Shown: piece by piece, positions 1 through 64,000 of the stretch
Layout of the letters: every line of letters starts with the position of its first letter
How positions within the stretch are numbered: the first letter of the stretch is position 1
IMG/VR virus record: IMGVR_UViG_3300043447_000710
Coordinates: 1 to 64,000 of that record
Reading direction: 5' to 3' (one strand)
DNA: 64,000 bases
From: a virus
Lineage: Duplodnaviria > Caudoviricetes
The notes under the pieces: generated by a model
The model's input: the letters and a program-made list of their open reading frames with translations, nothing else
Database searches by the model: none
What the model was told of the DNA's origin: nothing
Position numbers and translations under genes: made by a program

Positions 1-91
1 TGTAATCTTTCGGATACAATCTCTTAAACTTTTTAAGTTCTCGATCGGCCGCCTTATCCGAATCTACGAAAGGTAGCCTAAACGGACTCGA

Positions 92-313
92 TCATCTTTT
101 TACCTCGATTCTGCTTTGAAAGTAATCCACCGCCAGAGCGACTTCATGCTCGGTCTGGCAAAATCTCCAGTCCAAGCAACCAAACGTGTTAGCGTAACTA
201 TCGCCACCAACCTTCAACTTTAAATCGTTGGTAATCCCAACGAAAGCCTTAACCTTCGAGGCTAATAAACCTCTAAGATACTTCTTGTCTTCCTTGCTTA
301 ACTCTAACTTCAC
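92..313 (-). CDS. hypothetical phage protein
   Basis: 73-aa ORF, co-oriented with neighbours; no recognisable motif. Confidence 0.5.
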   Translation of the reverse strand: MKLELSKEDKKYLRGLLASKVKAFVGITNDLKLKVGGDSYANTFGCLDWRFCQTEHEVALAVDYFQSRIEVKR

Positions 314-366
314 GTTGGTTTGCTGTTTTGGTCTTTGTGAATCAGTAAATGCACCCTAATTATCCC

Positions 367-483
367 CTAGCGAAAATCGTCGTAGTAATTGTCCGACCCC
401 AAACTATCAAACGGGTGTCGAAGCACGAACCCTACTATTAGTAGGACTACTAGCAAGATTAAATCTTTAAACTTTAACTTCAA
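367..483 (-). CDS. small membrane protein (38 aa)
   Basis: TTG start next to the stop of the upstream ORF; hydrophobic LILLVVLLIVGFVL; the longer 606 start overlaps the neighbouring gene. Confidence 0.4.
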   Translation of the reverse strand: MKLKFKDLILLVVLLIVGFVLRHPFDSLGSDNYYDDFR

Positions 484-484
484 G

Positions 485-775
485 TCAACTCTCCCATTGA
501 TTCCAAACAAACATCTGCAGGCATTCTTTCGCCGCAGCCTCACCACTAACCCCGCAGCGCTCGACCAGGTAACTCCGATGGCCCGCAATCCGCGTGACCA
601 AAGCAATATCTTTCTTAGAATTCTTACTAATGAATTCTGCCAAGATCCGTTCGAACGAAGGCCTGGGATCCAAGGCCGCCTTGACTCTCGACCTTAATTG
701 AAACTCGCGAATCCTTTTCGCGACAATATCATCAACCGACGGATTAACCACCGCCCGCTTCTTAAATCCAAACAT
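485..775 (-). CDS. hypothetical protein
   Basis: start re-called at ATG 775 (MFGFKK), which has a GGAG RBS upstream. Confidence 0.55.
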   Translation of the reverse strand: MFGFKKRAVVNPSVDDIVAKRIREFQLRSRVKAALDPRPSFERILAEFISKNSKKDIALVTRIAGHRSYLVERCGVSGEAAAKECLQMFVWNQWES

Positions 776-814
776 ATTATTAACTCCAGGAAAATAAATG
801 TTAACTAGCTTAGA

Positions 815-1198
815 ATGGTAACCGTTCCTTTCCCCTCCGGCTGGCTGACAATGACAACACTCACCTTGCTCGAAGCAAAAGCTCGATTCGAACTCAAGCT
901 TTCCAGACTTAACAGCCCGCGCTATCACTATCACTCAGCGCCTCTGACCTTAATCAAAGCTCTCGGCGACGCCGCAATTTCTTATCGTGAAGCTTTCTGG
1001 AACCTTAAAGGCAAACAAATAGGATTTATTAAAACCCTTAAGTCCGCCTACGGCCGGTCTCAACTCTCTAAGGTTTACCGCGCTATCACTATCGCCAGCC
1101 GTTGGCAAACTATCGTCACCAACGGCTGGCTCGAATTGCCGCTAAGAATAGTGTTAACTAAACTCAAGCGGCACTTTGGTTCAAAGGGAATTATTTAA
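815..1198 (+). CDS. hypothetical basic protein
   Basis: 127-aa ORF filling the gap between minus-strand genes; may start at ATG 851. Confidence 0.4.
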   Translation: MVTVPFPSGWLTMTTLTLLEAKARFELKLSRLNSPRYHYHSAPLTLIKALGDAAISYREAFWNLKGKQIGFIKTLKSAYGRSQLSKVYRAITIASRWQTIVTNGWLELPLRIVLTKLKRHFGSKGII

Positions 1199-1460
1199 GC
1201 GCTTGTAACCCCTTGGCTCGACAACATAAAATACGCTGCCTACCTTGAACGGCGATTCCTGAGTAGAGTTTGCCTGGATCTATTCCCACCACAATGGGCT
1301 GAATATTCCTGGCAGAGGGTTCGGCTAATAGTTGGACGTAGTAGATCCCAGCATTCGACCATTTGCCGATGGCTTTACCACTTTCAACCCACTTTCTCGC
1401 CCGACTGGGCTTGGTAGGCATGGCTGGTGTGCCATCTGGATTTTGAACTGGTATTCGCAT
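1191..1460 (-). pseudogene. iscB: truncated IscB (RRXRR/PLMP N-terminus plus RuvC-I only)
   Basis: MRIPVQNPDGTPAMPTKPSRARKW..GKA (PLMP) and VVGIDPGKLYSGIAV (RuvC-I), then unrelated sequence and a stop; no bridge helix or HNH. Confidence 0.85.
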
Positions 1461-1680
1461 TTAGAGATAATCCAAATTATGTTTGTTTGAGTCTCTTCCC
1501 ACAACGCAATCAGCATGTCTTGGCATTACCCAACGCCTTAACCAATAAGGCTTAAAGTGAATCCGAACTAGAGAAGTATTCAGAAGTTTTAAACTGCTTG
1601 CGTCTCAATGTGGTAGTCACTACTTACGTTGCTAGAATTGGTTCTAACAAGCCCCGTCGCTTCAGCGCGGGGTTAGTGAC
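1461..1680 (-). ncRNA. IscB omegaRNA scaffold / IS200-IS605 left end
   Basis: starts GTCACTAACCCCGCGCTGAAGCGACGGGGCTTG (typical IscB element end hairpin); ~220 nt non-coding, directly upstream of the iscB ATG. Confidence 0.75.
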
Positions 1681-1721
1681 CTCTCTTTCCCTCCGCTATA
1701 TTTTTAAGTTAAATTTGACTA

Positions 1722-1760
1722 CAAGGGCGGGTTTTACAACAGTTGTAAAACCCGCCCTTG
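1722..1760. terminator. perfect 19-bp inverted repeat, probable terminator of the 1771-2466 gene
   Basis: CAAGGGCGGGTTTTACAAC-A-GTTGTAAAACCCGCCCTTG, 10 nt past the stop. Confidence 0.6.
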
Positions 1761-1770
1761 CTTTTGTAGC

Positions 1771-2466
1771 TTAGATCTCGTCGTCAGCTACTAGGCCTGC
1801 TAACGCCGCCTTATCAACAGCACCCTGCCCAACCGGATTTGCTACCGGCCGATTGCTATAGGTAGCAACCATCTTGTCGAGACTCATGATCTGCGTACCA
1901 GCAGGAACGCTCAAGCCTGAAGAGCGCGTCAGGACTTTCGCGCCTTGAAACTCTAAAGTTTCAAACTTAAGGTTAGCTTTTTCGCCAACCTTTTTAGTCA
2001 GCGAGCGCCCGACGCTCGCCGCCTTAGCTACAGTGGCCGCCGTAACCTCAGTCTCGCCCAGCCTGCCGCTGATGCTGCCAGCCTCGATAAAGATCGGCAG
2101 GGCTGTCTTCAGCGTCAAGTTCTGCTTGACCCATTCAATCACAGCTTCGACTGACTCAGGGTGGATATACCCACCTTGAATCAACAGACTCAAGTCGGTT
2201 TTGTACGAGCTGACTTCAGCCCAATCACCCTCTTCCGACCCATCGCCCAAAGGTTTCAAGCTTCCATTGTTAACAACGTAGCTTAAGCCTACTACTACAT
2301 CGACTCCCCGAGTCAATGTATTGAATTCGCAGAACCCGATTGTCGATCGGAAGTAACCTCCACGCCGCCCGTTGATAATATCATCCGCGCTTACAGTCAA
2401 AACTCCGTCGCTGATGTAACTAGAGATAACAGCGTAACGGGATTCAGACAATAAAGATAAAGACAT
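1771..2466 (-). CDS. hypothetical protein with acidic C-tail (DDEI), paralog of 9269-9955
   Basis: start re-called at ATG 2466 behind AGGAGTCAACAGA; aligns by eye to 9269-9955. Confidence 0.75.
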   Translation of the reverse strand: MSLSLLSESRYAVISSYISDGVLTVSADDIINGRRGGYFRSTIGFCEFNTLTRGVDVVVGLSYVVNNGSLKPLGDGSEEGDWAEVSSYKTDLSLLIQGGYIHPESVEAVIEWVKQNLTLKTALPIFIEAGSISGRLGETEVTAATVAKAASVGRSLTKKVGEKANLKFETLEFQGAKVLTRSSGLSVPAGTQIMSLDKMVATYSNRPVANPVGQGAVDKAALAGLVADDEI

Positions 2467-2769
2467 TCTGTTGACTCCTAAAAGGATAAATGAATAATTT
2501 GACTCGTATCGATACACCCCGACCCATCCCGGCCTCGCTTCAACCTACATCTAGCTATAGTACAAAAGACTCAGCTTATTAATGTAAGTATTACGAACCC
2601 TTACCGGCTTTGCTACTAACCGTGAGTAACTTCTAACTAGTACTAAAAACTGTTAGTAAATCGCCCACATGCTTACAGCAATGCCTCCCGGCTCAAAGTG
2701 GGTTAGAGCGTCGTAATAATACTTTGTTCTTACCTTCACTAGTAGTAATCCTAAGCTCGTCTTATAAAT

Positions 2770-2898
2770 CTAACCTATTAAGCTGCTGCTCCTTCTCGTG
2801 CAAAAGACGGAAGTTACGAGCAAAGTCAGTTCTTTTCCGTACGCAAAAGGTAGGAAGTAACTAACAACAGCTATTAAGTAGATACTAAAGACTAACAA
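2770..2898 (-). CDS. possible 42-aa hydrophobic peptide
   Basis: TTG start after AAGGGA, just downstream of repeat copy 1; MLVFSIYLIAVVSYFLPF. Confidence 0.25.
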   Translation of the reverse strand: MLVFSIYLIAVVSYFLPFAYGKELTLLVTSVFCTRRSSSLIG

Positions 2899-2912
2899 AA
2901 GATTCCCTTGCG

Positions 2913-2955
2913 GCGGTAACCTCACATAAAAAGGAAGGAGGTTTTACCTCCTTCC
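2913..2955 (-). promoter_or_regulatory. hairpin-ACCRC element, copy 1
   Basis: + strand GCGGT-AACCTCA-CAT-AAAAA-GGAAGGAGG tttta CCTCCTTCC. Confidence 0.75.
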
Positions 2956-3000
2956 GGTCTAAGACTCTATAAGATGAAGGGGCTTAAAGCCCCAGCAATC

Positions 3001-6000
3001 TTAGCCTAGAGTACAGACAAAGTTTTCAGCTTGAACGGCTTCTTCGTTGTCTAGAATGGTCTTGAACATCTGACCTGCAATAGTGTCTTGCAGTAAAGCG
3101 TCCAACAGCATGTCTACGTTAACAGCGCGAGAACGTTCTAGCTCGTCTTCAGACTCAGCCATTTTTTCTAACTCGGCGCGCAGTGACACGAACTTGGCGT
3201 GTGGTCTGAAGCCGAGAATAGCATCAGCGTCGATGAACGGTACGAACTCTTCAAGCTTAGCTTGAGAGACGTCTAATAACATCTGACAGATGCTAAAGAC
3301 AAACCGTAACTCGATCGGCAACATGTCAAAATTGCCACGAGTATCCTTAGAGTAGGCGGTACAGCAACCAGCCCAAAGGAAAGCATCGCGGAACTTTTCA
3401 AAGTCACCAGCCATAAAGCCAAGTTCGGCTAACGCAGAACGGACATCGCTGTCTGGGACGTGAGTAAATTGACGCACTTTGCCTAAGCTAGGTAAGATCG
3501 TGTCAAATTTAGTCTTCTCTTTGCCGATAGCTTTAAGGATATCTTCAGGTAGATTTACATCCAAATCAGTATCTCCCTGCAACGCCCGGTTTAAATAACC
3601 AAGCGTTACTTTAGCCATAGCACTAGAGTAGCCACCCAAAGCGATTTCATAGATCTGCAAGATTCGAGCGCAGCCTAAGCTCGCACTCTCTTCCTGTAAC
3701 ATCCAGTTAAATGCTTTAGTCCAGGCAGGAGCTTCGCCTGTCAGCTCGGTAGTAACTTCGACAACGGTAGGCATCATCTCAGCCAGCAACATAGTCAAAA
3801 TTGCAACTCGATAAGTGTAGCCAACAGTAATGGATTGAACGCTTCCAGCAGCTAATTGCATTTGGATGAGCTTGTTCAGACCCATTACGTTTTTATTCCA
3901 GTTGAAACCAGACTTAGCCTTGAACTCCTTCCAGTTTCCAATCTGGAAGTGATCGGCGACGTACTGATCTGGAGCATTACCCAACCAATACTTCCAATCA
4001 AAAACGTTTACACCAGTAACTTCGTGCAGCATTTTAGCAACGCTGTCAAAGGTGCTTACTTTCAAGTTCTTGGCGGCTACTTGTTTGCTACAGTCAGCAA
4101 TCGAAATTGCGTCTCCGTCTAAGTCGCCAAAGTTAACGTACATAGAAATAGATCCCATGTAAGCCAAACCGTAGCAGAACAAAACGCCGTACTTCTTACG
4201 ATAGTAAGAAACGTCCGCATTGGTAAGAATGCGAAGCTTGCAAACGCAGCCTGCAAACATAGGCATCCGGCGGAATACCACATGCGTGATGTGCTGTGCA
4301 GGTTTACCTACAGCCTTGCCTAATCGGCCTGCTGTCTTCTCAGTCAGCCATAACTCACCGTCTGGTACGAGAATACACGCAGCAGCTTTCATGTAGCCAG
4401 TTTTAGACCCGCGCAATAACGAACGTAAGTGATTGCGTCCGTTATAGTAAGCCCAAAGCATATTGCTAACACTACCAGCCATCCGAATCATTTGGTCTTT
4501 TAGTGGCGCCATTTGATAGAACAACACTAGTTTCAACCAAGAAGTCAGAGCCTTAACAGCAGAATCGCCTTCTACTTTAAGAGAGCCTTTGTTCCAATCG
4601 TACAGAGTTTGTAAATGGATATTCAGATAATTACCACGAGTGGGATCTGTATTACCAATAAACATCATCAGCGTCCGATGTCCAAAGACTTTAGCAAGCG
4701 TACGCAAGAACTCATCATCGCTGACTAGTTCGTCTCTTTGATGGCGCTCTAATAAAGCTTCCATTTCGGTGCCTACTAAAACTTCGATGATGGCACTTAA
4801 GTTAGTGCCGTCTACAGCCTCAGCAGGTATAGCTCCAAATTGAATGCTATCAGCGCTTAGCATCCGGCGAAGGATACCATCAAAAGCAACGTTCTTACGA
4901 ACTTGCTTCATCTGCTCCTTAGCAGGCTCTTTGTAACCTACTAAAGACCACCAAACGGTTTCAGAAGGCAACATTGAAGTGCTAGACACGGCTTCCGGAA
5001 TAGTTCCGGCTTCGACCTCTACAGGGTAGAGAAGGTCTAAACCATCTTTACTACCGTAACCATAGCTACGGGTAAGCATGTGATGCTCGCCGTCCTCAGT
5101 TTGCCAGTAGATGTACACCGTATCTTTTTCGTCGATTTCACCAACTGCATCGGTAACTGCAAAAGCTTTACCGGCCGCCCAGTGCTTATCGGTATAAGTA
5201 CCTTCCCGCTCTAAGCCGAGAACGGCGTCGATTAACTCGGTAGGTAACTTGCCGTCTTCCATCACAGACAATTCGTCAGCAGAAACAAAACGCCAAGGAG
5301 CACCTTTGAGTACTGCCGTCCGATCCTCAGCAACGTACAGACTAGCTATGGAACGGTTGCGTGTATGCGGCGCTTTAAGGCGAGGCATGTCGGCTTCAGG
5401 AGTGGCCTCCTTAAACCAAGCGTAAGTACCAAAACGGACGTCAAAGTCCTCTAGTAATTCGCGATACAAACCAGCCGCACAAGCCTCGGCATCTACGTAC
5501 AACCATTCGTCGTAAGTAGGTAGTTCGATGCCTTTGAAAGCCGCTACTTTACGGTTAGTCTTAACTAACAAGTCGCGCATCGCCGGAACGGTACTACCAT
5601 AATTAGCACACTGGTGCCCCGCAAATTTAACAGGAGCTACAAAGTTGTCTTTCGCTTTAAAGCTATCGCCAGGAACGACTTTTTCGACGTTCTTAAAGCG
5701 GCCGTTGTTTAAGTTCTCATAGTCTAAGAACTTCCACATTTTGACTGCTAAGACGTTTAGCTTCAAGACAACTTCAGAGCGCAGCTTGAGCGTATTCGTA
5801 ACTTGGCAGCGTAACACGTAGTGAACGTAGAAGCGCCGCTCGGCACCCGGATCTACCTCCTCAGTAACTTTAATACTGTCTAGGTAGTATTTTGACGAGT
5901 CGTCACCCTCGTCGATCTGCAAGGTTCCATAGCAAGTAATAGAACCAGCTTTATCAGCAGTCATTAACTTACCGAGAACGTCGCCTTGTTTAACGATAGT

Positions 6001-8868
6001 ACCGCTATCGAATTGGTAACCAATGACTTTTTCGACATCATAGTTTCTCGTTACTAGAGGTTGACACGAGTACTTTTCGTCAACTTCTACCCAGAAACTT
6101 TCAATCGAATCGTTACCTACGACTTTTGCAGCTTGAGACTTCTTGCTGTATACGGCCTTTACGGTATCGATATTCATCAGACCCATGCCAGGAGAAAGCA
6201 ATAGGTTAGGCAGTACTAACGATTTAACGTTAGTTACTTTGTTGACGTTATTAACATCAGTCCGCCAACCAGCCTCAACTTCACAATTGGTCTCTAAAGC
6301 GTGGGCATAGCCCATAACTACACGCTTGACAAACTTTTCAACCTTTGAAGAAAGCGGCGCGCGCAGTTCGACTAAAACTACGTCCCAGAACTGTTCGTTC
6401 TTAGTACCGTAAGCCTCGTGCATAAGAACGCCAGCTTGCAAGCAAGCCATAGCAACTTCCGGCAAGGTGAAGATTGCTTCGACAATAGCACGCTCGTCGT
6501 TCCGATCGAACGAACCGAACTTCTTAGCAAAGCCCGCAGATTGCCACTGGTCTGCTAGCATCATAACGACACTCTGCTTAGACCAGCTATTCACAGCTAC
6601 GATCGACTCTTCGATAAAGTCCTTAACTGCCCCGTTAGGATTGGTAACCAAACCAAAGTGACGAGCTGCTGTCTCAGTCATGGACAGCGCGTTACAAGTA
6701 TGTAAGGCACCATCTTTAGCTAACTGCTTGTAGTAAGCAGTTACGTTGTAAAACTCGCGATCTCGATGCGAACCTTGCAAGGACAACCAAGAGGTTGGGT
6801 GTTGCGCGGTACGGCGCATCAATTCGATCGGCATGGGCATGTTAACTTTGACAGCAACATACTTATTCGCTTCTAACAATGCGCGCCCGCTAGCAGCACT
6901 CATGTCACGCTCGCAGGAAACCTGCTGTACTGGCATGTTGTTGCGAACGAAACGCGAGAAGTAACCACCTTTAGCGTCGGCGAGTTTAGGATTGCTGTTA
7001 TGCTCGCGGTTTATATTGGCAAAGCCGTAAACTTCAAACGCATACCATAAAGCATCCAAGCTAGAAAGTTTAACGCAGTGTTCTACGCTCAACTTACCTT
7101 TGACGCCATCCGCACCAGCTACGAACGGGCGCATATGATACATAGCTAATGAGTCCATTGGCTGCATGTACGCTTGCGCTGGATAGTTACCAACTGGAGC
7201 AGTAACGATAAACTTGTTGCCGCCACTGACAGTTAATTCGAAACCGCGCTCGGTTTCGACAAAAACAAACGGAGCAACGCCTGGTTTGGCGTTTTTACCT
7301 AGGTAGCGTACGACTTCTTGACCTAGCAGCTCGAACGCCGCCTTAACAGAGTCATACTCCAATCCCGATAAAGGCATCAGCCAAGCTTCGTTTACAGGTA
7401 CGAAAGTACACAAAGGTTGATAACCTTTTTCTTGTAAGAAGTAGCCTAAAGCTTCGTACAGGCGCTGAGGAACGATAACGTTTCCATCCCAGTACTGTAA
7501 GCTCATTGCTTGCTTAATGAGCTTGACATACGATTTGGCTTCGTTGCGTTCTAAACCTTCAAAGCGAATCGGTTCGCCTTGGCGCGCCCGGTTCTTTTTG
7601 ACGATCGCATCCAATACTTCTTCGTACTTATAGTTAGGTACTGAGCTAGGAATGATATCCCAAACGATCGACTCCTTAGTATTTGGAGCTTTATCATGGG
7701 ACGCACGCATCCGCGTAACGATGTTCGTACCGCTACGCTGAGCCAATAAGCGCTGCAACTCGCGGCCGCCACTAATCAAAGGCACGAATGCCTCTAGTAA
7801 TATTCCTCCGTCTTTTAAGATAGCGTTTATTTGAAGTGGAACTCCGTAACCATTACCGTACGCACCACGCATGGCCATTACCATGTGGGTAATAGTTTTC
7901 ATGTAGTACTGCTTATCGCAGTAAGGTGCTAACGGACGCTCGAACGCAGTTGCAAAGTTTTTGCAACCAGCAAAGATTGCGTTACGAGCTTCTTGCTCCA
8001 AATACTCTGCTGGTGTAAGAATTGCTTGTTCCATTGTTGTTGACTCCATAGGGGTGTTGGTAGACGTCCCCGTCAATTGGGTTTTACCGGTTTGCTCAAC
8101 CGAACCTACCTCCACAGCGGGAGTAGGAAAGTTCTGACGGCTTTGAAAAGCTATCATTTGAGCCTCATATGCAGCCATGTCGTAATGCTCGTTAGCATAC
8201 ATGCGGCTTTGACGCTGCTGGATCGTCGGCAAGTAACGAGCCACAGGAGCTTTAAGGTCTGCCAACCGCCCACGCTCGACTCTGAGCTGGCGTTCGCTAA
8301 TTTTAGACTTCTCCTTATCGCTCTTAGCCTTAACTGCCTTAGGAGTTTTCGCCTTATTATCAGGAACGACTTTAACTACATTTTCAGTAGCTGCGGTAGT
8401 TTTAATGCTGCTAGGCTTAAGAAGCTTCAGAGTCTTCCGTAAATAACTAGGCCGCTCTAAAGCCTTTACTGCAATCTCCTTGACTTGAAGTTTTGGCTTG
8501 CTTACGCTAGAACGTTTACGCAATAACGGACGTTGTGCCCAATCTAAAGCGATCGGATTGTACGGTATGCGTAACGCCTGACGCTTCAGTACTTTGACTG
8601 GAGCTACTGCTGCTGCTACACGGCTGGCTTTACGCAAAGCTTTAGCAGCCCGTTTCTGACGAGCTGCTAACTTAACTTCAAAGCTTAAGCCGGCTGGCTT
8701 ACGGCTTTTTAACCGCGTAACACGGTTGATTTGCCGAGAGGCTTTTTGAATCGAGCGAATCCGCGCCGCCTTGTTAGACGCACGCTTTAGACTTACTTTG
8801 CTCGAAAGCAAAGAAAGCAAAGAAAGCAAAGAAAGCAAAGAAACAGTAAGAGAAAGGTTAGTAAACAT
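3001..8868 (-). CDS. single-chain two-barrel (double-psi beta-barrel) RNA polymerase, putative non-virion RNAP
   Basis: beta'-like VFRRMP (RRMP at 4261-4272) then NFGDLDGD (4111-4134); beta-like K-x7-K KLRSEVVLK (5761-5787); alternative internal start at 8034 with a GGAG RBS. Confidence 0.8.
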   Translation of the reverse strand: MFTNLSLTVSLLSLLSLLSLLSSKVSLKRASNKAARIRSIQKASRQINRVTRLKSRKPAGLSFEVKLAARQKRAAKALRKASRVAAAVAPVKVLKRQALRIPYNPIALDWAQRPLLRKRSSVSKPKLQVKEIAVKALERPSYLRKTLKLLKPSSIKTTAATENVVKVVPDNKAKTPKAVKAKSDKEKSKISERQLRVERGRLADLKAPVARYLPTIQQRQSRMYANEHYDMAAYEAQMIAFQSRQNFPTPAVEVGSVEQTGKTQLTGTSTNTPMESTTMEQAILTPAEYLEQEARNAIFAGCKNFATAFERPLAPYCDKQYYMKTITHMVMAMRGAYGNGYGVPLQINAILKDGGILLEAFVPLISGGRELQRLLAQRSGTNIVTRMRASHDKAPNTKESIVWDIIPSSVPNYKYEEVLDAIVKKNRARQGEPIRFEGLERNEAKSYVKLIKQAMSLQYWDGNVIVPQRLYEALGYFLQEKGYQPLCTFVPVNEAWLMPLSGLEYDSVKAAFELLGQEVVRYLGKNAKPGVAPFVFVETERGFELTVSGGNKFIVTAPVGNYPAQAYMQPMDSLAMYHMRPFVAGADGVKGKLSVEHCVKLSSLDALWYAFEVYGFANINREHNSNPKLADAKGGYFSRFVRNNMPVQQVSCERDMSAASGRALLEANKYVAVKVNMPMPIELMRRTAQHPTSWLSLQGSHRDREFYNVTAYYKQLAKDGALHTCNALSMTETAARHFGLVTNPNGAVKDFIEESIVAVNSWSKQSVVMMLADQWQSAGFAKKFGSFDRNDERAIVEAIFTLPEVAMACLQAGVLMHEAYGTKNEQFWDVVLVELRAPLSSKVEKFVKRVVMGYAHALETNCEVEAGWRTDVNNVNKVTNVKSLVLPNLLLSPGMGLMNIDTVKAVYSKKSQAAKVVGNDSIESFWVEVDEKYSCQPLVTRNYDVEKVIGYQFDSGTIVKQGDVLGKLMTADKAGSITCYGTLQIDEGDDSSKYYLDSIKVTEEVDPGAERRFYVHYVLRCQVTNTLKLRSEVVLKLNVLAVKMWKFLDYENLNNGRFKNVEKVVPGDSFKAKDNFVAPVKFAGHQCANYGSTVPAMRDLLVKTNRKVAAFKGIELPTYDEWLYVDAEACAAGLYRELLEDFDVRFGTYAWFKEATPEADMPRLKAPHTRNRSIASLYVAEDRTAVLKGAPWRFVSADELSVMEDGKLPTELIDAVLGLEREGTYTDKHWAAGKAFAVTDAVGEIDEKDTVYIYWQTEDGEHHMLTRSYGYGSKDGLDLLYPVEVEAGTIPEAVSSTSMLPSETVWWSLVGYKEPAKEQMKQVRKNVAFDGILRRMLSADSIQFGAIPAEAVDGTNLSAIIEVLVGTEMEALLERHQRDELVSDDEFLRTLAKVFGHRTLMMFIGNTDPTRGNYLNIHLQTLYDWNKGSLKVEGDSAVKALTSWLKLVLFYQMAPLKDQMIRMAGSVSNMLWAYYNGRNHLRSLLRGSKTGYMKAAACILVPDGELWLTEKTAGRLGKAVGKPAQHITHVVFRRMPMFAGCVCKLRILTNADVSYYRKKYGVLFCYGLAYMGSISMYVNFGDLDGDAISIADCSKQVAAKNLKVSTFDSVAKMLHEVTGVNVFDWKYWLGNAPDQYVADHFQIGNWKEFKAKSGFNWNKNVMGLNKLIQMQLAAGSVQSITVGYTYRVAILTMLLAEMMPTVVEVTTELTGEAPAWTKAFNWMLQEESASLGCARILQIYEIALGGYSSAMAKVTLGYLNRALQGDTDLDVNLPEDILKAIGKEKTKFDTILPSLGKVRQFTHVPDSDVRSALAELGFMAGDFEKFRDAFLWAGCCTAYSKDTRGNFDMLPIELRFVFSICQMLLDVSQAKLEEFVPFIDADAILGFRPHAKFVSLRAELEKMAESEDELERSRAVNVDMLLDALLQDTIAGQMFKTILDNEEAVQAENFVCTLG
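8804..8843. repeat. 9-bp tandem repeat (GAAAGCAAA)x4
   Basis: direct reading; encodes SLL repeats in the RNAP N-terminal extension. Confidence 0.9.
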
Positions 8869-8878
8869 TAAGATTGTT

Positions 8879-8921
8879 GCGGTAACGACATATAAAAAGG
8901 AAGGGGTCATTCGACCCCTTC
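8879..8921 (-). promoter_or_regulatory. hairpin-ACCRC element, copy 2
   Basis: GCGGT-AACGACA-TAT-AAAAAG-GAAGGGGTC attc GACCCCTTC. Confidence 0.75.
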
Positions 8922-8978
8922 TTAACTTTTACGAAGCTGCGGTGGCTAAATCAGCGTATGCCCGTACTAAAGTCAGTA

Positions 8979-9182
8979 TTAACGTAATACTGTATGTTGC
9001 ATCTTGCCAAAGCTTACAACGGCTTTAGGTCCTTGCATTTCTACAAATACATCAAACCTGAGGACATTAAACCGTTCGCCATCAAACAGTAATAACCAAT
9101 CATCGATGTCATAACCTTGTAGACGATCTTTCCAATCGTCATGGGTAAAGCCCGCGTACCAATGCTTTATATGTAATTTCAC
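8979..9182 (-). CDS. hypothetical early protein
   Basis: GTG start with AAGGAG RBS; one ORF per repeat unit. Confidence 0.65.
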   Translation of the reverse strand: MKLHIKHWYAGFTHDDWKDRLQGYDIDDWLLLFDGERFNVLRFDVFVEMQGPKAVVSFGKMQHTVLR

Positions 9183-9211
9183 GTTAACTCCTTATGTGGA
9201 TTCAAGTTGTC

Positions 9212-9254
9212 GCGGTAATCGCACATAAAAAGGAAGGAGATATAATCTCCTTCC
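9212..9254 (-). promoter_or_regulatory. hairpin-ACCRC element, copy 3
   Basis: GCGGT-AATCGCA-CAT-AAAAA-GGAAGGAGAT ata ATCTCCTTCC. Confidence 0.75.
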
Positions 9255-9268
9255 AGCTTAAGAGTTAA

Positions 9269-9955
9269 TTAGATTTCGTCATGCGCTGCCCCGTTATGAC
9301 GAACCTCAGCCACCATAAACGGACGCCGCTTATAGCCGTTACCGGAGTACATCAAAGACGTACCCGAAAGCTGGGCAAAGGCACCCTTGAATCCAGGACA
9401 ATCCAAGGCTAGACCGGCGGCCTCACCTATAGATTTGCCAGAGCGACTAGCCTGCTCTGCGTTGGATACTTTCGTATCCCAAATAAGAGCCATAAACTCT
9501 TCGCCTTTTGGGAGGCTGAGAACGAATTGCTTATCGTTCCCAGCCTCCTTTAGAACCCAAGAGCGAATTTTTTGTTCGCTCTTAGAGTCTAAATACCCTA
9601 GATCGAAGAGTTGATTTACATCAACGTAGCCAGTCGTTAAGTTCCGCCAGCGGCTTTTCTCAGCCTCGGAATATTCGCCAGCTTTAAGCTGGGTCATTTT
9701 TCCTTGTTCTGGAATGTAACCGATGCCGATTTTTACCTCGGCATATAAATCCTTACCTTCAGCTACTAACTGAGGTTTGAATAGATATAACCTGACGCAA
9801 CCACTCTGACCATCGTAAATCGCCGAACCAGGAATGCGTAAAAACGCTTTCCCAGCAAAGGCTCCGTCTTCAGGGTACGAAACCCATTCGATTAACTCGT
9901 CGGCATAGTACTTGCCGGCGATGTGTTCTTGAACCTGAGTTAAGTTGACGGACAT
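9269..9955 (-). CDS. hypothetical protein with acidic C-tail (HDEI), paralog of 1771-2466
   Basis: AAGGAG RBS; shared motifs with 1771-2466. Confidence 0.8.
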   Translation of the reverse strand: MSVNLTQVQEHIAGKYYADELIEWVSYPEDGAFAGKAFLRIPGSAIYDGQSGCVRLYLFKPQLVAEGKDLYAEVKIGIGYIPEQGKMTQLKAGEYSEAEKSRWRNLTTGYVDVNQLFDLGYLDSKSEQKIRSWVLKEAGNDKQFVLSLPKGEEFMALIWDTKVSNAEQASRSGKSIGEAAGLALDCPGFKGAFAQLSGTSLMYSGNGYKRRPFMVAEVRHNGAAHDEI

Positions 9956-10014
9956 AATTAATGACTCCTTACTTGTTTATGCGACGCTACCTAGCTAAGC
10001 TTTACAAGCTAGCT

Positions 10015-10058
10015 GCGGTAGATTCGCATAAAAAGGAAGTAGCTTTAAGCTACTTCCT
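10015..10058 (-). promoter_or_regulatory. hairpin-ACCRC element, copy 4
   Basis: GCGGT-AGATTCG-CAT-AAAAA-GGAAGTAGCTT t AAGCTACTTCC. Confidence 0.75.
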
Positions 10059-10065
10059 TAATTAG

Positions 10066-10311
10066 TTAGTCAATAGTTCGCAGAAGATGATAACCCATTT
10101 CCGCCAACCAGGCTCTAGCCAGCCTGTTTAGATCGTGTGGATGTAAGTCTTCAAGCTTTCGCTCGTACTTATACCCTTCTAGGTAAATTTGCCAATCTAC
10201 CTTTAACATTCGGCTTTCTCCTATGTACGTCCATAAGACGTACACATAGTCTATGGTGCCTTGTGGTAACCAAGGAGTGCCGCCAGCATAGTTTTCAGGC
10301 AACTTATACAT
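10066..10311 (-). CDS. hypothetical early protein
   Basis: 81-aa ORF between repeat copies 4 and 5. Confidence 0.65.
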   Translation of the reverse strand: MYKLPENYAGGTPWLPQGTIDYVYVLWTYIGESRMLKVDWQIYLEGYKYERKLEDLHPHDLNRLARAWLAEMGYHLLRTID

Positions 10312-10332
10312 AAATTTCAGCTTAGTTAAGCT

Positions 10333-10376
10333 GCGGTAAGTACATATAAAAAGGAGGGAGCAAAAGCTCCATCCTT
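10333..10376 (-). promoter_or_regulatory. hairpin-ACCRC element, copy 5
   Basis: GCGGT-AAGTACA-TAT-AAAAAGGAGGGAGC aaaa GCTCCATCCTT. Confidence 0.75.
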
Positions 10377-10382
10377 CATTAA

Positions 10383-10970
10383 TTAATCAGCCCTTATGCA
10401 ATTAACAAAGGCTCGACTTTCATCGAGCCCTTTCAGGACTGGGTAGTAATGCCACCGTTCGAATAGCTCCTCCCAGAAAGCAGCGTACACGACCAACGTC
10501 CCATAGCTGTCAAAGCCGTAGAACAGCTCGTCAAGTATGTCCTCAACAAAGACGCTATGGTGTTGTACCAGCTCGTAGATAAGCTGCTCGCGAGTAAAGG
10601 AAATAGCTTTAGCGTAATACTTACGTTTAAGCAATTTGCTTTCGTTTTCAAAGACTCCATCTTCGTGAAGATAGAAAGTCTTCGGAAACACTGGCTTTTG
10701 ATACCAGCGACCGAAGTCACTAGTATCAAAAGCCATTACCGCAAACAGCTCGGCTGGCGAGCAGTAATCATACAAGCCAAGTTTGGCTTTTAGATTAAGA
10801 CTTTTTCCTAATAACGTAGCTTCTTCTTTAGGCGAGACGCCTTCACCCCAGAAGAGATGTTCGATCTCATGCCAACTAATTGGCAGGGTGCTGGCTGAGA
10901 TACTTGCGACCTTACCATCAAGGTAAAGTGTGAAAGAATTCCAGCCGAAAAAAGTAATACTGTTAGACAT
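10383..10970 (-). CDS. hypothetical early protein
   Basis: GGAGTCAACACC-ATG leader; 195 aa. Confidence 0.75.
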   Translation of the reverse strand: MSNSITFFGWNSFTLYLDGKVASISASTLPISWHEIEHLFWGEGVSPKEEATLLGKSLNLKAKLGLYDYCSPAELFAVMAFDTSDFGRWYQKPVFPKTFYLHEDGVFENESKLLKRKYYAKAISFTREQLIYELVQHHSVFVEDILDELFYGFDSYGTLVVYAAFWEELFERWHYYPVLKGLDESRAFVNCIRAD

Positions 10971-10998
10971 GGTGTTGACTCCATATAATTTACATGAG

Positions 10999-11041
10999 GT
11001 GGTAACCTCATATAAAAAGGGAAGGAGATTATCTCCTTCCC
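10999..11041 (-). promoter_or_regulatory. hairpin-ACCRC element, copy 6
   Basis: GTGGT-AACCTCA-TAT-AAAAA-GGGAAGGAGAT t ATCTCCTTCCC. Confidence 0.75.
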
Positions 11042-11047
11042 TTCTCC

Positions 11048-11170
11048 TTATTTAGCCGAGACTTTTACAAAGCTGTAAAAGTCTCGGCATCCAACACCAA
11101 CAGCCGCTACAACTCCTGTAGCGACTAAGATTTGGATTGTGACGCACAAAAGTACAGCGAACTTATTCAT
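11048..11170 (-). CDS. small membrane peptide (40 aa), absent from the ORF track
   Basis: AAGGAG RBS; MNKFAVLLCVTIQILVATGVVAAVGVGCRDFYSFVKVSAK; fills one repeat unit exactly. Confidence 0.7.
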   Translation of the reverse strand: MNKFAVLLCVTIQILVATGVVAAVGVGCRDFYSFVKVSAK

Positions 11171-11200
11171 GAGTTTGACTCCTTTTTATGTGGATTTGAA

Positions 11201-11242
11201 GCGGTAACCGCACATAAAAAGGAAGGAGGATTTCTCCTCCCT
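11201..11242 (-). promoter_or_regulatory. hairpin-ACCRC element, copy 7
   Basis: GCGGT-AACCGCA-CAT-AAAAAGGAAGGAGGATTTCTCCTCCCT. Confidence 0.75.
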
Positions 11243-11249
11243 AACTAGG

Positions 11250-11585
11250 TTAGCTGTGTTTAGCTTTGCGCTGAGCTTTACGCTTAACGCTTATGCGTTT
11301 CTTTAGAGCCTTGCGGTCTAAAGTTATTTTCCACTCCTGACTATGCCGACGAAGACTCGCCAGCGTATCGTACTCCCACTCAGAAGCTACACGCTTCTGA
11401 CCAGTTGTGTTAGCGTCTTCTAAATGCGCTAACAAGTCTTCTTCAAGAGTACCTAAATATTCTTGAAGAAGACTAACATCCACAGCTTCTTTAGCCGCGC
11501 GATGCAACAACACTCGTCCCCAACGGAGACGATCGCTGTTATCTAATGCGAAGTTAAAGTTTTCTAGCGCTTGAGAGAAGTTCAT
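11250..11585 (-). CDS. hypothetical early protein with basic C-terminus
   Basis: GGAGTCAACACC-ATG leader; 111 aa. Confidence 0.75.
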   Translation of the reverse strand: MNFSQALENFNFALDNSDRLRWGRVLLHRAAKEAVDVSLLQEYLGTLEEDLLAHLEDANTTGQKRVASEWEYDTLASLRRHSQEWKITLDRKALKKRISVKRKAQRKAKHS

Positions 11586-11688
11586 GGTGTTGACTCCATA
11601 TAATTTACATGACTTTACAACTCAGAGTAATTCAATTGCTGGATTCTACGTCACCATAGACCTATAGCTAACTTACTTTACATGTGTT

Positions 11689-11734
11689 GCGGTAAGGACA
11701 TATAAAAAGGAGGGGGCTAAGCCCCTTCCTTTTT
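11689..11734 (-). promoter_or_regulatory. hairpin-ACCRC element, copy 8
   Basis: GCGGT-AAGGACA-TAT-AAAAAGGAGGGGGCT a AGCCCCTTCCTTTTT. Confidence 0.75.
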
Positions 11735-11738
11735 AAAG

Positions 11739-12452
11739 CTATTCTCGGAGACATTCCTCATAGAAGATGTCTGCGATCTGCTCTAATGTGAGCCGCTCTA
11801 CCGCGAACTCACGCTGAACCCAACTCCAGTAGGAGCTGAAGTTTTCGAAGTTTATAGGCTTGTATGTCGAGCAGTAAACTTCGAAAACAGCCTGAAGATC
11901 CACCTCAGGTGTTTCTTCCACTTGAGTGGAGTCATACTCCTCCAGCTCAGGGTAATAACGCTCTAGCCACTCTTTCATGGCTAGAGCGTGCCGCTGCTCT
12001 GCAGGGAACTTTTCTTGGAGCCACTCAGAGGTGGCATCCCGCGGGGAAAGCTCTTGCCCCGCGTAGCTGACGCGGAACCGTTCGCTTCCGTTTGGGTTAT
12101 AGGCCCAAACAACGTTTTCGATCGATGATCGGCGGCGCGAACCGATCCCATCGCCCTCATGGAAGCTCTCAATGCTTCCATGCTCATAACTCCATTTGAT
12201 GGAGTTGTATTTTTCGCAATCATCTGTGAGGGATTGCGGCACCGGATTAGCCTCAAGCCAAGGCTCAATAACGTCGATATTGATTACGACAAGCCAGTTG
12301 TCGTAATCAATATTTACCCCTTGATGAGGGTAAATTATAAGATCGGCGTCCCGATCAAAACAATAGATAACGGCGAATTTCTCGCCGGCATCTATTTTTA
12401 CTATCTCTCCTCCAAGGAGGTTGGCAATCTGAAGGGTAACTTTAGCAGTCAT
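11739..12452 (-). CDS. hypothetical acidic early protein
   Basis: start re-called at ATG 12452 (MTAKVT) behind GGAG. Confidence 0.75.
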   Translation of the reverse strand: MTAKVTLQIANLLGGEIVKIDAGEKFAVIYCFDRDADLIIYPHQGVNIDYDNWLVVINIDVIEPWLEANPVPQSLTDDCEKYNSIKWSYEHGSIESFHEGDGIGSRRRSSIENVVWAYNPNGSERFRVSYAGQELSPRDATSEWLQEKFPAEQRHALAMKEWLERYYPELEEYDSTQVEETPEVDLQAVFEVYCSTYKPINFENFSSYWSWVQREFAVERLTLEQIADIFYEECLRE

Positions 12453-12551
12453 GATTAACTCCATTTTTATGTTTACGTGACATCTCCACTACTTCAAGTT
12501 TGATTGCCGGTTTCCATCTAAAGATGGCCTAGCTAACTTACTTTATTAGTA

Positions 12552-12596
12552 GCGGTTAAGTCACATAAAAAGGAAGTCCGCAAGATGCGGACTTCC
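12552..12596 (-). promoter_or_regulatory. hairpin-ACCRC element, copy 9
   Basis: GCGGT-TAAGTCA-CAT-AAAAA-GGAAGTCCGCA aga TGCGGACTTCC. Confidence 0.75.
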
Positions 12597-12601
12597 AATA
12601 C

Positions 12602-12844
12602 TTAATAACGCCCTTCGTAATGGGCGTAATAACATTGAACACCTAGGTGTTCAATGGTTTTGAGCTCCCCAAGGAGCTCTGCTCTGGCTTCCCAGAGCAG
12701 GCCTAGATCTTCGGGATCTAAGCCGAGTTCCGTCTTTCGGAACTCCAGATCGAGCTGCAGCTCGATCTGCGCTACTTGCAAGCGCAGGGCTTGCGCTTGC
12801 AAGTAAATACCGTACGCCTTGCGTACGTTGTAAGTAACTTTCAT
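12602..12844 (-). CDS. hypothetical helical early protein
   Basis: AGGAGAGG RBS; 80 aa. Confidence 0.7.
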   Translation of the reverse strand: MKVTYNVRKAYGIYLQAQALRLQVAQIELQLDLEFRKTELGLDPEDLGLLWEARAELLGELKTIEHLGVQCYYAHYEGRY

Positions 12845-12943
12845 AACCTCTCCTTAGGCTATGTGTTTACAGCTTTTCCTTAACTTCAAGTTCCCTCCCC
12901 GATTCCCATACTCAGATGGTCTAGCAAAGGTACTTTATCCGTA

Positions 12944-12986
12944 GCGGTTAAGCTATATAAAAAGGAAGCCCCTTTACGGGGCTTCC
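12944..12986 (-). promoter_or_regulatory. hairpin-ACCRC element, copy 10
   Basis: GCGGT-TAAGCTA-TAT-AAAAA-GGAAGCCCC tttac GGGGCTTCC. Confidence 0.75.
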
Positions 12987-12993
12987 AAAAAAA

Positions 12994-13317
12994 TTATTTA
13001 ACAAACACCCACTTTACGGGCATTTGTAGGACCTCTGAGGAGGTCCATTTTTCCCCTTCGGCCAGGCGCCGAGGGGTTGTGACCAGGCCGGCTAAGACTT
13101 GGTCAAAACCCCAAACGGGGTTAACCATCACCCGATTAGCGGGGATGGTTACCCCACTAAGGGTGGATAAGATTTCGGCGAAGTCGGCATGGCCGACCGC
13201 CGAGGTGAACTCTTGCTCCGTTAGGAGCACTTTGACCTCTTCCGAGGTCAAAGTTTTGACCAGCACCGGGGTCTCGCCCCAGATGGTGTTTGGTAACGAG
13301 TTCATAACGTACAGCAT
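12994..13317 (-). CDS. acrIII-1: AcrIII-1 / DUF1874 (STIV B116/YddF-like) cA4 ring nuclease, anti-type III CRISPR
   Basis: LYVMNS, FTSAVGH (catalytic His), IPANR and RRLAEG motifs; 107 aa, typical size. Confidence 0.85.
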   Translation of the reverse strand: MLYVMNSLPNTIWGETPVLVKTLTSEEVKVLLTEQEFTSAVGHADFAEILSTLSGVTIPANRVMVNPVWGFDQVLAGLVTTPRRLAEGEKWTSSEVLQMPVKWVFVK

Positions 13318-13418
13318 ACTGCCCTCCTTGGGCTAAAATTTACATGACTTCTGCACTACTTCAAGTTCAATCCCCGGATCTCCTGTTCAAAGGGCCTAGC
13401 AAATCTAGTTTATCCGTA

Positions 13419-13461
13419 GCGGTTTGGTCAGATAAAAAGGAAGCCCCTTTATGGGGCTTCC
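13419..13461 (-). promoter_or_regulatory. hairpin-ACCRC element, copy 11
   Basis: GCGGT-TTGGTCA-GAT-AAAAA-GGAAGCCCC tttat GGGGCTTCC. Confidence 0.75.
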
Positions 13462-13464
13462 AAT

Positions 13465-13818
13465 TTAAAAAAACTCTACGAGTTCTTTTATTAGGTCTAG
13501 ATTACGATCTAGACCATTAAGAACTCTGAGACTTTCGTCCCAGAATTCTTTAATTGTAGGATCGGGGTTATCCCCGAGGACTGCCTCATGCACGAGGAGA
13601 ACCAAATTCTCCTCGGCTTTACTGGGCTTTAGCCCAGTGACTGCATGATTGCCTTCATGCAGTACTTCGAAGCCTTGAACTTCGACAGTCCAAGGCTTAT
13701 TTACTGAGAGGGGATCTAGTCCCCACTCGGCAACAAAAGTTTGGGCGATAACATACGCCCAGAAGGCCCGTTCCCGGAGCCAAATGGCGTATGTTATCGC
13801 CGGAATTAATTCCAGCAT
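13465..13818 (-). CDS. hypothetical early protein
   Basis: 117-aa ORF occupying one repeat unit. Confidence 0.7.
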   Translation of the reverse strand: MLELIPAITYAIWLRERAFWAYVIAQTFVAEWGLDPLSVNKPWTVEVQGFEVLHEGNHAVTGLKPSKAEENLVLLVHEAVLGDNPDPTIKEFWDESLRVLNGLDRNLDLIKELVEFF

Positions 13819-13843
13819 AATTCACCTTGCTACTTCTGCTGTA

Positions 13844-13886
13844 GCGGTAAAGTCGCTGAAAAAGGAAGGAGCCTTGGCTCCTTCCT
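13844..13886 (-). promoter_or_regulatory. hairpin-ACCRC element, copy 12
   Basis: GCGGT-AAAGTCG-CTG-AAAAA-GGAAGGAGCC tt GGCTCCTTCC. Confidence 0.75.
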
Positions 13887-13892
13887 AAAAAA

Positions 13893-14558
13893 TTATTGTT
13901 TAGAGTTCTTATAACTCAGGTAAGTGTCGATCCACTCTGGGATCATCCAGCCCAGTTGGGGGAGGTCTACGACGACGTAGCGCTCCCCATTACCACCAGA
14001 AAAGGCCTTGGTGTCGTCGCCATCGGCGACTAACCACTCCTCTCGACTCCACCGCTCGGATGGATTATCGACAAAGCGATAATCTACCCGAGCAACTGGC
14101 TCGGTAAAGAATATCGTCTCCCAGGTGCATGGGACATCTGTGTACAGATGTCCATTGCCGGCCTCAATTGAGGCCTGTAGGGGTTTTATCCCCTCGTGGA
14201 GTATTGGGATGTCTGGGGTGTGCACCGCTCGGAGTACGAACTCCGACGTGTCCTCAAAATTAAGGGAGTACGCACAGGTGTACTCCTTAGGAATCTCGAC
14301 CTCCGAAAAGGCCTTCAAGCCGTGTTTCGGCTTGGAAGTAAAGAATTCCCACACTATAGTGGGAACAGCGTAACAGTAGAAGGGAGTTAACTCCTCCCCT
14401 TTACTGTTAAAAAATATCATCTCCCGCTGAGGGCGGAATTCGCCCTCATGGAGAATCTTCATGTAATCGTCCCGGCGGACGAACAGCAGAGGGCTGCTGT
14501 TCGCTTGAGTGAGGCGCCCAAGCACGACTTGTTCGGTTCCGTTGAAATCTAAATTCAT
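13893..14558 (-). CDS. hypothetical early protein
   Basis: 221-aa ORF occupying one repeat unit. Confidence 0.75.
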   Translation of the reverse strand: MNLDFNGTEQVVLGRLTQANSSPLLFVRRDDYMKILHEGEFRPQREMIFFNSKGEELTPFYCYAVPTIVWEFFTSKPKHGLKAFSEVEIPKEYTCAYSLNFEDTSEFVLRAVHTPDIPILHEGIKPLQASIEAGNGHLYTDVPCTWETIFFTEPVARVDYRFVDNPSERWSREEWLVADGDDTKAFSGGNGERYVVVDLPQLGWMIPEWIDTYLSYKNSKQ

Positions 14559-14573
14559 ATTTCTACCTTTTTA

Positions 14574-14622
14574 GCGGTAAGGACGCTAAAAAAGGAAGAG
14601 CTAAATATAGCTCTTCCTTTTT
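14574..14622 (-). promoter_or_regulatory. hairpin-ACCRC element, copy 13
   Basis: GCGGT-AAGGACG-CTA-AAAAAGGAAGAGCTA aata TAGCTCTTCCTTTTT. Confidence 0.75.
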
Positions 14623-14624
14623 AA

Positions 14625-14726
14625 TTAAGGCTCGATACTTGATGGCCGCCAACCATCTTTAAATCGACGAACGGCATAGCCGGCAAACTGCTCGGCTATG
14701 TTTCGGCACTTTTGAAAAGGTGTCAT
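14625..14726 (-). CDS. small protein (33 aa), absent from the ORF track
   Basis: GGAGA RBS; MTPFQKCRNIAEQFAGYAVRRFKDGWRPSSIEP; fills one repeat unit. Confidence 0.6.
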   Translation of the reverse strand: MTPFQKCRNIAEQFAGYAVRRFKDGWRPSSIEP

Positions 14727-14767
14727 AAGAATCTCCAATTAATTTGTGTGTAAACAACTTACCTATA

Positions 14768-14809
14768 GCGGTTAAGTCACTAAAAAAGGAAGGGGCTAAG
14801 CCCCTTCCT
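14768..14809 (-). promoter_or_regulatory. hairpin-ACCRC element, copy 14
   Basis: GCGGT-TAAGTCA-CTA-AAAAA-GGAAGGGGCT a AGCCCCTTCC. Confidence 0.75.
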
Positions 14810-14814
14810 AAAAA

Positions 14815-15183
14815 TTAATTAAAGATAGTAACGACTATCTGGGCTTCCACCCAGATAACTTCGTCTGCTTTGGGGCTGCCCAACCCCGAAGCGTTTAACT
14901 CTTTCCCGGCGACGACGGGCGCTGAGCCCTCGTCCCAGGACAATGTTATATGTGGGGTGTTGGGGCTTGTTAAGCCCTCGGGCAATACTGCCCGGAGGCA
15001 GTCTGTTTCCTGCCCCTTAAAGTAGGGCCCCAACCCTACTTTAATAATCTCGCCCTCCTGGGCGAGCAGATCTTCAGGCAGTTCGCCAAAGGCTAGGGTT
15101 ACTCCCCAGCCTTGAGGTTTGTTATTAAACGTACCTTCTGTAGAAGGTGCCTTTAATAAAACCGCTTTGATTAAACCTTTCAT
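14815..15183 (-). CDS. 2H phosphoesterase-like protein
   Basis: start re-called at 15183 (GGAGTCAACACC-ATG); second motif PHITLS intact, first motif degenerate (WGVTLAFG). Confidence 0.55.
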   Translation of the reverse strand: MKGLIKAVLLKAPSTEGTFNNKPQGWGVTLAFGELPEDLLAQEGEIIKVGLGPYFKGQETDCLRAVLPEGLTSPNTPHITLSWDEGSAPVVAGKELNASGLGSPKADEVIWVEAQIVVTIFN

Positions 15184-15214
15184 GGTGTTGACTCCACATC
15201 TATATTTACATGAG

Positions 15215-15256
15215 GTGGTAACCTCATATAAAAAGGAAGGGGATTTCTCCCCTTCC
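15215..15256 (-). promoter_or_regulatory. hairpin-ACCRC element, copy 15
   Basis: GTGGT-AACCTCA-TAT-AAAAA-GGAAGGGGA tttc TCCCCTTCC. Confidence 0.75.
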
Positions 15257-15261
15257 AAATA

Positions 15262-15516
15262 TTATGGATACAGTAAAGACCAGCCGGTCATACCGGCTAC
15301 TGCATTATTAATGCAAGTCGTTGAGGCGACTATTTCGCCCCCATCTTCTATACAATGGGCTGAATACTCGCCCCCTTGTTTCACGAACAGAGCGTGAGAG
15401 ACCTCTCGGTCTCCTGCGCTCCACTCAGTCTTCGTTACGAAGACTGAGACGCTTTCCGCCTTTTCCTTGGTAAATTTACCTGGGAAGTTGGCAGAGAGAT
15501 ATTCGAACTTATTCAT
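15262..15516 (-). CDS. hypothetical early protein
   Basis: GGAGTCAACACC-ATG leader; 84 aa. Confidence 0.7.
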   Translation of the reverse strand: MNKFEYLSANFPGKFTKEKAESVSVFVTKTEWSAGDREVSHALFVKQGGEYSAHCIEDGGEIVASTTCINNAVAGMTGWSLLYP

Positions 15517-15544
15517 GGTGTTGACTCCAATATATTTACATGAG

Positions 15545-15591
15545 GTGGTAACCTCATATAAAAAGGAAGTAGGTATTACCTACTCCCTTTT
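15545..15591 (-). promoter_or_regulatory. hairpin-ACCRC element, copy 16
   Basis: GTGGT-AACCTCA-TAT-AAAAAGGAAGTAGGTA t TACCTACTCCCTTTT. Confidence 0.75.
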
Positions 15592-15593
15592 AT

Positions 15594-15866
15594 CTAAGCT
15601 CGTTTAACCTGTAAGTAATACTTACCCCCGAGCTCTCGCTCGGAAATAATTATTACTTCATCGATGTTCTGAAAGAACATCAGGGCGTCACGCCCAAAGT
15701 CACAGCACTCAAACAGAACTACTTCGGAGTGGAAACTCCGAACTAGTTTCAAAAATGAATCCAACTCACTGTGATCGGTATCACAGTAGTTGAACGTGTT
15801 GACAACTACGTAGTTGTCAAGCAAACTGCTTACTTTACAACCTTCTGCGTTTAAAACTACTAACAT
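15594..15866 (-). CDS. hypothetical early protein
   Basis: AAGGAG RBS; 90 aa. Confidence 0.7.
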   Translation of the reverse strand: MLVVLNAEGCKVSSLLDNYVVVNTFNYCDTDHSELDSFLKLVRSFHSEVVLFECCDFGRDALMFFQNIDEVIIISERELGGKYYLQVKRA

Positions 15867-15883
15867 ATCTAAGCTCCTTTAAA

Positions 15884-15924
15884 GCGGTAATTACGCATAA
15901 AAAGGAAGGGGGATTTCTCCCCCT
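15884..15924 (-). promoter_or_regulatory. hairpin-ACCRC element, copy 17
   Basis: GCGGT-AATTACG-CAT-AAAAAGGA-AGGGGGA tttc TCCCCCT. Confidence 0.75.
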
Positions 15925-15931
15925 AAAAAAA

Positions 15932-16210
15932 TTATTTAACTGTCATATTACAATCATTTACTTCGATCGAGTAACGATCGAAGTAACGATCGGCTTTTAA
16001 CCGATCGTTTAACTGAGTTACAAATCGGCACGCAATCTGCCGGTCTGAAGGATGCATCTCTGCATCCTTCAGACGAGCGAGCTTACCGTTAACCTTCTTC
16101 TCTAAACGCTCAGCGCTCCGCTGAGCGTCCTGCATCTCACCATAACCAAGAAGGGTTACAATGGATGTGACAACTAAAGAACTACGAACGATAACAGCGA
16201 AAACTTTCAT
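15932..16210 (-). CDS. hypothetical protein with N-terminal hydrophobic segment
   Basis: GGAG RBS; MKVFAVIVRSSLVVTSIVTLLG. Confidence 0.7.
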   Translation of the reverse strand: MKVFAVIVRSSLVVTSIVTLLGYGEMQDAQRSAERLEKKVNGKLARLKDAEMHPSDRQIACRFVTQLNDRLKADRYFDRYSIEVNDCNMTVK

Positions 16211-16238
16211 GGTAATTACTCCATATAATTTACATGAG

Positions 16239-16282
16239 GTGGTAACCTCATATAAAAAGGGAGTAGATATTATCTACTTCCT
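16239..16282 (-). promoter_or_regulatory. hairpin-ACCRC element, copy 18 (first in transcription order)
   Basis: GTGGT-AACCTCA-TAT-AAAAAGGGAGTAGATA t TATCTACTTCCT; no gene directly upstream. Confidence 0.75.
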
Positions 16283-16382
16283 AATTATTATGAGTAATCC
16301 AAAGGGGTCTAAAAACTTTTCTCGGTAGTCCTAGGTTTTTCAAATCTAAAGACCCCCTAGGATGTACTACCTAATATAAACC

Positions 16383-16546
16383 CAATTTTCAGCTGAGCTA
16401 ATTTTCTCCAGCTTTGTTTTTGTAGTACTGGCTAGTAAAACATAACCCAATTTCCAGCTAAGTTAATTTTCTCCAGCTTTGCTTTTGTATTACACACTAA
16501 ATAAAACGTTACACAATTTTCAGCTAAGTTAATTTTCTCCAGCTTC
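16383..16546. repeat. three ~65-bp-period direct repeats
   Basis: CAATTTYCAGCTRAGYTAATTTTCTCCAGCTT at 16383, 16448 and 16514. Confidence 0.85.
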
Positions 16547-16586
16547 GTTCATAAAGTAACGTTGTGCTTTTACAACTGTTGTAAGT

Positions 16587-16796
16587 CTACTGCTGCTGCT
16601 CATCTACTGTAGGTTCGTAATAATAGCCTGCTTTTAAACAAGCTTGCATAGTAGAATAACCAAAGCTACCTTTAAGAATTTTATGTTCTGGCTGTTTTAA
16701 TCTTGACTGCGTGTAAGGTACGTAACCGTTACCTTCATCTACTTCTAATAGTAAAGACCCTTTTAGATTTCGGCGCCATCGCATTTTGTTATGCAT
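16587..16796 (-). CDS. hypothetical protein
   Basis: 69-aa ORF at the end of the minus-strand late operon. Confidence 0.6.
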   Translation of the reverse strand: MHNKMRWRRNLKGSLLLEVDEGNGYVPYTQSRLKQPEHKILKGSFGYSTMQACLKAGYYYEPTVDEQQQ

Positions 16797-16804
16797 TTAG
16801 ATAC

Positions 16805-17104
16805 CTATAGATATTCTATGTTTAGGCCGATCTTCATATCGATTTCAGCTAGTAAGCTTTGTAGGATAGCTAACTGCGATCTTTGTGTTAAAGACAAGCC
16901 TTTGGTGTAAAGCTTATTAATGCTGTCTATTACTAGTTCTAATCTTTGCAGCTCGTAAAAATCTAATAATTGCCAGACGATAGTATCTGCTGTGGCGGCG
17001 CTGCAGTCGCACAGCACTTTCAGTCTTTCATGAGTAGCTTTAGTTACTCTGATTCTAGTTTCTTCTTCGTGGCCGCCGGCTCTATGCTTTAAATGTCTAG
17101 GCAT
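16805..17104 (-). CDS. ribbon-helix-helix-like DNA-binding protein
   Basis: TRIRVTKATHERLKVL..TADTIVWQLLDFYE pattern; start 17104 coupled to the upstream stop (TGATG). Confidence 0.55.
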   Translation of the reverse strand: MPRHLKHRAGGHEEETRIRVTKATHERLKVLCDCSAATADTIVWQLLDFYELQRLELVIDSINKLYTKGLSLTQRSQLAILQSLLAEIDMKIGLNIEYL

Positions 17105-17430
17105 CAAACAAATACACAATTACTACTAGAAATTATCGTGCCGCCGCTATCTGTAAGAGTTCCTAAATCTGCGGCTACCGTTCCTTCCACTAAAACATTA
17201 GATCCAGAAATTAGTACTTTACCTACCCAACTATAAAATGCGATGCCTCCCCAATACGGAAAAACTAAACCAGAGTAGAAGATCGGATCGTTGGCGCGCA
17301 CTATCGGTATTCCATCAGCAAATACAGTAAACTGAGTAGCTTGTGCTCGACCATAAGCTATACCTACACAAGGGCCGACCGGAGATCTAGTCGCCGTACA
17401 AACACTACCAGAAATTGCTACTAAACTCAT
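17104..17430 (-). CDS. PAAR-like spike tip protein
   Basis: VAISGS, VFADGIPIVRAND, VLVEGTVAADLG and IISSSNCVFV repeats; 108 aa. Confidence 0.7.
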   Translation of the reverse strand: MSLVAISGSVCTATRSPVGPCVGIAYGRAQATQFTVFADGIPIVRANDPIFYSGLVFPYWGGIAFYSWVGKVLISGSNVLVEGTVAADLGTLTDSGGTIISSSNCVFV

Positions 17431-18233
17431 AGGTCAAGTATAGCATCGAGAGAACTTAGACCTACATCTAACGAATTCTTTAAAGGATCTTCGCTTACAT
17501 TAGACATATCTCCAAGCGCTAAAATATTACGCCCGTCAATAGCCACCCTTACTAATGGAACCCTAGCCTCTAGGATGTCTTTGCATTTTAGACGGATGAG
17601 AGTTTGAAGGGTAGTTTGAGTCCGATCGTAATCTCTACAAAACGCATCATCTAGGTCGGCGACCCCATTAATCTTACGGTACGGCCGATAGTCTAAATTC
17701 GAACCCTTACCCCACAACGTTGTAAAACTACGACTACTAACATTGAGAGCTTCTCTAATTGCTATCGCTTCCGCACCTAATGCTTTTTCGCGATCGCTCG
17801 GCGCCCCACCAACGTCTAGCTGAAATCCGATACACTGCTTGCTTTTACTTTCATACCACCAATCTCCATCATCCCAAACTTGATATCTAGATTTGCCTAA
17901 GTAACCTTTACCTTCTAAGATTCCTGCAGTTATGGCTTCTGTCTCTACAGGCTTAGAATTTTGCACGTAATTAAATTCTGCTACTTCGAACTCTAATACG
18001 CATTGCAGTAATCCATCAGTTAATTTTCCTTTAAACTCGGAGTCTAGGATCTGACAATGATAAGCTTCTCTGTAATATTCTCTCTCGTTCGAATGCGCTT
18101 TCTGGTTTAAATAGATGTTCTCTAAAGATCTAAATCCGCCAAAGTAAGGTAACGAGTAAGTATCTCGATAGCTACTAAGCAAGATGTTTCGATCTTGAGA
18201 AAGTGGCGGTAGGTTAGTAAAGTTGTACGGCAT
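17427..18233 (-). CDS. hypothetical protein (possibly baseplate)
   Basis: 268 aa, translationally coupled within the structural operon. Confidence 0.6.
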   Translation of the reverse strand: MPYNFTNLPPLSQDRNILLSSYRDTYSLPYFGGFRSLENIYLNQKAHSNEREYYREAYHCQILDSEFKGKLTDGLLQCVLEFEVAEFNYVQNSKPVETEAITAGILEGKGYLGKSRYQVWDDGDWWYESKSKQCIGFQLDVGGAPSDREKALGAEAIAIREALNVSSRSFTTLWGKGSNLDYRPYRKINGVADLDDAFCRDYDRTQTTLQTLIRLKCKDILEARVPLVRVAIDGRNILALGDMSNVSEDPLKNSLDVGLSSLDAILDL

Positions 18234-20149
18234 TAAATAGAGTAGCTAGTATTACTAGGGATTAAATTTAGGTCGGCTGTCAAAACTGATGAGTTGTAGA
18301 ACAAGTAATGCCCGAATCCATTAACTACGCCTCCCCCACCCGGAGAAGTAGCAACTGCGTTTTTCCAACCCATTCGATAGTAGCGATAGTGCTTGCTGAT
18401 GTTACTAGTATCTAAGATATAAAATCTATAGCTTCCAGATGCAACCAATGGGGTTAGTAAAGAAAGATCTGTGTAATCGCCGGTAATACTAAAACCAGGA
18501 ATGACATACTCAAAAACCGACCACTTAGCTGGATTTGTTAAGTTTGCGTTTGACGGCAGCGTTAATGAGTTTGTAGCCCAAATACAGAAAGTAGCACTAT
18601 TCGCTGCGGTGTCTAGCTTGACGTTTGCTAGTAAATTCGTTGTTGGAAATGGGATCGCGACCTTCCCAATCTTAACCTTGTTTTTACCAAAGTTAACATA
18701 GAAACATTCTGGTAGGTCGATCCGCATTTGGTTTAAGACGCCGCCATTAGCTACTAGATTGTTTGAAGCGACATCTGTATTTAAGTTACCAACGCTTTTT
18801 ACAAAGACATTCTTTCTGGGTGGAAATGAATTAATGCTAGTCATCTCACCAGCTACGTTCAAACCCGTCTGCCCCCAGCCTAGAAAGTACTGATTATTGT
18901 AAGGCATTCTAGTATCTCTATTGGCGATTGCGCCCATAGTTGCCGGACCCGCACCGTGATTACCAGCCGCAGAAATAAAATATGCTAGCGCTCCTGAAAA
19001 GTTAGATCCGGTAATAGCAGGTACTAAACCGCGTCTAGCTCCTAATCTGATCCCATTAGTTAAGGTCGGCGATACGCCACCAAACGCTGAGTTAGCACCC
19101 GTACGAACAGCATTAAGCCATAAAGAGCGAGCCGTACCTTGGCTGCTGTAATAAATTAAATTGCCACTTCCAATATCTAAGGTGTTAGTACTAGTCAAAG
19201 CTTCAGCAGTATGAGGAGATCCGGCTGTTATAAATAAAACTTCAACTGCGTTAGTAGGTGTCTTTCTGACTACATAGCCCCCACTACTATTGTTTGTAGT
19301 CGTGTCTAATAATATCTCTTGAGTGCTACTTACCGCTGGAATGATATAAAGCAAAAAACTAAATTCTGACGCTGTGTTTCCAGAAGTTAGAGTAAAGTCA
19401 GCGCCGTTAGTAGTTGTATTACCTACCGTAATGTAAGAGTCTACACCATTAAACGTAGCTAACTTATTAAAGCCAAACTTAAGCGAGCTTAGAACTGGGA
19501 AGGTAATGTTGTTATAAGCTAGGTCGTGCCGGTCTGTAAAGTCGTAAGAATGGTTTGTATTTCCGACAACATAACATTTTGGTGTCAAGTCAAAAGGAGC
19601 TGCGGCGTGAAACAGGTAATACCCACTAGTCACTGCGCCGCCTGGAGTGTAACGAAGATTGTTACTACTTCTAATTAGAGATACGATATCTCCATACAAT
19701 GGGAATCCGCTGAAATTTCCGACATCATATTTAAACCCTGGTTGGGAGATATGTAAAGGCTGCCCGCCAGTACTAAACCTTACGCCAAATCTACCAGCAA
19801 CGTATGAAGTGCTTTCTCCGAGATTGTTTCGAAAGTCAAAAAACAACCATACCGGATCGCTAGGGTCTGGATTCGCACCTACTCTAACTGCGATACAAAT
19901 ACCAACGATCGTTTGAGCCCAATTAAGAGAAGACCAAGTTGCATCTTGTACGTTCCAGTAAGTAACCCCGCTACTAACCGAAGTAGTTATGGTTAATGGC
20001 AAACTAGAGTAGCCAACTGTAGTTGTCGGTAATGCTAACTGTGCTACTGATAAGGCACCTTCACTAGGAACTGCTGTAACTACATGTGCGTAAAAGTTAC
20101 TAGTAGTTAAAGGTGGAGAAAACTCGTAGGTACTAAAAACAAAAGCCAT
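18233..20149 (-). CDS. tail fibre/receptor-binding protein with LamG (ConA-like) domain
   Basis: FNGVDSYITV..FSFLLYI..LWLNAV..IRLGAR..FSGALA LamG pattern; G/N/T-rich. Confidence 0.65.
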   Translation of the reverse strand: MAFVFSTYEFSPPLTTSNFYAHVVTAVPSEGALSVAQLALPTTTVGYSSLPLTITTSVSSGVTYWNVQDATWSSLNWAQTIVGICIAVRVGANPDPSDPVWLFFDFRNNLGESTSYVAGRFGVRFSTGGQPLHISQPGFKYDVGNFSGFPLYGDIVSLIRSSNNLRYTPGGAVTSGYYLFHAAAPFDLTPKCYVVGNTNHSYDFTDRHDLAYNNITFPVLSSLKFGFNKLATFNGVDSYITVGNTTTNGADFTLTSGNTASEFSFLLYIIPAVSSTQEILLDTTTNNSSGGYVVRKTPTNAVEVLFITAGSPHTAEALTSTNTLDIGSGNLIYYSSQGTARSLWLNAVRTGANSAFGGVSPTLTNGIRLGARRGLVPAITGSNFSGALAYFISAAGNHGAGPATMGAIANRDTRMPYNNQYFLGWGQTGLNVAGEMTSINSFPPRKNVFVKSVGNLNTDVASNNLVANGGVLNQMRIDLPECFYVNFGKNKVKIGKVAIPFPTTNLLANVKLDTAANSATFCIWATNSLTLPSNANLTNPAKWSVFEYVIPGFSITGDYTDLSLLTPLVASGSYRFYILDTSNISKHYRYYRMGWKNAVATSPGGGGVVNGFGHYLFYNSSVLTADLNLIPSNTSYSI

Positions 20150-20156
20150 AGATAGA

Positions 20157-21668
20157 TTAAATTACTATATCTAGAGAATCAGTTGTTTGGAAGGCCCATA
20201 CACTTATAGCGTCTAAGCTTCCAAAGGAAAAATAAGTTGGCTCGCAAACAACTTCTATAGAAGTACTAGTTTCTGCAAAACCTGAAGGCACCATTAAGTC
20301 AAATGCTTCAACAGTTACAGCTTTTGTTTGATAGCTTAAACCAAAACTCTTTTCTAACCATAACCCTTGAGAGTCTGTCGAGCGAATCAGAATTTCATAA
20401 TCTGCTTGACTACCATTAACAAAAGAAGTCGCCGCTAGTTGTGCAGAACTTCCTCCGCTCAAACCAAAGTATGGAGCTAACCCGCCGCCAGTAATAGAAT
20501 AGGTATGAGTTTGAAAATTATCTGGATCGCTAGTAACTAGAGTACCAAAGCTGGGCTCGCTAGAAAGCAAATAGTAATTTGATAATTCTATATCAGAAGG
20601 AATCTCTGGCATCTGAACTATGTCGATTACTAACGGAGTCTCGACAAACAAACCGCCAGTAGTAGTAGCTCTAACTCGGCAACGATATTCTGTCTTGTTC
20701 TCGTAATCTGTAGTGGTGTTAATGTTTAGGTTATTGCCGGTTATAAAGAAAAAAGAATTGTCTGCGTCGCCATCACCACTAACCAAACTATAAGTCGAAG
20801 TAGTCGCAATGTCTGGATCGTTATTAGAAAGAACGGCAACTATAGTCGGATTTGGATTACCTTCTAATAACAATAACGTTGAAAATTCTTGTTGGCTTTG
20901 GTTATCTAGAAAGCTTTGGGCGAAGGAAAACTGACTTGGGGTGACGCCAGCTACTCCAGTCCATGAGATCTGACCGTTTGCATCTTGAGCGAAACCTCCA
21001 TTACTATTATTGCTGGTAACTGTATTAGTAAGCGTGTAAGTACCAGCTATAGTTGAAAACGTTGGATTCTGTCTGACTTCAATTGGGAATCCAAAGGCAA
21101 AGATTTGTGTTGGCGGTTCGTTAAGATCGTTAACCGTCAAAGTCAAACTTTTCTCAAACGTTAGGTTTTGACTGTCAGTAACTTTGACTCTGATGGAATA
21201 GGAATTTTTTACTTCATAGTTTGCACTTTCTAATAAGAGTAACGCACTGCCGCTAATAGAAAATTTCTGATTGTCAACGTCACCGACGCCAGAAGTTAAC
21301 GAATATGTAAATGTATCGCCGGAATCATTATCAGCCGCAGACAAAACTGCAACTTGAGAACCTACTGCTAAAGTCTCATCAAAACTAGTAGGAGTTGCAA
21401 TGATGTTATAGGGAGCTGAGCTAACTGGATAAACAGCTCTACTCAAGCCTAACTTATAACTATCGTCTTTATATAAAACTGCTTCGATTAGCTGAGTCCC
21501 TACGGCGAGCCCAGAAACTTCTATATCTATAAATTCTAGGGAAGCTTCGATAAATACTTTCTGTCTGGACACTAGATATGAAACAGTACCGATCCGTCCT
21601 AGAATTTCTAGGCGGACGAATGCATCTGCTAGGTCTAACTCTTGAATGCGAAATATCCTAATCTGCAT
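20157..21668 (-). CDS. cadherin-repeat virion protein
   Basis: three cadherin-like repeats (DNDSGDTFTYSL..NYEVKNSYSIRVKVTD..LTVNDLNE). Confidence 0.8.
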   Translation of the reverse strand: MQIRIFRIQELDLADAFVRLEILGRIGTVSYLVSRQKVFIEASLEFIDIEVSGLAVGTQLIEAVLYKDDSYKLGLSRAVYPVSSAPYNIIATPTSFDETLAVGSQVAVLSAADNDSGDTFTYSLTSGVGDVDNQKFSISGSALLLLESANYEVKNSYSIRVKVTDSQNLTFEKSLTLTVNDLNEPPTQIFAFGFPIEVRQNPTFSTIAGTYTLTNTVTSNNSNGGFAQDANGQISWTGVAGVTPSQFSFAQSFLDNQSQQEFSTLLLLEGNPNPTIVAVLSNNDPDIATTSTYSLVSGDGDADNSFFFITGNNLNINTTTDYENKTEYRCRVRATTTGGLFVETPLVIDIVQMPEIPSDIELSNYYLLSSEPSFGTLVTSDPDNFQTHTYSITGGGLAPYFGLSGGSSAQLAATSFVNGSQADYEILIRSTDSQGLWLEKSFGLSYQTKAVTVEAFDLMVPSGFAETSTSIEVVCEPTYFSFGSLDAISVWAFQTTDSLDIVI

Positions 21669-23174
21669 TTACACACCTAGATAAACTAACGGTAGATCTT
21701 CTACGGTCAAGATGCTAATGCCTGCTCCAGGCTGTATGTTATAACTAACGTCTGGCACTAACTCAGCGGTAAGTTGCCGCAGCGGTCTATAACTACTACT
21801 AGGTTTGGCGTAGACCGTAGCAATCGCTTCCCTACCAACGATTAAAGTTTCACCATCAAAATCGTACTCGCTTAAAGTTCCACTAGAAACTGAGAGTGCC
21901 ACTTTTGCAGAAATCGAATAGCCAGTAAATCCTGTAACTCTAGCTATAGACAGGTTTGAAATCTCTCCTTCTTTAATTGCAGTAGGCAGAAACTCTAGTT
22001 TTAGAAGTTGCGTATCGACGATCGCCACGATCGCTTCTCGTGGTGAAGCGACGTAATCTATTCTTTGTGGGATAGACGCTACTACTTTTACGTCTTCGCC
22101 CAATTGGTATTCTGTAGAGGAGGCATACGCAATCTTTTTAACCGTCTCGCCGACTCCAAATTCTACGCTGAAAGTCTCTGTGCGTTCGAATCCAGTAGCC
22201 ACAATGCTTACAAAGATTAATACTTCTCGATCTAAAGCACCAGTTCTCGTAACTGTAAAGTCAAAACTTTCGCCTGCGGCTACTTGTGCCGGTGCTGAAA
22301 TACCTACTAGAAATCTATCGCTGTTGCCGAACTCACAAAAAGCAGTCATTCTTGCAGAATCAGATTTGTTAAGTAATCGTTCCGACCTGCTTAAAGCACT
22401 ACGACTGATAAAGATTGAAGCTTCCTGTTGTACTATTCGTTGCGTGCCGCTGCCACTAGCTTCTAACAACCAAAGATTTCTAACTAATTCGGGCTTGCCC
22501 CCGACTTGATTGGACTCGTCTAAAATTACTACTGCTATCCAAACGTCGCTAATATCCGCTAATAGTTTCCCGCTGTTCTCAGCTAAAGAAAAGATTTTAG
22601 TTATAGGATCTCTATATAGATCATCTAGAGAAGGCGCCGCCCCTAACTGCCCTTCTCTTACAAGAATAAAAGCCCGCTCTCCTTTTACTAAAGTGCCGGT
22701 TCTAATTCCTAGCGTTACTGTAAATCTATGCGCTAATCTTGTTCCACTATCCGTTAATACAGTGTTAAGTACGTTCGCTCTGTCATTAGGCTGTAACTCT
22801 TTAACTATCCAAACTACTAGAGTTTGAACTTCTACGCCGACGGTAAAAGTAATATATACCCAGTCGGCGTGTGCTAAGGATTCTAGCAAAGCTAAATCCG
22901 AATTATTATCGCCAAAATATCTGTCTGTAAGCCCAGTGTATAAAAGCTGCCAGTATTTATCGGACACCGAATACTGACTTCCGCTAATATAACCAAACGT
23001 AGTTAGGTCTATACTGTCGCCACCATCAAAGTCTAGTAGATCTCCAGGAGCTCCGATCCACAAAGGACAGTTTAAAGTCGCTAAGCGTAACAAGTCTTCA
23101 GAGCTAAGATATTTACTTAGCTGCGAGTAACCACCAAAGGCCGCTCCAATTTTATCTATTTTTTCAATTAACAC
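21669..23174 (-). CDS. structural protein with Calx-beta/Ig-like C-terminal domains
   Basis: AGESFDFTVTRTG..VEFGVGETVKKI pattern. Confidence 0.55.
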   Translation of the reverse strand: MLIEKIDKIGAAFGGYSQLSKYLSSEDLLRLATLNCPLWIGAPGDLLDFDGGDSIDLTTFGYISGSQYSVSDKYWQLLYTGLTDRYFGDNNSDLALLESLAHADWVYITFTVGVEVQTLVVWIVKELQPNDRANVLNTVLTDSGTRLAHRFTVTLGIRTGTLVKGERAFILVREGQLGAAPSLDDLYRDPITKIFSLAENSGKLLADISDVWIAVVILDESNQVGGKPELVRNLWLLEASGSGTQRIVQQEASIFISRSALSRSERLLNKSDSARMTAFCEFGNSDRFLVGISAPAQVAAGESFDFTVTRTGALDREVLIFVSIVATGFERTETFSVEFGVGETVKKIAYASSTEYQLGEDVKVVASIPQRIDYVASPREAIVAIVDTQLLKLEFLPTAIKEGEISNLSIARVTGFTGYSISAKVALSVSSGTLSEYDFDGETLIVGREAIATVYAKPSSSYRPLRQLTAELVPDVSYNIQPGAGISILTVEDLPLVYLGV

Positions 23175-25237
23175 TAACCCAACCTCTCAAGCGCAGTCGC
23201 TGCTAATCCATCTACATCTCCAAAAGCAACGATCTCGTTAAGGGCTTCTGTTTTTTCAGCGGCACTCAAACTACTAGTCATTAACGAACCTACGGCGCGT
23301 CTTGTATCGCCGTCTCTAGCCAAAGCTAAAAGCTGTGTTTTAGTGTTTGCCTGCGCTAAGTAATTAGCAAACGGCGGCGAATACGTAGCTACCGTCTGCT
23401 TTAAAAAATCCGCTCCTAAGCTGGCAATTCTAGAAACTTCGTTCGAACGCGCAGGGTCAGAAGGCCGAACGTTACTGTAGTCTCTGCCAGCAATGCTAGT
23501 TACTAATGATTCAAAAACATTGCCGACCAAACTTGGGGCGCCGCCCACTTCTGTAGAATTACTAAGCGAGTTAGCACTTGCTAACTGAGATGTTGGCTGT
23601 TGGCGATCGGCAGTCGCAGCCTCTACTGGTGCTTTATCCTTAGAGTTTATAGCGAGCGGATAATCAGTGACGAACATATCTATGGCATAGTAAGCGCGGT
23701 CTACATGTACGAATTGAAATCTTACTGCTGTAATAACGCCTGTATACCTAATAAAGTCACCTAACCCCGCCCCTGTTAACTTAAAACTACTTTGATTGTT
23801 AGCTGGTTTTACTTCTAAAGTAACCACTCGTCCTGGCTGTACTAGCTCTCGATCGATGGTTTTAGCTACGTCAATCGCTCCTTCGAGGGCACTAACATTA
23901 GGGTTGTCTACTTTAAAGTTAGAACCGACTTCGTAAAATTTGGGTACGTTAGGCGTTCCTGCTCTATAAGCATAAGCGACGCTCTCATTACCAATTAACG
24001 CCCCAACTACGGTTAATTTAGTACCGCCGACGCCAATTGTCTGCACTACCGGGCCTGCCCCAGGAACTACTTGCATCTTATGTCGCATTGTAGTATGAAC
24101 CGGAATCCCAGTTTTACTTTCAGGAACGTTCCAGCCGTTAGCTCTAGACTCCCTAGCCGGCGCAAACGCAAATACAAACGACTTATAAATTTCTTCTGAA
24201 TCTTTGTAAATGATTCGATAAAAAGCAGTTTTTGGATCGTAACTGTCTGCTAACTCTAAATCTTTAGACGCATCTTCTCGTGCAGCTTCAGTTCTGAGTT
24301 TAGTTATTAGCTTATCGTTTAATGGTTTATAACCGTCAGTAAGTACGTTTATAGGCAGGTTGTATTTTAAGCCGTCGTTATCTATAGCTAAGTAGTAAGG
24401 TAAGTTATCTTCGTCTACGATAATTCCCGAAATCTTAAGCGTCTTTATAGGTTTTTTTAATTGGTCGTAGCTCTTGAGAGCATCGGTTCGATATCTCTCT
24501 AGGGTAGCTGTGTCTTTTACTAAATTTCCGCCAATCCCGACGTAAAATTTTAAGGTTGGAGTTCTTATCAACCCACCTATCTCTTCCGCGTTTTTAGGAC
24601 TTTTACCATCTTCGCCTTTGACAAACTGACCTATACCTCTTCCATATCTAGCATAAACTTCTTTAGCTTGAGTTTCTAGATCGGAACTTTTAGGTTTGGT
24701 ATTATTAGACGTTGCTGTATTATTAGTTAATGGCCTTGCCAAACTAGCGTAGAACAAAAAGTTATTTTGCCCTTCAGATATTATATAGACAACGTTGTTA
24801 GCAGTTACTGCAATATCCGTAATTAAAAATCCATTAGATTGATTAGCATCCATCTCTGCCAGCGATCTAATCGCACTATCTCTTACCTTCTCAAGAAGTT
24901 TACTATCGTCCGGTAAAGTTAGAAGCGTACTTTTAGTCGCGACGGCAACAAATTTAGGAGGTGTTGCTACACTACTACTTACACTACTAGCAACTAATAA
25001 AAGTCCGGTTCCATCAACTTGTCTTCTAAAGCCTAAATAATCACCGTAATCTTTCAAAGCTTGTTGAATCCAACCGTAGTATAAGTTTTTACTACTTTGA
25101 GTAAAACTTTGAGAACTAAAAACGTCTTTAGATTTTGCGATCTTATACTCATTGGCGTTTAAACCTTCATTAGTATTTAAAAACACATTCTCTGTATTTT
25201 TAGTAGAAGCATAAGCAACTAAAACTTCATCAGCCAT
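23174..25237 (-). CDS. tail/baseplate protein with P2 gpU-like (tube initiator) region
   Basis: HKMQVVPGAGPVVQTIGVGGTKLTVVG motif; structural operon context. Confidence 0.45.
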   Translation of the reverse strand: MADEVLVAYASTKNTENVFLNTNEGLNANEYKIAKSKDVFSSQSFTQSSKNLYYGWIQQALKDYGDYLGFRRQVDGTGLLLVASSVSSSVATPPKFVAVATKSTLLTLPDDSKLLEKVRDSAIRSLAEMDANQSNGFLITDIAVTANNVVYIISEGQNNFLFYASLARPLTNNTATSNNTKPKSSDLETQAKEVYARYGRGIGQFVKGEDGKSPKNAEEIGGLIRTPTLKFYVGIGGNLVKDTATLERYRTDALKSYDQLKKPIKTLKISGIIVDEDNLPYYLAIDNDGLKYNLPINVLTDGYKPLNDKLITKLRTEAAREDASKDLELADSYDPKTAFYRIIYKDSEEIYKSFVFAFAPARESRANGWNVPESKTGIPVHTTMRHKMQVVPGAGPVVQTIGVGGTKLTVVGALIGNESVAYAYRAGTPNVPKFYEVGSNFKVDNPNVSALEGAIDVAKTIDRELVQPGRVVTLEVKPANNQSSFKLTGAGLGDFIRYTGVITAVRFQFVHVDRAYYAIDMFVTDYPLAINSKDKAPVEAATADRQQPTSQLASANSLSNSTEVGGAPSLVGNVFESLVTSIAGRDYSNVRPSDPARSNEVSRIASLGADFLKQTVATYSPPFANYLAQANTKTQLLALARDGDTRRAVGSLMTSSLSAAEKTEALNEIVAFGDVDGLAATALERLG

Positions 25238-25802
25238 GTAATGCCAGCTCCTTAACTTCAGCTAATTTACTAGTACACCAAGCATGACGAAGCTTAACTG
25301 TCTGAGCTCCTAATAATGCATGGTGGTTGCCTTCAGTTTCTAAAGACGCCGGCCAATCTAAAGTACTTAAGCCTAATTGCTGTTCGCAGAACTGAACCGT
25401 ATCGTTGCAATACATTGGGTAACCCTTAGGTAAATCGGCCATCGTCCCAAATATCTGGCACAAACACAACCAATCATACGCCGCCCAATCAGCCCAAAAC
25501 TCTGGAGTACCGTATAAATCCGGCGAGCAAAAACTTAAGATGTCATTTTTAATCTGTCGTTTATATTTCCAGGCTAATGACAAAGATTTTTTATTTGGAG
25601 ACAGCGACCAGTCGCTTAAGTTTAGATCTTTACCAGGCAAACAAGAAAGCACGTTTTCTACTATCCACTCATTAGCTCTGCGCGGATCGAACTCTCTACT
25701 GACCGCGTAATACTCTCTGCCGTCCTCAGCCACGATTCCAATCGAGATAAGATCTAACGTCTTATGGTTCTCTATAAATTCACAATCTATAAAATAGCGC
25801 AT
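25230..25802 (-). CDS. DEDDh 3'-5' exoribonuclease, Rv2179c/DUF5051-like
   Basis: YFIDCEF, LISIGIVAEDGREYYAV, WAAYDW and HHAL motifs. Confidence 0.85.
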   Translation of the reverse strand: MRYFIDCEFIENHKTLDLISIGIVAEDGREYYAVSREFDPRRANEWIVENVLSCLPGKDLNLSDWSLSPNKKSLSLAWKYKRQIKNDILSFCSPDLYGTPEFWADWAAYDWLCLCQIFGTMADLPKGYPMYCNDTVQFCEQQLGLSTLDWPASLETEGNHHALLGAQTVKLRHAWCTSKLAEVKELALHG

Positions 25803-26302
25803 TAAAACCTCCGCACGATTCTAATAATATGAGTGGTATCTAGACTGCGCTGCACTTCTCCAAAATGTTGGATCGTGTCTACAACTCCTCCAGGTGCGCC
25901 GGCTGTAAAAGCGTTAGTTATAGAGGTAGCTTTGAGATAAACAGCGGCACTTTGATAACTATTAACACCGACTGGTAGTAAATCGTGGTTTACTGCGGCT
26001 TCTACCAAAACGCTATCTACACCAAGATCTGCCAGCAGCTCTACATCTAACGGTAAAGATCTCCAGCGCGTATCTACGTCTTCGGCGATATCACCTTGAG
26101 GATCTAAGAGAATGGGAATCATTCTCAGAACTGGTACGTAACCGATAATATCGGGTAACGCTTGCCAAAATAAATTGGGTTGGGGAGGTAAGTCTGGGAA
26201 TAACCAAGACCCGCCACCAATAGCTATTACCGGATTTAAGCTTTGACAATATGCTACTAAGCTCGCGGCAATTCCAGAAGTAGTAGTTATCGTTCTGTTC
26301 AT
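25802..26302 (-). CDS. hypothetical structural (baseplate-like) protein
   Basis: 166 aa, coupled; structural operon context. Confidence 0.5.
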   Translation of the reverse strand: MNRTITTTSGIAASLVAYCQSLNPVIAIGGGSWLFPDLPPQPNLFWQALPDIIGYVPVLRMIPILLDPQGDIAEDVDTRWRSLPLDVELLADLGVDSVLVEAAVNHDLLPVGVNSYQSAAVYLKATSITNAFTAGAPGGVVDTIQHFGEVQRSLDTTHIIRIVRRF

Positions 26303-26592
26303 TGTTTTACAAAAACTTCTGGTAAAGGTAAGGTTAAGCCTGCACAGCTGTGAGTGCTATCGCCACAAAATGTAATAGCCCCGTCTAAAATTATCGAGTG
26401 ACAAATAATAGATTTTCTTTCTGCTTGGGTGTAATCAACTCGAAAATTTACGCTTGGAGTAATAGTCGCTTTGTGTAGCAAACCGTTCCAATGCCAAGTA
26501 GCTCCATTATTACTAACGGCAGGAAATAACGTTAAGCTATGAGTTAGTTTACAACCAGGACATTTAAATTCAAGCGCTTTCAAAATCTTCAA
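26299..26592 (-). CDS. DUF6527-like small Cys/His protein
   Basis: CPGC..H, WHWNG, TPSV, CHS..DG.I.FCGDSTH..AG.T..LP. Confidence 0.7.
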   Translation of the reverse strand: MKILKALEFKCPGCKLTHSLTLFPAVSNNGATWHWNGLLHKATITPSVNFRVDYTQAERKSIICHSIILDGAITFCGDSTHSCAGLTLPLPEVFVKQ

Positions 26593-29500
26593 CCTCTACA
26601 TCTAAATCTCTAAAAGGATTAGCTTTTAGCCAGCCGCTAGCAAACTGACCGGCTAAAGTATCTTCGCCTACTTTTAAAGTCGCTGTATACTCAACTTCAG
26701 TTTCGCTATCTACAGGAAGACTAGTGCTGTTAAGAAAGTCTTCGATCGCGGCATCTGCAGTCCCGATAGCTAAGCTGGGCAACTGTCTTAGCGCTTCAAC
26801 TTGATAATCTTCCTCAGCTTCTCCTCTAGCCCCAAACCGCCGATCTGTAGTCAAAGAACTAGCAACCGTTGCTAACAAAGCAGTTCCTAACTCTGCTAAA
26901 TAAGACCTGCCGCCTGCTTTTATATCGCTGCCCGCGACTCTATGGCTGAGTCTAGAAATCGATTCAAATAGTATCTCGCTAGTTACGCCTTTAAGCGTGC
27001 CGAATACTTTACCTTCACTAGCGACAGTCTGCCGCAAACGGTCTACTTGAAACAAAGCCGCGCTACTCCAACGACGATGCTCGCCCATCTCTGCGACTTG
27101 AGCTACTGCTTGCGCCGCTCCATAAGCGTGCTCGGTAAGATTGCTGTCGGTTTGACTGCTTGTTATAAATAACGCCAAACCAGGAGCTAAGAAAGCGCTC
27201 GCCATTGAATGCCGAGCGGAAGTCTTAGCCGTCTTAGCGTCTGCGTCTAGCTTTGTATTGGCTTCTGTAATTGCCGCAGTCTTAACCTCTTGCGATCTAG
27301 CTGCTATCTTAGCTCCTTCTGCAATTAAAAATTCAGGTACGGTTCCAGCTTCTTTAGCTTTACTATAATTTTCACTAAATTCTACAGCGTCTAAACTAGG
27401 AGCTTCCTGAGCGCTCGCCGAAAACATTAAAGAGTCTTCGCTTTTTCGCATTTGGGCGACACCACCTAGAAAGTGAGAAAGTTCTTGCCAGCCACTAGTC
27501 TTACCGTCTCCTTTTGCCATAGCAATCGCAAACATCTCACTAGCTTTTGCTTTGATAGAGCTGTCAGCATCGCTAAGCATGTTATTAAAAATTCCAGCTA
27601 CTTGCTCGGCTTGTCTGTAAGCGCGCATTGTTTCGATCGGCACGCCGCCGTCGCTATCTAACACCCCTTTACCATAAGTGCTTTCAATCCTTTCTTTGAC
27701 ATCGTGCATCGCCGCAAACAACTGAGATCCAGCCTCATAGCTCATTACCGCTCGCTGGCGAGGATCTGTAATCTGATCTCTAGTAGACGAAATCAATAAG
27801 CCCTCAATAGCCAAACTAGAGCGATTGACAAAATCACGAAACTCAGTCGCCCCTTCGATCGAGTCGAATCGCAAGTGCTTGATAACCGCTGCGGTTTCGC
27901 GCATTCCTACTAAGTCTTCAGCAGTAATTCCTGTAGCTTTTAAATTGTGATAGATAAAGTTAGTTGTCGCCCGCTGCCAAAAGTTTGCTTTAATCGCGTT
28001 AAAGCTAGCTTCACTACCATCCGTGTCTAACCCTAATTGCTTGGCTGCAGCAATACGCTGTTCTGCGGTTTGAAGTAAGTCCGCACCAGTAACCGGATCG
28101 AAATACAAGCTCTCAGCGGCATTTATCGCTCTCTCGTTTAAGCCATCCCCGAGCCCGTACTCTAACCTGACATCTTGTAAAGCCTTAGCTGTAAATCCTT
28201 CGACCGAGCCGCCGCTACCATCGCTCACAAAACTAGCCTTAGCTAAGTTTCTAAAGCTTTCAAAATCAACCTCTTTAAAAGCCATCACTTCTGCAGAGCG
28301 CTGTGCCGTACTCATAGCTAATAAGTCGATGACTGAATGAGCTACAAAAGCGTCCGGCTCTAACATTGCCGCATACTTACTATCGCCAGTGCTTTTAGCC
28401 AGCATTTGCATTCGTTCGTACCGCTGTCTTAAAAATTCATAGCTGCCGTCGCCCTTACCATTCAACCCAATTAACTTCTCTGCTGCTCCAGTAGAAGTGA
28501 TACCTAGGTAGTCGTTAAGTAAAAACAAGGCTCCAAAAGCAGTAACCTTAGATCGTTGCTGTGTTGTTTCACCAGGTAAGTGAAAGATGCTCTCTCCAGC
28601 GTCTTGCCCTAAGAACTTGCGAAGAGCTGGCAATCTTTCCTCATCAGTCGTGTACTCGCTAGTAAGCAAATCATAGGCAGTCATGTCGCCATACGTTCGT
28701 TCGGTCATAATCGAGTCCAACATTCCTCGATCCAACTTCTGTTTTAAGCTGTCGCGAATAGACTGTTGAACGTTGGCTAACATTCCGGTTAGTGCTTGAG
28801 CGCGATTAAAGCTTGCCGCTCCCAACCTTTCAGGATTCGCAAAGGTTTGTACGAGTAGTTCTTTAGCTTGTCTGGCCTTATCAGCTTCGAAACTATTTTC
28901 CCAATCGCCTCCCGCCGGAAAAGCTCTTTCTAACGCAGAAGTCATAACTGATGTAAACTTGTCACCGTCAGCTTCAGCATAAGTACTTTGAACTCTGCCA
29001 TTAGTGTAGACCTCACTTAACGCTCTAGCGACAGAAGCTTTAGAACCCAGTAATGTAATAGCATTGTAAGCCTCGCCGATTAAGTTCGTACCAGCAGCCC
29101 CAATAGTCATCGATAGTGCTGTAAAAGCTTTATTGCTTAAAGCCGTACCTCCGGCATTGCTGACAAATTTAGCAATACCAGCCAACGCCCCGCTTAAAGC
29201 CGTTTCAGAATTAGTTACCATTAAGGTTTTGTCTAAAAGCTCTGTATGCGAATAGGCTAATAAGGCTTCAGTGCTAGAATTTTCTATTGTGGTACGTAAG
29301 GCAGTTCTGACCTTACCGTCGTAATTCTCAATTCCTGCTAACAGACTAGTTCTAGCAGCAGCTAAAAATTCTGGGGAGTTATCGTTTTTTAAGGCTATGG
29401 GTTTGAGCACTCCTCTGTGAAACTCAGCTACGCTTTCAATAGTTCGTAAGTTCAGATCGCCTGCATTAGTAACGCTTTTGTCTAAATCTTCTAATCCTGG

Positions 29501-32500
29501 CAACACGCCACGATGTTGCTCGATTGCGTTGTAGACTCTAGCACTACTAAAGACTCTAGCTTCTTCACTTAAAAAAGCTAGCGGGATACCTGTATAGGCA
29601 GCGACATGTCGCCGCATCCCAGCCTCAGCAGTTTTACCGATAGCTTCGGTTTGTTCTAAAAGTTCGCCGATAGCTACTTTCTTGTCTGCTAAAGCTTTAC
29701 TTGTAAGTTTATCGTAGCTATCTATTTCTGAAATTTGCGATTTTAGAAATTCAACTTCTTCCGCGCCAATAATATAGCCGTTATGTTTGTTACGTACTTC
29801 AGTGAGCTTTTCAGTAGCTAATTCGCGCTTGCCTAAACTACGCTCTTCTAACTCCGCCTGACTAATTTCTGGTAACGTTACTAGCTCTAAGCCGCCATTC
29901 GCTTTCAGAGTTTCGATTGTAGACTGGGCGTGCGCGAGTTTAAGGCTATCTAAAATAAATTCACTGGTCCTAGAATCTACTAGGTGCTGATTCTTTTCTA
30001 ATACTTTTTGCCATTCCTGAGAATCTTTAACACTCGCCGCTGCAATAAATGCAGCTTCAGCTTCTCGCAAGCGCTTACCTATAACCGAAGTCGTAAGGTG
30101 TTGCGGTTCGATCCTAGAATACTTACTAACTAACTCAGTTACAAACTCCGCTCCTACAGCATCTTGGCTGCGGTCTAGCATTCCCATTAAGGAATGTTGG
30201 AGCATACGAGCGGTCGCCGCAGTTCGATCTTTTTTTACCCGGCGCTCGAACGCATCTAGAAACTCTATAGCTTTAGCAAATGGCGAACTAGCGCGAATAG
30301 CGGCCGCAAACTGTTTGCTATTAGAAGTTCGTCTGATTAATAACTGATGAGTTTTGTTTAAATCTTCTCCGGTTAGACCCAAAAAGTAATTTAAGGAGTC
30401 TAGGGTAGACGTAGATTTAGTACGTTCGCTAATGGTTTCTATAGTTGGTGAAAAGTTAACTATAGCTGGAGACTCAGGTAGTTTGACAGCTTTATTTAAG
30501 AACTCAGGATTCTCTAAAGTGTAAATATTATGTAGTAATTTATCTGCATCTACGTATTCATTTTTCTGTAGTTTTTCTAGGCTTGAGACCAAACTCTCTT
30601 TGATAGCATTAGCTTTAGCGATTTTCGAGCGCTCGTTTTTAAATTCAATCTCAGCTAAGCGTTTAGCATACTTAGGCACAAAGTATTCTTCATACAGGCT
30701 CATTCGTTTTTGTAAGTGCTTGCGAGTTAAGTCGCGCTCTTTCTTCTGCTCTAATAAGTCTACGTAGCTATGAATCTCTTTTTCATAACGCCCGATTACT
30801 GCGTAACTATCGCCGTCAAAGTCCCCACCTTGAGAACTAAAGCGGCCGTAAATCGGAAGTAAAACAGTCGTTGCATTGCGCTTAGAGTCTAGAACTACAG
30901 CCGTGCCCATGTCTTTAGCTGCTTGATTCAACTCATTAACGGACATAACAGAATAACTTTGATCTAACTGAGAGGCAGCGCTAGGCCCCCCAGCTCTAAG
31001 TACTAGTACGGTATCCTTCCCATAATTCTTTCCTTCTAAGGCACCGAGTCTGCGTAAAGCACTTTGGGTTAAAGCTGATGTAAAGCGAGAACCTAAGGCT
31101 AGTTCGTCACCGCCAAGCAAGTAGCTAGCTACAGCAGTACTAGACACTCCACTGGTTTTAGTTTTTTCACCAAACGAACGTTGGGCTAAAGCTCCAGCTA
31201 AAGCTTCGTCTACTAGAGACCTGTTGACGATAGCTAATCTTTGAACTTCTTTAAGTGCTTCAAACTCACTACTGCTGATAGTACCGTCAGACTTCTGAAT
31301 TTTTTCTATTACTTCAAAATAATTAGGCAGAATCTCGTCCAATTCTCTGCGGTGCCGAATGATTCGAGGAACGAAGTTTTCAAACTCGGTTGGCAATTGA
31401 GTTAATATATCGTTGCCTAAATACAGTAAGCTTTGTCCTAACAGAGCCTTACCTTTAACACCTGACTCTAGAAACTTAACATGATAGTTGCCGTCGTCTA
31501 AAGCCAAAGCTTGAAGCTGTGGCATTAATATCGCTCGACTGGTGTGTAAGGTATCATAAATCCTAGCAGCCTTGTCAGCAGCAGTATTATCTCCACTAAG
31601 CCGATACCCAACTTCTGCTTTTTTGAAACTCAGAGCTTGCGCTCTTAAATTCTCAATATGCGAACTTTCGTTATAACCTAAAGCTCCCGCAATCTTACTT
31701 TCTAAAGCTATGTCTGACTCTAGCGCGTAACGGTCTAAAAGCGCAGACAAATTGCGAGCAGCTCCGCCACGCAAGCTTCCACTTTGGCTAGAGCTCAACT
31801 TTAACAAGTTTAAAGCGTGTTCGTAAACTACATCACCTTTAGAACTGACTTGATTGGCTAGATCTAAATATTGAGAGCCGGCTCTGTCTATAAACCAACC
31901 TATATGAGCGCCACCAGCATTATCAGCTATGGTAGTTGCTAAAGCTTTGACTTGTTGGTAAAACTCACTCCCAGAAGCCGCATCGAAATAACTGACTCTA
32001 GAACCTTCAAATAATACGTCGCCACTGGCTAACGGAGTCCCTGACTCACTAGTTCTAAATAGATCTTTATCTCGCAAGAACTCAAACACTTGAATGTTGG
32101 CGTTTACGTCAGCTAAAGCTTCGTGCGCCATATAAGTTCCATAGTCGCCGCTGGCTAGTAAAGCTCTAGCATTTTCATCGCCGGCTCTAGCTAAGTCTCT
32201 AAGATTTACCCGCTCGCTAGCTTTGTAGACATTTCCTAAAGAGTGTTTGGTGCTAGCAATCTCTCTCTTTAATTTAGGTCTATCTACGTCATTAACCGTA
32301 TCTATAGTTCTAAACGTACTTAAATCTAGACCTAACTTAGCAAATTCAGGAGTTAAAGTTGGAATATCAAACTCTCTAACGTTGTGACCGACTAAGGCAG
32401 CGTCTCGATAGCTACCACTCAGAAGTCTTGTAACTTCTTGTAGAGCACTATTTAAACTATCAAACTGTCCGGGCTTGTTAGCCTGCCAAGCAATTTCGGT

Positions 32501-35500
32501 ACGATTTTGTCCGTCAGAGAACACAAACGCTATTTCTGAAATCGAGTCGCTAGGATAATAACGAGGATCGCTTTTAGGAAAACGCTTGTCCATAAGTCCT
32601 GAAGTTTCGATGTCAAAGAACACGAACTTAGTGCCCAGCTCGTTCTTACGTCCAGAAAATCCAGTCGAGTCATCTAAGCGCCGCCGGTCGAAAAGCCCTG
32701 CTAAGGCTAAAGCTCGCTCGCGCAACTGCAAACTTTCGCTACCTGAATAGAAAGAAATCGTTTCTCCTAACAATTTACCAGTAGTAGCTAATCTTTCTAA
32801 AGCACTAGCGTCTCCACTAGTTACGGCGCGGGCATAAGTATCGAAGTAGTTATTCTCCCCAAAAACTCCTAGACTTGCGTGTATCTGACTGGTATCTTTT
32901 AAACCACCTATAGCCATTCGGTAGTCTGCAACGCTTTGAGACCCCGCAAAGGGTGAGATGAAATTTACACTTTCTACACCTCCTGTATTGGCAAATTTTA
33001 CTAACAATCTGTAAGCCGCAGCTACTTCAGTTAGTTCGTTAGGATCGCTAACGTAGCCTCGCATCCTATCGATTTGCTGCTTACTCAGTGCTAAGGAGTA
33101 ATGATATTCAAGATTAGCACTATCGCTAGAACCCGCAGCTTGTTGGATTTTAGAAGGAGCCACTCGAACGCCAATCTGGAAAGGAATCGAAGCTTCTGAT
33201 GCTGCATATACGTCGGCCGCTCTAGCTACTATCGCTTGATAAACATCGCCGCTACGATCTCTATCAGTCAGGTTTCCGGCGCGGTACTTTTCTTTAAGTT
33301 TATAAATCTCTGTTTCTTTTACTAACGCATTACTGCCGCTTTTACGAAATTCAGCTTTTGATTTGAATAATAAGTCCATTGCTGCTTGAGAATGTTTTTG
33401 CCCAAACAGAATCTCTTCGTTAACCAACCCAGTATTGCGATCGATTAAGTTTAGTTCTAGCTTAGAACCTAATAAAGGCGCCGTTGCAATCTGCTGTCTG
33501 CTGGAGTCTAATACCTGCAAACTAAGGCCGAACAAACTAGACACTACCGAAGCAGCGCGTACCGTAGCAGAACCCTGGTTGAAGCTCCGTACTCCTTTAA
33601 TAGTTTCTGCATCTTTACCGGCTGCTGTAAATAAGCCTACTACCTTTTCAATAAATCTGTTATCCCCGGCTTCTAACGCAAGGACTAAAGTCTCTTGTAA
33701 TTGTGCGACCGGCGCTAACGTACCTAAACTAGAGTACTTACCTGTTTTACTGTCTATTAGATTGAATAAGCCTGAGTTGTTTATAAACAGTCCGGCATTC
33801 TTTGTTAAAACGTCAGAACTGCCAATGCTGTCTTCAAACCCTGCCTTTTTAAAAGAGGTTGTTAATAACGCTTTTAGCTTTTGACTTTGAGCTTCTAATT
33901 TAAGCCGCTCTACTGGGTCTTTACTTTTAGAGCTTAAATCAGCTGTAAAGTAATTTGCAAACAACGCAGTAGCTAACTTGTCAGTACGCAATCGTTGCAC
34001 GAAGGCTTGAGCTGTGTCTGCAGTAGTCAGTACGTCTAAGCCAGACTCGTAATTAAATCCTTTAAGCGAAGCGCTAGCAGCCATCGAGTAAATCTCATTA
34101 TCGTTGGCAGTTCTAGAAGATAAGCCTAGCCCGCTAAGCGTGCGATCGTAATAGTCAAAAATACCAGACTCATCAAACCGTGCCGGACCTTTAACGTTTT
34201 CAACGCCAGGACGCACCGCCCCGTTAAACAAAATCGTATAGCTAACATGGCCTACCAACCTTCCGTCTAACTCAGTGAAATTTAATATATCGTTAGTAAC
34301 TGCGACTCCCTCCTGCACGTCTCGAAGACGTCCAGAAATCTTAATTGCCGCTCTAGCTGCTTTAGTAAAAGCTCCTTTCTCATCGGCATATGGAGCTAAA
34401 GCTACATATAGTCTGGAGCTGTCTCCGTCAAACGTTCCGTACTGAGTAAAACTACCGCCATCGTCAAAGCCGTATAGACCAGGCTGTAACGTGACTTTCA
34501 TGGCACCTTCTTGAGATAGCGAGATTCCTCGAATAAATTTAAACTTGTCCTTGACTTTTAAATTAACTGCTTTGCGTACGTCTTTGTTTTCCCATAATTG
34601 CTCTGCAGTTAAGTCAGAGTCATCTAAATAGGATTGTAATACGTTATTTCGGTACGTGTCGATCGCATTTAAAGTTTTAGCGTGTAATAATTCTTGTTCT
34701 CCATAGTAAATGAAACGTCCCGGAGCAAACGCTTTTTGTAGCAACGCCCGTTGGCGATCGCTAGCAATATTAGCTGCGTGTAATTTTCCACCAACAGCAT
34801 CATAACTACTAACACTTTCAATTTGAATTTTAGTGTACTGCTCGTAGCCGTAATAACTTTGATGTTTGGCATTAACGTGCATAAAGTCAGAGAGCTGATG
34901 CAAACCAGTACCGATCAGCACCCGTTTCAACTTGGAATTAGTAGCAAAACCTCTTAGCTCAGCTTGTGGGTTGGCATCGTTAATTCTTGCCATAGTAGTT
35001 GGGTCTTCCCCGTTAGCTACTGCAGTTTGTAAAGCCGCAAACTGCAATGGCGCTAATACCGTATCGACGTTCGCAGAAATTGCTTCTTCTCGGCGCAAGT
35101 TAAGTAATTTACCATTAACACTTTCGTAATATTTACTTAGGTCGTTTTGCTGTAAGAGATCTTTATAAAATTCAGACGAGTATTCGATTGCCGGCTTAGT
35201 TCCAGTAAGGTTCTTTAATCGCTGGGGAATTTGCTCGGCTTTACGGTAGGGAACTAGTAATATCGATTGGCTAGAAGTTTCTAAATAGAGCTTTTGCTGT
35301 AGCTCTTTTAACCAATCTTCTTTATCTTTATACCCGTCGAGCTCGGCTCCTAATTTGTCTAAGGTAGTAGTAGCTAGCTGTTTGCTGCCAGAAAACAAAG
35401 TAGCGATGTCATAAAAAGTAGTTGTTTCTGCAGCCATAGATTCTAATTGTGAGTCGTGATGGCGGCGATCGTAAATCTTTAGATTGCTAGTCTGCGCGGC

Positions 35501-37036
35501 AATCCCAGCATAAGCCACACCTATAGGCATCGAACCGCTGCCGTGTTTGTAAGTTCCTCCAAGCTGTAATAAAGAATTCGAGCCATCTGCTAAAGTTAAA
35601 GGGCTGCGATCTGGTAAATAATAAGCTCGTCTAGCTAGTTGCTGAGCGCCTGAAAAGTTAGCTTCGTGCGGCTGTAAATACGGAGACATTAATTGCTCGA
35701 TTAGATTTTTACGCCCGCCTTGAATCTGCTGTTTTAATAGCGCTTCATATCTACTTTGCAGCAGTAAGTTTCCTTGCCAACTAGAGGTAAGAATTGCTTG
35801 CTTTAAATTTGCAAAGGCGTCTACTCGCAACGAACGCCCGTTGATATCGGTAACTATTTGCGGATCTAAAAGTATCTGAGCTAGATTGCTAACTACTTTA
35901 GCGCCTACGCCCTGTCTTAAAGTATCGGTATTGCCTAACGGTCGCAGAACCTTATCGATGCCACTACTGTAAATATCTGCTAATCGAGCGGCACTTACTT
36001 GGGAATACTCTTGAGACCCAGATAAACTTAGAAATCTGGCTTTTAGCATTTCGCGAAAAGCCGTAACCTCTGCGCCCCGTTCTGCAAATGTATTGACATA
36101 GCTACTAAAAGTAGTATCAGCTCCGATTAACTTGCCTAAGAATTTGTCTATTTCTAAATATTGTTGGCTGCTACTATAGGTCTGCCGATCTTGAAGAAAC
36201 TGCCTAAATGCTAAGCTACGAGCTTGCTGTAGTAATATTGGCTGCTGCATTACGTAAGTGCGCACTATACCAACTGTAGTTTCAACCGCACTTTGCTCTG
36301 TCTTACCTAAGTAGCTAGCGCCAATATATCTATAGCTAGGTAGATCTAAAATGCCACCGCCTACAGTCGCTGCAAACTCGAATGTCTTGCTTTTACTTCT
36401 TAATAAATCTCTTTCTCCACTTTGAAGCAGTACTTCACCAGTACTTAAAATTTCGATATCTGGTACGCGCACGCTCAATCGCCCGTCCTTGGTTTGCGAG
36501 ATACTAATATCGATGTTGTAATCGTCTTTTAGCTGTCGTTGTAAAGAGTTCATCCCCTTAGCTAAAAAGGTAGGTTCTACAAAGGTACGACTGCGATCGC
36601 CAGATAATATAGTAGTTACGCTAGCCGATCGTTCGAGGTCGCCACTCATAACAAAACTAGCGTTAATAAAAATAGACTGAGGCTTGGCTAAATCCCCGGC
36701 TAAAGTTTGAGTTTGGGGTGCGCTCAAACCTATCGTCGGACTACCGTATAAGCCTTTAACATACCCGTAAGTATCGTCGCGAATAGAAGTGAGATTGAGA
36801 TTGCTGCTGGGAACTAGACTAGTTAATTTGCGCCCTAGATCCTGCTGGTCTACAAAAGGTTCGTAACTACCGTCTGTCGTATAACTTCCAGAAAGCCGGC
36901 TCTTAATAATATCGCTTAAAACGGACTCGTCGTTGACGCCTCTATAGCTGTCGTTAACACCATCGACAAACTCGCCAATCCGTAAAGACGTACGATTGAT
37001 AGATGTTGAAAATAAATCTAGGATCGGATCTGACAT
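26570..37036 (-). CDS. giant single-chain RNA polymerase with inserted DEDDh exonuclease (putative virion RNAP, possibly tape-measure fused)
   Basis: VLRAGGP..QGGDFDGD (30809-30826); beta-like RPGVENVKG (~34187-34213); FFDIETSG..GHNVREFD..HEALAD (~32100-32630); late-gene context. Confidence 0.75.
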   Translation of the reverse strand: MSDPILDLFSTSINRTSLRIGEFVDGVNDSYRGVNDESVLSDIIKSRLSGSYTTDGSYEPFVDQQDLGRKLTSLVPSSNLNLTSIRDDTYGYVKGLYGSPTIGLSAPQTQTLAGDLAKPQSIFINASFVMSGDLERSASVTTILSGDRSRTFVEPTFLAKGMNSLQRQLKDDYNIDISISQTKDGRLSVRVPDIEILSTGEVLLQSGERDLLRSKSKTFEFAATVGGGILDLPSYRYIGASYLGKTEQSAVETTVGIVRTYVMQQPILLQQARSLAFRQFLQDRQTYSSSQQYLEIDKFLGKLIGADTTFSSYVNTFAERGAEVTAFREMLKARFLSLSGSQEYSQVSAARLADIYSSGIDKVLRPLGNTDTLRQGVGAKVVSNLAQILLDPQIVTDINGRSLRVDAFANLKQAILTSSWQGNLLLQSRYEALLKQQIQGGRKNLIEQLMSPYLQPHEANFSGAQQLARRAYYLPDRSPLTLADGSNSLLQLGGTYKHGSGSMPIGVAYAGIAAQTSNLKIYDRRHHDSQLESMAAETTTFYDIATLFSGSKQLATTTLDKLGAELDGYKDKEDWLKELQQKLYLETSSQSILLVPYRKAEQIPQRLKNLTGTKPAIEYSSEFYKDLLQQNDLSKYYESVNGKLLNLRREEAISANVDTVLAPLQFAALQTAVANGEDPTTMARINDANPQAELRGFATNSKLKRVLIGTGLHQLSDFMHVNAKHQSYYGYEQYTKIQIESVSSYDAVGGKLHAANIASDRQRALLQKAFAPGRFIYYGEQELLHAKTLNAIDTYRNNVLQSYLDDSDLTAEQLWENKDVRKAVNLKVKDKFKFIRGISLSQEGAMKVTLQPGLYGFDDGGSFTQYGTFDGDSSRLYVALAPYADEKGAFTKAARAAIKISGRLRDVQEGVAVTNDILNFTELDGRLVGHVSYTILFNGAVRPGVENVKGPARFDESGIFDYYDRTLSGLGLSSRTANDNEIYSMAASASLKGFNYESGLDVLTTADTAQAFVQRLRTDKLATALFANYFTADLSSKSKDPVERLKLEAQSQKLKALLTTSFKKAGFEDSIGSSDVLTKNAGLFINNSGLFNLIDSKTGKYSSLGTLAPVAQLQETLVLALEAGDNRFIEKVVGLFTAAGKDAETIKGVRSFNQGSATVRAASVVSSLFGLSLQVLDSSRQQIATAPLLGSKLELNLIDRNTGLVNEEILFGQKHSQAAMDLLFKSKAEFRKSGSNALVKETEIYKLKEKYRAGNLTDRDRSGDVYQAIVARAADVYAASEASIPFQIGVRVAPSKIQQAAGSSDSANLEYHYSLALSKQQIDRMRGYVSDPNELTEVAAAYRLLVKFANTGGVESVNFISPFAGSQSVADYRMAIGGLKDTSQIHASLGVFGENNYFDTYARAVTSGDASALERLATTGKLLGETISFYSGSESLQLRERALALAGLFDRRRLDDSTGFSGRKNELGTKFVFFDIETSGLMDKRFPKSDPRYYPSDSISEIAFVFSDGQNRTEIAWQANKPGQFDSLNSALQEVTRLLSGSYRDAALVGHNVREFDIPTLTPEFAKLGLDLSTFRTIDTVNDVDRPKLKREIASTKHSLGNVYKASERVNLRDLARAGDENARALLASGDYGTYMAHEALADVNANIQVFEFLRDKDLFRTSESGTPLASGDVLFEGSRVSYFDAASGSEFYQQVKALATTIADNAGGAHIGWFIDRAGSQYLDLANQVSSKGDVVYEHALNLLKLSSSQSGSLRGGAARNLSALLDRYALESDIALESKIAGALGYNESSHIENLRAQALSFKKAEVGYRLSGDNTAADKAARIYDTLHTSRAILMPQLQALALDDGNYHVKFLESGVKGKALLGQSLLYLGNDILTQLPTEFENFVPRIIRHRRELDEILPNYFEVIEKIQKSDGTISSSEFEALKEVQRLAIVNRSLVDEALAGALAQRSFGEKTKTSGVSSTAVASYLLGGDELALGSRFTSALTQSALRRLGALEGKNYGKDTVLVLRAGGPSAASQLDQSYSVMSVNELNQAAKDMGTAVVLDSKRNATTVLLPIYGRFSSQGGDFDGDSYAVIGRYEKEIHSYVDLLEQKKERDLTRKHLQKRMSLYEEYFVPKYAKRLAEIEFKNERSKIAKANAIKESLVSSLEKLQKNEYVDADKLLHNIYTLENPEFLNKAVKLPESPAIVNFSPTIETISERTKSTSTLDSLNYFLGLTGEDLNKTHQLLIRRTSNSKQFAAAIRASSPFAKAIEFLDAFERRVKKDRTAATARMLQHSLMGMLDRSQDAVGAEFVTELVSKYSRIEPQHLTTSVIGKRLREAEAAFIAAASVKDSQEWQKVLEKNQHLVDSRTSEFILDSLKLAHAQSTIETLKANGGLELVTLPEISQAELEERSLGKRELATEKLTEVRNKHNGYIIGAEEVEFLKSQISEIDSYDKLTSKALADKKVAIGELLEQTEAIGKTAEAGMRRHVAAYTGIPLAFLSEEARVFSSARVYNAIEQHRGVLPGLEDLDKSVTNAGDLNLRTIESVAEFHRGVLKPIALKNDNSPEFLAAARTSLLAGIENYDGKVRTALRTTIENSSTEALLAYSHTELLDKTLMVTNSETALSGALAGIAKFVSNAGGTALSNKAFTALSMTIGAAGTNLIGEAYNAITLLGSKASVARALSEVYTNGRVQSTYAEADGDKFTSVMTSALERAFPAGGDWENSFEADKARQAKELLVQTFANPERLGAASFNRAQALTGMLANVQQSIRDSLKQKLDRGMLDSIMTERTYGDMTAYDLLTSEYTTDEERLPALRKFLGQDAGESIFHLPGETTQQRSKVTAFGALFLLNDYLGITSTGAAEKLIGLNGKGDGSYEFLRQRYERMQMLAKSTGDSKYAAMLEPDAFVAHSVIDLLAMSTAQRSAEVMAFKEVDFESFRNLAKASFVSDGSGGSVEGFTAKALQDVRLEYGLGDGLNERAINAAESLYFDPVTGADLLQTAEQRIAAAKQLGLDTDGSEASFNAIKANFWQRATTNFIYHNLKATGITAEDLVGMRETAAVIKHLRFDSIEGATEFRDFVNRSSLAIEGLLISSTRDQITDPRQRAVMSYEAGSQLFAAMHDVKERIESTYGKGVLDSDGGVPIETMRAYRQAEQVAGIFNNMLSDADSSIKAKASEMFAIAMAKGDGKTSGWQELSHFLGGVAQMRKSEDSLMFSASAQEAPSLDAVEFSENYSKAKEAGTVPEFLIAEGAKIAARSQEVKTAAITEANTKLDADAKTAKTSARHSMASAFLAPGLALFITSSQTDSNLTEHAYGAAQAVAQVAEMGEHRRWSSAALFQVDRLRQTVASEGKVFGTLKGVTSEILFESISRLSHRVAGSDIKAGGRSYLAELGTALLATVASSLTTDRRFGARGEAEEDYQVEALRQLPSLAIGTADAAIEDFLNSTSLPVDSETEVEYTATLKVGEDTLAGQFASGWLKANPFRDLDVEVEDFESA

Positions 37037-37056
37037 GATAGCAGCTATAGAAAGTC

Positions 37057-37770
37057 TTAGTTAGGAATTAAGGTAATAACGTCATCGAGAGATTTTCCTT
37101 CACTTAAAATATCGACTAGTAATTTTGCTTGTTGACATAATAAGAAGTCTTGGGCGAACCTAGAAGCGTTATTATTTCTGAAAGGTTTTATAGCGTTTTG
37201 CTTGTAATACCGATAGTCATTTAAAAGATGATCCCGGCCTAGTAATATCGGGCTGTCATTTCTAAATTTATTGGCTAGCAGCAAAGGATACCAATATTCA
37301 CTGTCGCTACAGCCAACTACTAAGATCTTCTGGCTGGTAATTTCAATCTGACACGTTTTCGTATAAGCTTTAGTACAGTAGAAATCTAGTCCTTGATAAG
37401 TCGTATATGTATATGCTATAAGCGTGTCATAGACAGGATTACCAGGATTGATAAACGTTAGCACAGGATCGATCTGCCCTAGATAACTGTTTAGTTTCGC
37501 CGGAATACCTAAGAGGCAAGCATAACCTATAGTTTTATTTTTTAAGTTTCTAGTGCGCTCGTTAACTAAAAAGTCTTTTATAAAAAGATTTTCTCTGTCT
37601 AATAGCTCTAGGTATTGATATTCTAAGGCTAACCAGCGTGACTGTAGGTGTGACGAGCTACTAGTTATTGCCGCTTTCAGCCAGTCTTTACGTCTGCTAT
37701 GATTGAGAATTCGATAGCTACAGACAGCAATTAAAGCCTTTTCAAAATGAGTTGCTTGGATCTTGGACAT
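37057..37770 (-). CDS. hypothetical protein
   Basis: ORF upstream of the giant gene; ATG 37770 preferred over TTG 37818. Confidence 0.6.
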   Translation of the reverse strand: MSKIQATHFEKALIAVCSYRILNHSRRKDWLKAAITSSSSHLQSRWLALEYQYLELLDRENLFIKDFLVNERTRNLKNKTIGYACLLGIPAKLNSYLGQIDPVLTFINPGNPVYDTLIAYTYTTYQGLDFYCTKAYTKTCQIEITSQKILVVGCSDSEYWYPLLLANKFRNDSPILLGRDHLLNDYRYYKQNAIKPFRNNNASRFAQDFLLCQQAKLLVDILSEGKSLDDVITLIPN

Positions 37771-37843
37771 ATGTTTGTGATGGCGCGTTACTAAAACTTT
37801 AGCTCTGCTAAGTTGCAAAGCGAGCAGAACTATCTATTTTTTT

Positions 37844-38650
37844 ATGCAAGACGTTTTAAAGATCGACCGGAGTATGTTAGCTACGGGTAAAACCGAAGTG
37901 GAAATCCGCGCTCCTAAATATTCAGATCTGCGTAAAGCCCGCAAACTGTTTCCTTACGACCGCCCAGACCGAGATCGACTGGGTTACATCCCAGAAGATC
38001 TGATGCTGGCTTCGCTGTTAGTAACGGTAAACGGCAAAGCAGTTGACGAAAGTACCGATCTAATAGACCGGTTGGCAGAACTCCCGTTAGCAGACAAGCA
38101 AGCTTTGTACGCTTTAGTTAACGAGACTTTCTACCTATCTAAAGAACGAGCTAATGTCGCTGCAGACAACGGCAAAGCCGCACGTTATGAAGCCTATGAG
38201 TTTCGTTCGATCCCTGCTAACGAAATGCCGAGTGGCAAAGAAGTTAAGTTTAATATGCCCAATACTGCGGCGCAAATTCAATGCGAGCAGAACTATCCAG
38301 GCTTAGATAAAAGCGGAGTAGGTCTAGAAGAGTATATGTTCGCTTACTGCTTGACAGGTAACGAAGGAGCTGATAAGTTAGCGGTTCTTGACGATTGGGA
38401 AATCGAAGACGTGCAGTATGCTGTCAATTACTATTTAGCCTGCGCTTCGATCGATGAAGATACTCGGGTCAACTTAAAAAAGACAGCCCGTACGCTAAAA
38501 CAGCAATTGCGCGCGAAGTCTATCTCCAAACCCTTACCAGTAGTTCGGGCTGTCAGTCCGAAACAACTAGAAATCCCACTGCAACAGACGACCAGAGAAG
38601 CAGAGGACGTAGCGGACTTGGAAGCTTTGCTGTCGAAGCCGAAGTCTTAG
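37844..38650 (+). CDS. tail assembly chaperone (gpG-like)
   Basis: two internal repeats (VEIRAPK..DL..LPLADKQAL / VKFNMPN..WEIEDVQY); contains the A_AAA_AAG slippery site. Confidence 0.65.
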   Translation: MQDVLKIDRSMLATGKTEVEIRAPKYSDLRKARKLFPYDRPDRDRLGYIPEDLMLASLLVTVNGKAVDESTDLIDRLAELPLADKQALYALVNETFYLSKERANVAADNGKAARYEAYEFRSIPANEMPSGKEVKFNMPNTAAQIQCEQNYPGLDKSGVGLEEYMFAYCLTGNEGADKLAVLDDWEIEDVQYAVNYYLACASIDEDTRVNLKKTARTLKQQLRAKSISKPLPVVRAVSPKQLEIPLQQTTREAEDVADLEALLSKPKS

Positions 38651-39063
38651 CTCTACTCTGGGGGCGGCTACTTTTTGATTTAGATTGGGACGTCAGAGCC
38701 GATCGTCAAGGATTCGCTAGTGATGAAGATTACTTGCAAGCAATTCTCGAACGCGATCGAATCATCGACAGCAGAAATAATGAAGTCTCTCAGGTCTACG
38801 ACCTTAAAGCCTACGTAACTGTCAATCAACTAGTCTCAATTTCTTTAGAAAGTTGGATCGGTAAAAATAGCTGGCAGCAAGCTCACGGTTACGGCGACGC
38901 GATTAAAACGGCTTTGCTGTCTGAAGTCAATGCTATCCTCGAAGCTAGAGATCGCGACCGTCGCGACCGCGAGCAAAAAGCTAAACTTGAAACTGCTAAG
39001 CTCTCTGGATCTAATGTCGAACTTCCCCACAAGCTTGGCGGCATTCAAAACTATCTAAGCTAA
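38482..39063 (+). CDS. tail assembly chaperone -1 frameshift extension (gpGT-like)
   Basis: the -1 frame is open from 38458 to 39063; A_AAA_AAG at 38476-38482; the 38734 TTG ORF is its tail. Confidence 0.6.
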   Translation, partial: DSPYAKTAIAREVYLQTLTSSSGCQSETTRNPTATDDQRSRGRSGLGSFAVEAEVLALLWGRLLFDLDWDVRADRQGFASDEDYLQAILERDRIIDSRNNEVSQVYDLKAYVTVNQLVSISLESWIGKNSWQQAHGYGDAIKTALLSEVNAILEARDRDRRDREQKAKLETAKLSGSNVELPHKLGGIQNYLS

Positions 39064-39066
39064 CAA

Positions 39067-40554
39067 ATGCTTTCTTCTTTAAACCCTAGTACTACAGTTA
39101 GAACAGACAAGAAGCGAATGCCGTACGCCCAGTTTAAGCAGTACGGCTGCAATAATCCGCAACCTCATGCAAATCGGGAAGCATTACGAGAGTATAAACG
39201 AGTTGCCGAGCGGGATCTAACGATACGAACTTGTTTTGATATTCTGCTCAAGACAATCATGGCGTCAGTAGACAGAGTAGTCCACGAAGATCCAGAAATC
39301 GCAGATCACTGTAATTATCAATTGGCTGCCTACGAAGACGAACACGGAACTAATTGGCAATCAATGCTTAGCAATCCAATCCACAGTTTGTGGGAAGGAG
39401 GCTTTAGTACTTCAGAGGTAATGTTATCTAAAGGAGACTTTAGCAGGATCTTACTTTCGGATTTAGTTACCTACGATCCTGTTAGCATCCAACTGTATCC
39501 AGACCCTCGCGGCCGGCTGATCGAATCAAAGTCTAGTTACTATAACAGTCGAATTCCGTCAGGGATTTACCAAACAATTCGTAACTACGATCCGACGATC
39601 GCAAACTTGATGGGTAGTTTGGGAAACAGTTACAGTACGTTAGGCATGATTAGGCTACCTAGAAAAAAGGTAGTTTATCTCAAGCAACACGGCCTTTACG
39701 GAAATCATTATGGCATCTCGTCTATCGCGCCCATCTACCGTTGGGTATTATTAAAAGAAGCTTTTATCGACATGATGTCGTCGGCTTTGGATCGTTATGG
39801 CAATCCGCTATTTTATATAGCCATGCCAGATTTGCCAACAGACCTAACCGAGACAGACGATGAAGGTATGGCTAGGGCGATTACTACTTTTGACACTCTC
39901 CGCTCGCAACTTCAAAATCTAGGTTCTCAAGGCAACGCTTTATTATTACCGTACGTTGATAAAGGAGTGCCGCCAAAAATAGGTCAAATCTCTCAGCCGC
40001 AAAACATAGGTTCTGTCTTTATCGATAGTATCGAATACTGCAACGCTCAAATTGCTTTAGAATTAGGAGTACCGACATTCTTTATCTTGTCTAGAAGCTC
40101 CTTAGAAACTAATAACAGAGCGATTCCAGAACACTTAATGACTAGTTTTTGGGCAAACATAGACGACTATCGATCGAAGATTGTTAATGCTATCTGTCGC
40201 CAGATCTTTGCTAAAGTCATCGATTACAACTTTGATAATCGCCCTACTGCCAAACGAGCGCCTACCTTTTCTAGAGTCTATTCAAATCGAGCTGAGGACA
40301 GAGTAGCTACGATGCAAGTAGTTCAAGGCTTGACTAAGGCCGGTGCGCTCAACCCTCAAGTTCAAACTGACTTTGACATCATGCGCCAAATGGTAGGTTT
40401 GCCTACTCGCGATATGAATGCTTCAGACCGCGATCTGTTTGAAAGACTATACGAAAGTAACGCCGGCGGCCGTCCGGTAGGCTCTACCAAACCGCAGCAA
40501 AAAGCCCGCGCTAAAACTAGCAATAAACCAACTGGTGACTTACCGATCGAATAA
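39067..40554 (+). CDS. portal protein (DUF935/Mu gp29-like)
   Basis: GNHYGISSIAPIYRWVLLK..ALDRYGNP and IEYCNAQIA..LG motifs; 495 aa. Confidence 0.8.
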   Translation: MLSSLNPSTTVRTDKKRMPYAQFKQYGCNNPQPHANREALREYKRVAERDLTIRTCFDILLKTIMASVDRVVHEDPEIADHCNYQLAAYEDEHGTNWQSMLSNPIHSLWEGGFSTSEVMLSKGDFSRILLSDLVTYDPVSIQLYPDPRGRLIESKSSYYNSRIPSGIYQTIRNYDPTIANLMGSLGNSYSTLGMIRLPRKKVVYLKQHGLYGNHYGISSIAPIYRWVLLKEAFIDMMSSALDRYGNPLFYIAMPDLPTDLTETDDEGMARAITTFDTLRSQLQNLGSQGNALLLPYVDKGVPPKIGQISQPQNIGSVFIDSIEYCNAQIALELGVPTFFILSRSSLETNNRAIPEHLMTSFWANIDDYRSKIVNAICRQIFAKVIDYNFDNRPTAKRAPTFSRVYSNRAEDRVATMQVVQGLTKAGALNPQVQTDFDIMRQMVGLPTRDMNASDRDLFERLYESNAGGRPVGSTKPQQKARAKTSNKPTGDLPIE

Positions 40555-41097
40555 AAAGTCTAGGCGCAGATCGGACTCTAAAACAGACTTCACGAATAGA
40601 AAGCAGTATTCGTTACTTGGAGTTCTAGACCAACCAGGCCGGATAAAACATTTGTCTTGTTCGCCTGGAATATCAACAATGTAACCTTCGCCTTTAACTT
40701 CTTTTAACGACCAGCCCCATCTACAGCCAAAGGCAAATACGTACTCTTCTATCAAAGCTAATTTTTGCACCCTAGTTTTTCGATCCTTTTGACAAATTAT
40801 TAAATTTAGTTCTGGAAATTTTGGGTCTAGGAATATATCAGTAATCGAGCGATATAAATCTATTTCCCACTGTAAGAACTGTAATGCTTGAGTTGAGTCT
40901 CTTATTTTAAAACGGCTATCGCGAATACAAAAAGATGCGTTCCATCGATCCACTATCGAACCATCGTCGATAGTCTTTGAAATAGCGGCAATCCCTGGCA
41001 TCCATTTACAAGTATCTAGGTCGTTAGCAGAAACGTAACAGCTTGATAGTCTACTTAAAGTTTCGTACGCACAAGCTAAATCTAAATTAAATTTCAT
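40540..41097 (-). CDS. hypothetical protein, antisense within the head operon
   Basis: 185-aa ORF exactly filling the gap. Confidence 0.55.
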   Translation of the reverse strand: MKFNLDLACAYETLSRLSSCYVSANDLDTCKWMPGIAAISKTIDDGSIVDRWNASFCIRDSRFKIRDSTQALQFLQWEIDLYRSITDIFLDPKFPELNLIICQKDRKTRVQKLALIEEYVFAFGCRWGWSLKEVKGEGYIVDIPGEQDKCFIRPGWSRTPSNEYCFLFVKSVLESDLRLDFLFDR

Positions 41098-41461
41098 GTC
41101 TAACCCTTTGCAATTATTATCTTTTCAAACTTTTAACGAATCCGGCTTTACCAATAACGTCGATCCGGAGGTAGAAGTTGCAAATCCTCCCTGGCAAAAT
41201 GTTAACGTTCCGGCAGTGAAACCGGCAGTGAAACCTACAACTAACGAGCCAGCGGCTATTGAGGTCAGCCCCGTGCAGATAAAAGCCAAGCAGCCAGAAT
41301 TAACAGATGGTAAAACTAAAGGTTTGGCTAATGCTTGTGGTAACTGCGCTTTGGCTTACAACTTTCCAAATCTAGTATGTGCTGTTACTAATGAATCTAC
41401 GCAAGTATTAAATACTTGTGACTCTTACCTAAGCCCATTAGATTTACTCAAAGCGCGTTAG
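41096..41461 (+). CDS. hypothetical protein with C-terminal 4-Cys motif
   Basis: CGNC-x10-C-x12-C. Confidence 0.55.
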   Translation: MSNPLQLLSFQTFNESGFTNNVDPEVEVANPPWQNVNVPAVKPAVKPTTNEPAAIEVSPVQIKAKQPELTDGKTKGLANACGNCALAYNFPNLVCAVTNESTQVLNTCDSYLSPLDLLKAR

Positions 41462-41526
41462 TACTACTTATCTACGATTTATCTTCAATACCAGAAATAT
41501 GCCAGCTCTGGCGTAACTACTTTTGT

Positions 41527-42741
41527 ATGCAAGAAAGCCTAGCAACTTTAGACGAACTAGATCTAGAGAGCGAAGAACCAGAAACTAAACCAATCGCGTA
41601 TGTAAAACCTCAGGCTCCTACGGCTTTAAACGTTGACTTTAGCACGTTTAAGACCAAGCAAGCTTTTGGCGCACTTTTAGTTCCTCATTTTCCTTTCGGT
41701 ACTTGGGAACATCCTTGGTACGGAGAGATGGTATTCGATGAAGCAGTAGCTAAAACAGCTATAGCCAACTTCGAACTAGGAGTCTGCGCCTACGATCCCG
41801 GTCTGTTTGTCGGCCATGTCAATATCGGCGCTAGGCCTGCAGTCGGCTTCTTAGAAAAGATGCTGATTCATGACAATTGCCTGTGGGGACTATACGCCGC
41901 TGTAGATGAAAAAACATATATGGCGGTAAAAAGGCAGCAGTATCGCTACTCCTCAATGGAGATCGATATGAACTACCACAATCCTCGAACCAGGAAAGAC
42001 TATGGACCTACGATAGTAGGCTGTGCGCTAACAAACGAACCGTTTCTTACAGAGATGCCTGACGTCAGAGCTTTTTCTCTAGGCAGAGAAGAGTCAAATC
42101 GCCGGTCTTTCTCCGTAATGTTGGGTTCAGATCTCGCAATAGAAATTCCAACTATAGAAGTACCAGAGCTACCAGAAGTTTTCTCTAAACCAATAGATAT
42201 GCCAGAAGAAAATCAAACTCCCGTAGCGGTTACGCCAGAACCGACGCCAGAACCTGTTTTAGCAACTTTACCTCAAGCTTCGTTAACTCAGTCTTTAAGC
42301 TCTACTAGTACTATTGAAGTTACTATCAAAGCTTTAGCAGCAGAACTGGCTGAAGTTAAAGCCGAGAATAAAGAGCTAAAGAATAAAATGCTCTCGATTA
42401 CGGACGAGCACGACAAGTTGGTAGAACAGCAAAAACGCGAGCGACAAGAGCGTCGCTTGTCTATTGTTTCCCAGGCCGCATTGAGCGTTGGTGCAAAGAC
42501 AGCTTTTGAGACGGCTCTTAAAGCCCCAGGTCTTGGAGAAGAAGCTGCGGACGAACTAATCGCTCAGGTTAAAGCTTTGTCTGTAGAAGAAGAGCGGACT
42601 TATCTGCAACAGCACGGCACTGAAACTCCTGCAGCAGATTCGGCTCCAGTAGCAACTAGCCCTGAGCCTACCAAGCAGTTTGCTTACGCTAAATATCTCG
42701 AACAATGTCAGGCTAAACAAGCTACTCTCTCGCGTAAATAA
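41527..42741 (+). CDS. prohead protease/scaffold (Mu gpI-like)
   Basis: GTWEHPWYG, GH, YRYSSME and GCALTNEPF motifs plus C-terminal coiled coil. Confidence 0.8.
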   Translation: MQESLATLDELDLESEEPETKPIAYVKPQAPTALNVDFSTFKTKQAFGALLVPHFPFGTWEHPWYGEMVFDEAVAKTAIANFELGVCAYDPGLFVGHVNIGARPAVGFLEKMLIHDNCLWGLYAAVDEKTYMAVKRQQYRYSSMEIDMNYHNPRTRKDYGPTIVGCALTNEPFLTEMPDVRAFSLGREESNRRSFSVMLGSDLAIEIPTIEVPELPEVFSKPIDMPEENQTPVAVTPEPTPEPVLATLPQASLTQSLSSTSTIEVTIKALAAELAEVKAENKELKNKMLSITDEHDKLVEQQKRERQERRLSIVSQAALSVGAKTAFETALKAPGLGEEAADELIAQVKALSVEEERTYLQQHGTETPAADSAPVATSPEPTKQFAYAKYLEQCQAKQATLSRK

Positions 42742-42743
42742 TC

Positions 42744-44108
42744 ATGTCACAACCGATTTTTCCTACTTACTCTCCACAAGTTACAGACTGGGTGGCTGCA
42801 GGCGACGACCTTTTAGGAGGTACCCAGCTACGAATGCTGCTGGAAGGATTCTCGCGGATCATGCCGCCCGATCTAGAAAATCTATTTCCTACTCAGTACA
42901 CTCCCAGCCGCACTGTGGCCTTCGAACAATACTTCGACAGTATTACGATGGCTCCAATCGTTGAAATGGGCAAAGAGTTTTCTCTGCAATTAGGTTCTGC
43001 TAGACGCTCTCGCAAGCGTTTTGCAAATCCGCTATTTACCCGCCAGCATATCTATATTGAAGATTCTGCGGTTAACGATTTACGGGCGCCTGGAACCTAT
43101 AACGATAGACTCGACCCTTCAGCAGTAATCGCTCAAAAGATCGAGGACGGTTACCGCTATCAGCAAGAACTAATTACCTTTTTACGTTATTCAGTTCTTC
43201 TAGGTGGTATTAACTATACCGACGCCCGTTCTAACGCTTCTATCAATGTTAGTACCGGCATTCCCCAGCACAACATGTTCTCGTATAACGGTTGGGGCGG
43301 TACTTACCCTGGCGGCGTTGCAGTTACTAACGTCGCCGCGCAAACGCCAGTACCCAATGTAGGTGATGGTAACACGTACACTGCATGGGATAACCTTACG
43401 GCTACACGAGGTCGAATGGAAGCCCTCTTGTTCACAGACCCTCAGCTAAACATTGGGGTGCCTTGGACTCAGCGCCAAGCAGACGTAGCTTCTACAGTTC
43501 GTCGTCTTAAAACATGGCTGACTGAAGTTAACAAAGTAGGTGGTTGGGAAATCTACATGGGTGGCGCTCTCTATGACGCCCTCCACTCTAACGATCTAAT
43601 TCGACGCTCTAGCGGTATGTTCTCCTTTGTAGGAAACATGGATGTCGTAGCGGGCGGTCGTAATGGGATCTATCCTATGGACGGTCCGGTGGCTCCAGCT
43701 AACGCTTACAGCTTTGAAGGCGGCGACCTGGTTGCGATCTCCGGCTGTAAAATTAATGTCGTACGCGGGCGCTACCCAAGTCCTGAAAACGGGCAACCAG
43801 AATTGTACTGGCCTCCTCACCAAATCGTAATGGTCGCACCTAAAGGTAACACTGGCGATACTATGGGCGCGACTTGGCATTGCTTGGGAGAATTGCGCGA
43901 CACCGTAGGTCCCTGGATTCGCTCTTCTGAAAATCCGCCTAGCCCTGCGCTACCTGGTACTAGCATCCAAATGGGCGACGCCTTTTTACCTGTTGCTAAG
44001 TACCCCCACTGGATCTCTATTATTAATGTCTGCGAACCTGGTTCTCTGAATACAGGTCTCTATGACGATCCGTTGTTTAGCTACGGTACTTCTTACTCTC
44101 TCTATTAA
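42744..44108 (+). CDS. major capsid protein
   Basis: follows the protease; LFP..MAPIV pattern of lambda gpE-type capsids; 454 aa. Confidence 0.8.
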   Translation: MSQPIFPTYSPQVTDWVAAGDDLLGGTQLRMLLEGFSRIMPPDLENLFPTQYTPSRTVAFEQYFDSITMAPIVEMGKEFSLQLGSARRSRKRFANPLFTRQHIYIEDSAVNDLRAPGTYNDRLDPSAVIAQKIEDGYRYQQELITFLRYSVLLGGINYTDARSNASINVSTGIPQHNMFSYNGWGGTYPGGVAVTNVAAQTPVPNVGDGNTYTAWDNLTATRGRMEALLFTDPQLNIGVPWTQRQADVASTVRRLKTWLTEVNKVGGWEIYMGGALYDALHSNDLIRRSSGMFSFVGNMDVVAGGRNGIYPMDGPVAPANAYSFEGGDLVAISGCKINVVRGRYPSPENGQPELYWPPHQIVMVAPKGNTGDTMGATWHCLGELRDTVGPWIRSSENPPSPALPGTSIQMGDAFLPVAKYPHWISIINVCEPGSLNTGLYDDPLFSYGTSYSLY

Positions 44109-44114
44109 TAAGCT

Positions 44115-44834
44115 ATGCCATCTACAGGATCTAACAAAGTAGAAGACCTCTGGAAGTCCAGAGGCACGCACCGTTTGACTCCATACGGCGGCGTGACTAA
44201 TAAAGGAGGCGTTGTAACTGCGACTGCAGCAGCGGGCGTCGTCACTCTAGCGTACACAGCAGCCGAGGTATTGTTAGATGCTCTGCCTTTTACTTTAACA
44301 GCAGGCAGTGTAGCGACTCCAGTTCTGCCAGACGGGCTTAACTCGATCGAACTTTTCGTGCGTCCGGTACGCGAAACATTAGCAGTGACTACTTTGCCCG
44401 CTACCGGAGTCGTTGGCGAAACAGTAATGTTAGTAACTCCAGCAGACCTTGACAAAAACTATCAATTCCTGCAAGGTTTGTACATCTACACGAGTACGGG
44501 TTGGCAACTTCGGGATAAAGTTGCTAAGGCAAATTTAGACCCGAATCGTCCTTACATGCCAGAAGATTCGCTAGTCAGCGCTTCCTCTGACTTTAGGCAT
44601 CTACCCTTCAACAAAATTGTTGGAGCCAGCGCGGCGGTAGGTGACGAGGCTTCGATCTTGTATCCAGCTAACGTAGGAACTCCTGTAACTATGCCTGGGA
44701 TGGGGCCGAGCTTTGCTCGCTTTGCTAGTGGATTTAAACTCGCAGAAGTTATGGTTAAGCTAACTGCCGGAGCTATCGCCAACGCAGCTACTGACGTTAA
44801 GATCGTACGTACTTCTCATGTCGATCTGTTCTAA
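44115..44834 (+). CDS. probable capsid decoration/minor head protein
   Basis: position after the MCP; A/V/T/G-rich. Confidence 0.5.
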   Translation: MPSTGSNKVEDLWKSRGTHRLTPYGGVTNKGGVVTATAAAGVVTLAYTAAEVLLDALPFTLTAGSVATPVLPDGLNSIELFVRPVRETLAVTTLPATGVVGETVMLVTPADLDKNYQFLQGLYIYTSTGWQLRDKVAKANLDPNRPYMPEDSLVSASSDFRHLPFNKIVGASAAVGDEASILYPANVGTPVTMPGMGPSFARFASGFKLAEVMVKLTAGAIANAATDVKIVRTSHVDLF

Positions 44835-44852
44835 CTTATAACGGTTGTAAAA

Positions 44853-45359
44853 ATGCACTATTTATTAGCTGTTTGCCCTGGAACTGCGGTTTACAACGGC
44901 CAGATGCGAAAAATGCGCCCTAACGATATCATTGCAGTCGCCGATGAAGCCGCTGAAGATATGTTACGGTCGCACGCATTTCTGACATTAAGTTCCAGCG
45001 ATATTCCCAAACCGCAACCAGAACCAAAGGTTCAAGCTGGGGCTAAGTTTAAAGCCGGTCCAGAGCCAATCGTTAGTAACGAAGAGCATCCTCCTTTAGA
45101 CTTACCTCCAAATGCTACTATAGCTGAAGTAATTCAGCATTTAGACTATTTAGCTTTACTAGATCCACAACCTAAAGCTAGTATCTTAGCGGTAGGTAAA
45201 GCTTATCCTAAGAACGGCTCTGTTAAAGATCGAGTCGATCGAATCTTGCAACAGGGTAAATACGAGCCTAAAGCTAAAAGTAAAGTAGACGTAAAGGTCA
45301 AGGTAGCACCAGAACAAAAACCTGAAGTAAAGCCACAACCTAAAGAACCGGAAGCATAA
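44853..45359 (+). CDS. hypothetical protein (P/K-rich)
   Basis: ORF in the head operon. Confidence 0.6.
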   Translation: MHYLLAVCPGTAVYNGQMRKMRPNDIIAVADEAAEDMLRSHAFLTLSSSDIPKPQPEPKVQAGAKFKAGPEPIVSNEEHPPLDLPPNATIAEVIQHLDYLALLDPQPKASILAVGKAYPKNGSVKDRVDRILQQGKYEPKAKSKVDVKVKVAPEQKPEVKPQPKEPEA

Positions 45360-45362
45360 ATC

Positions 45363-46919
45363 ATGGATTGGTCGCGTAGATTTGCTGTTGCAGATCCTAA
45401 CTTTGCCACCGTTCTTGCTAGTACTCTAACGCCGACCGAGCAAACTTACGCTCAGTCGGCGTTACTAGTTAGAATGGCTAAAACAATAAGACACTATTCA
45501 AAACTTTTAAACGGAGCTAAGCTAGAAGAAATCTATCATACTATCGTTAGAGATACCGATTATGAGTTGGCGTTCTTATTATTAGCTGCTAAGGACGAGA
45601 ATCGAAGCCCATTATTTTCGCCAGTTCAAGTTTCGGCAATGTTGTTTGGCGAGCCGGTACTTACTAATTATTCAGAATTTACAGATGGCTTAACGGAACT
45701 CTCTTGTAAGTTTGCCGCCTCAAAGCTAATTAATGCATTTGCCGTAGTAGAAGAGCAGGTTAAAGCAGCAGAGCTACTAAGGAAACAGGCCGACGAAACC
45801 TTAAACTTTGTAATTAAGGCTCAACAAAACGTTAGTAAATCGAGTAGTTCTAGCGGTGTAGAAGACGAGCGCATCAAACAGGCCCGTCTCTACTTTGAAG
45901 ACAAAGAGTTTGTTACCAACGCAGAACTTCAAGCAGCTTTTTTCCTACCTACTCAAACGGGCAGTAGCGGCTGGACTATAGCTGCTAGTTACCCAGCACA
46001 AACGCAAATATCTGTTAGAAGAATCGTTTTAGATCTGAGTCTGCAGATTAACAACTTTACTCTAGACCCGACTAGAGGTGCTAACGTAATTGCTGCGGTG
46101 TCCCAATCTGGGGAAGGTGGCTACCCGTATTTAGACTTTGCGCTTAGAGATTATTTGCTCGGATACAACGCGGATAGTATTGCGATTAGATTTACTAGTG
46201 GCGATAGTATCGTTCCGTTTTCTTGGGGATTAACGACCCTAGATCTGCGCCCGACTCAAGTAAATAGTTGCATTCTTTTACAGCGCTCGCCTAAAGACAG
46301 CAGGCTATCAACTACCAGTACTGGAGACAACGCCTCTAGCAGCGAAGCTAGATACGACTGTATCTACTTCCGTAATTTACAAGGAGCTGTGAGTACTACA
46401 GGAAACCTAAGCTATAGAACTAGCGTTACCAGTGATATTACTGAAACTACAATTTCCACGTCCGCTTTAATTCCTAGATATTCCCAAGAGGCTCTAGCAC
46501 TAATAGATGCTTTAAACCTTAGTAAAAAAGCTACTAACCTAGTTGGCGCGATCGTCCGCGATGACCCAGATACTATCTCTAGCGGCATGAGCGCGGTAAG
46601 GATAATACCGTGGCCGGTTACGTCTCCTATTACTTATTTAGTAATGGATATTTTAAGCGTGCCTAGCGATATTGAAATAGCTTTAGGCGACATGCGCGGT
46701 CCGCAAACTGCATTTACAAACCTGGCATTATCTCTAGTTTGTCAACCACTGTTCCAGCGATTATCTAGTACTACATCAAGTAGCAATTTTACAAATAGAG
46801 GAAGTAAAGCTGAAGTGGTTAGCATTCAACTTCAATCACAAAGAGACTTAAATTATGACCTTCACGAACGAATCTCGGCAATTACCGGATTTAACTATCG
46901 GCGTCGGCCAGACATCTAA
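45363..46919 (+). CDS. putative neck/head-tail adaptor protein
   Basis: position between capsid and sheath. Confidence 0.45.
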   Translation: MDWSRRFAVADPNFATVLASTLTPTEQTYAQSALLVRMAKTIRHYSKLLNGAKLEEIYHTIVRDTDYELAFLLLAAKDENRSPLFSPVQVSAMLFGEPVLTNYSEFTDGLTELSCKFAASKLINAFAVVEEQVKAAELLRKQADETLNFVIKAQQNVSKSSSSSGVEDERIKQARLYFEDKEFVTNAELQAAFFLPTQTGSSGWTIAASYPAQTQISVRRIVLDLSLQINNFTLDPTRGANVIAAVSQSGEGGYPYLDFALRDYLLGYNADSIAIRFTSGDSIVPFSWGLTTLDLRPTQVNSCILLQRSPKDSRLSTTSTGDNASSSEARYDCIYFRNLQGAVSTTGNLSYRTSVTSDITETTISTSALIPRYSQEALALIDALNLSKKATNLVGAIVRDDPDTISSGMSAVRIIPWPVTSPITYLVMDILSVPSDIEIALGDMRGPQTAFTNLALSLVCQPLFQRLSSTTSSSNFTNRGSKAEVVSIQLQSQRDLNYDLHERISAITGFNYRRRPDI

Positions 46920-47595
46920 AGCTCTACCTAAATTTATTCCGACCGATAGAGATCTAGTAGCGGCGGTCGCCATCGCTATCGCTACAAATCCTTTAGTAGC
47001 GGACACTGAAATCTTAAATCCATTAGATGGCAGTAGAGTAGAAATCGCTAAAGTTAAACTGTACGGCGGCAGAGAACTTACCGAACCTGGATTGGTACTA
47101 GCTATATATCCAGACACTGCGTCAGTAGGGGGTGGAGATCGCGGCTACCTTAAAGAAGAGCAGTTAGCTTTAGCTCCTGGGAACTCTAAGGAATCGGTTC
47201 CTTACTTACAGGCAAACTTAGTTGCAAAGCTAACCTATCAACTGTCTGACTTTGATTACGGATTAGAGACTAAATACGCAAGCGTAGATGGTAAGAATTA
47301 CTATTTTCAAACGGCAGACAGAATTTTAGATTTACCTCAAGGATTTAAAGGAGACTTAAAAAGTATCGAACTTGCTGTCTTGCCTGCCGAAGAAATATTA
47401 AAGGAATGGATCACTTTACTTAGATATGCAATTAGAGACATCTCGATCTTACAACCTTGGCGAGTACGCAATCCCCAAATAGTTTCTGTTTGCTATGAAA
47501 CAGCGGAACTGTTTAAAAAAGCTAATGGAGCTGACGCAGTGCTTCATAGTGCTTGGATAAAGTTTAAGTTTAGTTACACAGATATTGCCATCTAG
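46855..47595 (+). CDS. putative tail terminator/neck protein
   Basis: position immediately before the sheath. Confidence 0.45.
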   Translation: MTFTNESRQLPDLTIGVGQTSKALPKFIPTDRDLVAAVAIAIATNPLVADTEILNPLDGSRVEIAKVKLYGGRELTEPGLVLAIYPDTASVGGGDRGYLKEEQLALAPGNSKESVPYLQANLVAKLTYQLSDFDYGLETKYASVDGKNYYFQTADRILDLPQGFKGDLKSIELAVLPAEEILKEWITLLRYAIRDISILQPWRVRNPQIVSVCYETAELFKKANGADAVLHSAWIKFKFSYTDIAI

Positions 47596-47672
47596 CGCGT
47601 TATAAGCTCAGCACTCGGCTGTACTGTACAGTCAGCCAGAAGAGACTGGCGGAGTCTTTATATGCGTAGAAT

Positions 47673-50600
47673 ATGCCGTCAAACCTAAGCTATCCACACG
47701 TAGAATTTAATTCGGTTACGGTCGGTTCCGTACCGACCGTTTCTAATTGGCGCGATGCGATCGGTGTCGTCGGCCAATTCCGACGCGGACCGTCGCTTAA
47801 CACTATTACTTCAGCTAGCGAATTTAATAAGCTGTATGGGGCTGATAACAGTCCTGGTTCTAGAGCCGTACGAATGATGCTAGATTTAGGCATCAATACG
47901 CTAACTATTTCTAGAGCGGTTTCTGAAGAAACTGCAGCGAGCACTCAAATCTCCTTTTATGGACTCGGCGCTGGAATCGAAGCTAAAGTCGGATTTGAAG
48001 GAAATATCCAACAATTTCAGTCGGGGTCTCCAGTTCAGACGACTGGACTACAATTAGAAGCTAACTATATTGGCAAAGCCTTACCTAGCATTAATGCGAT
48101 CGGGAATATCGAAGTTAGCGATACTTCTAAGTTAAATCGAGATCTTAGCTTTTTAGGTCAGGCTTTACTTCAATTAGGAGTAGAAGAAAGGATTTCTAAT
48201 ACCGTAGATGTAACTACGACTTCTATTCTCGCAAGTACGCCGAGTGCTTATGCAGCTGTCGCAGCGACTACTTATGCTATTGGGGACACAGGAACGTTAG
48301 CTGCGTTAAACGCTAACTTTACACCTCAAGGCGCGGCAGTAGCTTTAGCAAACGGGAATCGCTTAGCACTTCCTGGTGGAGGTGCCATCGATATTGCCGG
48401 AGGTAACTATACAGTACTTGCAGCGGGTTCGGTAACGGTTGGAAGCTTGGCTATCAAAGCCGAACCATTAGGGCTGACTAACCTACTGGCAACGCTGGGA
48501 GTAGGTAGCAAACTTTATTACAATAATGTAGAAGTAGCAACCTTAGCTATTGCCTCAGCACCGACAAATACAGCAGTAACTGTTTATGTAATTCCCTCTG
48601 GAACTACAGCCCCTGTAGGAGCGGTACTTAAAGTACAGGCTGTTATTGGCAAAGGGCAGATCCAACTAATTCCAACTGCGAATGATGAGTATCAATTCGC
48701 GCGCATTTCTAAAAGTCTGTATCCTGCAGTCTTAGCAAATCTTAAACCTGGTAGAACTTTACAATCGGTCTCGGCCGCAGCAACGTTTCAAGCTAATAGT
48801 CTAACGATTCTTTCTCGACCTTTACCAGACCAGACTGACGGAAACTTTTATAACTTTGTTGTAAAAGGAGGAGTAACTGGAACTGCTGCTGTGTTAGCAG
48901 CCGGAATCGATATCGAGCTATATGACACACCGTTTAATGCATATACGATCGCCGTTAGTACTACTGCTAATCTAGGATTGATCGCCAACCAAAATGCAAT
49001 TCAATGGCGAAACCAACTCTATCGGGCAGACACTAACGTCTTAGTAGATAGCTATGAAATCGTACCAGAAGCTTATTCGCCAAACGCGCTGAAAGTAAAC
49101 TTTCTATTTGTCAATCCAGACCGCACTATAGTAGCTGTAGACTCTGGAATCTCGTTTGACATTCCACAGGTAGAAACTAGCGGCGTAATTGCTTTGGCTG
49201 AGGGTTCCAATTACAGATTGCCTTTGGTCAGAGCTAAGGTGGCAATCGGTGCGATGGCAACAAATACTTTGCCATTTCAAGCCGGACTTTCCGCCGCAGA
49301 TGTATTAGATAAACTACAGACAGCAGTTTTACAAGACACGATTATGAGTGCCTTGTTTGAAACTCCGGTTCTTAGCAAGACATTAGTACCCGCGACTTTA
49401 ACTCTAAACACTAAGATCAAAGGAGATCAGGCTAATAGAGTATATCTAGAACTTTCTCGCAGCACTGTTGGTGAAGACATTCCCAACGGTTTCTACGCTA
49501 ATGACTTACTTCTAAATTCGGCAACTGTTGCGATCGCTAATAACAATTGGAGCTATCCAAACGACACACCCGCAGTACATAAGCCTTTCTACTGCGAGTC
49601 CGCTAGCGCCGGATCTAAAACTGCAAGTCTCAAACTTTACTCGCAGGATAGCGATCTGTTAGTTACCATTTTTGCTCTAAGCGATGGAGCTTACGGCAAC
49701 CAAATCGAAGTCTCCGTAGCACCAGGTACTGACGGTCAATTCGTACTAAACCTTAAAGATTTAGACAGTGCTAATTATCAGGCTACGGCTACTACAGAAA
49801 CATTAAATTTATCGACACGAGACGTAGATCCTACTAATGGGTTGTTTAATGCTACTAAAAACTCATCGATGATTCGAGCTTATTACGCTCCTGTAGTAGT
49901 CAATCCAGGGCGGCAATTAACCGATCTCGAACTTTCTAAAGTGCCGTTGAGAATCGCTCCTGCCTACGGTGCTTATATTTCTTCTTTAAACTATGTAGAT
50001 ATTAACGGTAGGCCTTCGATTTACTCAGTAGCTTATCAAGGTGAGACATACCTGCAAAACATCTCGTTGTCAGGAGGTGCCGACGCTCAATTAGAAGCAG
50101 ACGCAGATCCAGCTAACGTAGGCGCTAGTGCAATGGTCAGAGCCGTACAACGTCTAGAAGAGCTTGATATTGCAGTGCTTTATCCAGCTGGAGTAACTAT
50201 CGGCGACCCGCGTTATGCTCCTGTGGTAGCAGAATGTATCGGCCAAGTCAACCGCAATGCTAAGACTAATACCAATCGACGGTTGGTACTTCAAGCTCCT
50301 CCCAACCTTAACGCAGCTCAAGCAGCTTTGTATGGCGCTCAGCTAAATAACGAAGACATTACATTAGTAGCCGGTTGGTGCGGGTACACAGGAATCTCTT
50401 CTAACAACTTGCAGCCCGCAGCCGCTCTTTATGCTGCCGGACTGGCTAAGGTAGCTCCGCCTCAATCAATGGCTTACGTCCGCAATGGTCTAACTATTTC
50501 TGGAGTAAGCTCTGTAGACACGCCTTCTACTCCTCAATATCTAGATGCCATTACTAGAGCTGGCGTCGAAGCTTTATACTTTGACGCCGCTGTAGGTCAG

Positions 50601-50960
50601 TTCCATTTCTTAAATGGCCGCAACACTTCTAGAGATCCTAACAAACGTTTAGTTTCGATTCGTCGAGTAGCTCTGCAAATGCTAGTCGATCTCTACCAAA
50701 ATCTCGTATACGTAAGATCGCAACAGAACGACGATACCGCGCGAGCTTTAGTAGCAGCGTCTTGCGACGCTTATTTAAGCAACCGCGTTAGCACTGGCTG
50801 GATTCAATCTTACAGCCCAACCATTGCGGACGCTAGTAACAACACAGCGGATACTACAGCCGCTGGTTATCTTAACGCGACTATCAGCTATACTCCGTTC
50901 TTCCCCGCTGACATCATTGTAGTTGATGTAATCCAAAATCTATCGCTACAACTTAACTAA
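47673..50960 (+). CDS. contractile tail sheath protein (large, 1,095 aa)
   Basis: YPHVEF, GVVGQFRRGP, GAYGNQIEV, LSGGAD, ISIRR and YTPFFPADII sheath motifs. Confidence 0.9.
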   Translation: MPSNLSYPHVEFNSVTVGSVPTVSNWRDAIGVVGQFRRGPSLNTITSASEFNKLYGADNSPGSRAVRMMLDLGINTLTISRAVSEETAASTQISFYGLGAGIEAKVGFEGNIQQFQSGSPVQTTGLQLEANYIGKALPSINAIGNIEVSDTSKLNRDLSFLGQALLQLGVEERISNTVDVTTTSILASTPSAYAAVAATTYAIGDTGTLAALNANFTPQGAAVALANGNRLALPGGGAIDIAGGNYTVLAAGSVTVGSLAIKAEPLGLTNLLATLGVGSKLYYNNVEVATLAIASAPTNTAVTVYVIPSGTTAPVGAVLKVQAVIGKGQIQLIPTANDEYQFARISKSLYPAVLANLKPGRTLQSVSAAATFQANSLTILSRPLPDQTDGNFYNFVVKGGVTGTAAVLAAGIDIELYDTPFNAYTIAVSTTANLGLIANQNAIQWRNQLYRADTNVLVDSYEIVPEAYSPNALKVNFLFVNPDRTIVAVDSGISFDIPQVETSGVIALAEGSNYRLPLVRAKVAIGAMATNTLPFQAGLSAADVLDKLQTAVLQDTIMSALFETPVLSKTLVPATLTLNTKIKGDQANRVYLELSRSTVGEDIPNGFYANDLLLNSATVAIANNNWSYPNDTPAVHKPFYCESASAGSKTASLKLYSQDSDLLVTIFALSDGAYGNQIEVSVAPGTDGQFVLNLKDLDSANYQATATTETLNLSTRDVDPTNGLFNATKNSSMIRAYYAPVVVNPGRQLTDLELSKVPLRIAPAYGAYISSLNYVDINGRPSIYSVAYQGETYLQNISLSGGADAQLEADADPANVGASAMVRAVQRLEELDIAVLYPAGVTIGDPRYAPVVAECIGQVNRNAKTNTNRRLVLQAPPNLNAAQAALYGAQLNNEDITLVAGWCGYTGISSNNLQPAAALYAAGLAKVAPPQSMAYVRNGLTISGVSSVDTPSTPQYLDAITRAGVEALYFDAAVGQFHFLNGRNTSRDPNKRLVSIRRVALQMLVDLYQNLVYVRSQQNDDTARALVAASCDAYLSNRVSTGWIQSYSPTIADASNNTADTTAAGYLNATISYTPFFPADIIVVDVIQNLSLQLN

Positions 50961-50975
50961 GCGAGGTAACTAAAG

Positions 50976-51710
50976 ATGCCAGTTTTTACGACTAAAAGTA
51001 CGCCGAATACCACTAACTCTGCAGGTGGTGTTAATAATGCAATTAAAGACCCGTTTCAGGGTTACGACTGCAACGTTTGGATGTTAGATGCGGCAGGCCG
51101 CTTGGTAAACAGAGGCTTTTTTACTAGCGTTCAATTTACCTTTCGTAATGCTACCGAGCCGTATATGGAAATGGGTCAGCGCGTACCTAGATATCTAGAC
51201 GGTGACTTTCAAATCGGATGGGTAGCGCAGCGGGGTATGTTAGACATGGCAACGATTCAGGAAACTTTAGGCTTTCCTGCCGTCACCCGTTCCGCTCGCG
51301 TTGGTAGAAGCCCTAGATTTACACTCGTCTTCTATATCAACGCCGCAGAGCTAGCATCTGCTGAAGATAATATTACCGCTCCTGGCGATCTTAGTAGGCT
51401 AAATAATAGTTATGGTAACGATCCTTTAGGAAGCGCAAAACGCAGTACTAAAGGTAAGATCGTTCTGTTAAACTGTAAGCTAGATACATTTGCATTAGGA
51501 GCTCAGTCTGGGCAAAAGGTTATTGCTAATCAATGGGAAGGCCTTGCTGAAGGTTATCAAGTCATTACTTCAAATGATAAGAGTGCTACTTTTACTAACG
51601 AAGAGAAGACTTTTCAGCGAACCTTTAATTCTGGTGGCGCCCTTAACGCTCAAGACAATATTGCTGGAGTAGGCAAAGATCTAAAAAGTTTTTATAACGT
51701 CACTAATTAA
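50976..51710 (+). CDS. tail tube protein
   Basis: follows the sheath; EPYMEMGQRVPRYLDG; 244 aa. Confidence 0.75.
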   Translation: MPVFTTKSTPNTTNSAGGVNNAIKDPFQGYDCNVWMLDAAGRLVNRGFFTSVQFTFRNATEPYMEMGQRVPRYLDGDFQIGWVAQRGMLDMATIQETLGFPAVTRSARVGRSPRFTLVFYINAAELASAEDNITAPGDLSRLNNSYGNDPLGSAKRSTKGKIVLLNCKLDTFALGAQSGQKVIANQWEGLAEGYQVITSNDKSATFTNEEKTFQRTFNSGGALNAQDNIAGVGKDLKSFYNVTN

Positions 51711-51717
51711 TTACCTA

Positions 51718-54700
51718 GTGTTAACCTATCAAGCGCGGCTCGGCTCGAACTGTCATCAGCGAGCTGAAGCCGCCATTCCTTTATGTGTGATTACCGGTCT
51801 CAATCACAAGGATGTGTTGTTCGCACACGTTCCAGTAGCTAGTGATTGGGTAGTTCAATCCGTGTCTTGTAGCGTTCAGCGTTTTTGGAATGCTAGTTCT
51901 GCAGTAATCAACCTTACGTGCGCTTCTACAGAGATGCGTGAATTCGCACCACCGCTGCCTAGAATAAAACTGGCTCAAGACAATATCGAACATTATCTAG
52001 GTGAAGAAGATAATGTTTGTATTTGGTTGGGTTATGTTGACAGACTTTATAGTTCGGCTAGCGCTTTGTGGGAGTTGATGGAAGGAGACAATCCTCAATT
52101 TCTAAGAGTATTTATCGGCTCGATCGACACGATCGGTTTTACTGGAACCGACGCTGGCTTTAAATATACGATTCAATGCCGAGATCGAATGAAGCATTTG
52201 ATGGATACGCAAGTATCTCTAGCTCCATTTGATATCAAAGACGACCGTACGTATTTAAATCAAGCTTTAGGCGGGCAAGCTGACGCTGTTAATCGCTCTG
52301 ACGTAATTCTTAAGATCGCTCAACTAGGAGTCGGTTATGTAGATTTAGGTAAGGATAGTAATCCTACAGATCTCAATGGCATGAAGATTTTGCCAGGAAC
52401 CGTACATGACTTGGGTAAAGTCGCCGCCGCGAGTAAGAAAGCAGAGGACACTCGTAACAAAATCGACTATCCAGCCCCAGACCTTTTCTATAACTATGGA
52501 GATAAGCCTTTAGCAGCTAGCGTTAATAATAAGGTTTTGGATTTAGACTTTAACCCTAAGTTTAATATCATGACTGGCCGGCTGCCCTTCAACACTGAAA
52601 CGGTCGCGCGGGAATTTACAATCGAACAACAAGTACCGATAGAACTAATCAAACTATTATCCAATCAGGAAAGTTACCCGACAGAAGTATTTGCTTCGGT
52701 TAGGGATGGTAATTATTACTATTGTCCTAGAGGTACTGACTTAAGCGGGCTGACAGATCCAAAGCGTTTTTACCGTACGTATTACTACCGTGGCTATCAA
52801 CCAGAAGGAGTTGGAGACTCTGCTGTTATATCTAGTCTGAGCAAAAAGTATCCAAAAATTAAAGCTTTAGAATTCGACGTTCACGATAAAGCAGCGAAAG
52901 AAACAGTTGTAGAAATAGACGCTACTTTACCTTTCAACTCAAGTATAGATGTAGCGCAGGCGTGCCATAATTGGCGGGAAGAACGCACTACTGTAGGCAT
53001 GTACACTAATTTTCTAATCGTTAATAACTCGCCTAACAACACCAAGTCTGGAAACGTAATCATGATGCACATGGTTTCTCGCCCGCCGATTCTAGCGGGG
53101 CGAGCGATAGCTGGCAGAAATTATTACATTATCGATGACAATCTAACTACTAGAACCGAGGCGATAGCGTTAGGCGCTCAACAAGCAAGGCTTCATGGCA
53201 AACAGTTAAGATCTGCCTCTATGACTTTACTGGGAGATCCGAGCTTGACACCTGGAGAGTTAATTCAAGTTGTCGGTTCGCCGATGCATTCCCATCTTGC
53301 AGATTTAGAACTACTCGTACAAGAGCGTTATGGAGCGATTGAGTATTTACAAAGGGAGAGAGAAAGTCATAGCGACATCTTGACTAAAATTAAAAACTTA
53401 GACAAGCAAGCTCCAGATACCGAAACCGCTCCCTTAGTTTCAGGTAGTAACAAACCTAACGAAGGCAAGTTCGATCTTAATGTTTCTAAGGACTTAGTTA
53501 GTCTCGGCGGTAATAACGTCGATATGAGTAAAGGCAGTACAGAAGCTTCTTTTAAAGCTGGCAGTACTGAAGACGCCGTTCGAATTCGAGAAAGTAAAGA
53601 CTTTAAAGTCAGTGGTGTTGCCAACCCCTCAGAATCTTCTCAAAGTCAGCAGAATCAGCCGCCCACGACAGCTACAAGTTTTGAAGGAAAGCCTGGGGAA
53701 TTATTATACCCGCTTCCGAAAGAATACAGAATTAGTTCTGTGGCTCAAAAGAATCGTAAAAATCCAGTAACTGGTAGAACTGCAGACCACCGAGGTACGG
53801 ATTATCAGTGCCCTACAGGAACCGGAGTTTTAGCTACAGCAGCCGGACAGGTGATTACTTCAGCATTCGTTAGCGGCTATGGCGAGTACATCAAACTCGA
53901 TCACGGCAATGGAATCACAAGCGGTTACGCTCACTTAAACTTAAGACAAGTGACTGTCGGCCAAACCGTAACCGCAGGACAACAGATCGGATTATCTGGG
54001 AACACTGGTAATTCTACCGGACCTCACTTGCACTTTGAAATCTTTGTAAATGGTAATTGGCAGCCAACGGGAACGGTAGTGCCTCCAGGCTCTAGCGTTC
54101 CACCTCAATACTCTTCAGAACTTAAAGCGGCTTTAGGTAGTATTAATAGCAACATTGCTCCATCAGAAGTTAAGGTAGAACAGCAAAAGAAACAACCTGT
54201 TGCTAGATTAGAAGATATAGATTTTGTTGATGCTGGTGGAACTCTTAGCAGTACTATTAAAGCATTAAATAATTTTAAAGCGGCTTTAAAAACACAAAAG
54301 TATAATGGCAATCAAGTCAAGATCGAATTCGACTTTCCTTATTTAAAAGAGCCACAACTTAAAGAAAAGCCTAAAGTTTTAAAGACGGGCTTGATCGTTG
54401 AAATTACTAGCAACTCTGCTACTATTGAGTGGCTGGCAAACTTAGGACTTACTACGGATCTAATCTATTTAGGCCAGTTAGACATTAAGTATCAAAGTCT
54501 TTTTGCTTATGCGGGAGATGAGTCTAGTGTAAAGACACTGATCGAACTTCTTGTTTTTGCTAAGAGTCAAGGTATAAATCTTTTAAAGGACACTTCTAAG
54601 GCTGATAATATTTATCAGAAGTTAGCTGATAATTACGACACGTCTAAACCGGCAGTGCGGACTGAAACTTCGGAAACTTCTAAAGCGCTAAAAGGTAACG

Positions 54701-54831
54701 AACAACGCAATTCACATTTCGCTCAAGAGCCTCTATCTATGTTTCGCGTTGATGGAGTGCGCCATGATTTTAATGCCGCCGGTAAGGGAGGTTATACTTG
54801 TGAAATTATTATGTTAGGAATGGTGGGCTAA
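51718..54831 (+). CDS. baseplate hub (gp27/gpD-like) with inserted M23 peptidase
   Basis: VFIGSID..IQCRD, LLGDPSLTPGELIQV and FRVDGVRHDF hub motifs; M23 HRGTD..GYG..YAHL..GNTGNSTGPHLHFEI. Confidence 0.8.
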   Translation: MLTYQARLGSNCHQRAEAAIPLCVITGLNHKDVLFAHVPVASDWVVQSVSCSVQRFWNASSAVINLTCASTEMREFAPPLPRIKLAQDNIEHYLGEEDNVCIWLGYVDRLYSSASALWELMEGDNPQFLRVFIGSIDTIGFTGTDAGFKYTIQCRDRMKHLMDTQVSLAPFDIKDDRTYLNQALGGQADAVNRSDVILKIAQLGVGYVDLGKDSNPTDLNGMKILPGTVHDLGKVAAASKKAEDTRNKIDYPAPDLFYNYGDKPLAASVNNKVLDLDFNPKFNIMTGRLPFNTETVAREFTIEQQVPIELIKLLSNQESYPTEVFASVRDGNYYYCPRGTDLSGLTDPKRFYRTYYYRGYQPEGVGDSAVISSLSKKYPKIKALEFDVHDKAAKETVVEIDATLPFNSSIDVAQACHNWREERTTVGMYTNFLIVNNSPNNTKSGNVIMMHMVSRPPILAGRAIAGRNYYIIDDNLTTRTEAIALGAQQARLHGKQLRSASMTLLGDPSLTPGELIQVVGSPMHSHLADLELLVQERYGAIEYLQRERESHSDILTKIKNLDKQAPDTETAPLVSGSNKPNEGKFDLNVSKDLVSLGGNNVDMSKGSTEASFKAGSTEDAVRIRESKDFKVSGVANPSESSQSQQNQPPTTATSFEGKPGELLYPLPKEYRISSVAQKNRKNPVTGRTADHRGTDYQCPTGTGVLATAAGQVITSAFVSGYGEYIKLDHGNGITSGYAHLNLRQVTVGQTVTAGQQIGLSGNTGNSTGPHLHFEIFVNGNWQPTGTVVPPGSSVPPQYSSELKAALGSINSNIAPSEVKVEQQKKQPVARLEDIDFVDAGGTLSSTIKALNNFKAALKTQKYNGNQVKIEFDFPYLKEPQLKEKPKVLKTGLIVEITSNSATIEWLANLGLTTDLIYLGQLDIKYQSLFAYAGDESSVKTLIELLVFAKSQGINLLKDTSKADNIYQKLADNYDTSKPAVRTETSETSKALKGNEQRNSHFAQEPLSMFRVDGVRHDFNAAGKGGYTCEIIMLGMVG

Positions 54832-57800
54832 TGTCTTTATATGATGTGAGCCGCGACTATGCTCGCCAATTTAGTTTCAATCAATTAGGCTATCCAGCCC
54901 AGCGGCAAGCGTTAGGTAACTCTCAAGCCGTAGTCACTCGATGGGTAGTACAGGCTAAAAACACGTTACTACAAAATTTACAGCAGCGTCAAATTGCCAC
55001 TAACGTTAATAGTGGTACGCGCAATTTAATTACGCCAAGTTATGGAATCGGTCCTGGACTAGGAATGGTATTTCCTAAATCCGCACCTGGAACTACCATA
55101 ACCGCACTGCCAATCGGAACCGAAGTATTTAATTTAGGAGCTAGCAATATATCGCCTACGGGTAACTCCGTTTATACCTACTCTCGAAGTCAAGCTTATT
55201 TAGGCGTATCGCTACCTTCGGGACTAACAACTAACGTCAAACATGCTGGGGGTTATAGTTATACGTCTGGAATTTCCAGTCAGGCTAGTTTCGATTGGAC
55301 TGAGTTTAGCTATCTAAATATCATTCCCGGCGCTAGTACTACAGTAGACCCCTTAACTTCTAGTAATTATCAAAGCATCCCCCATATAGCTAGTACTGTC
55401 AGTAGCACTAGTGTTTATAGCACGGCTCAATTAGATAGTGTTTCTTCTCAACTAATATCTTTAGCAAAGATAGCTACTAACAACAAAGCGTATTTAAAAG
55501 CGCAAGAAGTAGTAGTAGGTGCTATCGATCCTGTGGATAAACGCGAAGCAGAAGCAGCAATTATAGGTACTGAAGAAGAAGTCCGCGCGCGATCGAAACA
55601 ATTTAAGCTAGAAGCTCTGCGCTCCTTAGCAGACTTAGCTAGTTTAGCTTTGGCTTCTGAAGTTGGAGCCAGTGCGGCATATCCAGCTCTATACGCACTT
55701 GCTAATAGTGCGTGGTTAGACAAAACTAACGTAGAAATTTTTAAGCAGATTGCAGCTATAGAAGCAAATCCAACTTTTAAGCAAATAGCTGGGCTTGTAA
55801 GTACGGTTAATAAATATCTGCCTCAAGCTCAGAGTATTTACAACTTTCTGTTTCCGTCGTCAGGACCAAAACTAGTAACGCAAGGAGCTAGTATAGACTT
55901 AGGCACGTTAACTATCAAGCCTAACTACCAGCCTCAGCTAGATAGAATTAACAACTTTTTACCCGTAGCGCATAGACTAACTTTAAACGCCGAACAAACC
56001 GAATTAAAGTTAGGTGCTTTTGTGTGTGCGCTTGGTTCTATATTCCCCTTCGACCTCAAGTTTAGAAATTATATAGACGCAACTAATAAGTACTTACCAT
56101 CCGACTTTAAGTTTAAGTACGGGATAGAAGATCGCATTATATTAGTAACTCCAGGCATAGTGATTTCTCAAGCTCAAGGTTTATTAATTGCAGATAAAGC
56201 CTTAGAAGTTGGCAAATTACTAACTGCGAATCTTAAGTGTGGTAATTACGCAGAGCCAGAAATTGTTGTTGCTGCAAGTAACTTTACCAGTAGCTCTAAT
56301 ACAACGGTTGTAAAAGACTCGGTAAGAATATTACGAACTACATTGTTATCTACATTAGGCGGTACGTTTGATTGGGACGCTTCACCGCCTAAACCAAACG
56401 TTAGAGGAATCGCAAACCTAGCAGAGAAGTTTCTCAATACAGCGCTGCCAGATAATCTACCAATTAAGCTAGGTACTGACAGCAATGGTTTGAGTTCGAT
56501 TGGATTGGGTTTACTCCAGGCGCGTAGGACTAGTGCGACAACTTGGGAATTTTCTTTACCTACAGTTAACGACCTTAATTCTGGAATCGAAGTAATTGCT
56601 TCTTTGAGCCCGACTCCGCCGGATCTAACTTTTATCCGCGAGTCGTTAGGCCAATTAACTAGTTTTTATCAAGAGCATCGAAAAGAGTTTATTAATTTCT
56701 TTGGCGGCCAAGATGTTGTTGGTAATTTACTAAGGTTACCTAAAAGTAAGATTAAGCTAGATTTAAGTACTGGAATCAGACTCGAAGGTAAGTTTGGAAA
56801 ACCTGAAGAAGACTTTGCAGATCTAGGAGATATTGCAACTACTACGATATCTGGAGGGTATCTAGATGCTCAAGCTGTTGCTAATTTTACCCAACGCCCG
56901 ACCTTTGCCGGCAGTTTGTTACCACTATTAAGTTGGTTAGACTCTGCTTTAGAACGCAATGCTAGTAATGGGAGTTTAGGCCGCTCCGACGCCGGACTAT
57001 CTTTAGTTACTGGAAAGATAGTTACTAATAACGGTACCAACTATTCTTTATTAGCATCTCTATGTCTGGACGTTGGAACTTTAATCCCAACTGGGGAATT
57101 AGACCCGCTTGGCGACACAGACAGTACTGGGAGTACAGGACTGGACAATGTAGTCGATAACCCAGCCGAGCCGTTGGCTGCAGAACCTACAGGTACTTTA
57201 GACCCACAATCGACTAGAGACTTATTAGAAGCACAATTAATTCAGCTAGGTTTGGCAGAAAGAGCTGAGAATTTAATCGACTCTTTAGACACTTTCTTGT
57301 ATCCGCCTGTATTTGAATTTGACGATGATGACAACGTAGTAGAGGTAGTAGACGATCGAGATAGAAGCGAGCGCGAACTAGACCCGATTGCTATCGATCT
57401 TACGCCGAGCTTCGGTGATTTTTTAAATGTTGTCGAAGCCTTAAGCGATTTACCGGCTCAGCAATTACTAGGAGGGTTGACTGTCAGCGGCGGGCTAGAA
57501 ACTGCTACAGCTCCAGTAGCCAGAGCTACTGCTATTAGATATAGAGAGCGTCTAGATTGTCAAAGCCTTACTTATTATCAATCGGCATTGCAGACAACGG
57601 CTACTACAGAAGACTTTCCAACTTACGCAACTAGTTACGGAATTCAAGCTAGACCTTTTCAAGAGTACGTTGATAACCCAATTGCTGTAGTAGATTTACT
57701 AGATAACGTCGAACCCCGTTTAAGGCCGGCAATCGAACGATTGTTAATCGGCGACCTGGTAGGGTTCTTTCGACAAGCAATCTGGGCTAAGGCTGGAGTC

Positions 57801-57920
57801 GATATTTATTACATGCCGAGACAGTATCTAATGTTGCAAACTAACGTCAGAGGTTATTATGGTGGCGCCGTACCTAGCTCCAACCCAACTCGCGACTGGC
57901 AGGACGAACTGACATGGTAA
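54831..57920 (+). CDS. large hypothetical structural protein
   Basis: 1,029 aa, coupled, in the tail operon. Confidence 0.6.
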   Translation: MSLYDVSRDYARQFSFNQLGYPAQRQALGNSQAVVTRWVVQAKNTLLQNLQQRQIATNVNSGTRNLITPSYGIGPGLGMVFPKSAPGTTITALPIGTEVFNLGASNISPTGNSVYTYSRSQAYLGVSLPSGLTTNVKHAGGYSYTSGISSQASFDWTEFSYLNIIPGASTTVDPLTSSNYQSIPHIASTVSSTSVYSTAQLDSVSSQLISLAKIATNNKAYLKAQEVVVGAIDPVDKREAEAAIIGTEEEVRARSKQFKLEALRSLADLASLALASEVGASAAYPALYALANSAWLDKTNVEIFKQIAAIEANPTFKQIAGLVSTVNKYLPQAQSIYNFLFPSSGPKLVTQGASIDLGTLTIKPNYQPQLDRINNFLPVAHRLTLNAEQTELKLGAFVCALGSIFPFDLKFRNYIDATNKYLPSDFKFKYGIEDRIILVTPGIVISQAQGLLIADKALEVGKLLTANLKCGNYAEPEIVVAASNFTSSSNTTVVKDSVRILRTTLLSTLGGTFDWDASPPKPNVRGIANLAEKFLNTALPDNLPIKLGTDSNGLSSIGLGLLQARRTSATTWEFSLPTVNDLNSGIEVIASLSPTPPDLTFIRESLGQLTSFYQEHRKEFINFFGGQDVVGNLLRLPKSKIKLDLSTGIRLEGKFGKPEEDFADLGDIATTTISGGYLDAQAVANFTQRPTFAGSLLPLLSWLDSALERNASNGSLGRSDAGLSLVTGKIVTNNGTNYSLLASLCLDVGTLIPTGELDPLGDTDSTGSTGLDNVVDNPAEPLAAEPTGTLDPQSTRDLLEAQLIQLGLAERAENLIDSLDTFLYPPVFEFDDDDNVVEVVDDRDRSERELDPIAIDLTPSFGDFLNVVEALSDLPAQQLLGGLTVSGGLETATAPVARATAIRYRERLDCQSLTYYQSALQTTATTEDFPTYATSYGIQARPFQEYVDNPIAVVDLLDNVEPRLRPAIERLLIGDLVGFFRQAIWAKAGVDIYYMPRQYLMLQTNVRGYYGGAVPSSNPTRDWQDELTW

Positions 57921-58126
57921 ATAAGAGAAGAAATTACAACGCTCCCTTTGGTAAAAGTCCTGGTAATTATTGTTTGTTTTGCGAAGCTAAACTAAAAAGG
58001 TTTCATCCGATTTATTGCGCGGATATAATTGTAGCCAGAGATTGGGAAACGCGAAGACTAGCGGGCTTCGTGCACGAGAATTGTCAAGATTGGGATTCGA
58101 AAGGTTCTGATGAAGTACATTTATAA
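57914..58126 (+). CDS. small Cys/His protein
   Basis: CLFC..HENC; overlaps neighbours in coupled fashion. Confidence 0.5.
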   Translation: MVNKRRNYNAPFGKSPGNYCLFCEAKLKRFHPIYCADIIVARDWETRRLAGFVHENCQDWDSKGSDEVHL

Positions 58127-59195
58127 GACTCAAGAAGTAACTAGAAGCGGCTCTCTTAAATCAAACAGTAGATACGACAGCCTGGAAAAACAGCGTTACT
58201 TAGCTATAGAAGCCGCCAGAACTAATTGGGAGTATCAAACAGAGTTAAACGCGCCCACAGTAGTAGAAAATGTTAAGCAATACGGTGACTGGCTGCTGAC
58301 TCAGCTACGGCGAGAACTGATTAGATGTGTAGCTTTTAAGGAAGAGGATGGCTCACAGCTAACTTCGGCAACAATTAATTATTGGAAGATATTTCCTAAA
58401 GCTAAGTTAGTTCCCGAACCTGTAGTAAGAGTTTATTCAATCGGCGGTAAGCTTGGATCGCTAGCTGCCTATACTTGCTGCCAAGGACTTAATTGGAGTG
58501 CGAAGCCTTTAGAGTTAAGTAAGGAAATCACAGAAAGCGTATGGAAGGAATTATTAGTAAGCCCAGAACTTTCGCCAGTTTCTAAATTAAAAGCATTGTT
58601 TATAAATCTTGACTTAGATTTTGAGTACGTAAGAGCCTGCGAAAAAGCTTTGAAACTTAAGAGTCAAAGCGGCGACTTCAAACTAAGGCAACACGCTTTA
58701 GACGCCAACGCTTTTGACAGACTACCGCTAAGAATCTTGCTATCTGAAGTAAGTCTGATAGCTATTAAGTACTGGTCTGAATTTCATGTCGAAGCAAATC
58801 TCAACCCTACTGTAGCTTCTAACTACAGCCTACCTAATGCTGGTTACGGTAGACCATACCATCACTTTCAAATGTGTGTGGCTTTAGGCCAAAGCGCGGG
58901 GTTTAGCTTTTTGTTGCAGACTTTAGCGTGTGAAATGTTAGCTAAAGCTTATGAAGTAATAGCAGATCTACCAGAACTTTTAACGTTAGATGTTTTAGAA
59001 AGAGATCCTAACTTTACTCGCGTGAGAGAAGGTTTGAGTGCGAGATTAAATGCTATTGCTGAAGCTATTTCAATTCAAGGTACTTTTGGAGCGCTAACTA
59101 GTGCAGAAGCTAGAAGTCAAGAATGGGTGGCTGAAGCTAATCGCTGGGGTGGTTATAAAGATTTAGACTTTAATATCAAAGACTTACTTATCTAA
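58110..59195 (+). CDS. hypothetical protein
   Basis: 361-aa ORF. Confidence 0.65.
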   Translation: MKYIYKTQEVTRSGSLKSNSRYDSLEKQRYLAIEAARTNWEYQTELNAPTVVENVKQYGDWLLTQLRRELIRCVAFKEEDGSQLTSATINYWKIFPKAKLVPEPVVRVYSIGGKLGSLAAYTCCQGLNWSAKPLELSKEITESVWKELLVSPELSPVSKLKALFINLDLDFEYVRACEKALKLKSQSGDFKLRQHALDANAFDRLPLRILLSEVSLIAIKYWSEFHVEANLNPTVASNYSLPNAGYGRPYHHFQMCVALGQSAGFSFLLQTLACEMLAKAYEVIADLPELLTLDVLERDPNFTRVREGLSARLNAIAEAISIQGTFGALTSAEARSQEWVAEANRWGGYKDLDFNIKDLLI

Positions 59196-60163
59196 TGAGT
59201 GCTAATCCGTACGCTAGAGTTGGAGTTGTAGATCCTAATTATAGTACTACAATCCTTCCACAATTAAGAGAGTATCTAACTAAAGGAGCTCAGTTTAATG
59301 CTTATAACAGCGCCGACAGATTGAGCGGCTGGTTTATAGGTAACTTTACTAGCTCTCACGTTAGAAGTGAAGTGCCTAAGCTACGAATAAGCTTAACAGA
59401 CAAAGCTACACGGTCTGCCGTAGATAGTTACATCGACCATCTTAAGGTCGTAGGTGATGGAATCGTATCTGCTTTAGCTACATATAAAGTAGATACTAAC
59501 GGAGACAGACGAGCTGTAGCTGGGGAGATCGGCCAGTTCTGCAACTTTCTAAACGTTTTAGCCACGACGGCTTGCGTTAACTACGGCTTCGTTCACACTA
59601 GCGCTCGCTCTCACGTTTATCACTGTAGTTCGCATAATCAACAGACAGATACGTTTCAAGCCGGCAGCAAGTTCTTTTGGTTTAGAGCTGAAAAGCACTT
59701 TCAAATCCAAGCAGCCACCAGCAGTGTTTACGTAACATCTACTGCAGAAGATTTTTACAAACGTCATTTTTATAGAGCCGCAGAATATAAAGCTAACGTT
59801 AAGTCTTTTCAGCTTAACGGACTTGAATACGTATTAGATAGCGGACGGATTCACTTAGCTGGAAAGAAAATAGAATTAACTCCTACAGAAACTCTAAACG
59901 TAAATACTAAGAAGCTCGCAGTTAACTCTTCCCAAACACTTAGTATAGCTAGTAGTTCTACTATTACGATTTCTGGCTCGCAGATCTTTCTCGGTAGATT
60001 GGCGTCAGCGCCTCCTCCTCCTCCTGTTAGTGAGGTTCCTACTGGGCTAGAAGTTGTAGAAATAGAAGACTTGCCAACTTATCAACGGGGGATTACTGTA
60101 GCCAATCAAAAACTACCCGTCGTTAACTACGGCTCGCAGCAGTTTACCGTGCCGCCTATCTAA
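59195..60163 (+). CDS. putative baseplate central spike (beta-helix C-terminus)
   Basis: repeating short beta strands (LNVNTKKLAVNSSQTLSIASSSTITISGSQIFLG). Confidence 0.55.
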   Translation: MSANPYARVGVVDPNYSTTILPQLREYLTKGAQFNAYNSADRLSGWFIGNFTSSHVRSEVPKLRISLTDKATRSAVDSYIDHLKVVGDGIVSALATYKVDTNGDRRAVAGEIGQFCNFLNVLATTACVNYGFVHTSARSHVYHCSSHNQQTDTFQAGSKFFWFRAEKHFQIQAATSSVYVTSTAEDFYKRHFYRAAEYKANVKSFQLNGLEYVLDSGRIHLAGKKIELTPTETLNVNTKKLAVNSSQTLSIASSSTITISGSQIFLGRLASAPPPPPVSEVPTGLEVVEIEDLPTYQRGITVANQKLPVVNYGSQQFTVPPI

Positions 60164-60175
60164 GATTTACATTTA

Positions 60176-60289
60176 ATGCAAACAGAACATGCAATTCTAA
60201 GTGCCTTTCTAACCTTTTTAGGAATTTTAATAATTAGTGGAGTTATGTTGATTGTAGCTCTATGGTGTAATGCTGACGATCCAAAGTAA
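60176..60289 (+). CDS. small single-TM peptide (37 aa), holin-like candidate
   Basis: MQTEHAILSAFLTFLGILIISGVMLIVALWCNADDPK, near the endolysin; absent from the ORF track. Confidence 0.45.
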   Translation: MQTEHAILSAFLTFLGILIISGVMLIVALWCNADDPK

Positions 60290-60839
60290 AACACAAACGA
60301 CTGTAATTTTACTAGCGTCTTCACCTCTTAAAGCAGGGACGTTAGTAGAGTTTTTACCATCAGGAGTTCGAGCGAGTGTCGGTAGGTATCTAGGCCAGCG
60401 TACGTATGAAGTTAAAGTTGCCATTGGTAATGATGATGCAGTAAGACTTGCTGATTGGTGGCGGCTAAAACAGCCAGAAAGTTTTAAGCTAATGGCTCCG
60501 CTTCAATTCTTCGAATCAGGCAACGGCGCAACTTTAGACATAACTACTAACGTTTTACCTACAAATCATATTGCTGGAAGTTTGGGCTGGGACTTATGGT
60601 ACCGCCCCGACAACTTACATCCGTGGTTTGAAGTAGCCGCAGGTAACGATCTAGAAGTTAGAGGAAAAGCTATAGGTAAAATCGATGATGCGGCTTGGCC
60701 TGCAGGATTGTGGTTGTTTAAAGCTACAGCGTTCTATAAAACTAATCTAGTTCCTGTCAGTAACGCTCAATTTAGCTGGGAATTAAAAGAAGTTACAGAG
60801 ACAATACTTAAAACTTACGAGTTGCAACTAGGAGCGTAA
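60270..60839 (+). CDS. hypothetical protein
   Basis: 189-aa ORF. Confidence 0.6.
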   Translation: MLTIQSKTQTTVILLASSPLKAGTLVEFLPSGVRASVGRYLGQRTYEVKVAIGNDDAVRLADWWRLKQPESFKLMAPLQFFESGNGATLDITTNVLPTNHIAGSLGWDLWYRPDNLHPWFEVAAGNDLEVRGKAIGKIDDAAWPAGLWLFKATAFYKTNLVPVSNAQFSWELKEVTETILKTYELQLGA

Positions 60840-61361
60840 ATGAAATACGGAATCGATTGCGGTCATAATTGTACGCCAGTAGATACTGGCGCTGTCGCTA
60901 TTGCGGTAGAAGATAAACTTACTAAAGCTGTGGGCACGCATTTAATGGCAATGCTTGCTGCAAAGGGGCACGAAGTTGTAGACTGTACGCCTTTAAAAGC
61001 GACTAGTCTTACTGACTCTCTAAACCGCCGCGTTAGAAAAGCTAATGAAAGTGGAGTGGATCTTTACGTTTCGATCCACTTTAATGCCTATCAAGACAGT
61101 GACGAGCCAATGGGAACTGAAGTGTTTGCTTTGAGTGCTAAAGCAAAAAGTGTAGCTACTAAAGTACTTGCTGGCTTAATAAGCCTAGGTTTTAAAGACA
61201 GAGGCGTTAAGTCAGCGCCCCTGTATGTAATTAAAAACACTTACATGCCAGCAATATTAATAGAAGTCTGTTTTATAGACTCTAAGGCTGATATGGAAAT
61301 TTATCAAAAGGTCGGAGCTAAGACGATCGCAGGTAAAATCTGCGAAGGTTTAACTTGTTGA
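60840..61361 (+). CDS. N-acetylmuramoyl-L-alanine amidase (Amidase_3), endolysin
   Basis: IDCGH, E, SIHFNA, GTEV and PAILIEVCFID motifs. Confidence 0.92.
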   Translation: MKYGIDCGHNCTPVDTGAVAIAVEDKLTKAVGTHLMAMLAAKGHEVVDCTPLKATSLTDSLNRRVRKANESGVDLYVSIHFNAYQDSDEPMGTEVFALSAKAKSVATKVLAGLISLGFKDRGVKSAPLYVIKNTYMPAILIEVCFIDSKADMEIYQKVGAKTIAGKICEGLTC

Positions 61362-61476
61362 CACTCCGTTCTCCTGAATCAAAGTCCAATTCATCTGGCT
61401 CGCTATCACTTGCTTGGTTGTCTTGAGGCTCTTTAAGTCGCACGTTAATTTCCGATGAGCGATCATCGTTATACAT

Positions 61477-62933
61477 TTGACGTACTCCCCGGCATGAATG
61501 CGCGGGGATTCTCAAAGGTTGTCTTGCGGTGGGCTAAAGCCACACCTTCAGACTTTCTTCTTCCTGTCTCTAAGGCTCTTAACTAGACTGTTACCAGTCC
61601 CCGTTAGACCGCCTCCACAGGCAATTTCTTTTATGTCTACCGAGCGTCCCTCGGCTGACAATCCGCGATTGCGAATAACTTGAGCCGCTGCTACATCTCT
61701 ATGAGTTGTGTACCCACAATTTGGACAGCTATGAACTCGATTATCAAGTGTTTTCTTGCCAGTATGAGTATCGCAATTAGGGCAAACTTGAGAAGTGTAA
61801 TCTTTGTTTACCTTCTCAAAATACACGTCTTGCTTCCAACACACCCATTTAAGTATTTCCACAAATTGACCAAAGCTAGCATCCAAGGTGTGCTTGCCAA
61901 GCATTCCTTTAGCCCAAGTGCGAAAGTCGATATCTTCAACAAATACCATTCCTGCATCTTTGACTATTTCATGAGCTAGTTTAAACTGCCAATCTTTTTT
62001 AGTGTCAGCTACTCGCTGGTGGACTCTGGCTATTTTTTGATTTAATTTGTGGCGGTTGTTAGATCCTTTTTTCTTGTTCTTCAGCCGACGTTGCAGCAAT
62101 TTAAGCTTGCGATGTTCTGCTTTCAGAAACTTAGGACGTTTAACTAACTTGCCTTCAGAGGTTGCTAGAAATTGGTCTAGACCTAAATCTATGCCAACTG
62201 GAAATCCATGAGGCATCGGTTCTGGAACATTCACATCACACTCTAATGAAAATATGACAAAATATCCACTAGCCTTACGCACTATTCGAGCTTGCTTAAC
62301 CACAAACCCGTCAGGAATTTCTCTAGATTTAATGAACTCAACAACACCTAACTGGGGCAGTTTGATACTATTTCCTTGGATGCAGTTTTTCAGCATTTGG
62401 GGAAATACAAACGACCGCATTCGGTATTTATTCTTAAACCTGGGGAATCCCATTCCCTTACGCTTCATGTCTAGAAATGCTGTTTCAAGCTTTCTCAACA
62501 CCTGTTGCAGCATTTGAGCGTTAACCGTTTTAAGTTCGGGATATAACTCCTTAGCTTTGGTTAATCCCGCAGCCTGAACATAATAATTCGGGTAGGGAGC
62601 ATCCGCTGGAATGATGTACTCACTTGCAATTGAGCAAGCATTAATTGGACATTTGCGCGAGTTAATCCAGTCCTTGCGTTCTCTTAGCGCGTAATTCCAA
62701 ACTTTGCGACAAATTACCAGAGTTCTTTCAATTTCTAGAATCTGATCTTCTGTTGGCTTTAGTTTGTACTCGTAACTAAGATTTAACATGGTTCTTGGAT
62801 GTCTCTACAAATCATTATATCATTTTGTAGAGACTACGGCAACGATAAGATCCCAATGGTTGACTGGCAGGCTAAAGCCTGCGGCTAGCCTTCATCCCCG
62901 CCTTGAAAGGACGGGGTTCTCGGCATGTTTCAT
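61477..62933 (-). mobile_element. IS200/IS605-family tnpB-only (IS1341-like) element
   Basis: right end GAATCCCCGCGCATTCATGCCGGGGAGTACGTCAA (TCAA at 61477); left-end hairpin CCCCGTCCTTTCAAGGCGGGGATGAA; left boundary approximate (after CTAT); no tnpA. Confidence 0.75.
61548..62789 (-). CDS. tnpB: TnpB RNA-guided endonuclease
   Basis: N-terminal HTH YEYKLKPT, RuvC GIDLG / VEDID / RDVAAA, CPNC..CPNC zinc ribbon; full length. Confidence 0.95.
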   Translation of the reverse strand: MLNLSYEYKLKPTEDQILEIERTLVICRKVWNYALRERKDWINSRKCPINACSIASEYIIPADAPYPNYYVQAAGLTKAKELYPELKTVNAQMLQQVLRKLETAFLDMKRKGMGFPRFKNKYRMRSFVFPQMLKNCIQGNSIKLPQLGVVEFIKSREIPDGFVVKQARIVRKASGYFVIFSLECDVNVPEPMPHGFPVGIDLGLDQFLATSEGKLVKRPKFLKAEHRKLKLLQRRLKNKKKGSNNRHKLNQKIARVHQRVADTKKDWQFKLAHEIVKDAGMVFVEDIDFRTWAKGMLGKHTLDASFGQFVEILKWVCWKQDVYFEKVNKDYTSQVCPNCDTHTGKKTLDNRVHSCPNCGYTTHRDVAAAQVIRNRGLSAEGRSVDIKEIACGGGLTGTGNSLVKSLRDRKKKV

Positions 62934-62948
62934 ATAGGTAGTTGATTT

Positions 62949-62973
62949 TGGTGGAGTACAGGGGAGTCGAACC
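62949..62973 (-). other. 3' end of a tRNA/tmRNA-like sequence (T-loop plus acceptor-CCA), 5' part missing
   Basis: GGTTCGACTCCCCTGTACTCCACCA. Confidence 0.6.
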
Positions 62974-63417
62974 GCTCTGCAAAACCTATGCAAACCTAGA
63001 ATAATGACAATTGCACTATCTTAGGCTTACTGTTTACTTCCTGTTTCATCGCAGCCCTGGAATGACTTCCAAGAGGTTTGTCTGCTCCACAGGCTAACAC
63101 GGCAGAGCTTGCCGCTTCGGATCGCTCCGGTACGAAAATACTTTCAAACCAACGATCTATGTTCTTCGCCACGTTCAGATCTCTATCTTCTATATGTCCA
63201 CAATCGGGACACTCAAAGACTCGATTCTTGAGCGGCATTTTATGGCGATGACTGCCACAATTAGAGCAGATTTGGCTACTAGGGAAAAATCGATCCACCA
63301 ATATTAATTGGCTATCAAACTTCTCCACTTTGTACTCTAGCTGTCTCTTGAACTCATACATTTCGCAATCAGCAATCGCACCAGCCAGCTTATGATTCTT
63401 TAAAAATGCTTTAACTC
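62972..63417 (-). pseudogene. tnpB: C-terminal tnpB fragment with IS607-like right end
   Basis: VKAFLKNHKLAGAIADC..FKRQLEYK..FFPSSQICSNC..CPDC..DRDLN; ends GTTTGCATAGGTTTTGCAGAGCGG; N-terminus and RuvC-I/II missing. Confidence 0.8.
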
Positions 63418-63430
63418 GCTGTTCTTGCGT

Positions 63431-63859
63431 TTATCTAACGACCGCTGAAATAGCTTTAAAGTCTGAAACTTCTGCAACACAACCAGCTTTAATATCTTTT
63501 ACTTCAGGCTCTAAGCTACAGTACCCACTGACTTCCTTAGAAGAGTCTGGCTCTTTACCTTTTTCGTAAACAAAAGTTTTGTAAACAGGGTAGTAAGCGC
63601 GCCCTTTAAGTATCTCTGCTCGCCCTGTCGCGGCATAGACTAAAGCAAACTCTTCATTTTTGGCGTGAAAGAAAAAGAATATTTTTCCTTCTTTACGAAC
63701 TACAGCTAAATGACTGCAAGTAAAGTTAGTCTCTTGGATTTGAATGGCGCACTTACTACCATGTATAGTCTCGACGTTAACGTCTTGTAAATAAGTTGTA
63801 GGTAGCGCTTGAGGCACTATTAATGCTAAGGAAGTTAGGCCGGTTAAGACTAGGTTCAT
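63431..63859 (-). CDS. hypothetical exported protein
   Basis: N-terminal hydrophobic signal-like segment; 142 aa. Confidence 0.6.
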   Translation of the reverse strand: MNLVLTGLTSLALIVPQALPTTYLQDVNVETIHGSKCAIQIQETNFTCSHLAVVRKEGKIFFFFHAKNEEFALVYAATGRAEILKGRAYYPVYKTFVYEKGKEPDSSKEVSGYCSLEPEVKDIKAGCVAEVSDFKAISAVVR

Positions 63860-64000
63860 AGGATACCTATTGAAGTTGTCCTAAAGCTAATCGATAAAAT
63901 TTCTATAAGACGCGCTAGTTGCAAAACTGTTCCTGCTGGCGATTAAAGTTAAGGGAAAAGTTCGCCCCATCTATGCTTTTGTCCGCCGTGGGCGTTTATA

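Follow-up and report, generated by a model that had tools for sequence, protein, structure and literature searches.

A freshwater cyanophage-like myovirus, distantly related to the Microcystis phages Ma-LMM01 and MaMV-DC, encodes two proteins that point to a transcription machinery of its own. The fold predicted for the smaller (1,969 aa), together with its invariant residues, identifies it as a single-chain two-barrel RNA polymerase belonging to the QDE-1/phage clade, and the larger (3,488 aa) is probably a second enzyme of the two-barrel type. We put at about even the chance that the two, together with early genes marked by a conserved hairpin element, make up a phage-encoded transcription system like that of Thermus phage P23-45. 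The window analysed here is the first 64 kb of the 152.6-kb genome; the record is estimated to be 83% complete, so position 1 is not necessarily the genome end that enters the cell first. In the whole 152.6 kb only these two proteins carry D-x-D-G-D. Such a system would be new for this group of phages: the genome paper on MaMV-DH01 describes a phage without RNA polymerase (PMC9927357), and the transcriptome paper on Ma-LMM01 credits the host sigma-70 polymerase with all transcription (PMC5780444). The latter study found three temporal gene classes with host transcription nearly unchanged and left the cause unexplained (PMC5780444). An earlier, sequence-only reading of this DNA had stated that no such system was described in a cyanophage-like myovirus, which matches this literature (PMC9927357, PMC5780444). 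The features of the two proteins, of the element array and of the early gene block described below all lie on the minus strand.

The smaller protein as a two-barrel RNA polymerase

The gene for the smaller protein, a putative non-virion enzyme, runs from 3001 to 8868 (1,955 aa from the ATG at 8868); its open frame reaches 8910 (1,969 aa) and overlaps the upstream element. The C-terminal 1,070 residues (aa 900-1969, 3004 to 6213) form the predicted polymerase module, for which AF2 gave a confident model (pLDDT 87.4, pTM 0.86). The sequence-only reading had proposed a check by AlphaFold and Foldseek, and the top 50 PDB matches of the module were RNA polymerases only (beta-prime, Rpb2, QDE-1, P23-45 gp96). 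The best matches were QDE-1/RDR2, P23-45-type gp64 and gp96, Rpb1 and beta-prime: VIA-align gave Z 10.5 to RDR2/QDE-1 over 320-410 residues, 8.0 to P23-45-type gp64, 7.6 to gp96 and about 6 to Rpb1, with alignments that reach across model residues 1-1058.

Motifs expected of such an enzyme are also in place. In the two-barrel superfamily, barrel A has an invariant R-x-P followed by D-x-D-x-D (PMC2919709). The beta-prime-like barrel of the smaller protein (4111 to 4272) runs from RRMP (aa 1547-1550, 4261-4272) to GDLDGD (aa 1595-1600, 4111-4128), and R1548, P1550, G1595, D1596, D1598, G1599 and D1600 are invariant in 20 relatives. Barrel B is marked by two invariant basic residues 5-8 apart, and KLRSEVVLK (aa 1042-1050, 5761 to 5787; K1042, R1044 and K1050 invariant) supplies a candidate pair for a beta-like barrel in K1042/K1050, 8 apart. 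This is the spacing of K979/K987 in Rpb2, to which the pair is likened by spacing and not by structure. R-x-P, GD-x-DGD and K-x-R-x5-K are all invariant although the 20 relatives are only 17-61% identical. The Asp for the second magnesium is expected N-terminal to the basic pair, but in the same 20 the stretch from the PGMG strand to K1042 contains no invariant Asp; the invariant D1082 and D1088 come after the pair. The three motifs lie where the earlier reading had placed them, and its description of the protein as a single-chain two-barrel RNA polymerase is borne out by the model and the invariant residues. The family comprises at least 22 diverged clusters and has no Pfam or PHROG model.

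A probable second polymerase in the giant protein

The giant protein (26570 to 37036; 3,488 aa) is a candidate virion-delivered polymerase, and what speaks for it is the catalytic barrel. The candidate barrel (30809 to 30997) extends from RAGGP (aa 2014-2018, 30983-30997) to QGGDFDGD (aa 2069-2076, of which GGDFDGD, aa 2070-2076, occupies 30809-30829). R2014, P2018 and the whole of QGGDFDGD, including D2072, D2074 and D2076, show no variation among the ten members aligned at this segment, where identity among giants is 17-68%; the giant proteins of MaMV-DC (ORF82L) and of a Microcoleus phage also carry the motif. This fits the barrel A pattern apart from the distance between R and P, which varies in the family (R-x3-P here, R-x-P in MaMV-DC and in the relative L003). 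In hhalign comparisons with the barrel of the smaller family the segment falls in register: the R residues coincide and DFDGD is matched to DLDGD (E 6e-4 and 4e-4; probability 28% and 36%). The nearest named language-model clusters bear PF05183 RdRP (score 0.87), and a sub-threshold Pfam RdRP match occurs in two of seven giant-family members.

The sequence evidence covers about 60 residues, outside which sequence comparison found no similarity between the giant and smaller families. An AF2 model of residues 1740-2939 from 10 sequences (pLDDT 61, pTM 0.30, below 50 in the motif region) was too poor for a fold search, and no second barrel was found by profile comparison with the smaller family or by a language-model search, which gave no usable match. 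The sequence-only reading had proposed RPGVENVKG (aa 942-950, 34187-34213) as a beta-type motif; within its region (34187 to 34342) only K899, R905 and K949-G-P are invariant, and the most distant of the full-length relatives has another residue in place of R942, which leaves the motif unsupported. Of the two-barrel assignment made in that reading, the catalytic half is suggested by RAGGP and GGDFDGD (invariant R, P and GGDFDGD, in register), and RPGVENVKG does not support the other half, although all three strings are present at the positions given for them.

Upstream of the candidate barrel lies a DnaQ-type 3'-5' exonuclease domain, recognised in the sequence from FDIETSG at aa 1474 to HEALADV at aa 1638 (32105 to 32617). 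The segment is missing in a distant relative (L002) that retains the core. The protein also contains a helical insertion of roughly 340 aa. Its gene, earlier placed among virion genes, does adjoin the block of portal, protease, capsid and sheath genes but is divergent from it; weak PAAR-like and cadherin-domain genes share its orientation.

Hairpin elements and the early gene block

The pattern CCTTTTT-N10-ACC-N-C occurs 18 times (0.05 expected), always on the minus strand between 2913 and 16260, and a scan of the 152.6-kb genome found none elsewhere. The 18 conserved hairpin elements that had been reported are thus real and confined to one region, an array that extends from 2913 to 16282 by pattern match and folding. 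Their cores start at 2913, 8879, 9212, 10015, 10333, 10999, 11201, 11689, 12552, 12944, 13419, 13844, 14574, 14768, 15215, 15545, 15884 and 16239. Each consists of a variable GC-rich hairpin, TTTTT and, at fixed spacing, ATRYG-N-TTACCRC, and lies on the coding strand 11-100 nt ahead of a gene. In all 18 the hairpin has a stem of 9-12 bp and a loop of 3-5 nt (-9.5 to -22 kcal/mol) and is followed by an invariant TTTTT; the stem sequences differ from element to element.

The array coincides with a 13-kb block of small genes in which nearly every gene has an element ahead of it. About 16 small early-type genes (8979 to 16210) have one each, among them an anti-CRISPR-like homologue of the AcrIII-1/STIV B116 ring nuclease (12994-13317). 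The smaller polymerase gene belongs to this block, as had been claimed: the elements at 8879 and 2913 bracket it and the 16 others lie upstream. A second polymerase gene within a block of dense conserved motif is a trait of the P23-45 type.

A hairpin followed by TTTTT has, taken alone, the look of an intrinsic terminator of the host polymerase, and all 18 elements show the defining arrangement, a GC-rich stem-loop directly before a T-run on the coding strand. Because of this resemblance the elements, on their sequence, are read best as fused terminator-promoter units rather than as promoters alone. For terminator-like sites the count is 64, with 19 expected.

The smaller and the giant protein occur together in four genomes: this phage, the contig L016, the IMG/VR genome G001 and MaMV-DC. 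In L016 the polymerase gene and the elements are laid out as here. At least nine elements of this design, with other stems, are present where a relative's polymerase is 61% identical; two of them lie on either side of the polymerase gene, and CTACC or CCACC takes the place of TTACC. Elements of this type are absent from the more distant G001, where a different 21-nt repeat adjoins the gene for a far more diverged smaller-type enzyme.

A proposed transcription scheme and its alternatives

In the scheme that we favour, the giant protein would be a two-barrel polymerase with large insertions, the DnaQ-type exonuclease among them; its motif and the analogy with known virion enzymes suggest that it could be packaged, injected and set to read the early genes that carry the elements, with the smaller polymerase gene as one of these. 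Within each element the variable hairpin and TTTTT would terminate the upstream transcript, and ATRYG..TTACCRC would position the phage polymerase to initiate 10-100 nt ahead of the next start codon; the elements would yield single-gene transcription units. Which of the two polymerases reads the elements is inferred from the analogy with P23-45. The smaller enzyme would next transcribe later genes, the signals for which were not found: k-mer enrichment over 139 upstream regions outside the array, a method that short motifs would escape, gave nothing convincing as a second promoter motif. Such a cascade is consistent with the gene layout and has a parallel in P23-45 (PMC10770324).

The main competitor, which we consider rather unlikely, allows the phage one polymerase: the giant would be a virion or ejection protein with a metal-binding DFDGD, the host polymerase would start transcription and the elements would be terminators or 3'-end stabilisers. 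The unreliable AF2 model, in which the barrel is not seen, and the lack of similarity between the giant and the smaller family beyond a segment of about 60 residues are compatible with such a protein. Against this, R..P and QGGDFDGD stay invariant at barrel-like spacing across giants as diverged as 17-68% in the segment and align in register with a barrel that is structurally supported in the smaller enzyme, and the language-model and Pfam leads are both RdRP. The terminator pattern of 18 of 18 elements likewise agrees with the one-polymerase reading, but a mere terminator leaves unexplained the fixed-distance ATRYG-N-ACCRC, which a second phage retains. The Ma-LMM01 transcriptome was read with sigma-70-type promoters only (PMC5780444); here sigma-70-like sites are not enriched ahead of the early genes (22 against 26 expected).

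It is distinctly unlikely, in our view, that both polymerases exist and the elements serve the smaller enzyme as promoters, from which it would boost transcription of its own gene and the small genes once the host enzyme, or the giant enzyme acting from other signals, had completed a first round. Elements do flank the smaller polymerase gene in two phages and change with the enzyme, from TTACC to CTACC/CCACC in the 61%-identical relative, and G001 has its different 21-nt repeat beside the gene for the far more diverged enzyme, but in these genomes the giant has diverged alongside and the co-variation is therefore non-discriminating. An independent start signal upstream of the array was not found, and it is the virion enzyme of P23-45 to which the dense, strongly conserved motifs belong (PMC10770324). 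Finally, a DnaQ-type 3'-5' exonuclease between conserved blocks is an arrangement typical of DNA polymerases, but a giant that is a PolD-like two-barrel DNA polymerase or primase-like enzyme with proofreading exonuclease, and not a transcriptase, is highly improbable given that the genome already encodes a split family-A DNA polymerase, that L002 keeps the core without the exonuclease segment, that the gene adjoins structural genes and that the nearest leads are RdRP-type.

The favoured two-enzyme scheme could be carried further, to a generalisation that we think unlikely: the whole clade of freshwater cyanobacterial myoviruses, Ma-LMM01 and MaMV-DC included, would transcribe largely without the host polymerase, through an injected giant two-barrel polymerase with a 3'-5' exonuclease and then a second two-barrel enzyme, and in the present phage the elements would be recognised in the form of hairpins extruded from the DNA. 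QDE-1 and crAss gp66 prefer single-stranded templates, which the extruded-hairpin reading would fit. It would also be an N4-like promoter principle in an unrelated enzyme class.

Implications

These observations expose an annotation gap, as papers on Ma-LMM01, MaMV-DC and MaMV-DH01, cyanophages that control blooms, deny an RNA polymerase and invoke host sigma-70 transcription (PMC9927357, PMC5780444). A hidden polymerase pair would give a direct, testable account of the temporal classes of Ma-LMM01, in a culturable system, and would extend the two-enzyme scheme of P23-45 from Thermus siphoviruses to cyanobacterial myoviruses. If the giant proves to be a two-barrel polymerase, that fold would be joined to a DnaQ-type exonuclease, possibly a new combination of enzymes. 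The smaller enzyme defines a large uncharted family (at least 22 clusters), and the element resembles a compact terminator-promoter cassette open to characterisation and reuse.

Comparison with known polymerase systems

MaMV-DC, which like Ma-LMM01 (Fukuivirus) has no polymerase named in its published annotation, is among the closest known systems. Its 1,697-aa protein is a homologue of the smaller enzyme by hhalign (probability 92.5%, E 4.9e-7) and is taken to be the unnamed MaMV-DC protein that is the top BFVD match of the smaller enzyme's model (E 1.9e-17). Its 3,560-aa ORF82L has RSPPPGN...NLGDFDGD and the same position beside head genes as the giant here, although the capsids of the two phages are only 27% identical; by eye, ORF82L has an N-terminal PLD-like H-x-K stretch not seen in the present giant. 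MaMV-DC is without the dense hairpin array and has only two hairpin-TTTTT-TAGTGGT sites, at 54.3 and 60.2 kb. In N4-type promoters a short hairpin extruded from DNA (5-7 bp stem, 3-nt loop) is bound by the virion polymerase, a T7-like enzyme. Stems here are 9-12 bp and the enzyme class differs; the likeness is no more than a lead.

In structure the smaller enzyme comes closest to QDE-1/RDR2 of eukaryotic RNA silencing (PDB 2j7n, 7y7t, 7w82, 7roz): Z 10.0-10.5 and rmsd 4.0-5.5 Å over 320-410 residues, both barrels included, with about 10% sequence identity and a common layout of R-x-P, DxDGD and basic pair (PMC2919709). The phage enzyme has in addition an N-terminal part of roughly 900 aa and beta-hairpin insertions in the first barrel, and its expected template, unlike theirs, is phage DNA. 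In crAss-like phage phi14:2 the large virion polymerase gp66 (PDB 6VR4; DFDxD) transcribes the early genes (bioRxiv 10.1101/2020.03.07.982082). It is that phage's single polymerase, with middle and late genes left to the host enzyme, and the early transcripts share no upstream motif, whereas here a pair is proposed and the element is strongly conserved. In BFVD the model of the smaller enzyme also matches, more weakly, fragments of crAss-like phage proteins; 6VR4 was not among the matches in the structure searches.

A close parallel in organisation is P23-45 (gp96 virion, gp64 non-virion; PDB 8h2n, 8f72, 8f5m), which likewise has a pair of polymerases, the giant here being a probable one. There a 9-kb end region, which has 14 conserved promoters as well as conserved terminators and includes the gene for the second polymerase, is transcribed by the virion enzyme (PMC10770324). 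In both phages one enzyme, the probable one here, belongs to a giant protein whose gene lies with structural genes, and the other sits in a compact early block with many copies of a conserved motif and conserved terminators. No sequence similarity to the P23-45 enzymes is detectable beyond DFDGD, and P23-45 is a long-tailed siphovirus of Thermus whereas the present phage is a myovirus with a cyanobacterial host. Unlike its counterpart, the giant here is not the tape measure (a peptidase-bearing, tape-measure-like gene lies apart at 51718-54831); it adds a DnaQ-type exonuclease and the roughly 340-aa helical insertion, and promoter and terminator are seemingly merged in one hairpin element.

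Phage genome and lineage

The record, of which the window takes up the initial 64 kb, is a single sequence of 152,640 bp without end repeats, with an estimated completeness of 83%. Genes for portal, protease, major capsid, tail sheath and a peptidase-bearing tape-measure-like protein lie on the plus strand at 39-55 kb. The capsid protein is 25-27% identical to the capsids of the Microcystis phages Ma-LMM01 and MaMV-DC and of Microcoleus phage My-WqHQDG, and nblA is present on the contig of a close relative. The description of the virus as a cyanophage-like myovirus, made in the sequence-only reading, is borne out by this capsid kinship, the structural genes and the relative's nblA. Beyond the window, at 85684-98781 (plus strand; 1684-14781 of locus L012), lies a second giant ORF of 4,365 aa. 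It lacks a DxDGD motif, and its residues 3726-3775 give an RlpA-like DPBB_1 (lytic transglycosylase) match (E 2.5e-5, under the Pfam cut-off).

The smaller polymerase

The smaller of the two candidate polymerases is a 1,969-aa protein encoded at 3001-8868 on the minus strand. Its open frame extends to 8910; since the extension overlaps the upstream hairpin element, the ATG at 8868 is the likely start. Conventional searches gave no polymerase match for this protein or for the giant 3,488-aa protein (26570-37036, minus): Pfam and PHROG scans of both gave no polymerase family, PDB sequence and profile searches with both families returned nothing relevant, and with the smaller protein as query tblastn had no match in 50,697 phage records. 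When residues 900-1969 were used as the query of an exhaustive HMMER search, 22 representative clusters were gathered, mostly of 1,700-2,700-aa proteins. Across the 20 of these that were aligned (17-61% identity), K1042, R1044, K1050, R1548, P1550, G1595, D1596, D1598, G1599 and D1600 are among the invariant residues. They match the defining signature of two-barrel polymerases, namely R-x-P, DxDxD and a basic pair (PMC2919709, PMC7824862).

The predicted structure agrees. AlphaFold2 on the family alignment gave a pLDDT of 87.4 and a pTM of 0.86, and all 50 of the top 50 Foldseek matches in the PDB were RNA polymerase chains. In VIA-align the model came closest to RDR2 and QDE-1 (Z 10.0-10.5, 320-410 residues aligned, rmsd 4.0-5.5 Å), followed by the P23-45-type non-virion polymerase gp64/gp62 (Z 8.0), the virion polymerase gp96 (Z 7.6), and Rpb1 and ASFV RPB1 (Z ~6). 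An aspartate for the second magnesium was looked for in the first barrel, and none was identified. The protein is thus very probably an RNA polymerase, and on the basis of the model we regard it as a single-chain two-barrel enzyme of the QDE-1/phage clade, as had been proposed from its motifs.

Related modules turned up elsewhere. The 3,900-aa metagenomic protein P0027, a much larger multi-domain protein, carries one (MDFGDFDGD) at about aa 2409-2637, so that the smaller-type polymerase module also occurs in fused form. In BFVD, two different uncharacterised proteins of Acinetobacter phage vB_AbaM_ME3 match the smaller-enzyme model (E 6e-6 and 2e-3), so that this phage, too, may carry an unrecognised pair.

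The giant protein

The giant family includes seven more members of 3,100-3,700 aa from protein collections, three more distant ones (2,231-3,707 aa) on IMG/VR contigs, and the partial Microcoleus-phage giant and ORF82L of MaMV-DC (3,560 aa), both of which adjoin head genes. Word-index, IMG/VR and metagenome searches left only 10 usable sequences for alignment. In the members aligned there, R2014, P2018, N2054, T2056, G2064 and QGGDFDGD (2069-2076) are invariant. When this motif segment was aligned profile to profile with the smaller family, R fell on R and DFDGD on DLDGD, in one alignment of 60 columns (E 6e-4, probability 28%) and in another of 48 (E 4e-4, probability 36%). Pfam RdRP gave a below-threshold match in two of seven giant members (best E 0.05), and the nearest named neighbours of residues 1990-2100 in a language-model search were PF05183 RdRP clusters (score 0.87), no more than a lead. 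Whole-family alignments of the smaller and giant proteins gave no match in hhalign, and neither family aligned to P23-45 gp96 beyond the DxDGD loop (E 0.19 for the smaller enzyme). Even the structurally supported smaller enzyme thus aligns to gp96 only there; weak sequence signals are usual between such polymerase families, and the P23-45 paper agrees (PMC10770324).

The candidate location of the first barrel is about 1,200 residues further upstream. The beta-type motif RPGVENVKG that had been assigned there does not hold up: R942 varies, whereas K899, R905 and K949-G-P are conserved, and neither hhalign nor language-model searches at this position supported a barrel. Given 10 sequences, AlphaFold2 modelled residues 1740-2939 at a pLDDT of only 61, below 50 in the motif region. 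That the giant is an RNA polymerase is plausible, and on balance we consider it somewhat likely.

The alternative that the giant protein is a DNA polymerase is weakened, because the genome already has its own family-A DNA polymerase, split over separate frames at about 130.3-135.3 kb on the minus strand (PF00476 positions 58-137, 139-288 and 301-342). A DnaQ-type exonuclease (FDIETSG ... HEALADV) occupies aa 1474-1644 of the giant (PHROG E 7e-9). L002, a distant relative, keeps the flanking blocks but has about 170 residues fewer in this stretch, which is therefore an insertion; a variable helical insertion follows at aa 2112-2456. Two genes downstream of the giant gene and in the same orientation, 25230-25802 (minus) encodes an Rv2179c-like 3'-5' exoribonuclease (Pfam E 1.1e-9; PHROG label RNase H, E 3e-44).

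Hairpin elements

The window contains 18 copies of the pattern CCTTTTT-N10-ACC-N-C where 0.05 would be expected, always on the minus strand and between 2913 and 16260, and the rest of the 152.6-kb genome has none; the array of 18 conserved hairpin elements reported around the smaller gene is therefore real. On the coding strand each element consists of an AT-rich stretch, a 9-12 bp hairpin, an invariant TTTTT, A-T-R-Y-G, 3-4 variable bases and TTACC(G/A)C. The outer hairpin pairs are GGAAG/CTTCC, and the inner pairs vary among copies yet remain complementary; folded separately, the copies have energies of -9.5 to -22 kcal/mol. A weak second stem after the T-run was rejected as a general feature, being strong in four copies only (ATGAGGT/ACCTCAT). 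The start codon follows 11-100 nt downstream of the element core, and one element each precedes almost all genes at 16.2-8.9 kb, the smaller polymerase gene and the next gene after it. Terminator-like sites are enriched (64, with 19 expected), and sigma-70-like sites are not (22, with 26 expected). A search for a second upstream motif for the remaining, non-array genes found none.

The same design recurs, in at least nine elements, in a relative with a 61%-identical polymerase. Their stems are wholly different and the downstream motif is slightly shifted, reading CTACC or CCACC where this phage has TTACC; there, elements directly flank the polymerase gene, one before and one after. The hairpin element was not found in G001, a much more distant IMG/VR genome (207,855-bp record) with both proteins. 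At 185.0-201.9 kb of that record (loci L031-L032) there is a different 21-nt repeat, AAAGTCCTTTTAGGGCCCG…, whose 12-17 exact k-mer copies form six intergenic clusters starting right after the smaller-type polymerase gene; it may represent another kind of promoter or operator.

By sequence, the hairpin and T-run look like an intrinsic terminator. A terminator alone is insufficient, however, because it leaves unexplained the fixed-spacing sequence after the T-run, the position before start codons, the restriction to one block and the drift with the polymerases. All four features would follow from a phage-specific start signal, and we therefore read the elements as putative fused terminator-promoters, each of which would delimit a single-gene transcription unit. 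That they carry a start signal for a phage polymerase seems moderately probable. Which polymerase reads them is a more tentative matter: the giant enzyme is a possible reader, favoured by analogy because the P23-45 virion enzyme is the best analogue, and the alternative is that the smaller enzyme does so. A mobile repeat was rejected, given the single orientation, the intergenic position before start codons, the confinement to one block and the design kept in a second phage.

One element-flanked cassette (element plus gene; 12994-13317, minus) encodes a STIV B116-like/AcrIII-1-type protein (PF08960, 40.7 bits, E 2.7e-10, above cut-off), which suggests that the array is an early anti-defence block. 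Three or four cassettes (12491-12596, 12883-12988, 13358-13463 and the copy at 11689) share, besides the element, a conserved leader of about 100 nt before the gene, containing …AAAGTAAGTTAGCTAGGCC…GAACTTGAAG, a possible small RNA or structured 5' UTR. At 16379-16559, immediately upstream of the first element and at the boundary with the late-gene block, a 50-nt unit is repeated three times in tandem (spacing 65-66 nt).

Occurrence of the pair and comparison with known systems

The best BFVD match to the smaller-enzyme model is an uncharacterised MaMV-DC protein (E 1.9e-17, TM 0.41/0.50). The cultured Microcystis phage MaMV-DC (NC_029002) encodes exactly two large D-x-DGD proteins, both on the minus strand: a 1,697-aa homologue of the smaller family (49227-54317) and the giant-family homologue ORF82L (66655-77343). 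In hhalign the former aligns with the smaller family over 374 columns (probability 92.5%, E 4.9e-7), spanning RTPM, GDADGD and the LGGY block. This genome also has two sites of the form hairpin-TTTTT-(N)-TAGTGGT-CTATAWT, one at 60173 and the other at 54291, immediately ahead of the gene for the 1,697-aa protein. The protein pair is thus present in four genomes: this one, the contig L016 of a relative, G001 and MaMV-DC. Profile search detected no smaller-type protein in the genomes G002 and G003 or in the Microcoleus phage, which says little, because the same profile, in a six-frame search of MaMV-DC, also missed the homologue that hhalign finds. The published view is that the Ma-LMM01/MaMV-DC group is without an RNA polymerase (PMC9927357) and that its temporal gene classes are all ascribed to host sigma-70 promoters (PMC5780444); our literature search found no paper connecting cyanophages to two-barrel polymerases.

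The best analogue of an element-marked block with a second polymerase gene inside is found in Thermus phage P23-45, whose virion enzyme transcribes a 9-kb end block that includes the second polymerase's gene and has 14 strongly conserved promoters and seven conserved terminators (PMC10770324). The cascade proposed for the present phage would run along similar lines, an injected giant enzyme transcribing the element-marked genes, that of the smaller polymerase included, and the latter then transcribing later genes. The two-polymerase scheme is already known from P23-45, and what is new here is the lineage, the architecture of the putative giant enzyme, which includes an exonuclease insertion, and the design of the hairpin cassettes.

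Follow-up and report, generated by a model that had tools for sequence, protein, structure and literature searches.

Eighteen copies of one DNA element punctuate the early genes of the phage studied here. Our best explanation, to which we give a probability of about one half, is that the element is a composite of an intrinsic terminator and a phage-specific promoter, built like the promoter-early stem-loop (PeSL) cassettes but without a sigma-70 promoter. The phage belongs to a freshwater cyanophage lineage that encodes its own transcription machinery, and the elements are the seams of gene swapping between related phages. The genome is 152,640 bp long. By "the window" we mean its first 64,000 nt, the stretch analyzed here; the other 88 kb were searched as well.

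The array and the anatomy of its elements

The pattern TTTTT-N10-ACCRC has 18 matches in the window, when 0.52 would be expected from shuffled sequences (the largest shuffle count is 3). All 18 are on the minus strand within 2913-16282, and they reproduce exactly the 18 coordinates, from 2913 to 16239, that an initial annotation made from the sequence alone had listed. Searching the whole genome adds one further match to this regular expression, at 119359, outside the window and without the hairpin. A covariance model of hairpin plus core matches the window only at 2908-16288 (73.7 bits for element 1, 71.6 bits for element 18) and has zero sense-strand matches in the other 88 kb.

At each of the 18 copies, a GC-rich hairpin of 20-27 nt abuts the motif with a spacer of 0. 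The stem has 7-13 bp, the loop 3-7 nt, and the folding energy is -8 to -19 kcal/mol. The initial annotation had described a conserved outer stem and a compensating inner stem, and the covariation agrees: the outer pairs GGAAG/CTTCC are conserved and the inner pairs covary, 10/10 stem pairs are changed on both sides, and 97% of cells pair, a share that drops to 54-64% once the partner is slid. The loops show no sequence conservation among copies. Five Ts follow the hairpin directly on its 3′ side in all elements, and six in some (elements 13 and 14). The terminator look remarked on at first is real in the sense that hairpin and T5 together supply every part of an intrinsic terminator.

The 3′ arm, the T-tract and the next bases make up a 28-nt motif, CTTCC-TTTTT-AT.YG-N3-YTACCRC-NN-CA, in fixed register with the hairpin. 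Its information content is high from -5 to +23, and there are zero indels in 47 unique copies from four phages; the spacing from T5 to ACC[G/A]C, already noted as invariant, is fixed in all copies. Most copies carry TAT(A/G)(T/C)G. The base of the stem is asymmetric, the 3′ arm CTTCC being better kept than its 5′ partner (13 A.C vs. 6 G.U defects), which fits a reading of the CTTCC arm as sequence. Folding of the hairpin is slightly better on the template strand (36/46 copies, p = 2e-4, a bias of 0.9 kcal/mol). Several copies have long identical stretches in common, such as ATATGAGGTTACCACCTCATGTAAAT in four of them, which points to conversion or duplication within the array.

All features that follow are on the minus strand. 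Element 18 (16234..16281) is the first in the direction of transcription, and it consists of the hairpin GGAAGTAGAT-aat-ATCTACTCCC, T5, and ATATGAGGTTACCAC-CTCA. It lies before a 92-aa ORF (16210-15932), in a 376-nt gap and, as had been annotated, without an adjacent upstream gene. Element 17 (15879..15924) precedes a 90-aa ORF (15866-15594), element 16 (15540..15587) an 84-aa ORF (15516-15262), element 15 (15210..15256) a 122-aa ORF (15183-14815), and element 12 (13839..13885) a 117-aa ORF (13818-13465). Between the last two, the T6 variants element 14 (14763..14808) and element 13 (14569..14617) stand before ORFs of 33 aa (14726-14625) and 221 aa (14558-13893). Element 11 (13414..13461) has a 101-nt leader and then a 107-aa STIV_B116-like ORF of the AcrIII-1 family (13317-12994). 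Leaders of 99 nt, about 90-100 nt and 103 nt separate element 10 (12939..12986) from its 80-aa ORF (12844-12602), element 9 (12547..12596) from a 241-aa ORF (12464-11739), and element 8 (11684..11729) from a 111-aa ORF (11585-11250).

Element 7 (11196..11241) is found before a 40-aa hydrophobic ORF (11170-11048), element 6 (10994..11041) before a 195-aa ORF (10970-10383), element 5 (10328..10374) before an 81-aa ORF (10311-10066), element 4 (10010..10057) before a 228-aa ORF (9955-9269), and element 3 (9207..9254) before a 67-aa ORF (9182-8979). The last gene of the array (3001..8868) encodes a polymerase and is flanked by element 2 (8874..8922), directly before it, and element 1 (2908..2955), directly after it; the extra hairpin that had been reported near this gene (2979-2993) is present. 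Element 1 is followed by a 446-nt non-coding leader and a 231-aa ORF (2466-1771), a paralogue of the 228-aa ORF, which in turn is the only cassette gene conserved in all the phage relatives. Thus, after each copy there is one ORF, of 33 to 241 aa, or the polymerase gene; the 33- and 40-aa ORFs that the initial annotation had included are in the ORF list. In 17/18 copies the element lies 4-15 nt after a stop codon.

Two further features are absent from the initial annotation: a second stem, and a 66-bp repeat upstream of the array. In the second stem, which is specific to each copy, the T-tract/ATRYG region pairs with the sequence just before the ribosome-binding site. Examples are TTTTTTAGCG/CGCTAAAAA at element 13 and TTTTTATGTG/CACATAAAAA at element 7, where the end of the stem adjoins GGAG. 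Each copy pairs better with its own downstream sequence than with that of other copies, independently in three phages (p = 6e-5, 4e-4, and 0.03). The 5′ arm is fixed and the distance to the 3′ arm is variable, as expected for a hairpin at the 5′ end of an mRNA. In many copies the T-tract forms part of this stem. Some leaders are very short. The ATG of the polymerase gene, at 8868, is only 10 nt past the ACCGC of element 2 and has no Shine-Dalgarno sequence, and the relative L002 has ACCGGAG-N6-ATG. Such short leaders from ACCRC suggest that the RNA 5′ end is further upstream, or that translation proceeds from read-through RNA.

The 66-bp unit (AAAGCTGGAGAAAATTA..CTNAGCTGRAAATTG..) is present as three tandem copies at 16380..16560, immediately upstream of element 18, and is unique in the genome. 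The relative L001 has one near-identical unit upstream of its first early gene, and the unit is about 96% conserved between phages whose polymerases are 57% identical. In a promoter scan the repeats do not fit a sigma-70 promoter. They could be a separate first promoter, or an operator, of the array.

Relatives, cassette exchange and the polymerase

Seven related contigs have the element as well, around their homologues of the polymerase gene. In the clade of the window, L001, L002, and L049 we find the variant T5-AT.YG..ACCRC, and in the other polymerase clade (L004-L006 and L048) the variant T6-AAYG..ACTGC. The motif variant therefore matches two well-supported polymerase clades, although a single split is weak evidence. 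The motif persists where the cassette genes are unrelated and the polymerases are only 47-57% identical, and wherever the contig is long enough, the polymerase gene has an element on either side. The motif never appears without the hairpin, not even at copy 18 or in a gene-less tandem pair in the relative L003. One L003 copy has lost ACCGC, and its gene is intact.

L003 is 97% identical to the window, and the two differ by three rearrangements in which 6/6 breakpoints are inside elements or their leaders. The rearrangements include a recombination between elements 15 and 16, and a four-cassette replacement with its left breakpoint at element 12 and its right one at element 8. Element 14 precedes a 445-aa gene in L003 vs. 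the 33-aa ORF in the window. The breakpoints are found at various places in the hairpin, in the core, and in the region from the Shine-Dalgarno sequence to the ATG, which is the pattern given by homologous recombination and not by one fixed crossover point. The initial annotation had suggested a recombination handle and a comparison of cassettes among relatives, and these data speak for it: cassette content differs between close relatives, with the breakpoints in the elements. With an anti-CRISPR gene of the AcrIII-1 family among its cassettes, the array probably serves as a reservoir in which genes for host takeover and anti-defence are shuffled.

The product of the gene at the end of the array is a single chain of about 1955 aa, from an ORF of 1969 aa. 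Its R-x-P (R300, P302) and GDxDGD motifs are invariant across 22 relatives. An AF2 model of residues about 1249-1919 has a pLDDT of 83.5, and a Foldseek search with this C-terminal model gives top matches that are nearly all largest subunits of RNA polymerase, QDE-1, or P23-45 gp96. By VIA-align, the best match is P74-26 gp62 (Z 10.2, 261 residues aligned, rmsd 4.8), and QDE-1 has Z 9.8 (342 residues aligned, rmsd 6.4). These Z values are middling, and the two-barrel match rests on the consistency of the matches plus the motif. Neighbors in the ESM Atlas carry PF05183. Judged by the fold of the model, the C-terminal module is a two-barrel RNA polymerase, so that the gene had been named correctly. 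The family is small, with 34 detectable relatives among 1.8 billion representative proteins.

A second giant ORF, of 3488 aa, carries a GGDFDGD motif and is a candidate for a virion-delivered polymerase. An hhalign comparison with the polymerase family covers 14 columns around GGDFDGD only (E = 0.009, probability 4%), a search for PDB sequence matches returned zero, and the Atlas score of 0.81 is an uninformative value. No T7-like polymerase was seen among the large ORFs of the window.

Possible functions of the elements

We infer both termination and initiation at the elements from their sequence. The GC hairpin with its five Us would act as an intrinsic terminator for the upstream gene, or at least as a hairpin that forms or protects its 3′ end. 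The start signal would overlap the stop, with the 28-nt motif serving a phage RNA polymerase that needs no sigma factor, both as its promoter and as the first stretch to be transcribed, and with transcription starting perhaps at the G at +9 or at the purine of ACCRC at +18 (counting the first T as +1). The reader of the signal may be the two-barrel polymerase encoded at the array end, or instead a virion-delivered enzyme. The 5′ end of the new message would fold into the copy-specific second hairpin, ending just before the ribosome-binding site. Each early gene would be an insulated, self-sufficient expression unit, and 18 near-identical joints in a row would let homologous recombination delete, insert, and replace whole cassettes.

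A long, position-specific, conserved motif that is not sigma-70-like and is restricted to the early array fits a phage-specific promoter. A scan found 18 sigma-70-like sites vs. 21.8 expected, none regularly placed at the elements, and within the motif we found neither a TAnnnT -10 hexamer in register nor a -35/-10 fit. A search for a second phage-specific motif serving the remaining genes did not find one. Several points count against the composite of terminator and promoter: the 66-bp unit might be the real promoter, one L003 copy lacks ACCGC, some leaders from ACCRC are very short, the 3488-aa ORF resembles the polymerase family over its catalytic motif only, no second motif turned up for the remaining genes, and the T-tract takes part in many second stems, of which that part would be missing from an RNA started at or after +9.

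The main rival to this composite, possible though unlikely in our view, is a single long early transcript punctuated at the RNA level, with the T7 early region as its model. Transcription, by a host or an injected polymerase, would start only at the three 66-bp repeats and run through to the polymerase gene; the first hairpin would be a 3′ protector or a weak terminator, the motif a cleavage or protein-binding site, and the second hairpin the protector of the new 5′ end, the outcome being stable single-gene messages. The layout is indeed like that of T7 (repeats in tandem, small genes with hairpins between them, a polymerase gene at the end, and one last hairpin), and the 66-bp unit is far better conserved than the polymerase; yet the repeats do not look like sigma-70 promoters, copy 18 would cut or terminate the transcript ahead of its first gene, and with seventeen strong hairpin-U5 signals one after the other, little transcription would reach the distal polymerase gene if the polymerase obeyed them. 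Where the U-tract belongs to the second stem, as it often does, the RNA must start no later than the tract, as expected of a processed end, and the very short leaders from ACCRC go the same way. As to the processing itself, the first hairpin (8-13 bp) is too short for RNase III, an Rfam search returned no ribozyme or other family, the genome has no complementary guide sequence, and a 28-nt motif that is free of indels and fixed in position relative to a hairpin is more what one would expect where a protein contacts DNA.

A structured promoter like those of phage N4, in which a hairpin extruded from supercoiled DNA is recognized by the phage polymerase, so that one signal serves initiation as a DNA hairpin and termination as an RNA hairpin, would account for the motif never occurring without its hairpin even where there is nothing to terminate, for the absent spacer, for a stem conserved at its base and variable at its top, and for the slightly better folding of the template strand. 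We find it quite improbable. The polymerase is of the two-barrel and not the T7 type, the loops lack conservation, the stems exceed the 5-7 bp of N4, G-to-A changes at the stem base explain the small strand bias, and block duplication or recombination alone would also keep hairpin and motif together; moreover, the enzyme phi14:2 gp66 showed no common upstream motif (bioRxiv 10.1101/2020.03.07.982082). That the elements are plain terminators, with a 3′ flank that is a functionless by-product of recent spacer duplication or gene conversion, is very improbable: it would explain identical stretches such as the one found in four copies, but not why fixed positions are invariant next to free neighbors across unrelated cassettes and polymerases of 35-57% identity, why the spacing never changes, or why the motif variant tracks the polymerase clade. 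Scarcely credible to us are dedicated site-specific recombination sites, capturing and excising single-gene cassettes in the manner of integron attC. No integrase is beside the array, Pfam and PHROG give no recombinase match to the larger ORFs of the array, the hairpins of 20-27 nt are far below attC length (imperfect palindromes of 57-141 nt), and the breakpoints are scattered; all this in spite of single-gene cassettes bounded by hairpins with conserved outer and variable inner stems, and of breakpoints in the elements where close relatives differ in their cassettes.

For phage polymerases of the single-chain two-barrel type, promoters remain poorly defined, and in the study of YonO the promoter was reportedly left undetermined. 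The best-studied single-chain virion two-barrel enzyme is phi14:2 gp66, with no common motif upstream of its transcripts (bioRxiv 10.1101/2020.03.07.982082). Here, a small polymerase family comes together with a sharply defined 28-nt candidate signal in 18 copies, with natural variants in two clades and in register with a terminator hairpin. The elements could be used at once as templates for in vitro transcription, and for a direct test of how a two-barrel enzyme starts and stops. We also entertain, as an unlikely speculation, a bifunctional signal that as extruded or melted DNA is the promoter of the single-chain two-barrel RNA polymerase, and as RNA terminates that same polymerase. If true, stop and restart would be physically coupled at every early gene, and this would be the first defined promoter for an enzyme of the YonO, crAss gp66, or P74 gp62 type.

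Comparison with known systems

The early region of T7 has three tandem host promoters, RNase III sites between genes, the gene 1 polymerase, and the terminator TE. Its promoters are clear sigma-70 promoters, and its RNase III hairpins, of about 20 bp, have neither U-tracts nor a linear motif. The array here has similar tandem repeats, small genes separated by hairpins, a near-terminal polymerase gene, and a final hairpin, but its 66-bp repeats are not sigma-70 promoters and its hairpins have both a U-tract and a linear motif.

N4 has three promoters for its virion RNA polymerase, with 5-7 bp stems, a conserved 3-nt loop, and a GC-rich heptamer centered at -11 (PMC4496689). The likeness is in the combination of conserved and freely covarying stem positions, in a hairpin immediately upstream of the presumed start (PMC4496689), in the restriction to early genes, and in the presence of a giant ORF whose product may be injected. 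The N4 analogy drawn by the initial annotation does not extend to membership in the same family: the N4 enzyme is T7-like and the one here two-barrel, and we find 18 copies with stems of 7-13 bp, loops without conservation, and a U-tract that gives the hairpin the make-up of a terminator. Late promoters of the phiKZ non-virion RNA polymerase consist of TATG, with the start at the G (PMC4666361). That polymerase is also sigma-independent and of the two-barrel class, with a short motif overlapping the start site, but it is multisubunit, its motif has only 4 nt, and there is no hairpin. We take the resemblance to TATG as a lead for the start site, not as a test.

The Thermus phage P23-45 has about 14 promoters for its virion RNA polymerase, and 7 terminators with a conserved motif, in a group of small pre-early genes; a second two-barrel RNA polymerase, which is non-virion, is the product of one gene of the group (Chaban et al. 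2024, PMC10770324). Like the array here with its putative promoters, this is a cluster of small genes with many copies of a phage-specific promoter, conserved-motif terminators, and a two-barrel polymerase gene, and gp62 of its relative P74-26 is the best structural match of our polymerase. There, however, promoter and terminator motifs are described as separate elements (PMC10770324), and ChIP-seq and cappable-seq have proven the virion polymerase, a fusion with the tape-measure protein; here there are two candidates for the initiating enzyme.

The closest parallel in our preferred reading, a terminator joined to a phage promoter, is with the PeSL cassettes of T4-type phages (Arbiol et al. 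2010, PMC2839356; Comeau et al. 2014, PMC4122927). The parts are arranged alike: stem-loop terminator, AT-rich tract, promoter motif, Shine-Dalgarno sequence, and ATG. In both, each unit has one small gene of unknown function, the units cluster in a plastic early region, and indels or replacements between close relatives cross over inside the units, including the stem-loop and the stretch from Shine-Dalgarno to ATG. Instead of a strong sigma-70-type promoter (-35/-10), the elements here have a 28-nt motif, specific to the lineage, which shares bases with the hairpin and leaves no spacer, and after it comes the second stem peculiar to each copy. This phage is not of the T4 type, and its genome includes a gene for a two-barrel RNA polymerase of its own. 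The PeSL principle of self-contained cassettes, whose repeated control sequences double as recombination seams, has so far been described for T4-type phages with host-type promoters, and would here extend to a cyanophage with its own machinery.

Anatomy of the element

The element is a real, sharply defined and lineage-specific regulatory element. Its defining pattern, TTTTT-N10-ACCRC, matches the window 18 times, always on the minus strand, against 0.52 matches expected from dinucleotide shuffles (largest 3). An array of 18 such copies had been proposed in the initial annotation, and a regular expression recovers them at exactly the same coordinates; every detail of that array holds. The full genome, a single 152,640-bp contig of which the window is bases 1-64000, has one extra match, at 119359, and it lacks a hairpin. 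A covariance model of the hairpin and core, built from 13 copies, recovers 18/18 copies with scores of 29-74 bits, and finds no sense-strand match in the other 88 kb of the genome. A DNA pattern scan of IMG/VR found no array, and its 36 single chance matches each score at most 31 bits by the covariance model; a blastn search of public phage records with the array found nothing.

We number positions from the first T of the T-tract. The first hairpin (HP1) has a stem of 7-13 bp, a loop of 3-7 nt and a stability of -8 to -19 kcal/mol, and it abuts the T-tract with zero spacer. Its outer pairs are near-constant (GGAAG/CTTCC), while the inner five are free to vary. Changes on both sides are seen at 10/10 modelled pairs (84 distinct rows), and 97% of the cells are paired versus 54-64% when the 3′ partner is slid, in an alignment that was fitted to the model and thus favours the structure. 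The T5 is invariant in 47/47 unique copies from four phages. The core comprises A+5, T+6, Y+8, G+9, Y+13, T+14, A-C-C-R-C at +15 to +19, C+22 and A+23; together with CTTCC (-5 to -1) it forms a 28-nt motif with zero indels in any copy. The CTTCC 3′ arm is kept better than its 5′ partner (13 A.C vs. 6 G.U defects, the majority in the basal pairs of the stem).

The hairpin, T5 and motif had been correctly described in the initial annotation, whose account of the array did not list a second stem, HP2. The 5′ arm of HP2 is formed by the T-tract and ATRYG(NNN); its 3′ arm is a copy-specific segment that lies 4-30 nt further downstream and usually stops directly before the Shine-Dalgarno sequence. 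The 5′ arm is fixed, and the distance to the 3′ arm is variable. Examples are TTTTTATGTG..CACATAAAAA-GGAG at 11220, TTTTTTAGCG..CGCTAAAAA at 14593, and TTTTTATACGTAG..CTACGTATAAAA-GGAG in the relative L002. Each copy pairs more strongly with its own downstream sequence than with those of other copies (-7.6 vs. -5.2 kcal/mol, p = 2e-8), and the preference is found per phage (window p = 6e-5, L001 4e-4, L002 0.03). Sense and antisense strands fold equally (p = 0.37), a result that gives no assignment of HP2 to RNA or DNA.

The leaders from ACCRC to the start codon measure either 10-41 nt or 87-103 nt, and 446 nt at the last copy. The long class shares a common module of ~100 nt (..TAAAGTAAGTTAGCTA..GAACTTGAAGT..), found on the minus strand before four cassettes (13318-13424, 12845-12949, 12465-12557 and 11586-11694). 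The module is present in relatives too, preceding unrelated genes in L001 and L003, and its consensus fold is weak (-6.8 kcal/mol). A small upstream ORF starting at the ATG of ATATG/ATGTG was considered and rejected: several copies have no ATG, and no ribosome site precedes it.

Cassettes, their turnover and their surroundings

The genome is that of a tailed phage, with portal, protease, major head, sheath and tape-measure-like genes, and the relative L001 carries nblA. Compared with public phage records, the tail sheath has only a 25% match, to a Microcoleus phage. Ma-LMM01, whose transcriptome has a compact early cluster with host-type promoters only (PMC5780444), was considered as a relative and set aside, as no sequence similarity to the present phage was found. 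Along the minus strand the order is tail and baseplate genes, three 66-bp repeats, 16 small cassettes, the giant gene (3001-8868), one element, and a gene for a 231-aa protein.

The 66-bp unit (AAAGCTGGAGAAAATTA-CTNAGCTGRAAATTG...) stands in three tandem copies on the minus strand (16380-16560), directly upstream of the first element, and occurs nowhere else in the genome. In L001 a single copy (5150-5260), upstream of the first early gene, is ~96% conserved, despite a polymerase that is only 57% identical. An AGCTGG..ATTA motif seen in L006 occurs in the window's genome only in these three repeats. The unit may be a first promoter, an operator or another cis site. At the other end of the array, the last element is always followed by a non-coding leader of 330-650 nt and then by the 231-aa gene (window 2467-2912, minus strand; L001 15915-16243; L048 6920-7404; L004 7565-7954). 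The motif CGTCTTTTGYACG is conserved in this leader in both polymerase clades and is repeated in clade B, together with GGGCTTGCTGGTT; the leader may form a structured RNA or serve as a regulatory region. Further along (1485-1680, minus strand), there is a sub-threshold match to the HEARO RNA (RF02033; 50 bits vs. a gathering score of 83, E = 9e-8), which adjoins short ORFs and lies downstream of a strong bidirectional hairpin at 1722-1760.

The sole cassette gene common to all phage relatives is that for a 228-aa protein (9269-9955, minus strand), and its 231-aa paralogue after the polymerase gene (1771-2466, minus strand) is likewise in all of them. Each phage relative (L001, L002, L006, L048) has members of this family beside its polymerase gene, and the family matches none in Pfam; its members could be accessory or specificity factors of the polymerase. 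Apart from these two genes, the content and order of cassettes vary among relatives. One cassette (12994-13317, minus strand) is STIV_B116-like (DUF1874, the AcrIII-1 ring-nuclease family; 40.7 bits vs. a cut-off of 26), and in L002 and L048 its homologues are not in the array but downstream of the polymerase gene. The other cassettes are without a known family, and the larger cassette genes had no matches in Pfam and PHROGs.

The near-identical relative L003 shares 95-97% DNA identity with the window over the polymerase gene and shared blocks, and differs from it by three rearrangements. In event A, L003 has a hybrid element, with the hairpin from element 16 and the leader from element 15, produced by a crossover in their identical 34-nt core that removed the 84-aa cassette from L003. 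In event B, the element-14 unit of the window is split in L003, between Shine-Dalgarno sequence and ATG, by an inserted 445-aa cassette and two elements. In event C, a single 184-aa cassette of L003 replaces four cassettes of the window (117, 107, 80 and 241 aa), one breakpoint being in hairpin 12 (5′ arm) and the other in hairpin 8 (loop or 3′ arm). All breakpoints (6/6) fall within elements or leaders, and their positions are scattered, as expected from homologous recombination. L003 also has two cassettes that are decaying (3316-3740 and 5240-5330): in its homologue of the 122-aa gene the ribosome site and the start codon are gone, and its 33-aa ORF has ATA instead of ATG. An L003 element at ~2950 has lost ACCGC, with its gene intact.

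The polymerase family and its motif variants

The giant gene, which encodes roughly 1955 aa, has its start codon, an ATG, at 8868; a longer ORF, from 8910, starts within hairpin 2. At its 5′ end (8800-8866, minus strand) a 9-nt tandem repeat, CTTTGCTTT, in four to five copies encodes an N-terminal Ser-Leu-Leu repeat. The giant gene has no sequence match in Pfam, PHROGs or the PDB, and neither tblastn of public phage records nor a back-translated search of IMG/VR returned anything. The family is very small: of 1.84 billion representative proteins, 34 match it at E ≤ 1e-3, and no RNAP or RdRP domain was found with Pfam in six distant members. Across 22 members the invariant residues are R-x-P, GDxDGD ~45 residues later, and a few others. 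The beta′ barrel pattern is R-x-P-x-x-H ... NADFDGD, which the spacing in this family resembles.

An AF2 model of the C-terminal half from a 6-sequence alignment was unusable (pLDDT 50), whereas a 22-sequence alignment gave pLDDT 83.5 for residues ~1249-1919. The best 50 Foldseek matches of this model are nearly all largest RNAP subunits (cellular or viral), QDE-1 or P23-45 gp96, with E-values that individually are only 2.5e-3 to 2e-2. VIA-align superposes it on P74-26 gp62 (Z 10.2, 261 residues aligned, rmsd 4.8) and QDE-1 (Z 9.8, rmsd 6.4 over 342 residues); RDR2, ASFV, Pol II and bacterial beta′ come next. PF05183 is present in the neighbours of the protein in the ESM Atlas. By motif and predicted fold, we accept the giant gene as a two-barrel RNA polymerase. 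A 3488-aa ORF in the structural gene block (26570-37036, minus strand) contains GGDFDGD at residue 2072, and its residues 1461-1661 match a DnaQ-type exonuclease. It had no match in a PDB sequence search, and in profile-profile and BLAST comparisons with the polymerase family only the catalytic motif was shared.

The polymerase gene is immediately preceded by an element in every locus, and immediately followed by one wherever the contig extends that far. L003 (polymerase identity 99%) has at least 17 elements, L001 (57%) has 10 and L002 (47%) has nine. In L004-L006 and L048 (35-40%; clade B) the motif takes a variant form, CC-TTTTTT-AAYG-N3-YK-ACTGC, and the T5-N10-ACYGC geometry is unchanged. 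A maximum-likelihood tree places the polymerases in two clades (support 100/98-99) that coincide with the two motif variants. That the motif tracks the polymerase is suggestive only, as it comes down to a single split. L049 (JGI 3300027848, 18.8 kb), in which three elements flank a 174-aa gene and a polymerase homologue of 1742 aa, looks cellular or like a degraded prophage. Its neighbouring genes are cellular-looking (AI-2E transporter, CLC channel fragment, group II intron reverse transcriptase, TacA antitoxin, Uma2), and the identical polymerase protein is found on 11 contigs. It may be a chromosomal or degraded-prophage copy of a polymerase-plus-element module.

Candidate functions and known systems

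Most likely, the element is a terminator-promoter joint that also acts as a recombination seam. The hairpin and U5, a few bases past each stop codon, have textbook intrinsic terminator anatomy, and from this anatomy we infer a terminator or a 3′-end protector. The 28-nt motif is not a host promoter according to a sigma-70 scan. It fits best as a candidate promoter for a phage polymerase because of its length, its rigid register and its restriction to one gene class, because it persists among unrelated cassettes and changes with the polymerase clade, and because it is constantly linked to the polymerase gene. The better kept 3′ arm of HP1 fits such a promoter and suggests that the stretch read as promoter begins within the hairpin; a start there would account for the fixed geometry. 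A k-mer enrichment of upstream and intergenic regions outside the array found no second phage-specific promoter motif.

With its fixed 5′ arm and variable 3′ distance, HP2 looks like a 5′-terminal mRNA hairpin, which would put the 5′ terminus of the RNA close to the T-tract or ATRYG. The purines available for initiation would be A+5, R+7, G+9 and R+18. Initiation by the phiKZ non-virion polymerase is at the G in TATG (PMC4666361), and by analogy G+9 is a reasonable guess for the start site, with R+18 as the alternative. The same facts about HP2 are also compatible with a processed 5′ end. The elements would then punctuate one early transcript whose 5′ ends are processed, and the 66-bp unit, conserved in L001, triplicated in the window and unique in its genome, could be the sole true promoter. 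Because of both points this explanation keeps substantial weight, and we consider it unlikely rather than remote. A trans-acting ribozyme or guide complementary to the motif was rejected: no ribozyme was detected with Rfam, and nowhere in the genome does the transcribed strand contain a sequence complementary to the motif.

That the hairpin itself is required for initiation, as in phage N4, is improbable; all that the N4 hairpin promoters have in common with the present element is the principle of a hairpin in which some positions are conserved and others free (PMC4496689), and the polymerase class, stem length and loop conservation are all different. Plain terminators are poorly supported as the whole explanation, which we regard as very improbable. 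Poorly supported too, and the least probable, is that the elements are attC-like sites.

The main value of the finding is as a candidate set of promoters and terminators for a little-known family of single-chain two-barrel polymerases. In its working, the closest known system is that of the promoter-early stem-loop (PeSL) cassettes of T4-type phages (PMC2839356, PMC4122927), which have in common with the present element the order of parts, the single-gene units and the kind of crossover. The element differs from these cassettes in having no sigma-70 promoter, the defining feature of PeSL. The closest transcription programme is that of the P23-45 pre-early cluster, in which many phage promoters and motif-bearing terminators are interspersed with small genes, including a gene for a two-barrel polymerase (PMC10770324).

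Follow-up and report, generated by a model that had tools for sequence, protein, structure and literature searches.

A second, copy-specific hairpin follows terminator-like hairpins in a PeSL-like early-gene array of a cyanophage

In the PeSL (promoter-early stem-loop) cassettes of T4-type phages, small ORFan early genes of a hyperplastic region are flanked by a repeated composite element that includes an effective terminator stem-loop (PMC2839356, PMC4122927). The SD and start codon lie at the 3' end of the element, and close strains gain or lose whole cassettes at junctions within it, even in the stem-loop. In the Thermus phage P23-45, a conserved terminator hairpin with its T-run stands between small pre-early genes, and a phage-polymerase promoter, short, rich in T/C and ending in A, comes directly behind it or no more than about 30 nt further on; these terminator/promoter units are transcribed by the virion two-barrel RNA polymerase, and the region also encodes a second (non-virion) one (PMC10770324). 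PeSL elements are described with one stem-loop, and neither their description nor that of P23-45 includes a second hairpin. Stable hairpins between early cistrons, just 5' of the ribosome site, are familiar from the T7 early RNase III sites and the ompA-type 5' hairpins, which act in intercistronic processing or as 5'-terminal stabiliser stem-loops. Integron attC sites, which lie between same-strand, promoterless-looking cassettes, are imperfect inverted repeats whose ends are conserved and whose centre varies.

The window analysed here, 64,000 nt of a 152.6-kb cyanophage record, contains an early-gene array that is PeSL-like and resembles the P23-45 terminator-promoter units. A pattern search found 18 copies of one element (W1-W18) on the minus strand at 2913..16282, against 1.3 expected, and none outside the array in the whole record. 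Each copy runs from a GC hairpin, HP1 (GGAAG..CTTCC, with a variable top), through T5, ATRYG and N4 to TTACCRC. The first T of the T-run lies at 2932, 8898, 9231, 10034, 10352 and 11018 in W1-W6, at 11220, 11708, 12571, 12963, 13438 and 13863 in W7-W12, and at 14593, 14787, 15234, 15564, 15903 and 16258 in W13-W18. HP1 is a GC-rich hairpin of 9-12 bp with an immediate U-tract (T5-6), as in an intrinsic terminator, in all 18 copies, and the 20-nt core keeps a fixed geometry in every one. Fifteen of the sequences are distinct; W6, W15, W16 and W18 are near-identical. W18 is the first element, with no gene before it, and directly upstream of it three tandem units of ~65 nt each (16379..16559, minus strand) form a putative control or promoter region for the array. 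The 18 same-strand elements set apart 17 genes, 16 of which are small: 15 have no Pfam match and one is STIV_B116-like. The last gene (3001..8868, minus strand) encodes a two-barrel RNA polymerase of 1,969 aa, with the invariant D-x-D-G-D in NFGDLDGD; its probable start is the ATG at 8868, 10 nt after the ACCGC of W2, and its leader has no SD. A 3,488-aa ORF has only an exonuclease-like PHROG match.

As in PeSL arrays, a repeated stem-loop element lies beside small ORFans and whole cassettes come and go between strains. Unlike in PeSL arrays, no element contains a sigma-70 consensus promoter (-35/-10), of which 11 sites occur in 15 kb against 18.5 expected, and the fixed core recurs even in distant relatives, the phage having a two-barrel polymerase gene of its own. 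The P23-45 promoter motif TTATTCCTTTA would match the CTTCC-T5-A tract only if a 2-nt gap were allowed, and P23-45 messages start at the ATG (leaderless), whereas the leaders here carry an SD. A search of the elements with Rfam covariance models (E up to 1) returned only two chance-level sRNA-model matches.

A further departure from these systems is a second hairpin, HP2, which pairs UUUAURYG plus variable bases with variable bases plus CRYRUAAA, its 5' arm beginning in the U-tract of HP1. It is present in the minimum-energy fold of 12 of the 18 copies (W3, 4, 6, 7, 8, 9, 10, 11, 13, 15, 16 and 18; 9/15 by distinct sequence), weak in W14 and W17, and absent from W1, W2, W5 and W12. No U-tract follows it, so HP2 is not itself a terminator. 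The stems that the earlier note quoted for copies 4, 6, 7, 9, 10, 13, 15, 16 and 18 are all found on the minus strand as described; the one proposed between copy 5 and its own ATG is too weak and does not appear in the predicted fold. HP2 encloses 4-80 nt. Short forms (all HP2 coordinates refer to the minus strand; z is fold stability against dinucleotide shuffles) include W6 (10989..11016; 12 bp, one G-U, loop UACC, z -3.38) and its sequence equivalents W15 (15205..15232), W16 (15535..15562) and W18 (16229..16256). In W13 (14569..14591; 8-9 bp, z -1.72) the 3' arm extends from the CGC of the ACCGC motif into an SD-like AAGG. The outer pairs reach the SD in W3 (9191..9229; 5' arm 9218-9229, 3' arm 9191-9201, 11 pairs, 16 nt enclosed, z -1.71), and W7 (11180..11223) forms 13 perfect pairs, 11211-11223 with 11180-11192, which invade the base of HP1 and cover the AAGGA of the SD. 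In W4 (9976..10032; z -4.25) a 9-bp lower stem leads through an internal loop to an upper hairpin in which the motif's ACC is paired. Elsewhere long spacer inserts, themselves hairpins, sit in the loop: W9 (12472..12569; 10 bp, one G-U, z -4.29) encloses a 78-nt insert which itself folds into a long hairpin with CCGCUACU/AGUAGUGG as its closing stem, W10 (12868..12957; 8 bp, one G-U, z -1.64) encloses 74 nt, W11 (13339..13436; 9 pairs and one C-U mismatch, z +0.18) 78 nt, and W8 (11604..11706; z -0.91) 80 nt with its distal 3' arm at 11604-11614, an alternative proximal arm lying at 11677-11685. The earlier note placed the 3' arm in the downstream RBS/start region; the arm overlaps the SD in W3, W7, W13 and W17 only and usually ends 0-12 nt upstream of it. 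This arm tracks the SD, and its distance from the fixed core ranges from 0 to 84 nt.

That the two arms are complementary in a copy-specific way, as had been claimed, is borne out against swapped-partner controls. Over the 15 distinct copies, pairing every 5' arm with the 3' region of the same copy gave a total duplex energy of -114.0 kcal/mol; when partners were swapped the total was -88.4 +/- 6.6 kcal/mol (p about 5e-5). The difference persisted when elements from a sister strain and a distant relative were added (z -4.4 for 22 elements, -4.1 for 18). The variable positions 6-12 alone gave z -2.1 to -2.3 (p 0.014-0.021), and positions 9-12 use several different Watson-Crick pair types across copies. 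The structure of HP2 and its complementarity beyond chance are thus confirmed. Single segments are uneven: z is -4.3 in W4 and W9, -3.4 in W6 and -1.6 to -2.0 in W3, W7, W10 and W13, and W8 (-0.9), W11 (+0.2), W14 and W17 are indistinguishable from their shuffles. Most mismatches had been described as G-U wobbles on the minus strand; within the window this is correct but reflects one shared column (U5-G), and A-C/C-A mismatches occur in the sister strain. Folding energy shows no difference between the sense and the antisense strand (12/22, p 0.53), so the G-U argument fails.

HP2 persists in relatives. The sister strain L083, whose polymerase is 99% identical to that of the window, has a perfect 9-bp distal arm in its W14 orthologue and a perfect 11-bp helix in its W13 orthologue. 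A relative with only 38% polymerase identity keeps the 20-nt core and has short second hairpins right after the U-tract, built from the unrelated arms AUGUG/CACAU and GUAGC/GCUAC. Constraint on HP2 nevertheless looks loose: three differences in the sister strain lack a compensating change (G6 to C in W4, U7 to C in W18 and an A-C in L083_6184), and that strain also contains an arm-swapped recombinant. Between the window and L083 whole cassettes differ, in blocks that end at or inside elements; the junctions fall at differing element positions, including inside HP1, and HP1 of W8 is a hybrid with an A-C mismatch. Since junctions lie in or before HP1, both arms of HP2 move with the downstream gene. 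In Ma-LMM01, two abutting 13-bp hairpins without a U-tract (z -7.55) lie between gp063 and gp062; the block gp054-gp063 is co-expressed early (PMC5780444).

Our preferred reading, to which we give a probability of roughly 40%, is that HP2 acts in RNA, as a hairpin in the 5' UTR of every cassette gene, where it would mask the AU-rich tract and stabilise or insulate the mRNA. It would form in any RNA that contains the U-tract, i.e. in transcripts that cross the HP1-U5 junction. The 5' arm would start with the three terminal U of the tract and continue through AURYG into 1-4 variable bases, and the 3' arm would comprise the complementary variable bases and CRYRUAAA. The whole spacer, whether 4 or ~80 nt, would be closed into one hairpin abutting HP1, and apart from 0-12 nt nothing but the SD and the AUG would remain unpaired. 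The single-strand-specific RNase E cleaves A/U-rich RNA (PMC10939160), and from this enzyme the tract and spacer would be concealed; mRNA is protected by duplex formation during cyanophage infection (PMC3113571). If transcription terminated and restarted, or if a cleavage separated HP1 from HP2, HP1 would form the end of the upstream message and the downstream message would start with a 5'-proximal hairpin, and both ends would therefore be protected. The context of the ribosome site would also stay constant whichever cassette recombination placed upstream. A 3' arm that tracks the SD, a variable distance from the core and inserts held in the loop suit an RNA rather than a fixed-geometry DNA site. 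The earlier proposal of a processing substrate remains compatible and may form part of the same reading. Set against the about two duplex turns of an RNase III site, W4 and W9 offer the lower stem, internal loop and upper stem also seen in T7/ompA-type hairpins, and the W6 type only 12 bp. HP2 differs from those hairpins in that its short forms reach only 8-12 bp, the phage encodes no RNase III gene, and it abuts an intrinsic-terminator-like hairpin whose U-tract it borrows as an arm. Several points weigh against the leader hairpin: if the core were a promoter and transcription began at ACCRC or beyond it, primary transcripts would lack the 5' arm; HP2 is absent from 6/18 copies, among them the leader of the polymerase gene itself; and the strands are symmetric, three changes are uncompensated, several stems are AU-rich and weak, and p for the variable part is only about 0.02.

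It is possible, if on balance unlikely, that HP2 has no selected function and that its complementarity is a by-product of history, through a palindromic ancestor copied with the leader, templated mutation at quasi-palindromes, by which inverted repeats become perfect, and generic pairing of the U-tract with the A-rich stretch before the SD. The missing strand asymmetry, the uncompensated changes and arm-swapped recombinant of the sister strain, the six copies without HP2 and the modest statistic of the variable part all fit such an origin, as do a lower stem made of U/A pairs only and the fact that four of the best copies are near-identical duplicates. However, pairing with the own partner is clearly better overall (z about -4), positions 9-12 vary among Watson-Crick pair types, the 38%-identity relative forms its second hairpins from unrelated arms, and the same two arms still close around long inserts.

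A signal in the DNA appears less probable still. The core would then be the promoter, or a pause/terminator signal, of a phage two-barrel polymerase, with the inverted repeat aiding melting or one-strand hairpin extrusion, as known for N4 virion polymerase promoters, or else a recombination hotspot. The 20-nt geometry, fixed in 18/18 copies and kept in the 38%-identity relative, is consistent with this. There is no sigma-70 promoter in the elements, yet 18 strong terminator-like hairpins stand in series, which implies a restarting or resistant polymerase. In P23-45 the pre-early terminator hairpins are likewise followed by a virion polymerase promoter at once or after 25-30 nt (PMC10770324). 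Palindromes are also recombinogenic, and cassette junctions lie in the elements. However, arms up to 80 nt apart disfavour cruciform extrusion, the 3' arm tracks the SD and not the core, the HP1 loops are not conserved, unlike those of N4 promoter hairpins, and nothing ties HP2 itself to initiation.

Three further readings are each improbable to a similar degree. One, which builds on the RBS-sequestering switch of the earlier note, is that read-through RNA, with the 5' arm, and internally started RNA would differ in translation or decay through occlusion of the SD. HP2 does overlap the SD in W3, W7, W13 and W17, and predicted accessibility falls by 0.10-0.32 in W7, W18, W4 and W17, the only 4 of 15 copies in which it changes by at least 0.10. 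As a general mechanism the switch does not hold up: the SD lies outside the helix in most copies, 11/15 change by 0.06 or less, or in the positive direction, and the mean predicted unpaired probability of the SD is 0.42 with the 5' arm against 0.48 for a start at ACCRC. Antitermination, also suggested there, could act only on the next terminator, since HP2 lies downstream of its own. A second reading of low probability is a hairpin that binds a protein or polymerase and presents or abuts UWACCRC, as a translational operator or a put/nut-like signal for read-through of the next terminator. UWAC is usually unpaired and CRC is usually the beginning of a helix, at the junction of loop and 3' arm in the short forms of both phages, and the Y7-R19 pair is never C-A, being U-A (W18), U-G (L083_7583) or C-G (L083_2543) in orthologues. 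However, presentation of the motif is not uniform, since it is wholly base-paired in W4 and W12 and sits within large loops in W3 and W7; the 3-bp proximal helix is too weak alone, and no RNA-binding protein was identified among the cassette proteins, ORFans apart from the STIV_B116-like one. Comparably doubtful is a folded signal beside the terminator of every cassette, read by the phage single-chain two-barrel polymerase: HP2, with UWACCRC where loop and arm meet, would be a hairpin promoter or a cis-acting RNA that readies the polymerase for passing the next terminator, and only the phage enzyme could then express the recombination-shuffled anti-defence array, on which the host polymerase would be silent. 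An attC-like site for recombination of folded single strands, also raised earlier, is highly improbable and largely refuted: single-gene cassettes in a same-strand array, imperfect palindromes with a centre of very variable length and whole-cassette differences between strains recall integrons, but no integrase is adjacent (the only PF00589 tyrosine-recombinase match, 16 bits and below the cut-off, lies at 103404-103577 of the genome, about 87 kb away), the R''/R' cores (RYYYAAC/GTTRRRY) are missing, the arms are UUUAURYG/CRYRUAAA, and there is no fixed crossover point, junctions falling at different places that include the inside of HP1.

Shuffled early or anti-defence gene arrays are common in phages, and little is understood of how the shuffled genes keep their correct expression. 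In this array the joint between cassettes amounts to more than a terminator: it also has a conserved core and a leader hairpin, one arm of which is the terminator's U-tract. If HP2 stabilises or insulates messages, nature would have arrived here at a compact design for expression units that are portable; if the phage polymerase reads it, cyanophages would have yielded their first cis-element for this class of enzyme. In both cases, the arms and their compensatory changes provide precise, mutable targets for the study of early transcription in Ma-LMM01-like phages.

The 152.6-kb source record, whose initial 64 kb form the window, is assigned to a myovirus by PHROG matches to portal, major head and sheath proteins, and its capsid protein is no more than ~27% identical to its counterparts in the Microcystis phages Ma-LMM01 and MaMV and in a Microcoleus phage. 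The minus strand of the window carries an array of 17 genes (16282 to 2913), 16 of them small. Fifteen of these small genes lack a Pfam match; the remaining one encodes a STIV_B116-like protein (DUF1874, AcrIII-1 ring-nuclease family; 12994-13317, minus strand, E 2.7e-10), whose predicted family fits an anti-defence role of the array. The final array gene encodes a 1,969-aa protein with the invariant D-x-D-G-D, contained within NFGDLDGD, that is the hallmark of two-barrel RNA polymerases. Translation of this polymerase probably starts at the ATG at 8868 (region 8800-8868, minus strand), located 10 nt past the ACCGC of the penultimate element copy, W2, and lacking a Shine-Dalgarno sequence (SD), rather than at the ATG at 8910 chosen by the ORF finder. 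Its opening codons include a 9-nt tandem repeat encoding (LLS)n, and five additional nucleotides precede the ATG in the sister strain L083. The protein collection contains three relatives of the polymerase, which are 99%, 61% and 51% identical to it. Searches of GenBank phages (blastn, tblastn) gave no match to the array, the 1,969-aa protein or the central 1,500 aa of a 3,488-aa protein, and neither IMG/VR nor GTDB genomes yielded anything in protein-guided scans.

Both sides of the 17 genes are marked by copies of a single element, 18 in all (W18, the first, to W1, the last), which is restricted to the array and has no other site in the genome. Each contains a GC terminator-like hairpin (HP1), conserved at its base (GGAAG/CTTCC) and variable, with covariation, towards its top; a tract of T5-6, then ATRYG, four bases that vary and TTACCRC follow at fixed spacing. 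The HP1 of W8 combines parts of two others and has an A-C mismatch, and in the HP1 of the W14 orthologue in L083 a C-G pair has become U-A, a compensated change. The elements match no Rfam family, and an exact-pattern scan of IMG/VR returned 78 single chance matches and no contig with several. Eighteen strong terminator-like hairpins in series imply either that transcription restarts in every element or that the transcribing enzyme ignores them. A sigma-70-type promoter inside the elements was considered and rejected, none being present. As leads only, ATNTGA within the core resembles both the poxvirus early promoter and the UCS promoter found on yeast linear plasmids, and U5NU resembles the vaccinia early terminator (PMC6211774). 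Downstream of W1, ~430 nt of non-coding sequence (2500-2912, minus strand) may be an extended leader or give rise to a non-coding RNA; the gene that follows at 2466 has a leader, GGAGTCAACAGAATG, of the cassette type.

Behind HP1 lies a second, copy-specific hairpin (HP2), and all the stems quoted for it in the earlier note are present in the sequence. Numbered from the third-last U of the tract, its 5' arm reads U1-U2-U3-A4-U5-R6-Y7-G8-N9-12. In 20 of the 22 distinct elements, G8 has a C as its partner; the 3' arm places R-Y-R-U-A-A-A downstream of this C and the complement of N9-12 upstream of it. When each unit is folded, HP2 belongs to the minimum-energy structure in 12 of the 18 copies (9 of 15 distinct sequences); it is weak in W14 and W17 and missing from the fold in W1, W2, W5 and W12, of which W5 and W12 form a different leader hairpin. 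The enclosed loop measures 4 nt in the W6 type, 7-33 nt in W13, W7, W3 and W4, and 74-80 nt in W8-W11, where the inserted sequence folds into a hairpin of its own that stacks on HP2. This ~80-nt insert (11586-11700, 12453-12560, 12845-12950 and 13318-13430, minus strand) is a separate module with conserved boxes, UAGCUAGGCC-like and GAACUUGAAGU, and belongs to no Rfam family. Two candidates were discarded: a promoter role for TTGAAG-N-TAAAYW, which occurs in the long inserts, because its spacing varies (14, 16, 16 and 22 nt), and a proximal 3-bp helix RYG[7 nt]CRC as an independent structure, which fits most copies and is too weak alone. Regardless of loop length, the 3' arm ends 0-12 nt upstream of the SD. 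Overlap with the SD is limited to W3, W7, W13 and W17.

The stem is real and copy-specific, although covariation in its truly variable part is modest. When 3' regions were exchanged among copies, with composition and shared boxes retained, the duplex energies of own partners summed to -114.0 kcal/mol, compared with -88.4 +/- 6.6 kcal/mol after swapping (p about 5e-5), and adding the elements of two relatives gave z = -4.4 (22 elements) and -4.1 (18 elements). Positions 6-12 alone yield z = -2.1 to -2.3 (p 0.014-0.021), with several Watson-Crick pair types at each of positions 6, 7 and 9-12. Against dinucleotide shuffles, leaders are strongly structured in W4 (z -4.25), W9 (-4.29) and W6 (-3.38) and moderately so in the remainder, except that W8, W11, W14 and W17 are indistinguishable from shuffles.

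Elements were also compared in L083 (99% polymerase identity) and in a further relative at 38% (L080-L082). The latter has three elements with the same core, two of which, proximal to genes, each have immediately behind the U-tract a short second hairpin whose arms are unrelated and in which ACC once more sits where loop and 3' arm meet. The cassette set of L083 differs partly from that of the window, and homology breaks off at or within elements, in varying positions, a pattern implying that HP2 is passed on with both its arms as part of the unit of the gene downstream. For HP2 itself, the strain comparison is mixed. It is weakened in L083 by G6 to C (W4 orthologue), U7 to C (W18 orthologue) and an A-C mismatch in the arm-swapped L083_6184; it is better than in the window in the orthologues of W14 (perfect 9-bp distal arm) and W13 (perfect 11-bp helix), and two A-to-G changes in ACCRC retain the pair as G-U. 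That HP2 is a non-functional palindromic by-product is unlikely.

The G-U wobbles that had been taken as a sign of RNA do not hold up as one statistically: the sense strand is favoured over antisense folding in only 12 of 22 elements (p 0.53), so that both strands fold equally well. In the window, G-U pairs are confined to one shared column, and the sister strain shows A-C mismatches. An RNA structure is nevertheless favoured, since the 3' arm tracks the SD instead of the fixed core and the ~80-nt loops are themselves folded; such loops suit RNA well and are hard to reconcile with a cruciform or with a DNA palindrome bound by protein. A promoter or recombination structure at the DNA level is decidedly improbable.

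The preferred reading, to which we give a probability of roughly 0.4, is that HP2 is a hairpin of the 5'-UTR with a stabilising and insulating role. The 5' end of each cassette message would come either from processing or from transcription that restarts close to the U-tract, and in both cases HP2 would lie at or near this end, shortly before the ribosome site. The AU-rich tract of read-through RNA would be hidden within it; single-stranded A/U-rich RNA is a target of RNase E (PMC10939160), and messages are protected by duplex formation during cyanophage infection (PMC3113571). The phage encodes no RNase III gene. A regulatory switch, suggested earlier as sequestration of the ribosome-binding site, is very doubtful: the SD is predicted to be unpaired with a probability of 0.42 when the 5' arm is present and 0.48 when it is absent, and most copies are unchanged, which argues against a general mechanism. 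An RNA bound by a protein or by the polymerase is a similarly slim prospect. An attC-like site was rejected as very improbable, as core sites are absent, junctions vary and the sole tyrosine-recombinase signal is weak and 87 kb from the array.

Other features lie near and beyond the array. Three tandem units of ~65 nt (16379-16559), 80-100% alike and each with an internal inverted repeat, directly precede the first element, a position analogous to that of the 42-bp repeat which, in 6.5 copies, stands ahead of the early genes of Ma-LMM01. Just upstream of them is one copy of a 15-bp palindrome, TTAYAAC-N-GTTGTAA, which has at least eight sites overall (window 1734-1748, 16570-16584, 44836-44850 and 56299-56313; genome 76806, 112585, 128738 and 149190). 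It often ends 2-6 nt upstream of a start codon without an SD and is a candidate operator or phage-polymerase promoter. HEARO, the IscB-type omega RNA, is matched at 1485-1680 (minus strand) with E 9e-8 and a score under the gathering threshold. Behind it, a short ORF (about 1450 to 1190, minus strand) stops after about 90 codons; on inspection, its N-terminus resembles the beginning of an IscB/IsrB-type nuclease.

The early operon of Ma-LMM01 has been defined by RNA-seq (PMC5780444). Its early region lacks this element and shares only a looser tandem-hairpin theme: the gp063/gp062 spacer (L079 12478-12575, minus strand) holds two perfectly abutting 13-bp hairpins without a U-tract (z -7.55), ~27 nt upstream of the gp062 start, and the gp062-gp061 spacer a degenerate second copy. 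These are a hint that folded spacers between cistrons recur within this phage group. The recombination seen between the window and L083, with repeated regulatory joints as its sites, follows the pattern of PeSL (PMC2839356, PMC4122927). In P23-45, a phage with two two-barrel polymerases, source data show pre-early terminator hairpins with T-runs and then the virion polymerase promoter TTATTCCTTTA, at once or 25-30 nt after the terminator and with its final A as the start, a composite terminator-promoter unit (PMC10770324). The CTTCC-T5-A tract resembles TTATTCCTTTA only with a 2-nt gap and is a lead. The array is a variant of the PeSL or P23-45 kind of composite joint in a new form; as far as we could find, a hairpin that, like HP2, reuses the terminator U-tract and closes the leader has not been described for either. 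HP2 is an interesting detail and not a new principle, unless a phage polymerase proves to read it.
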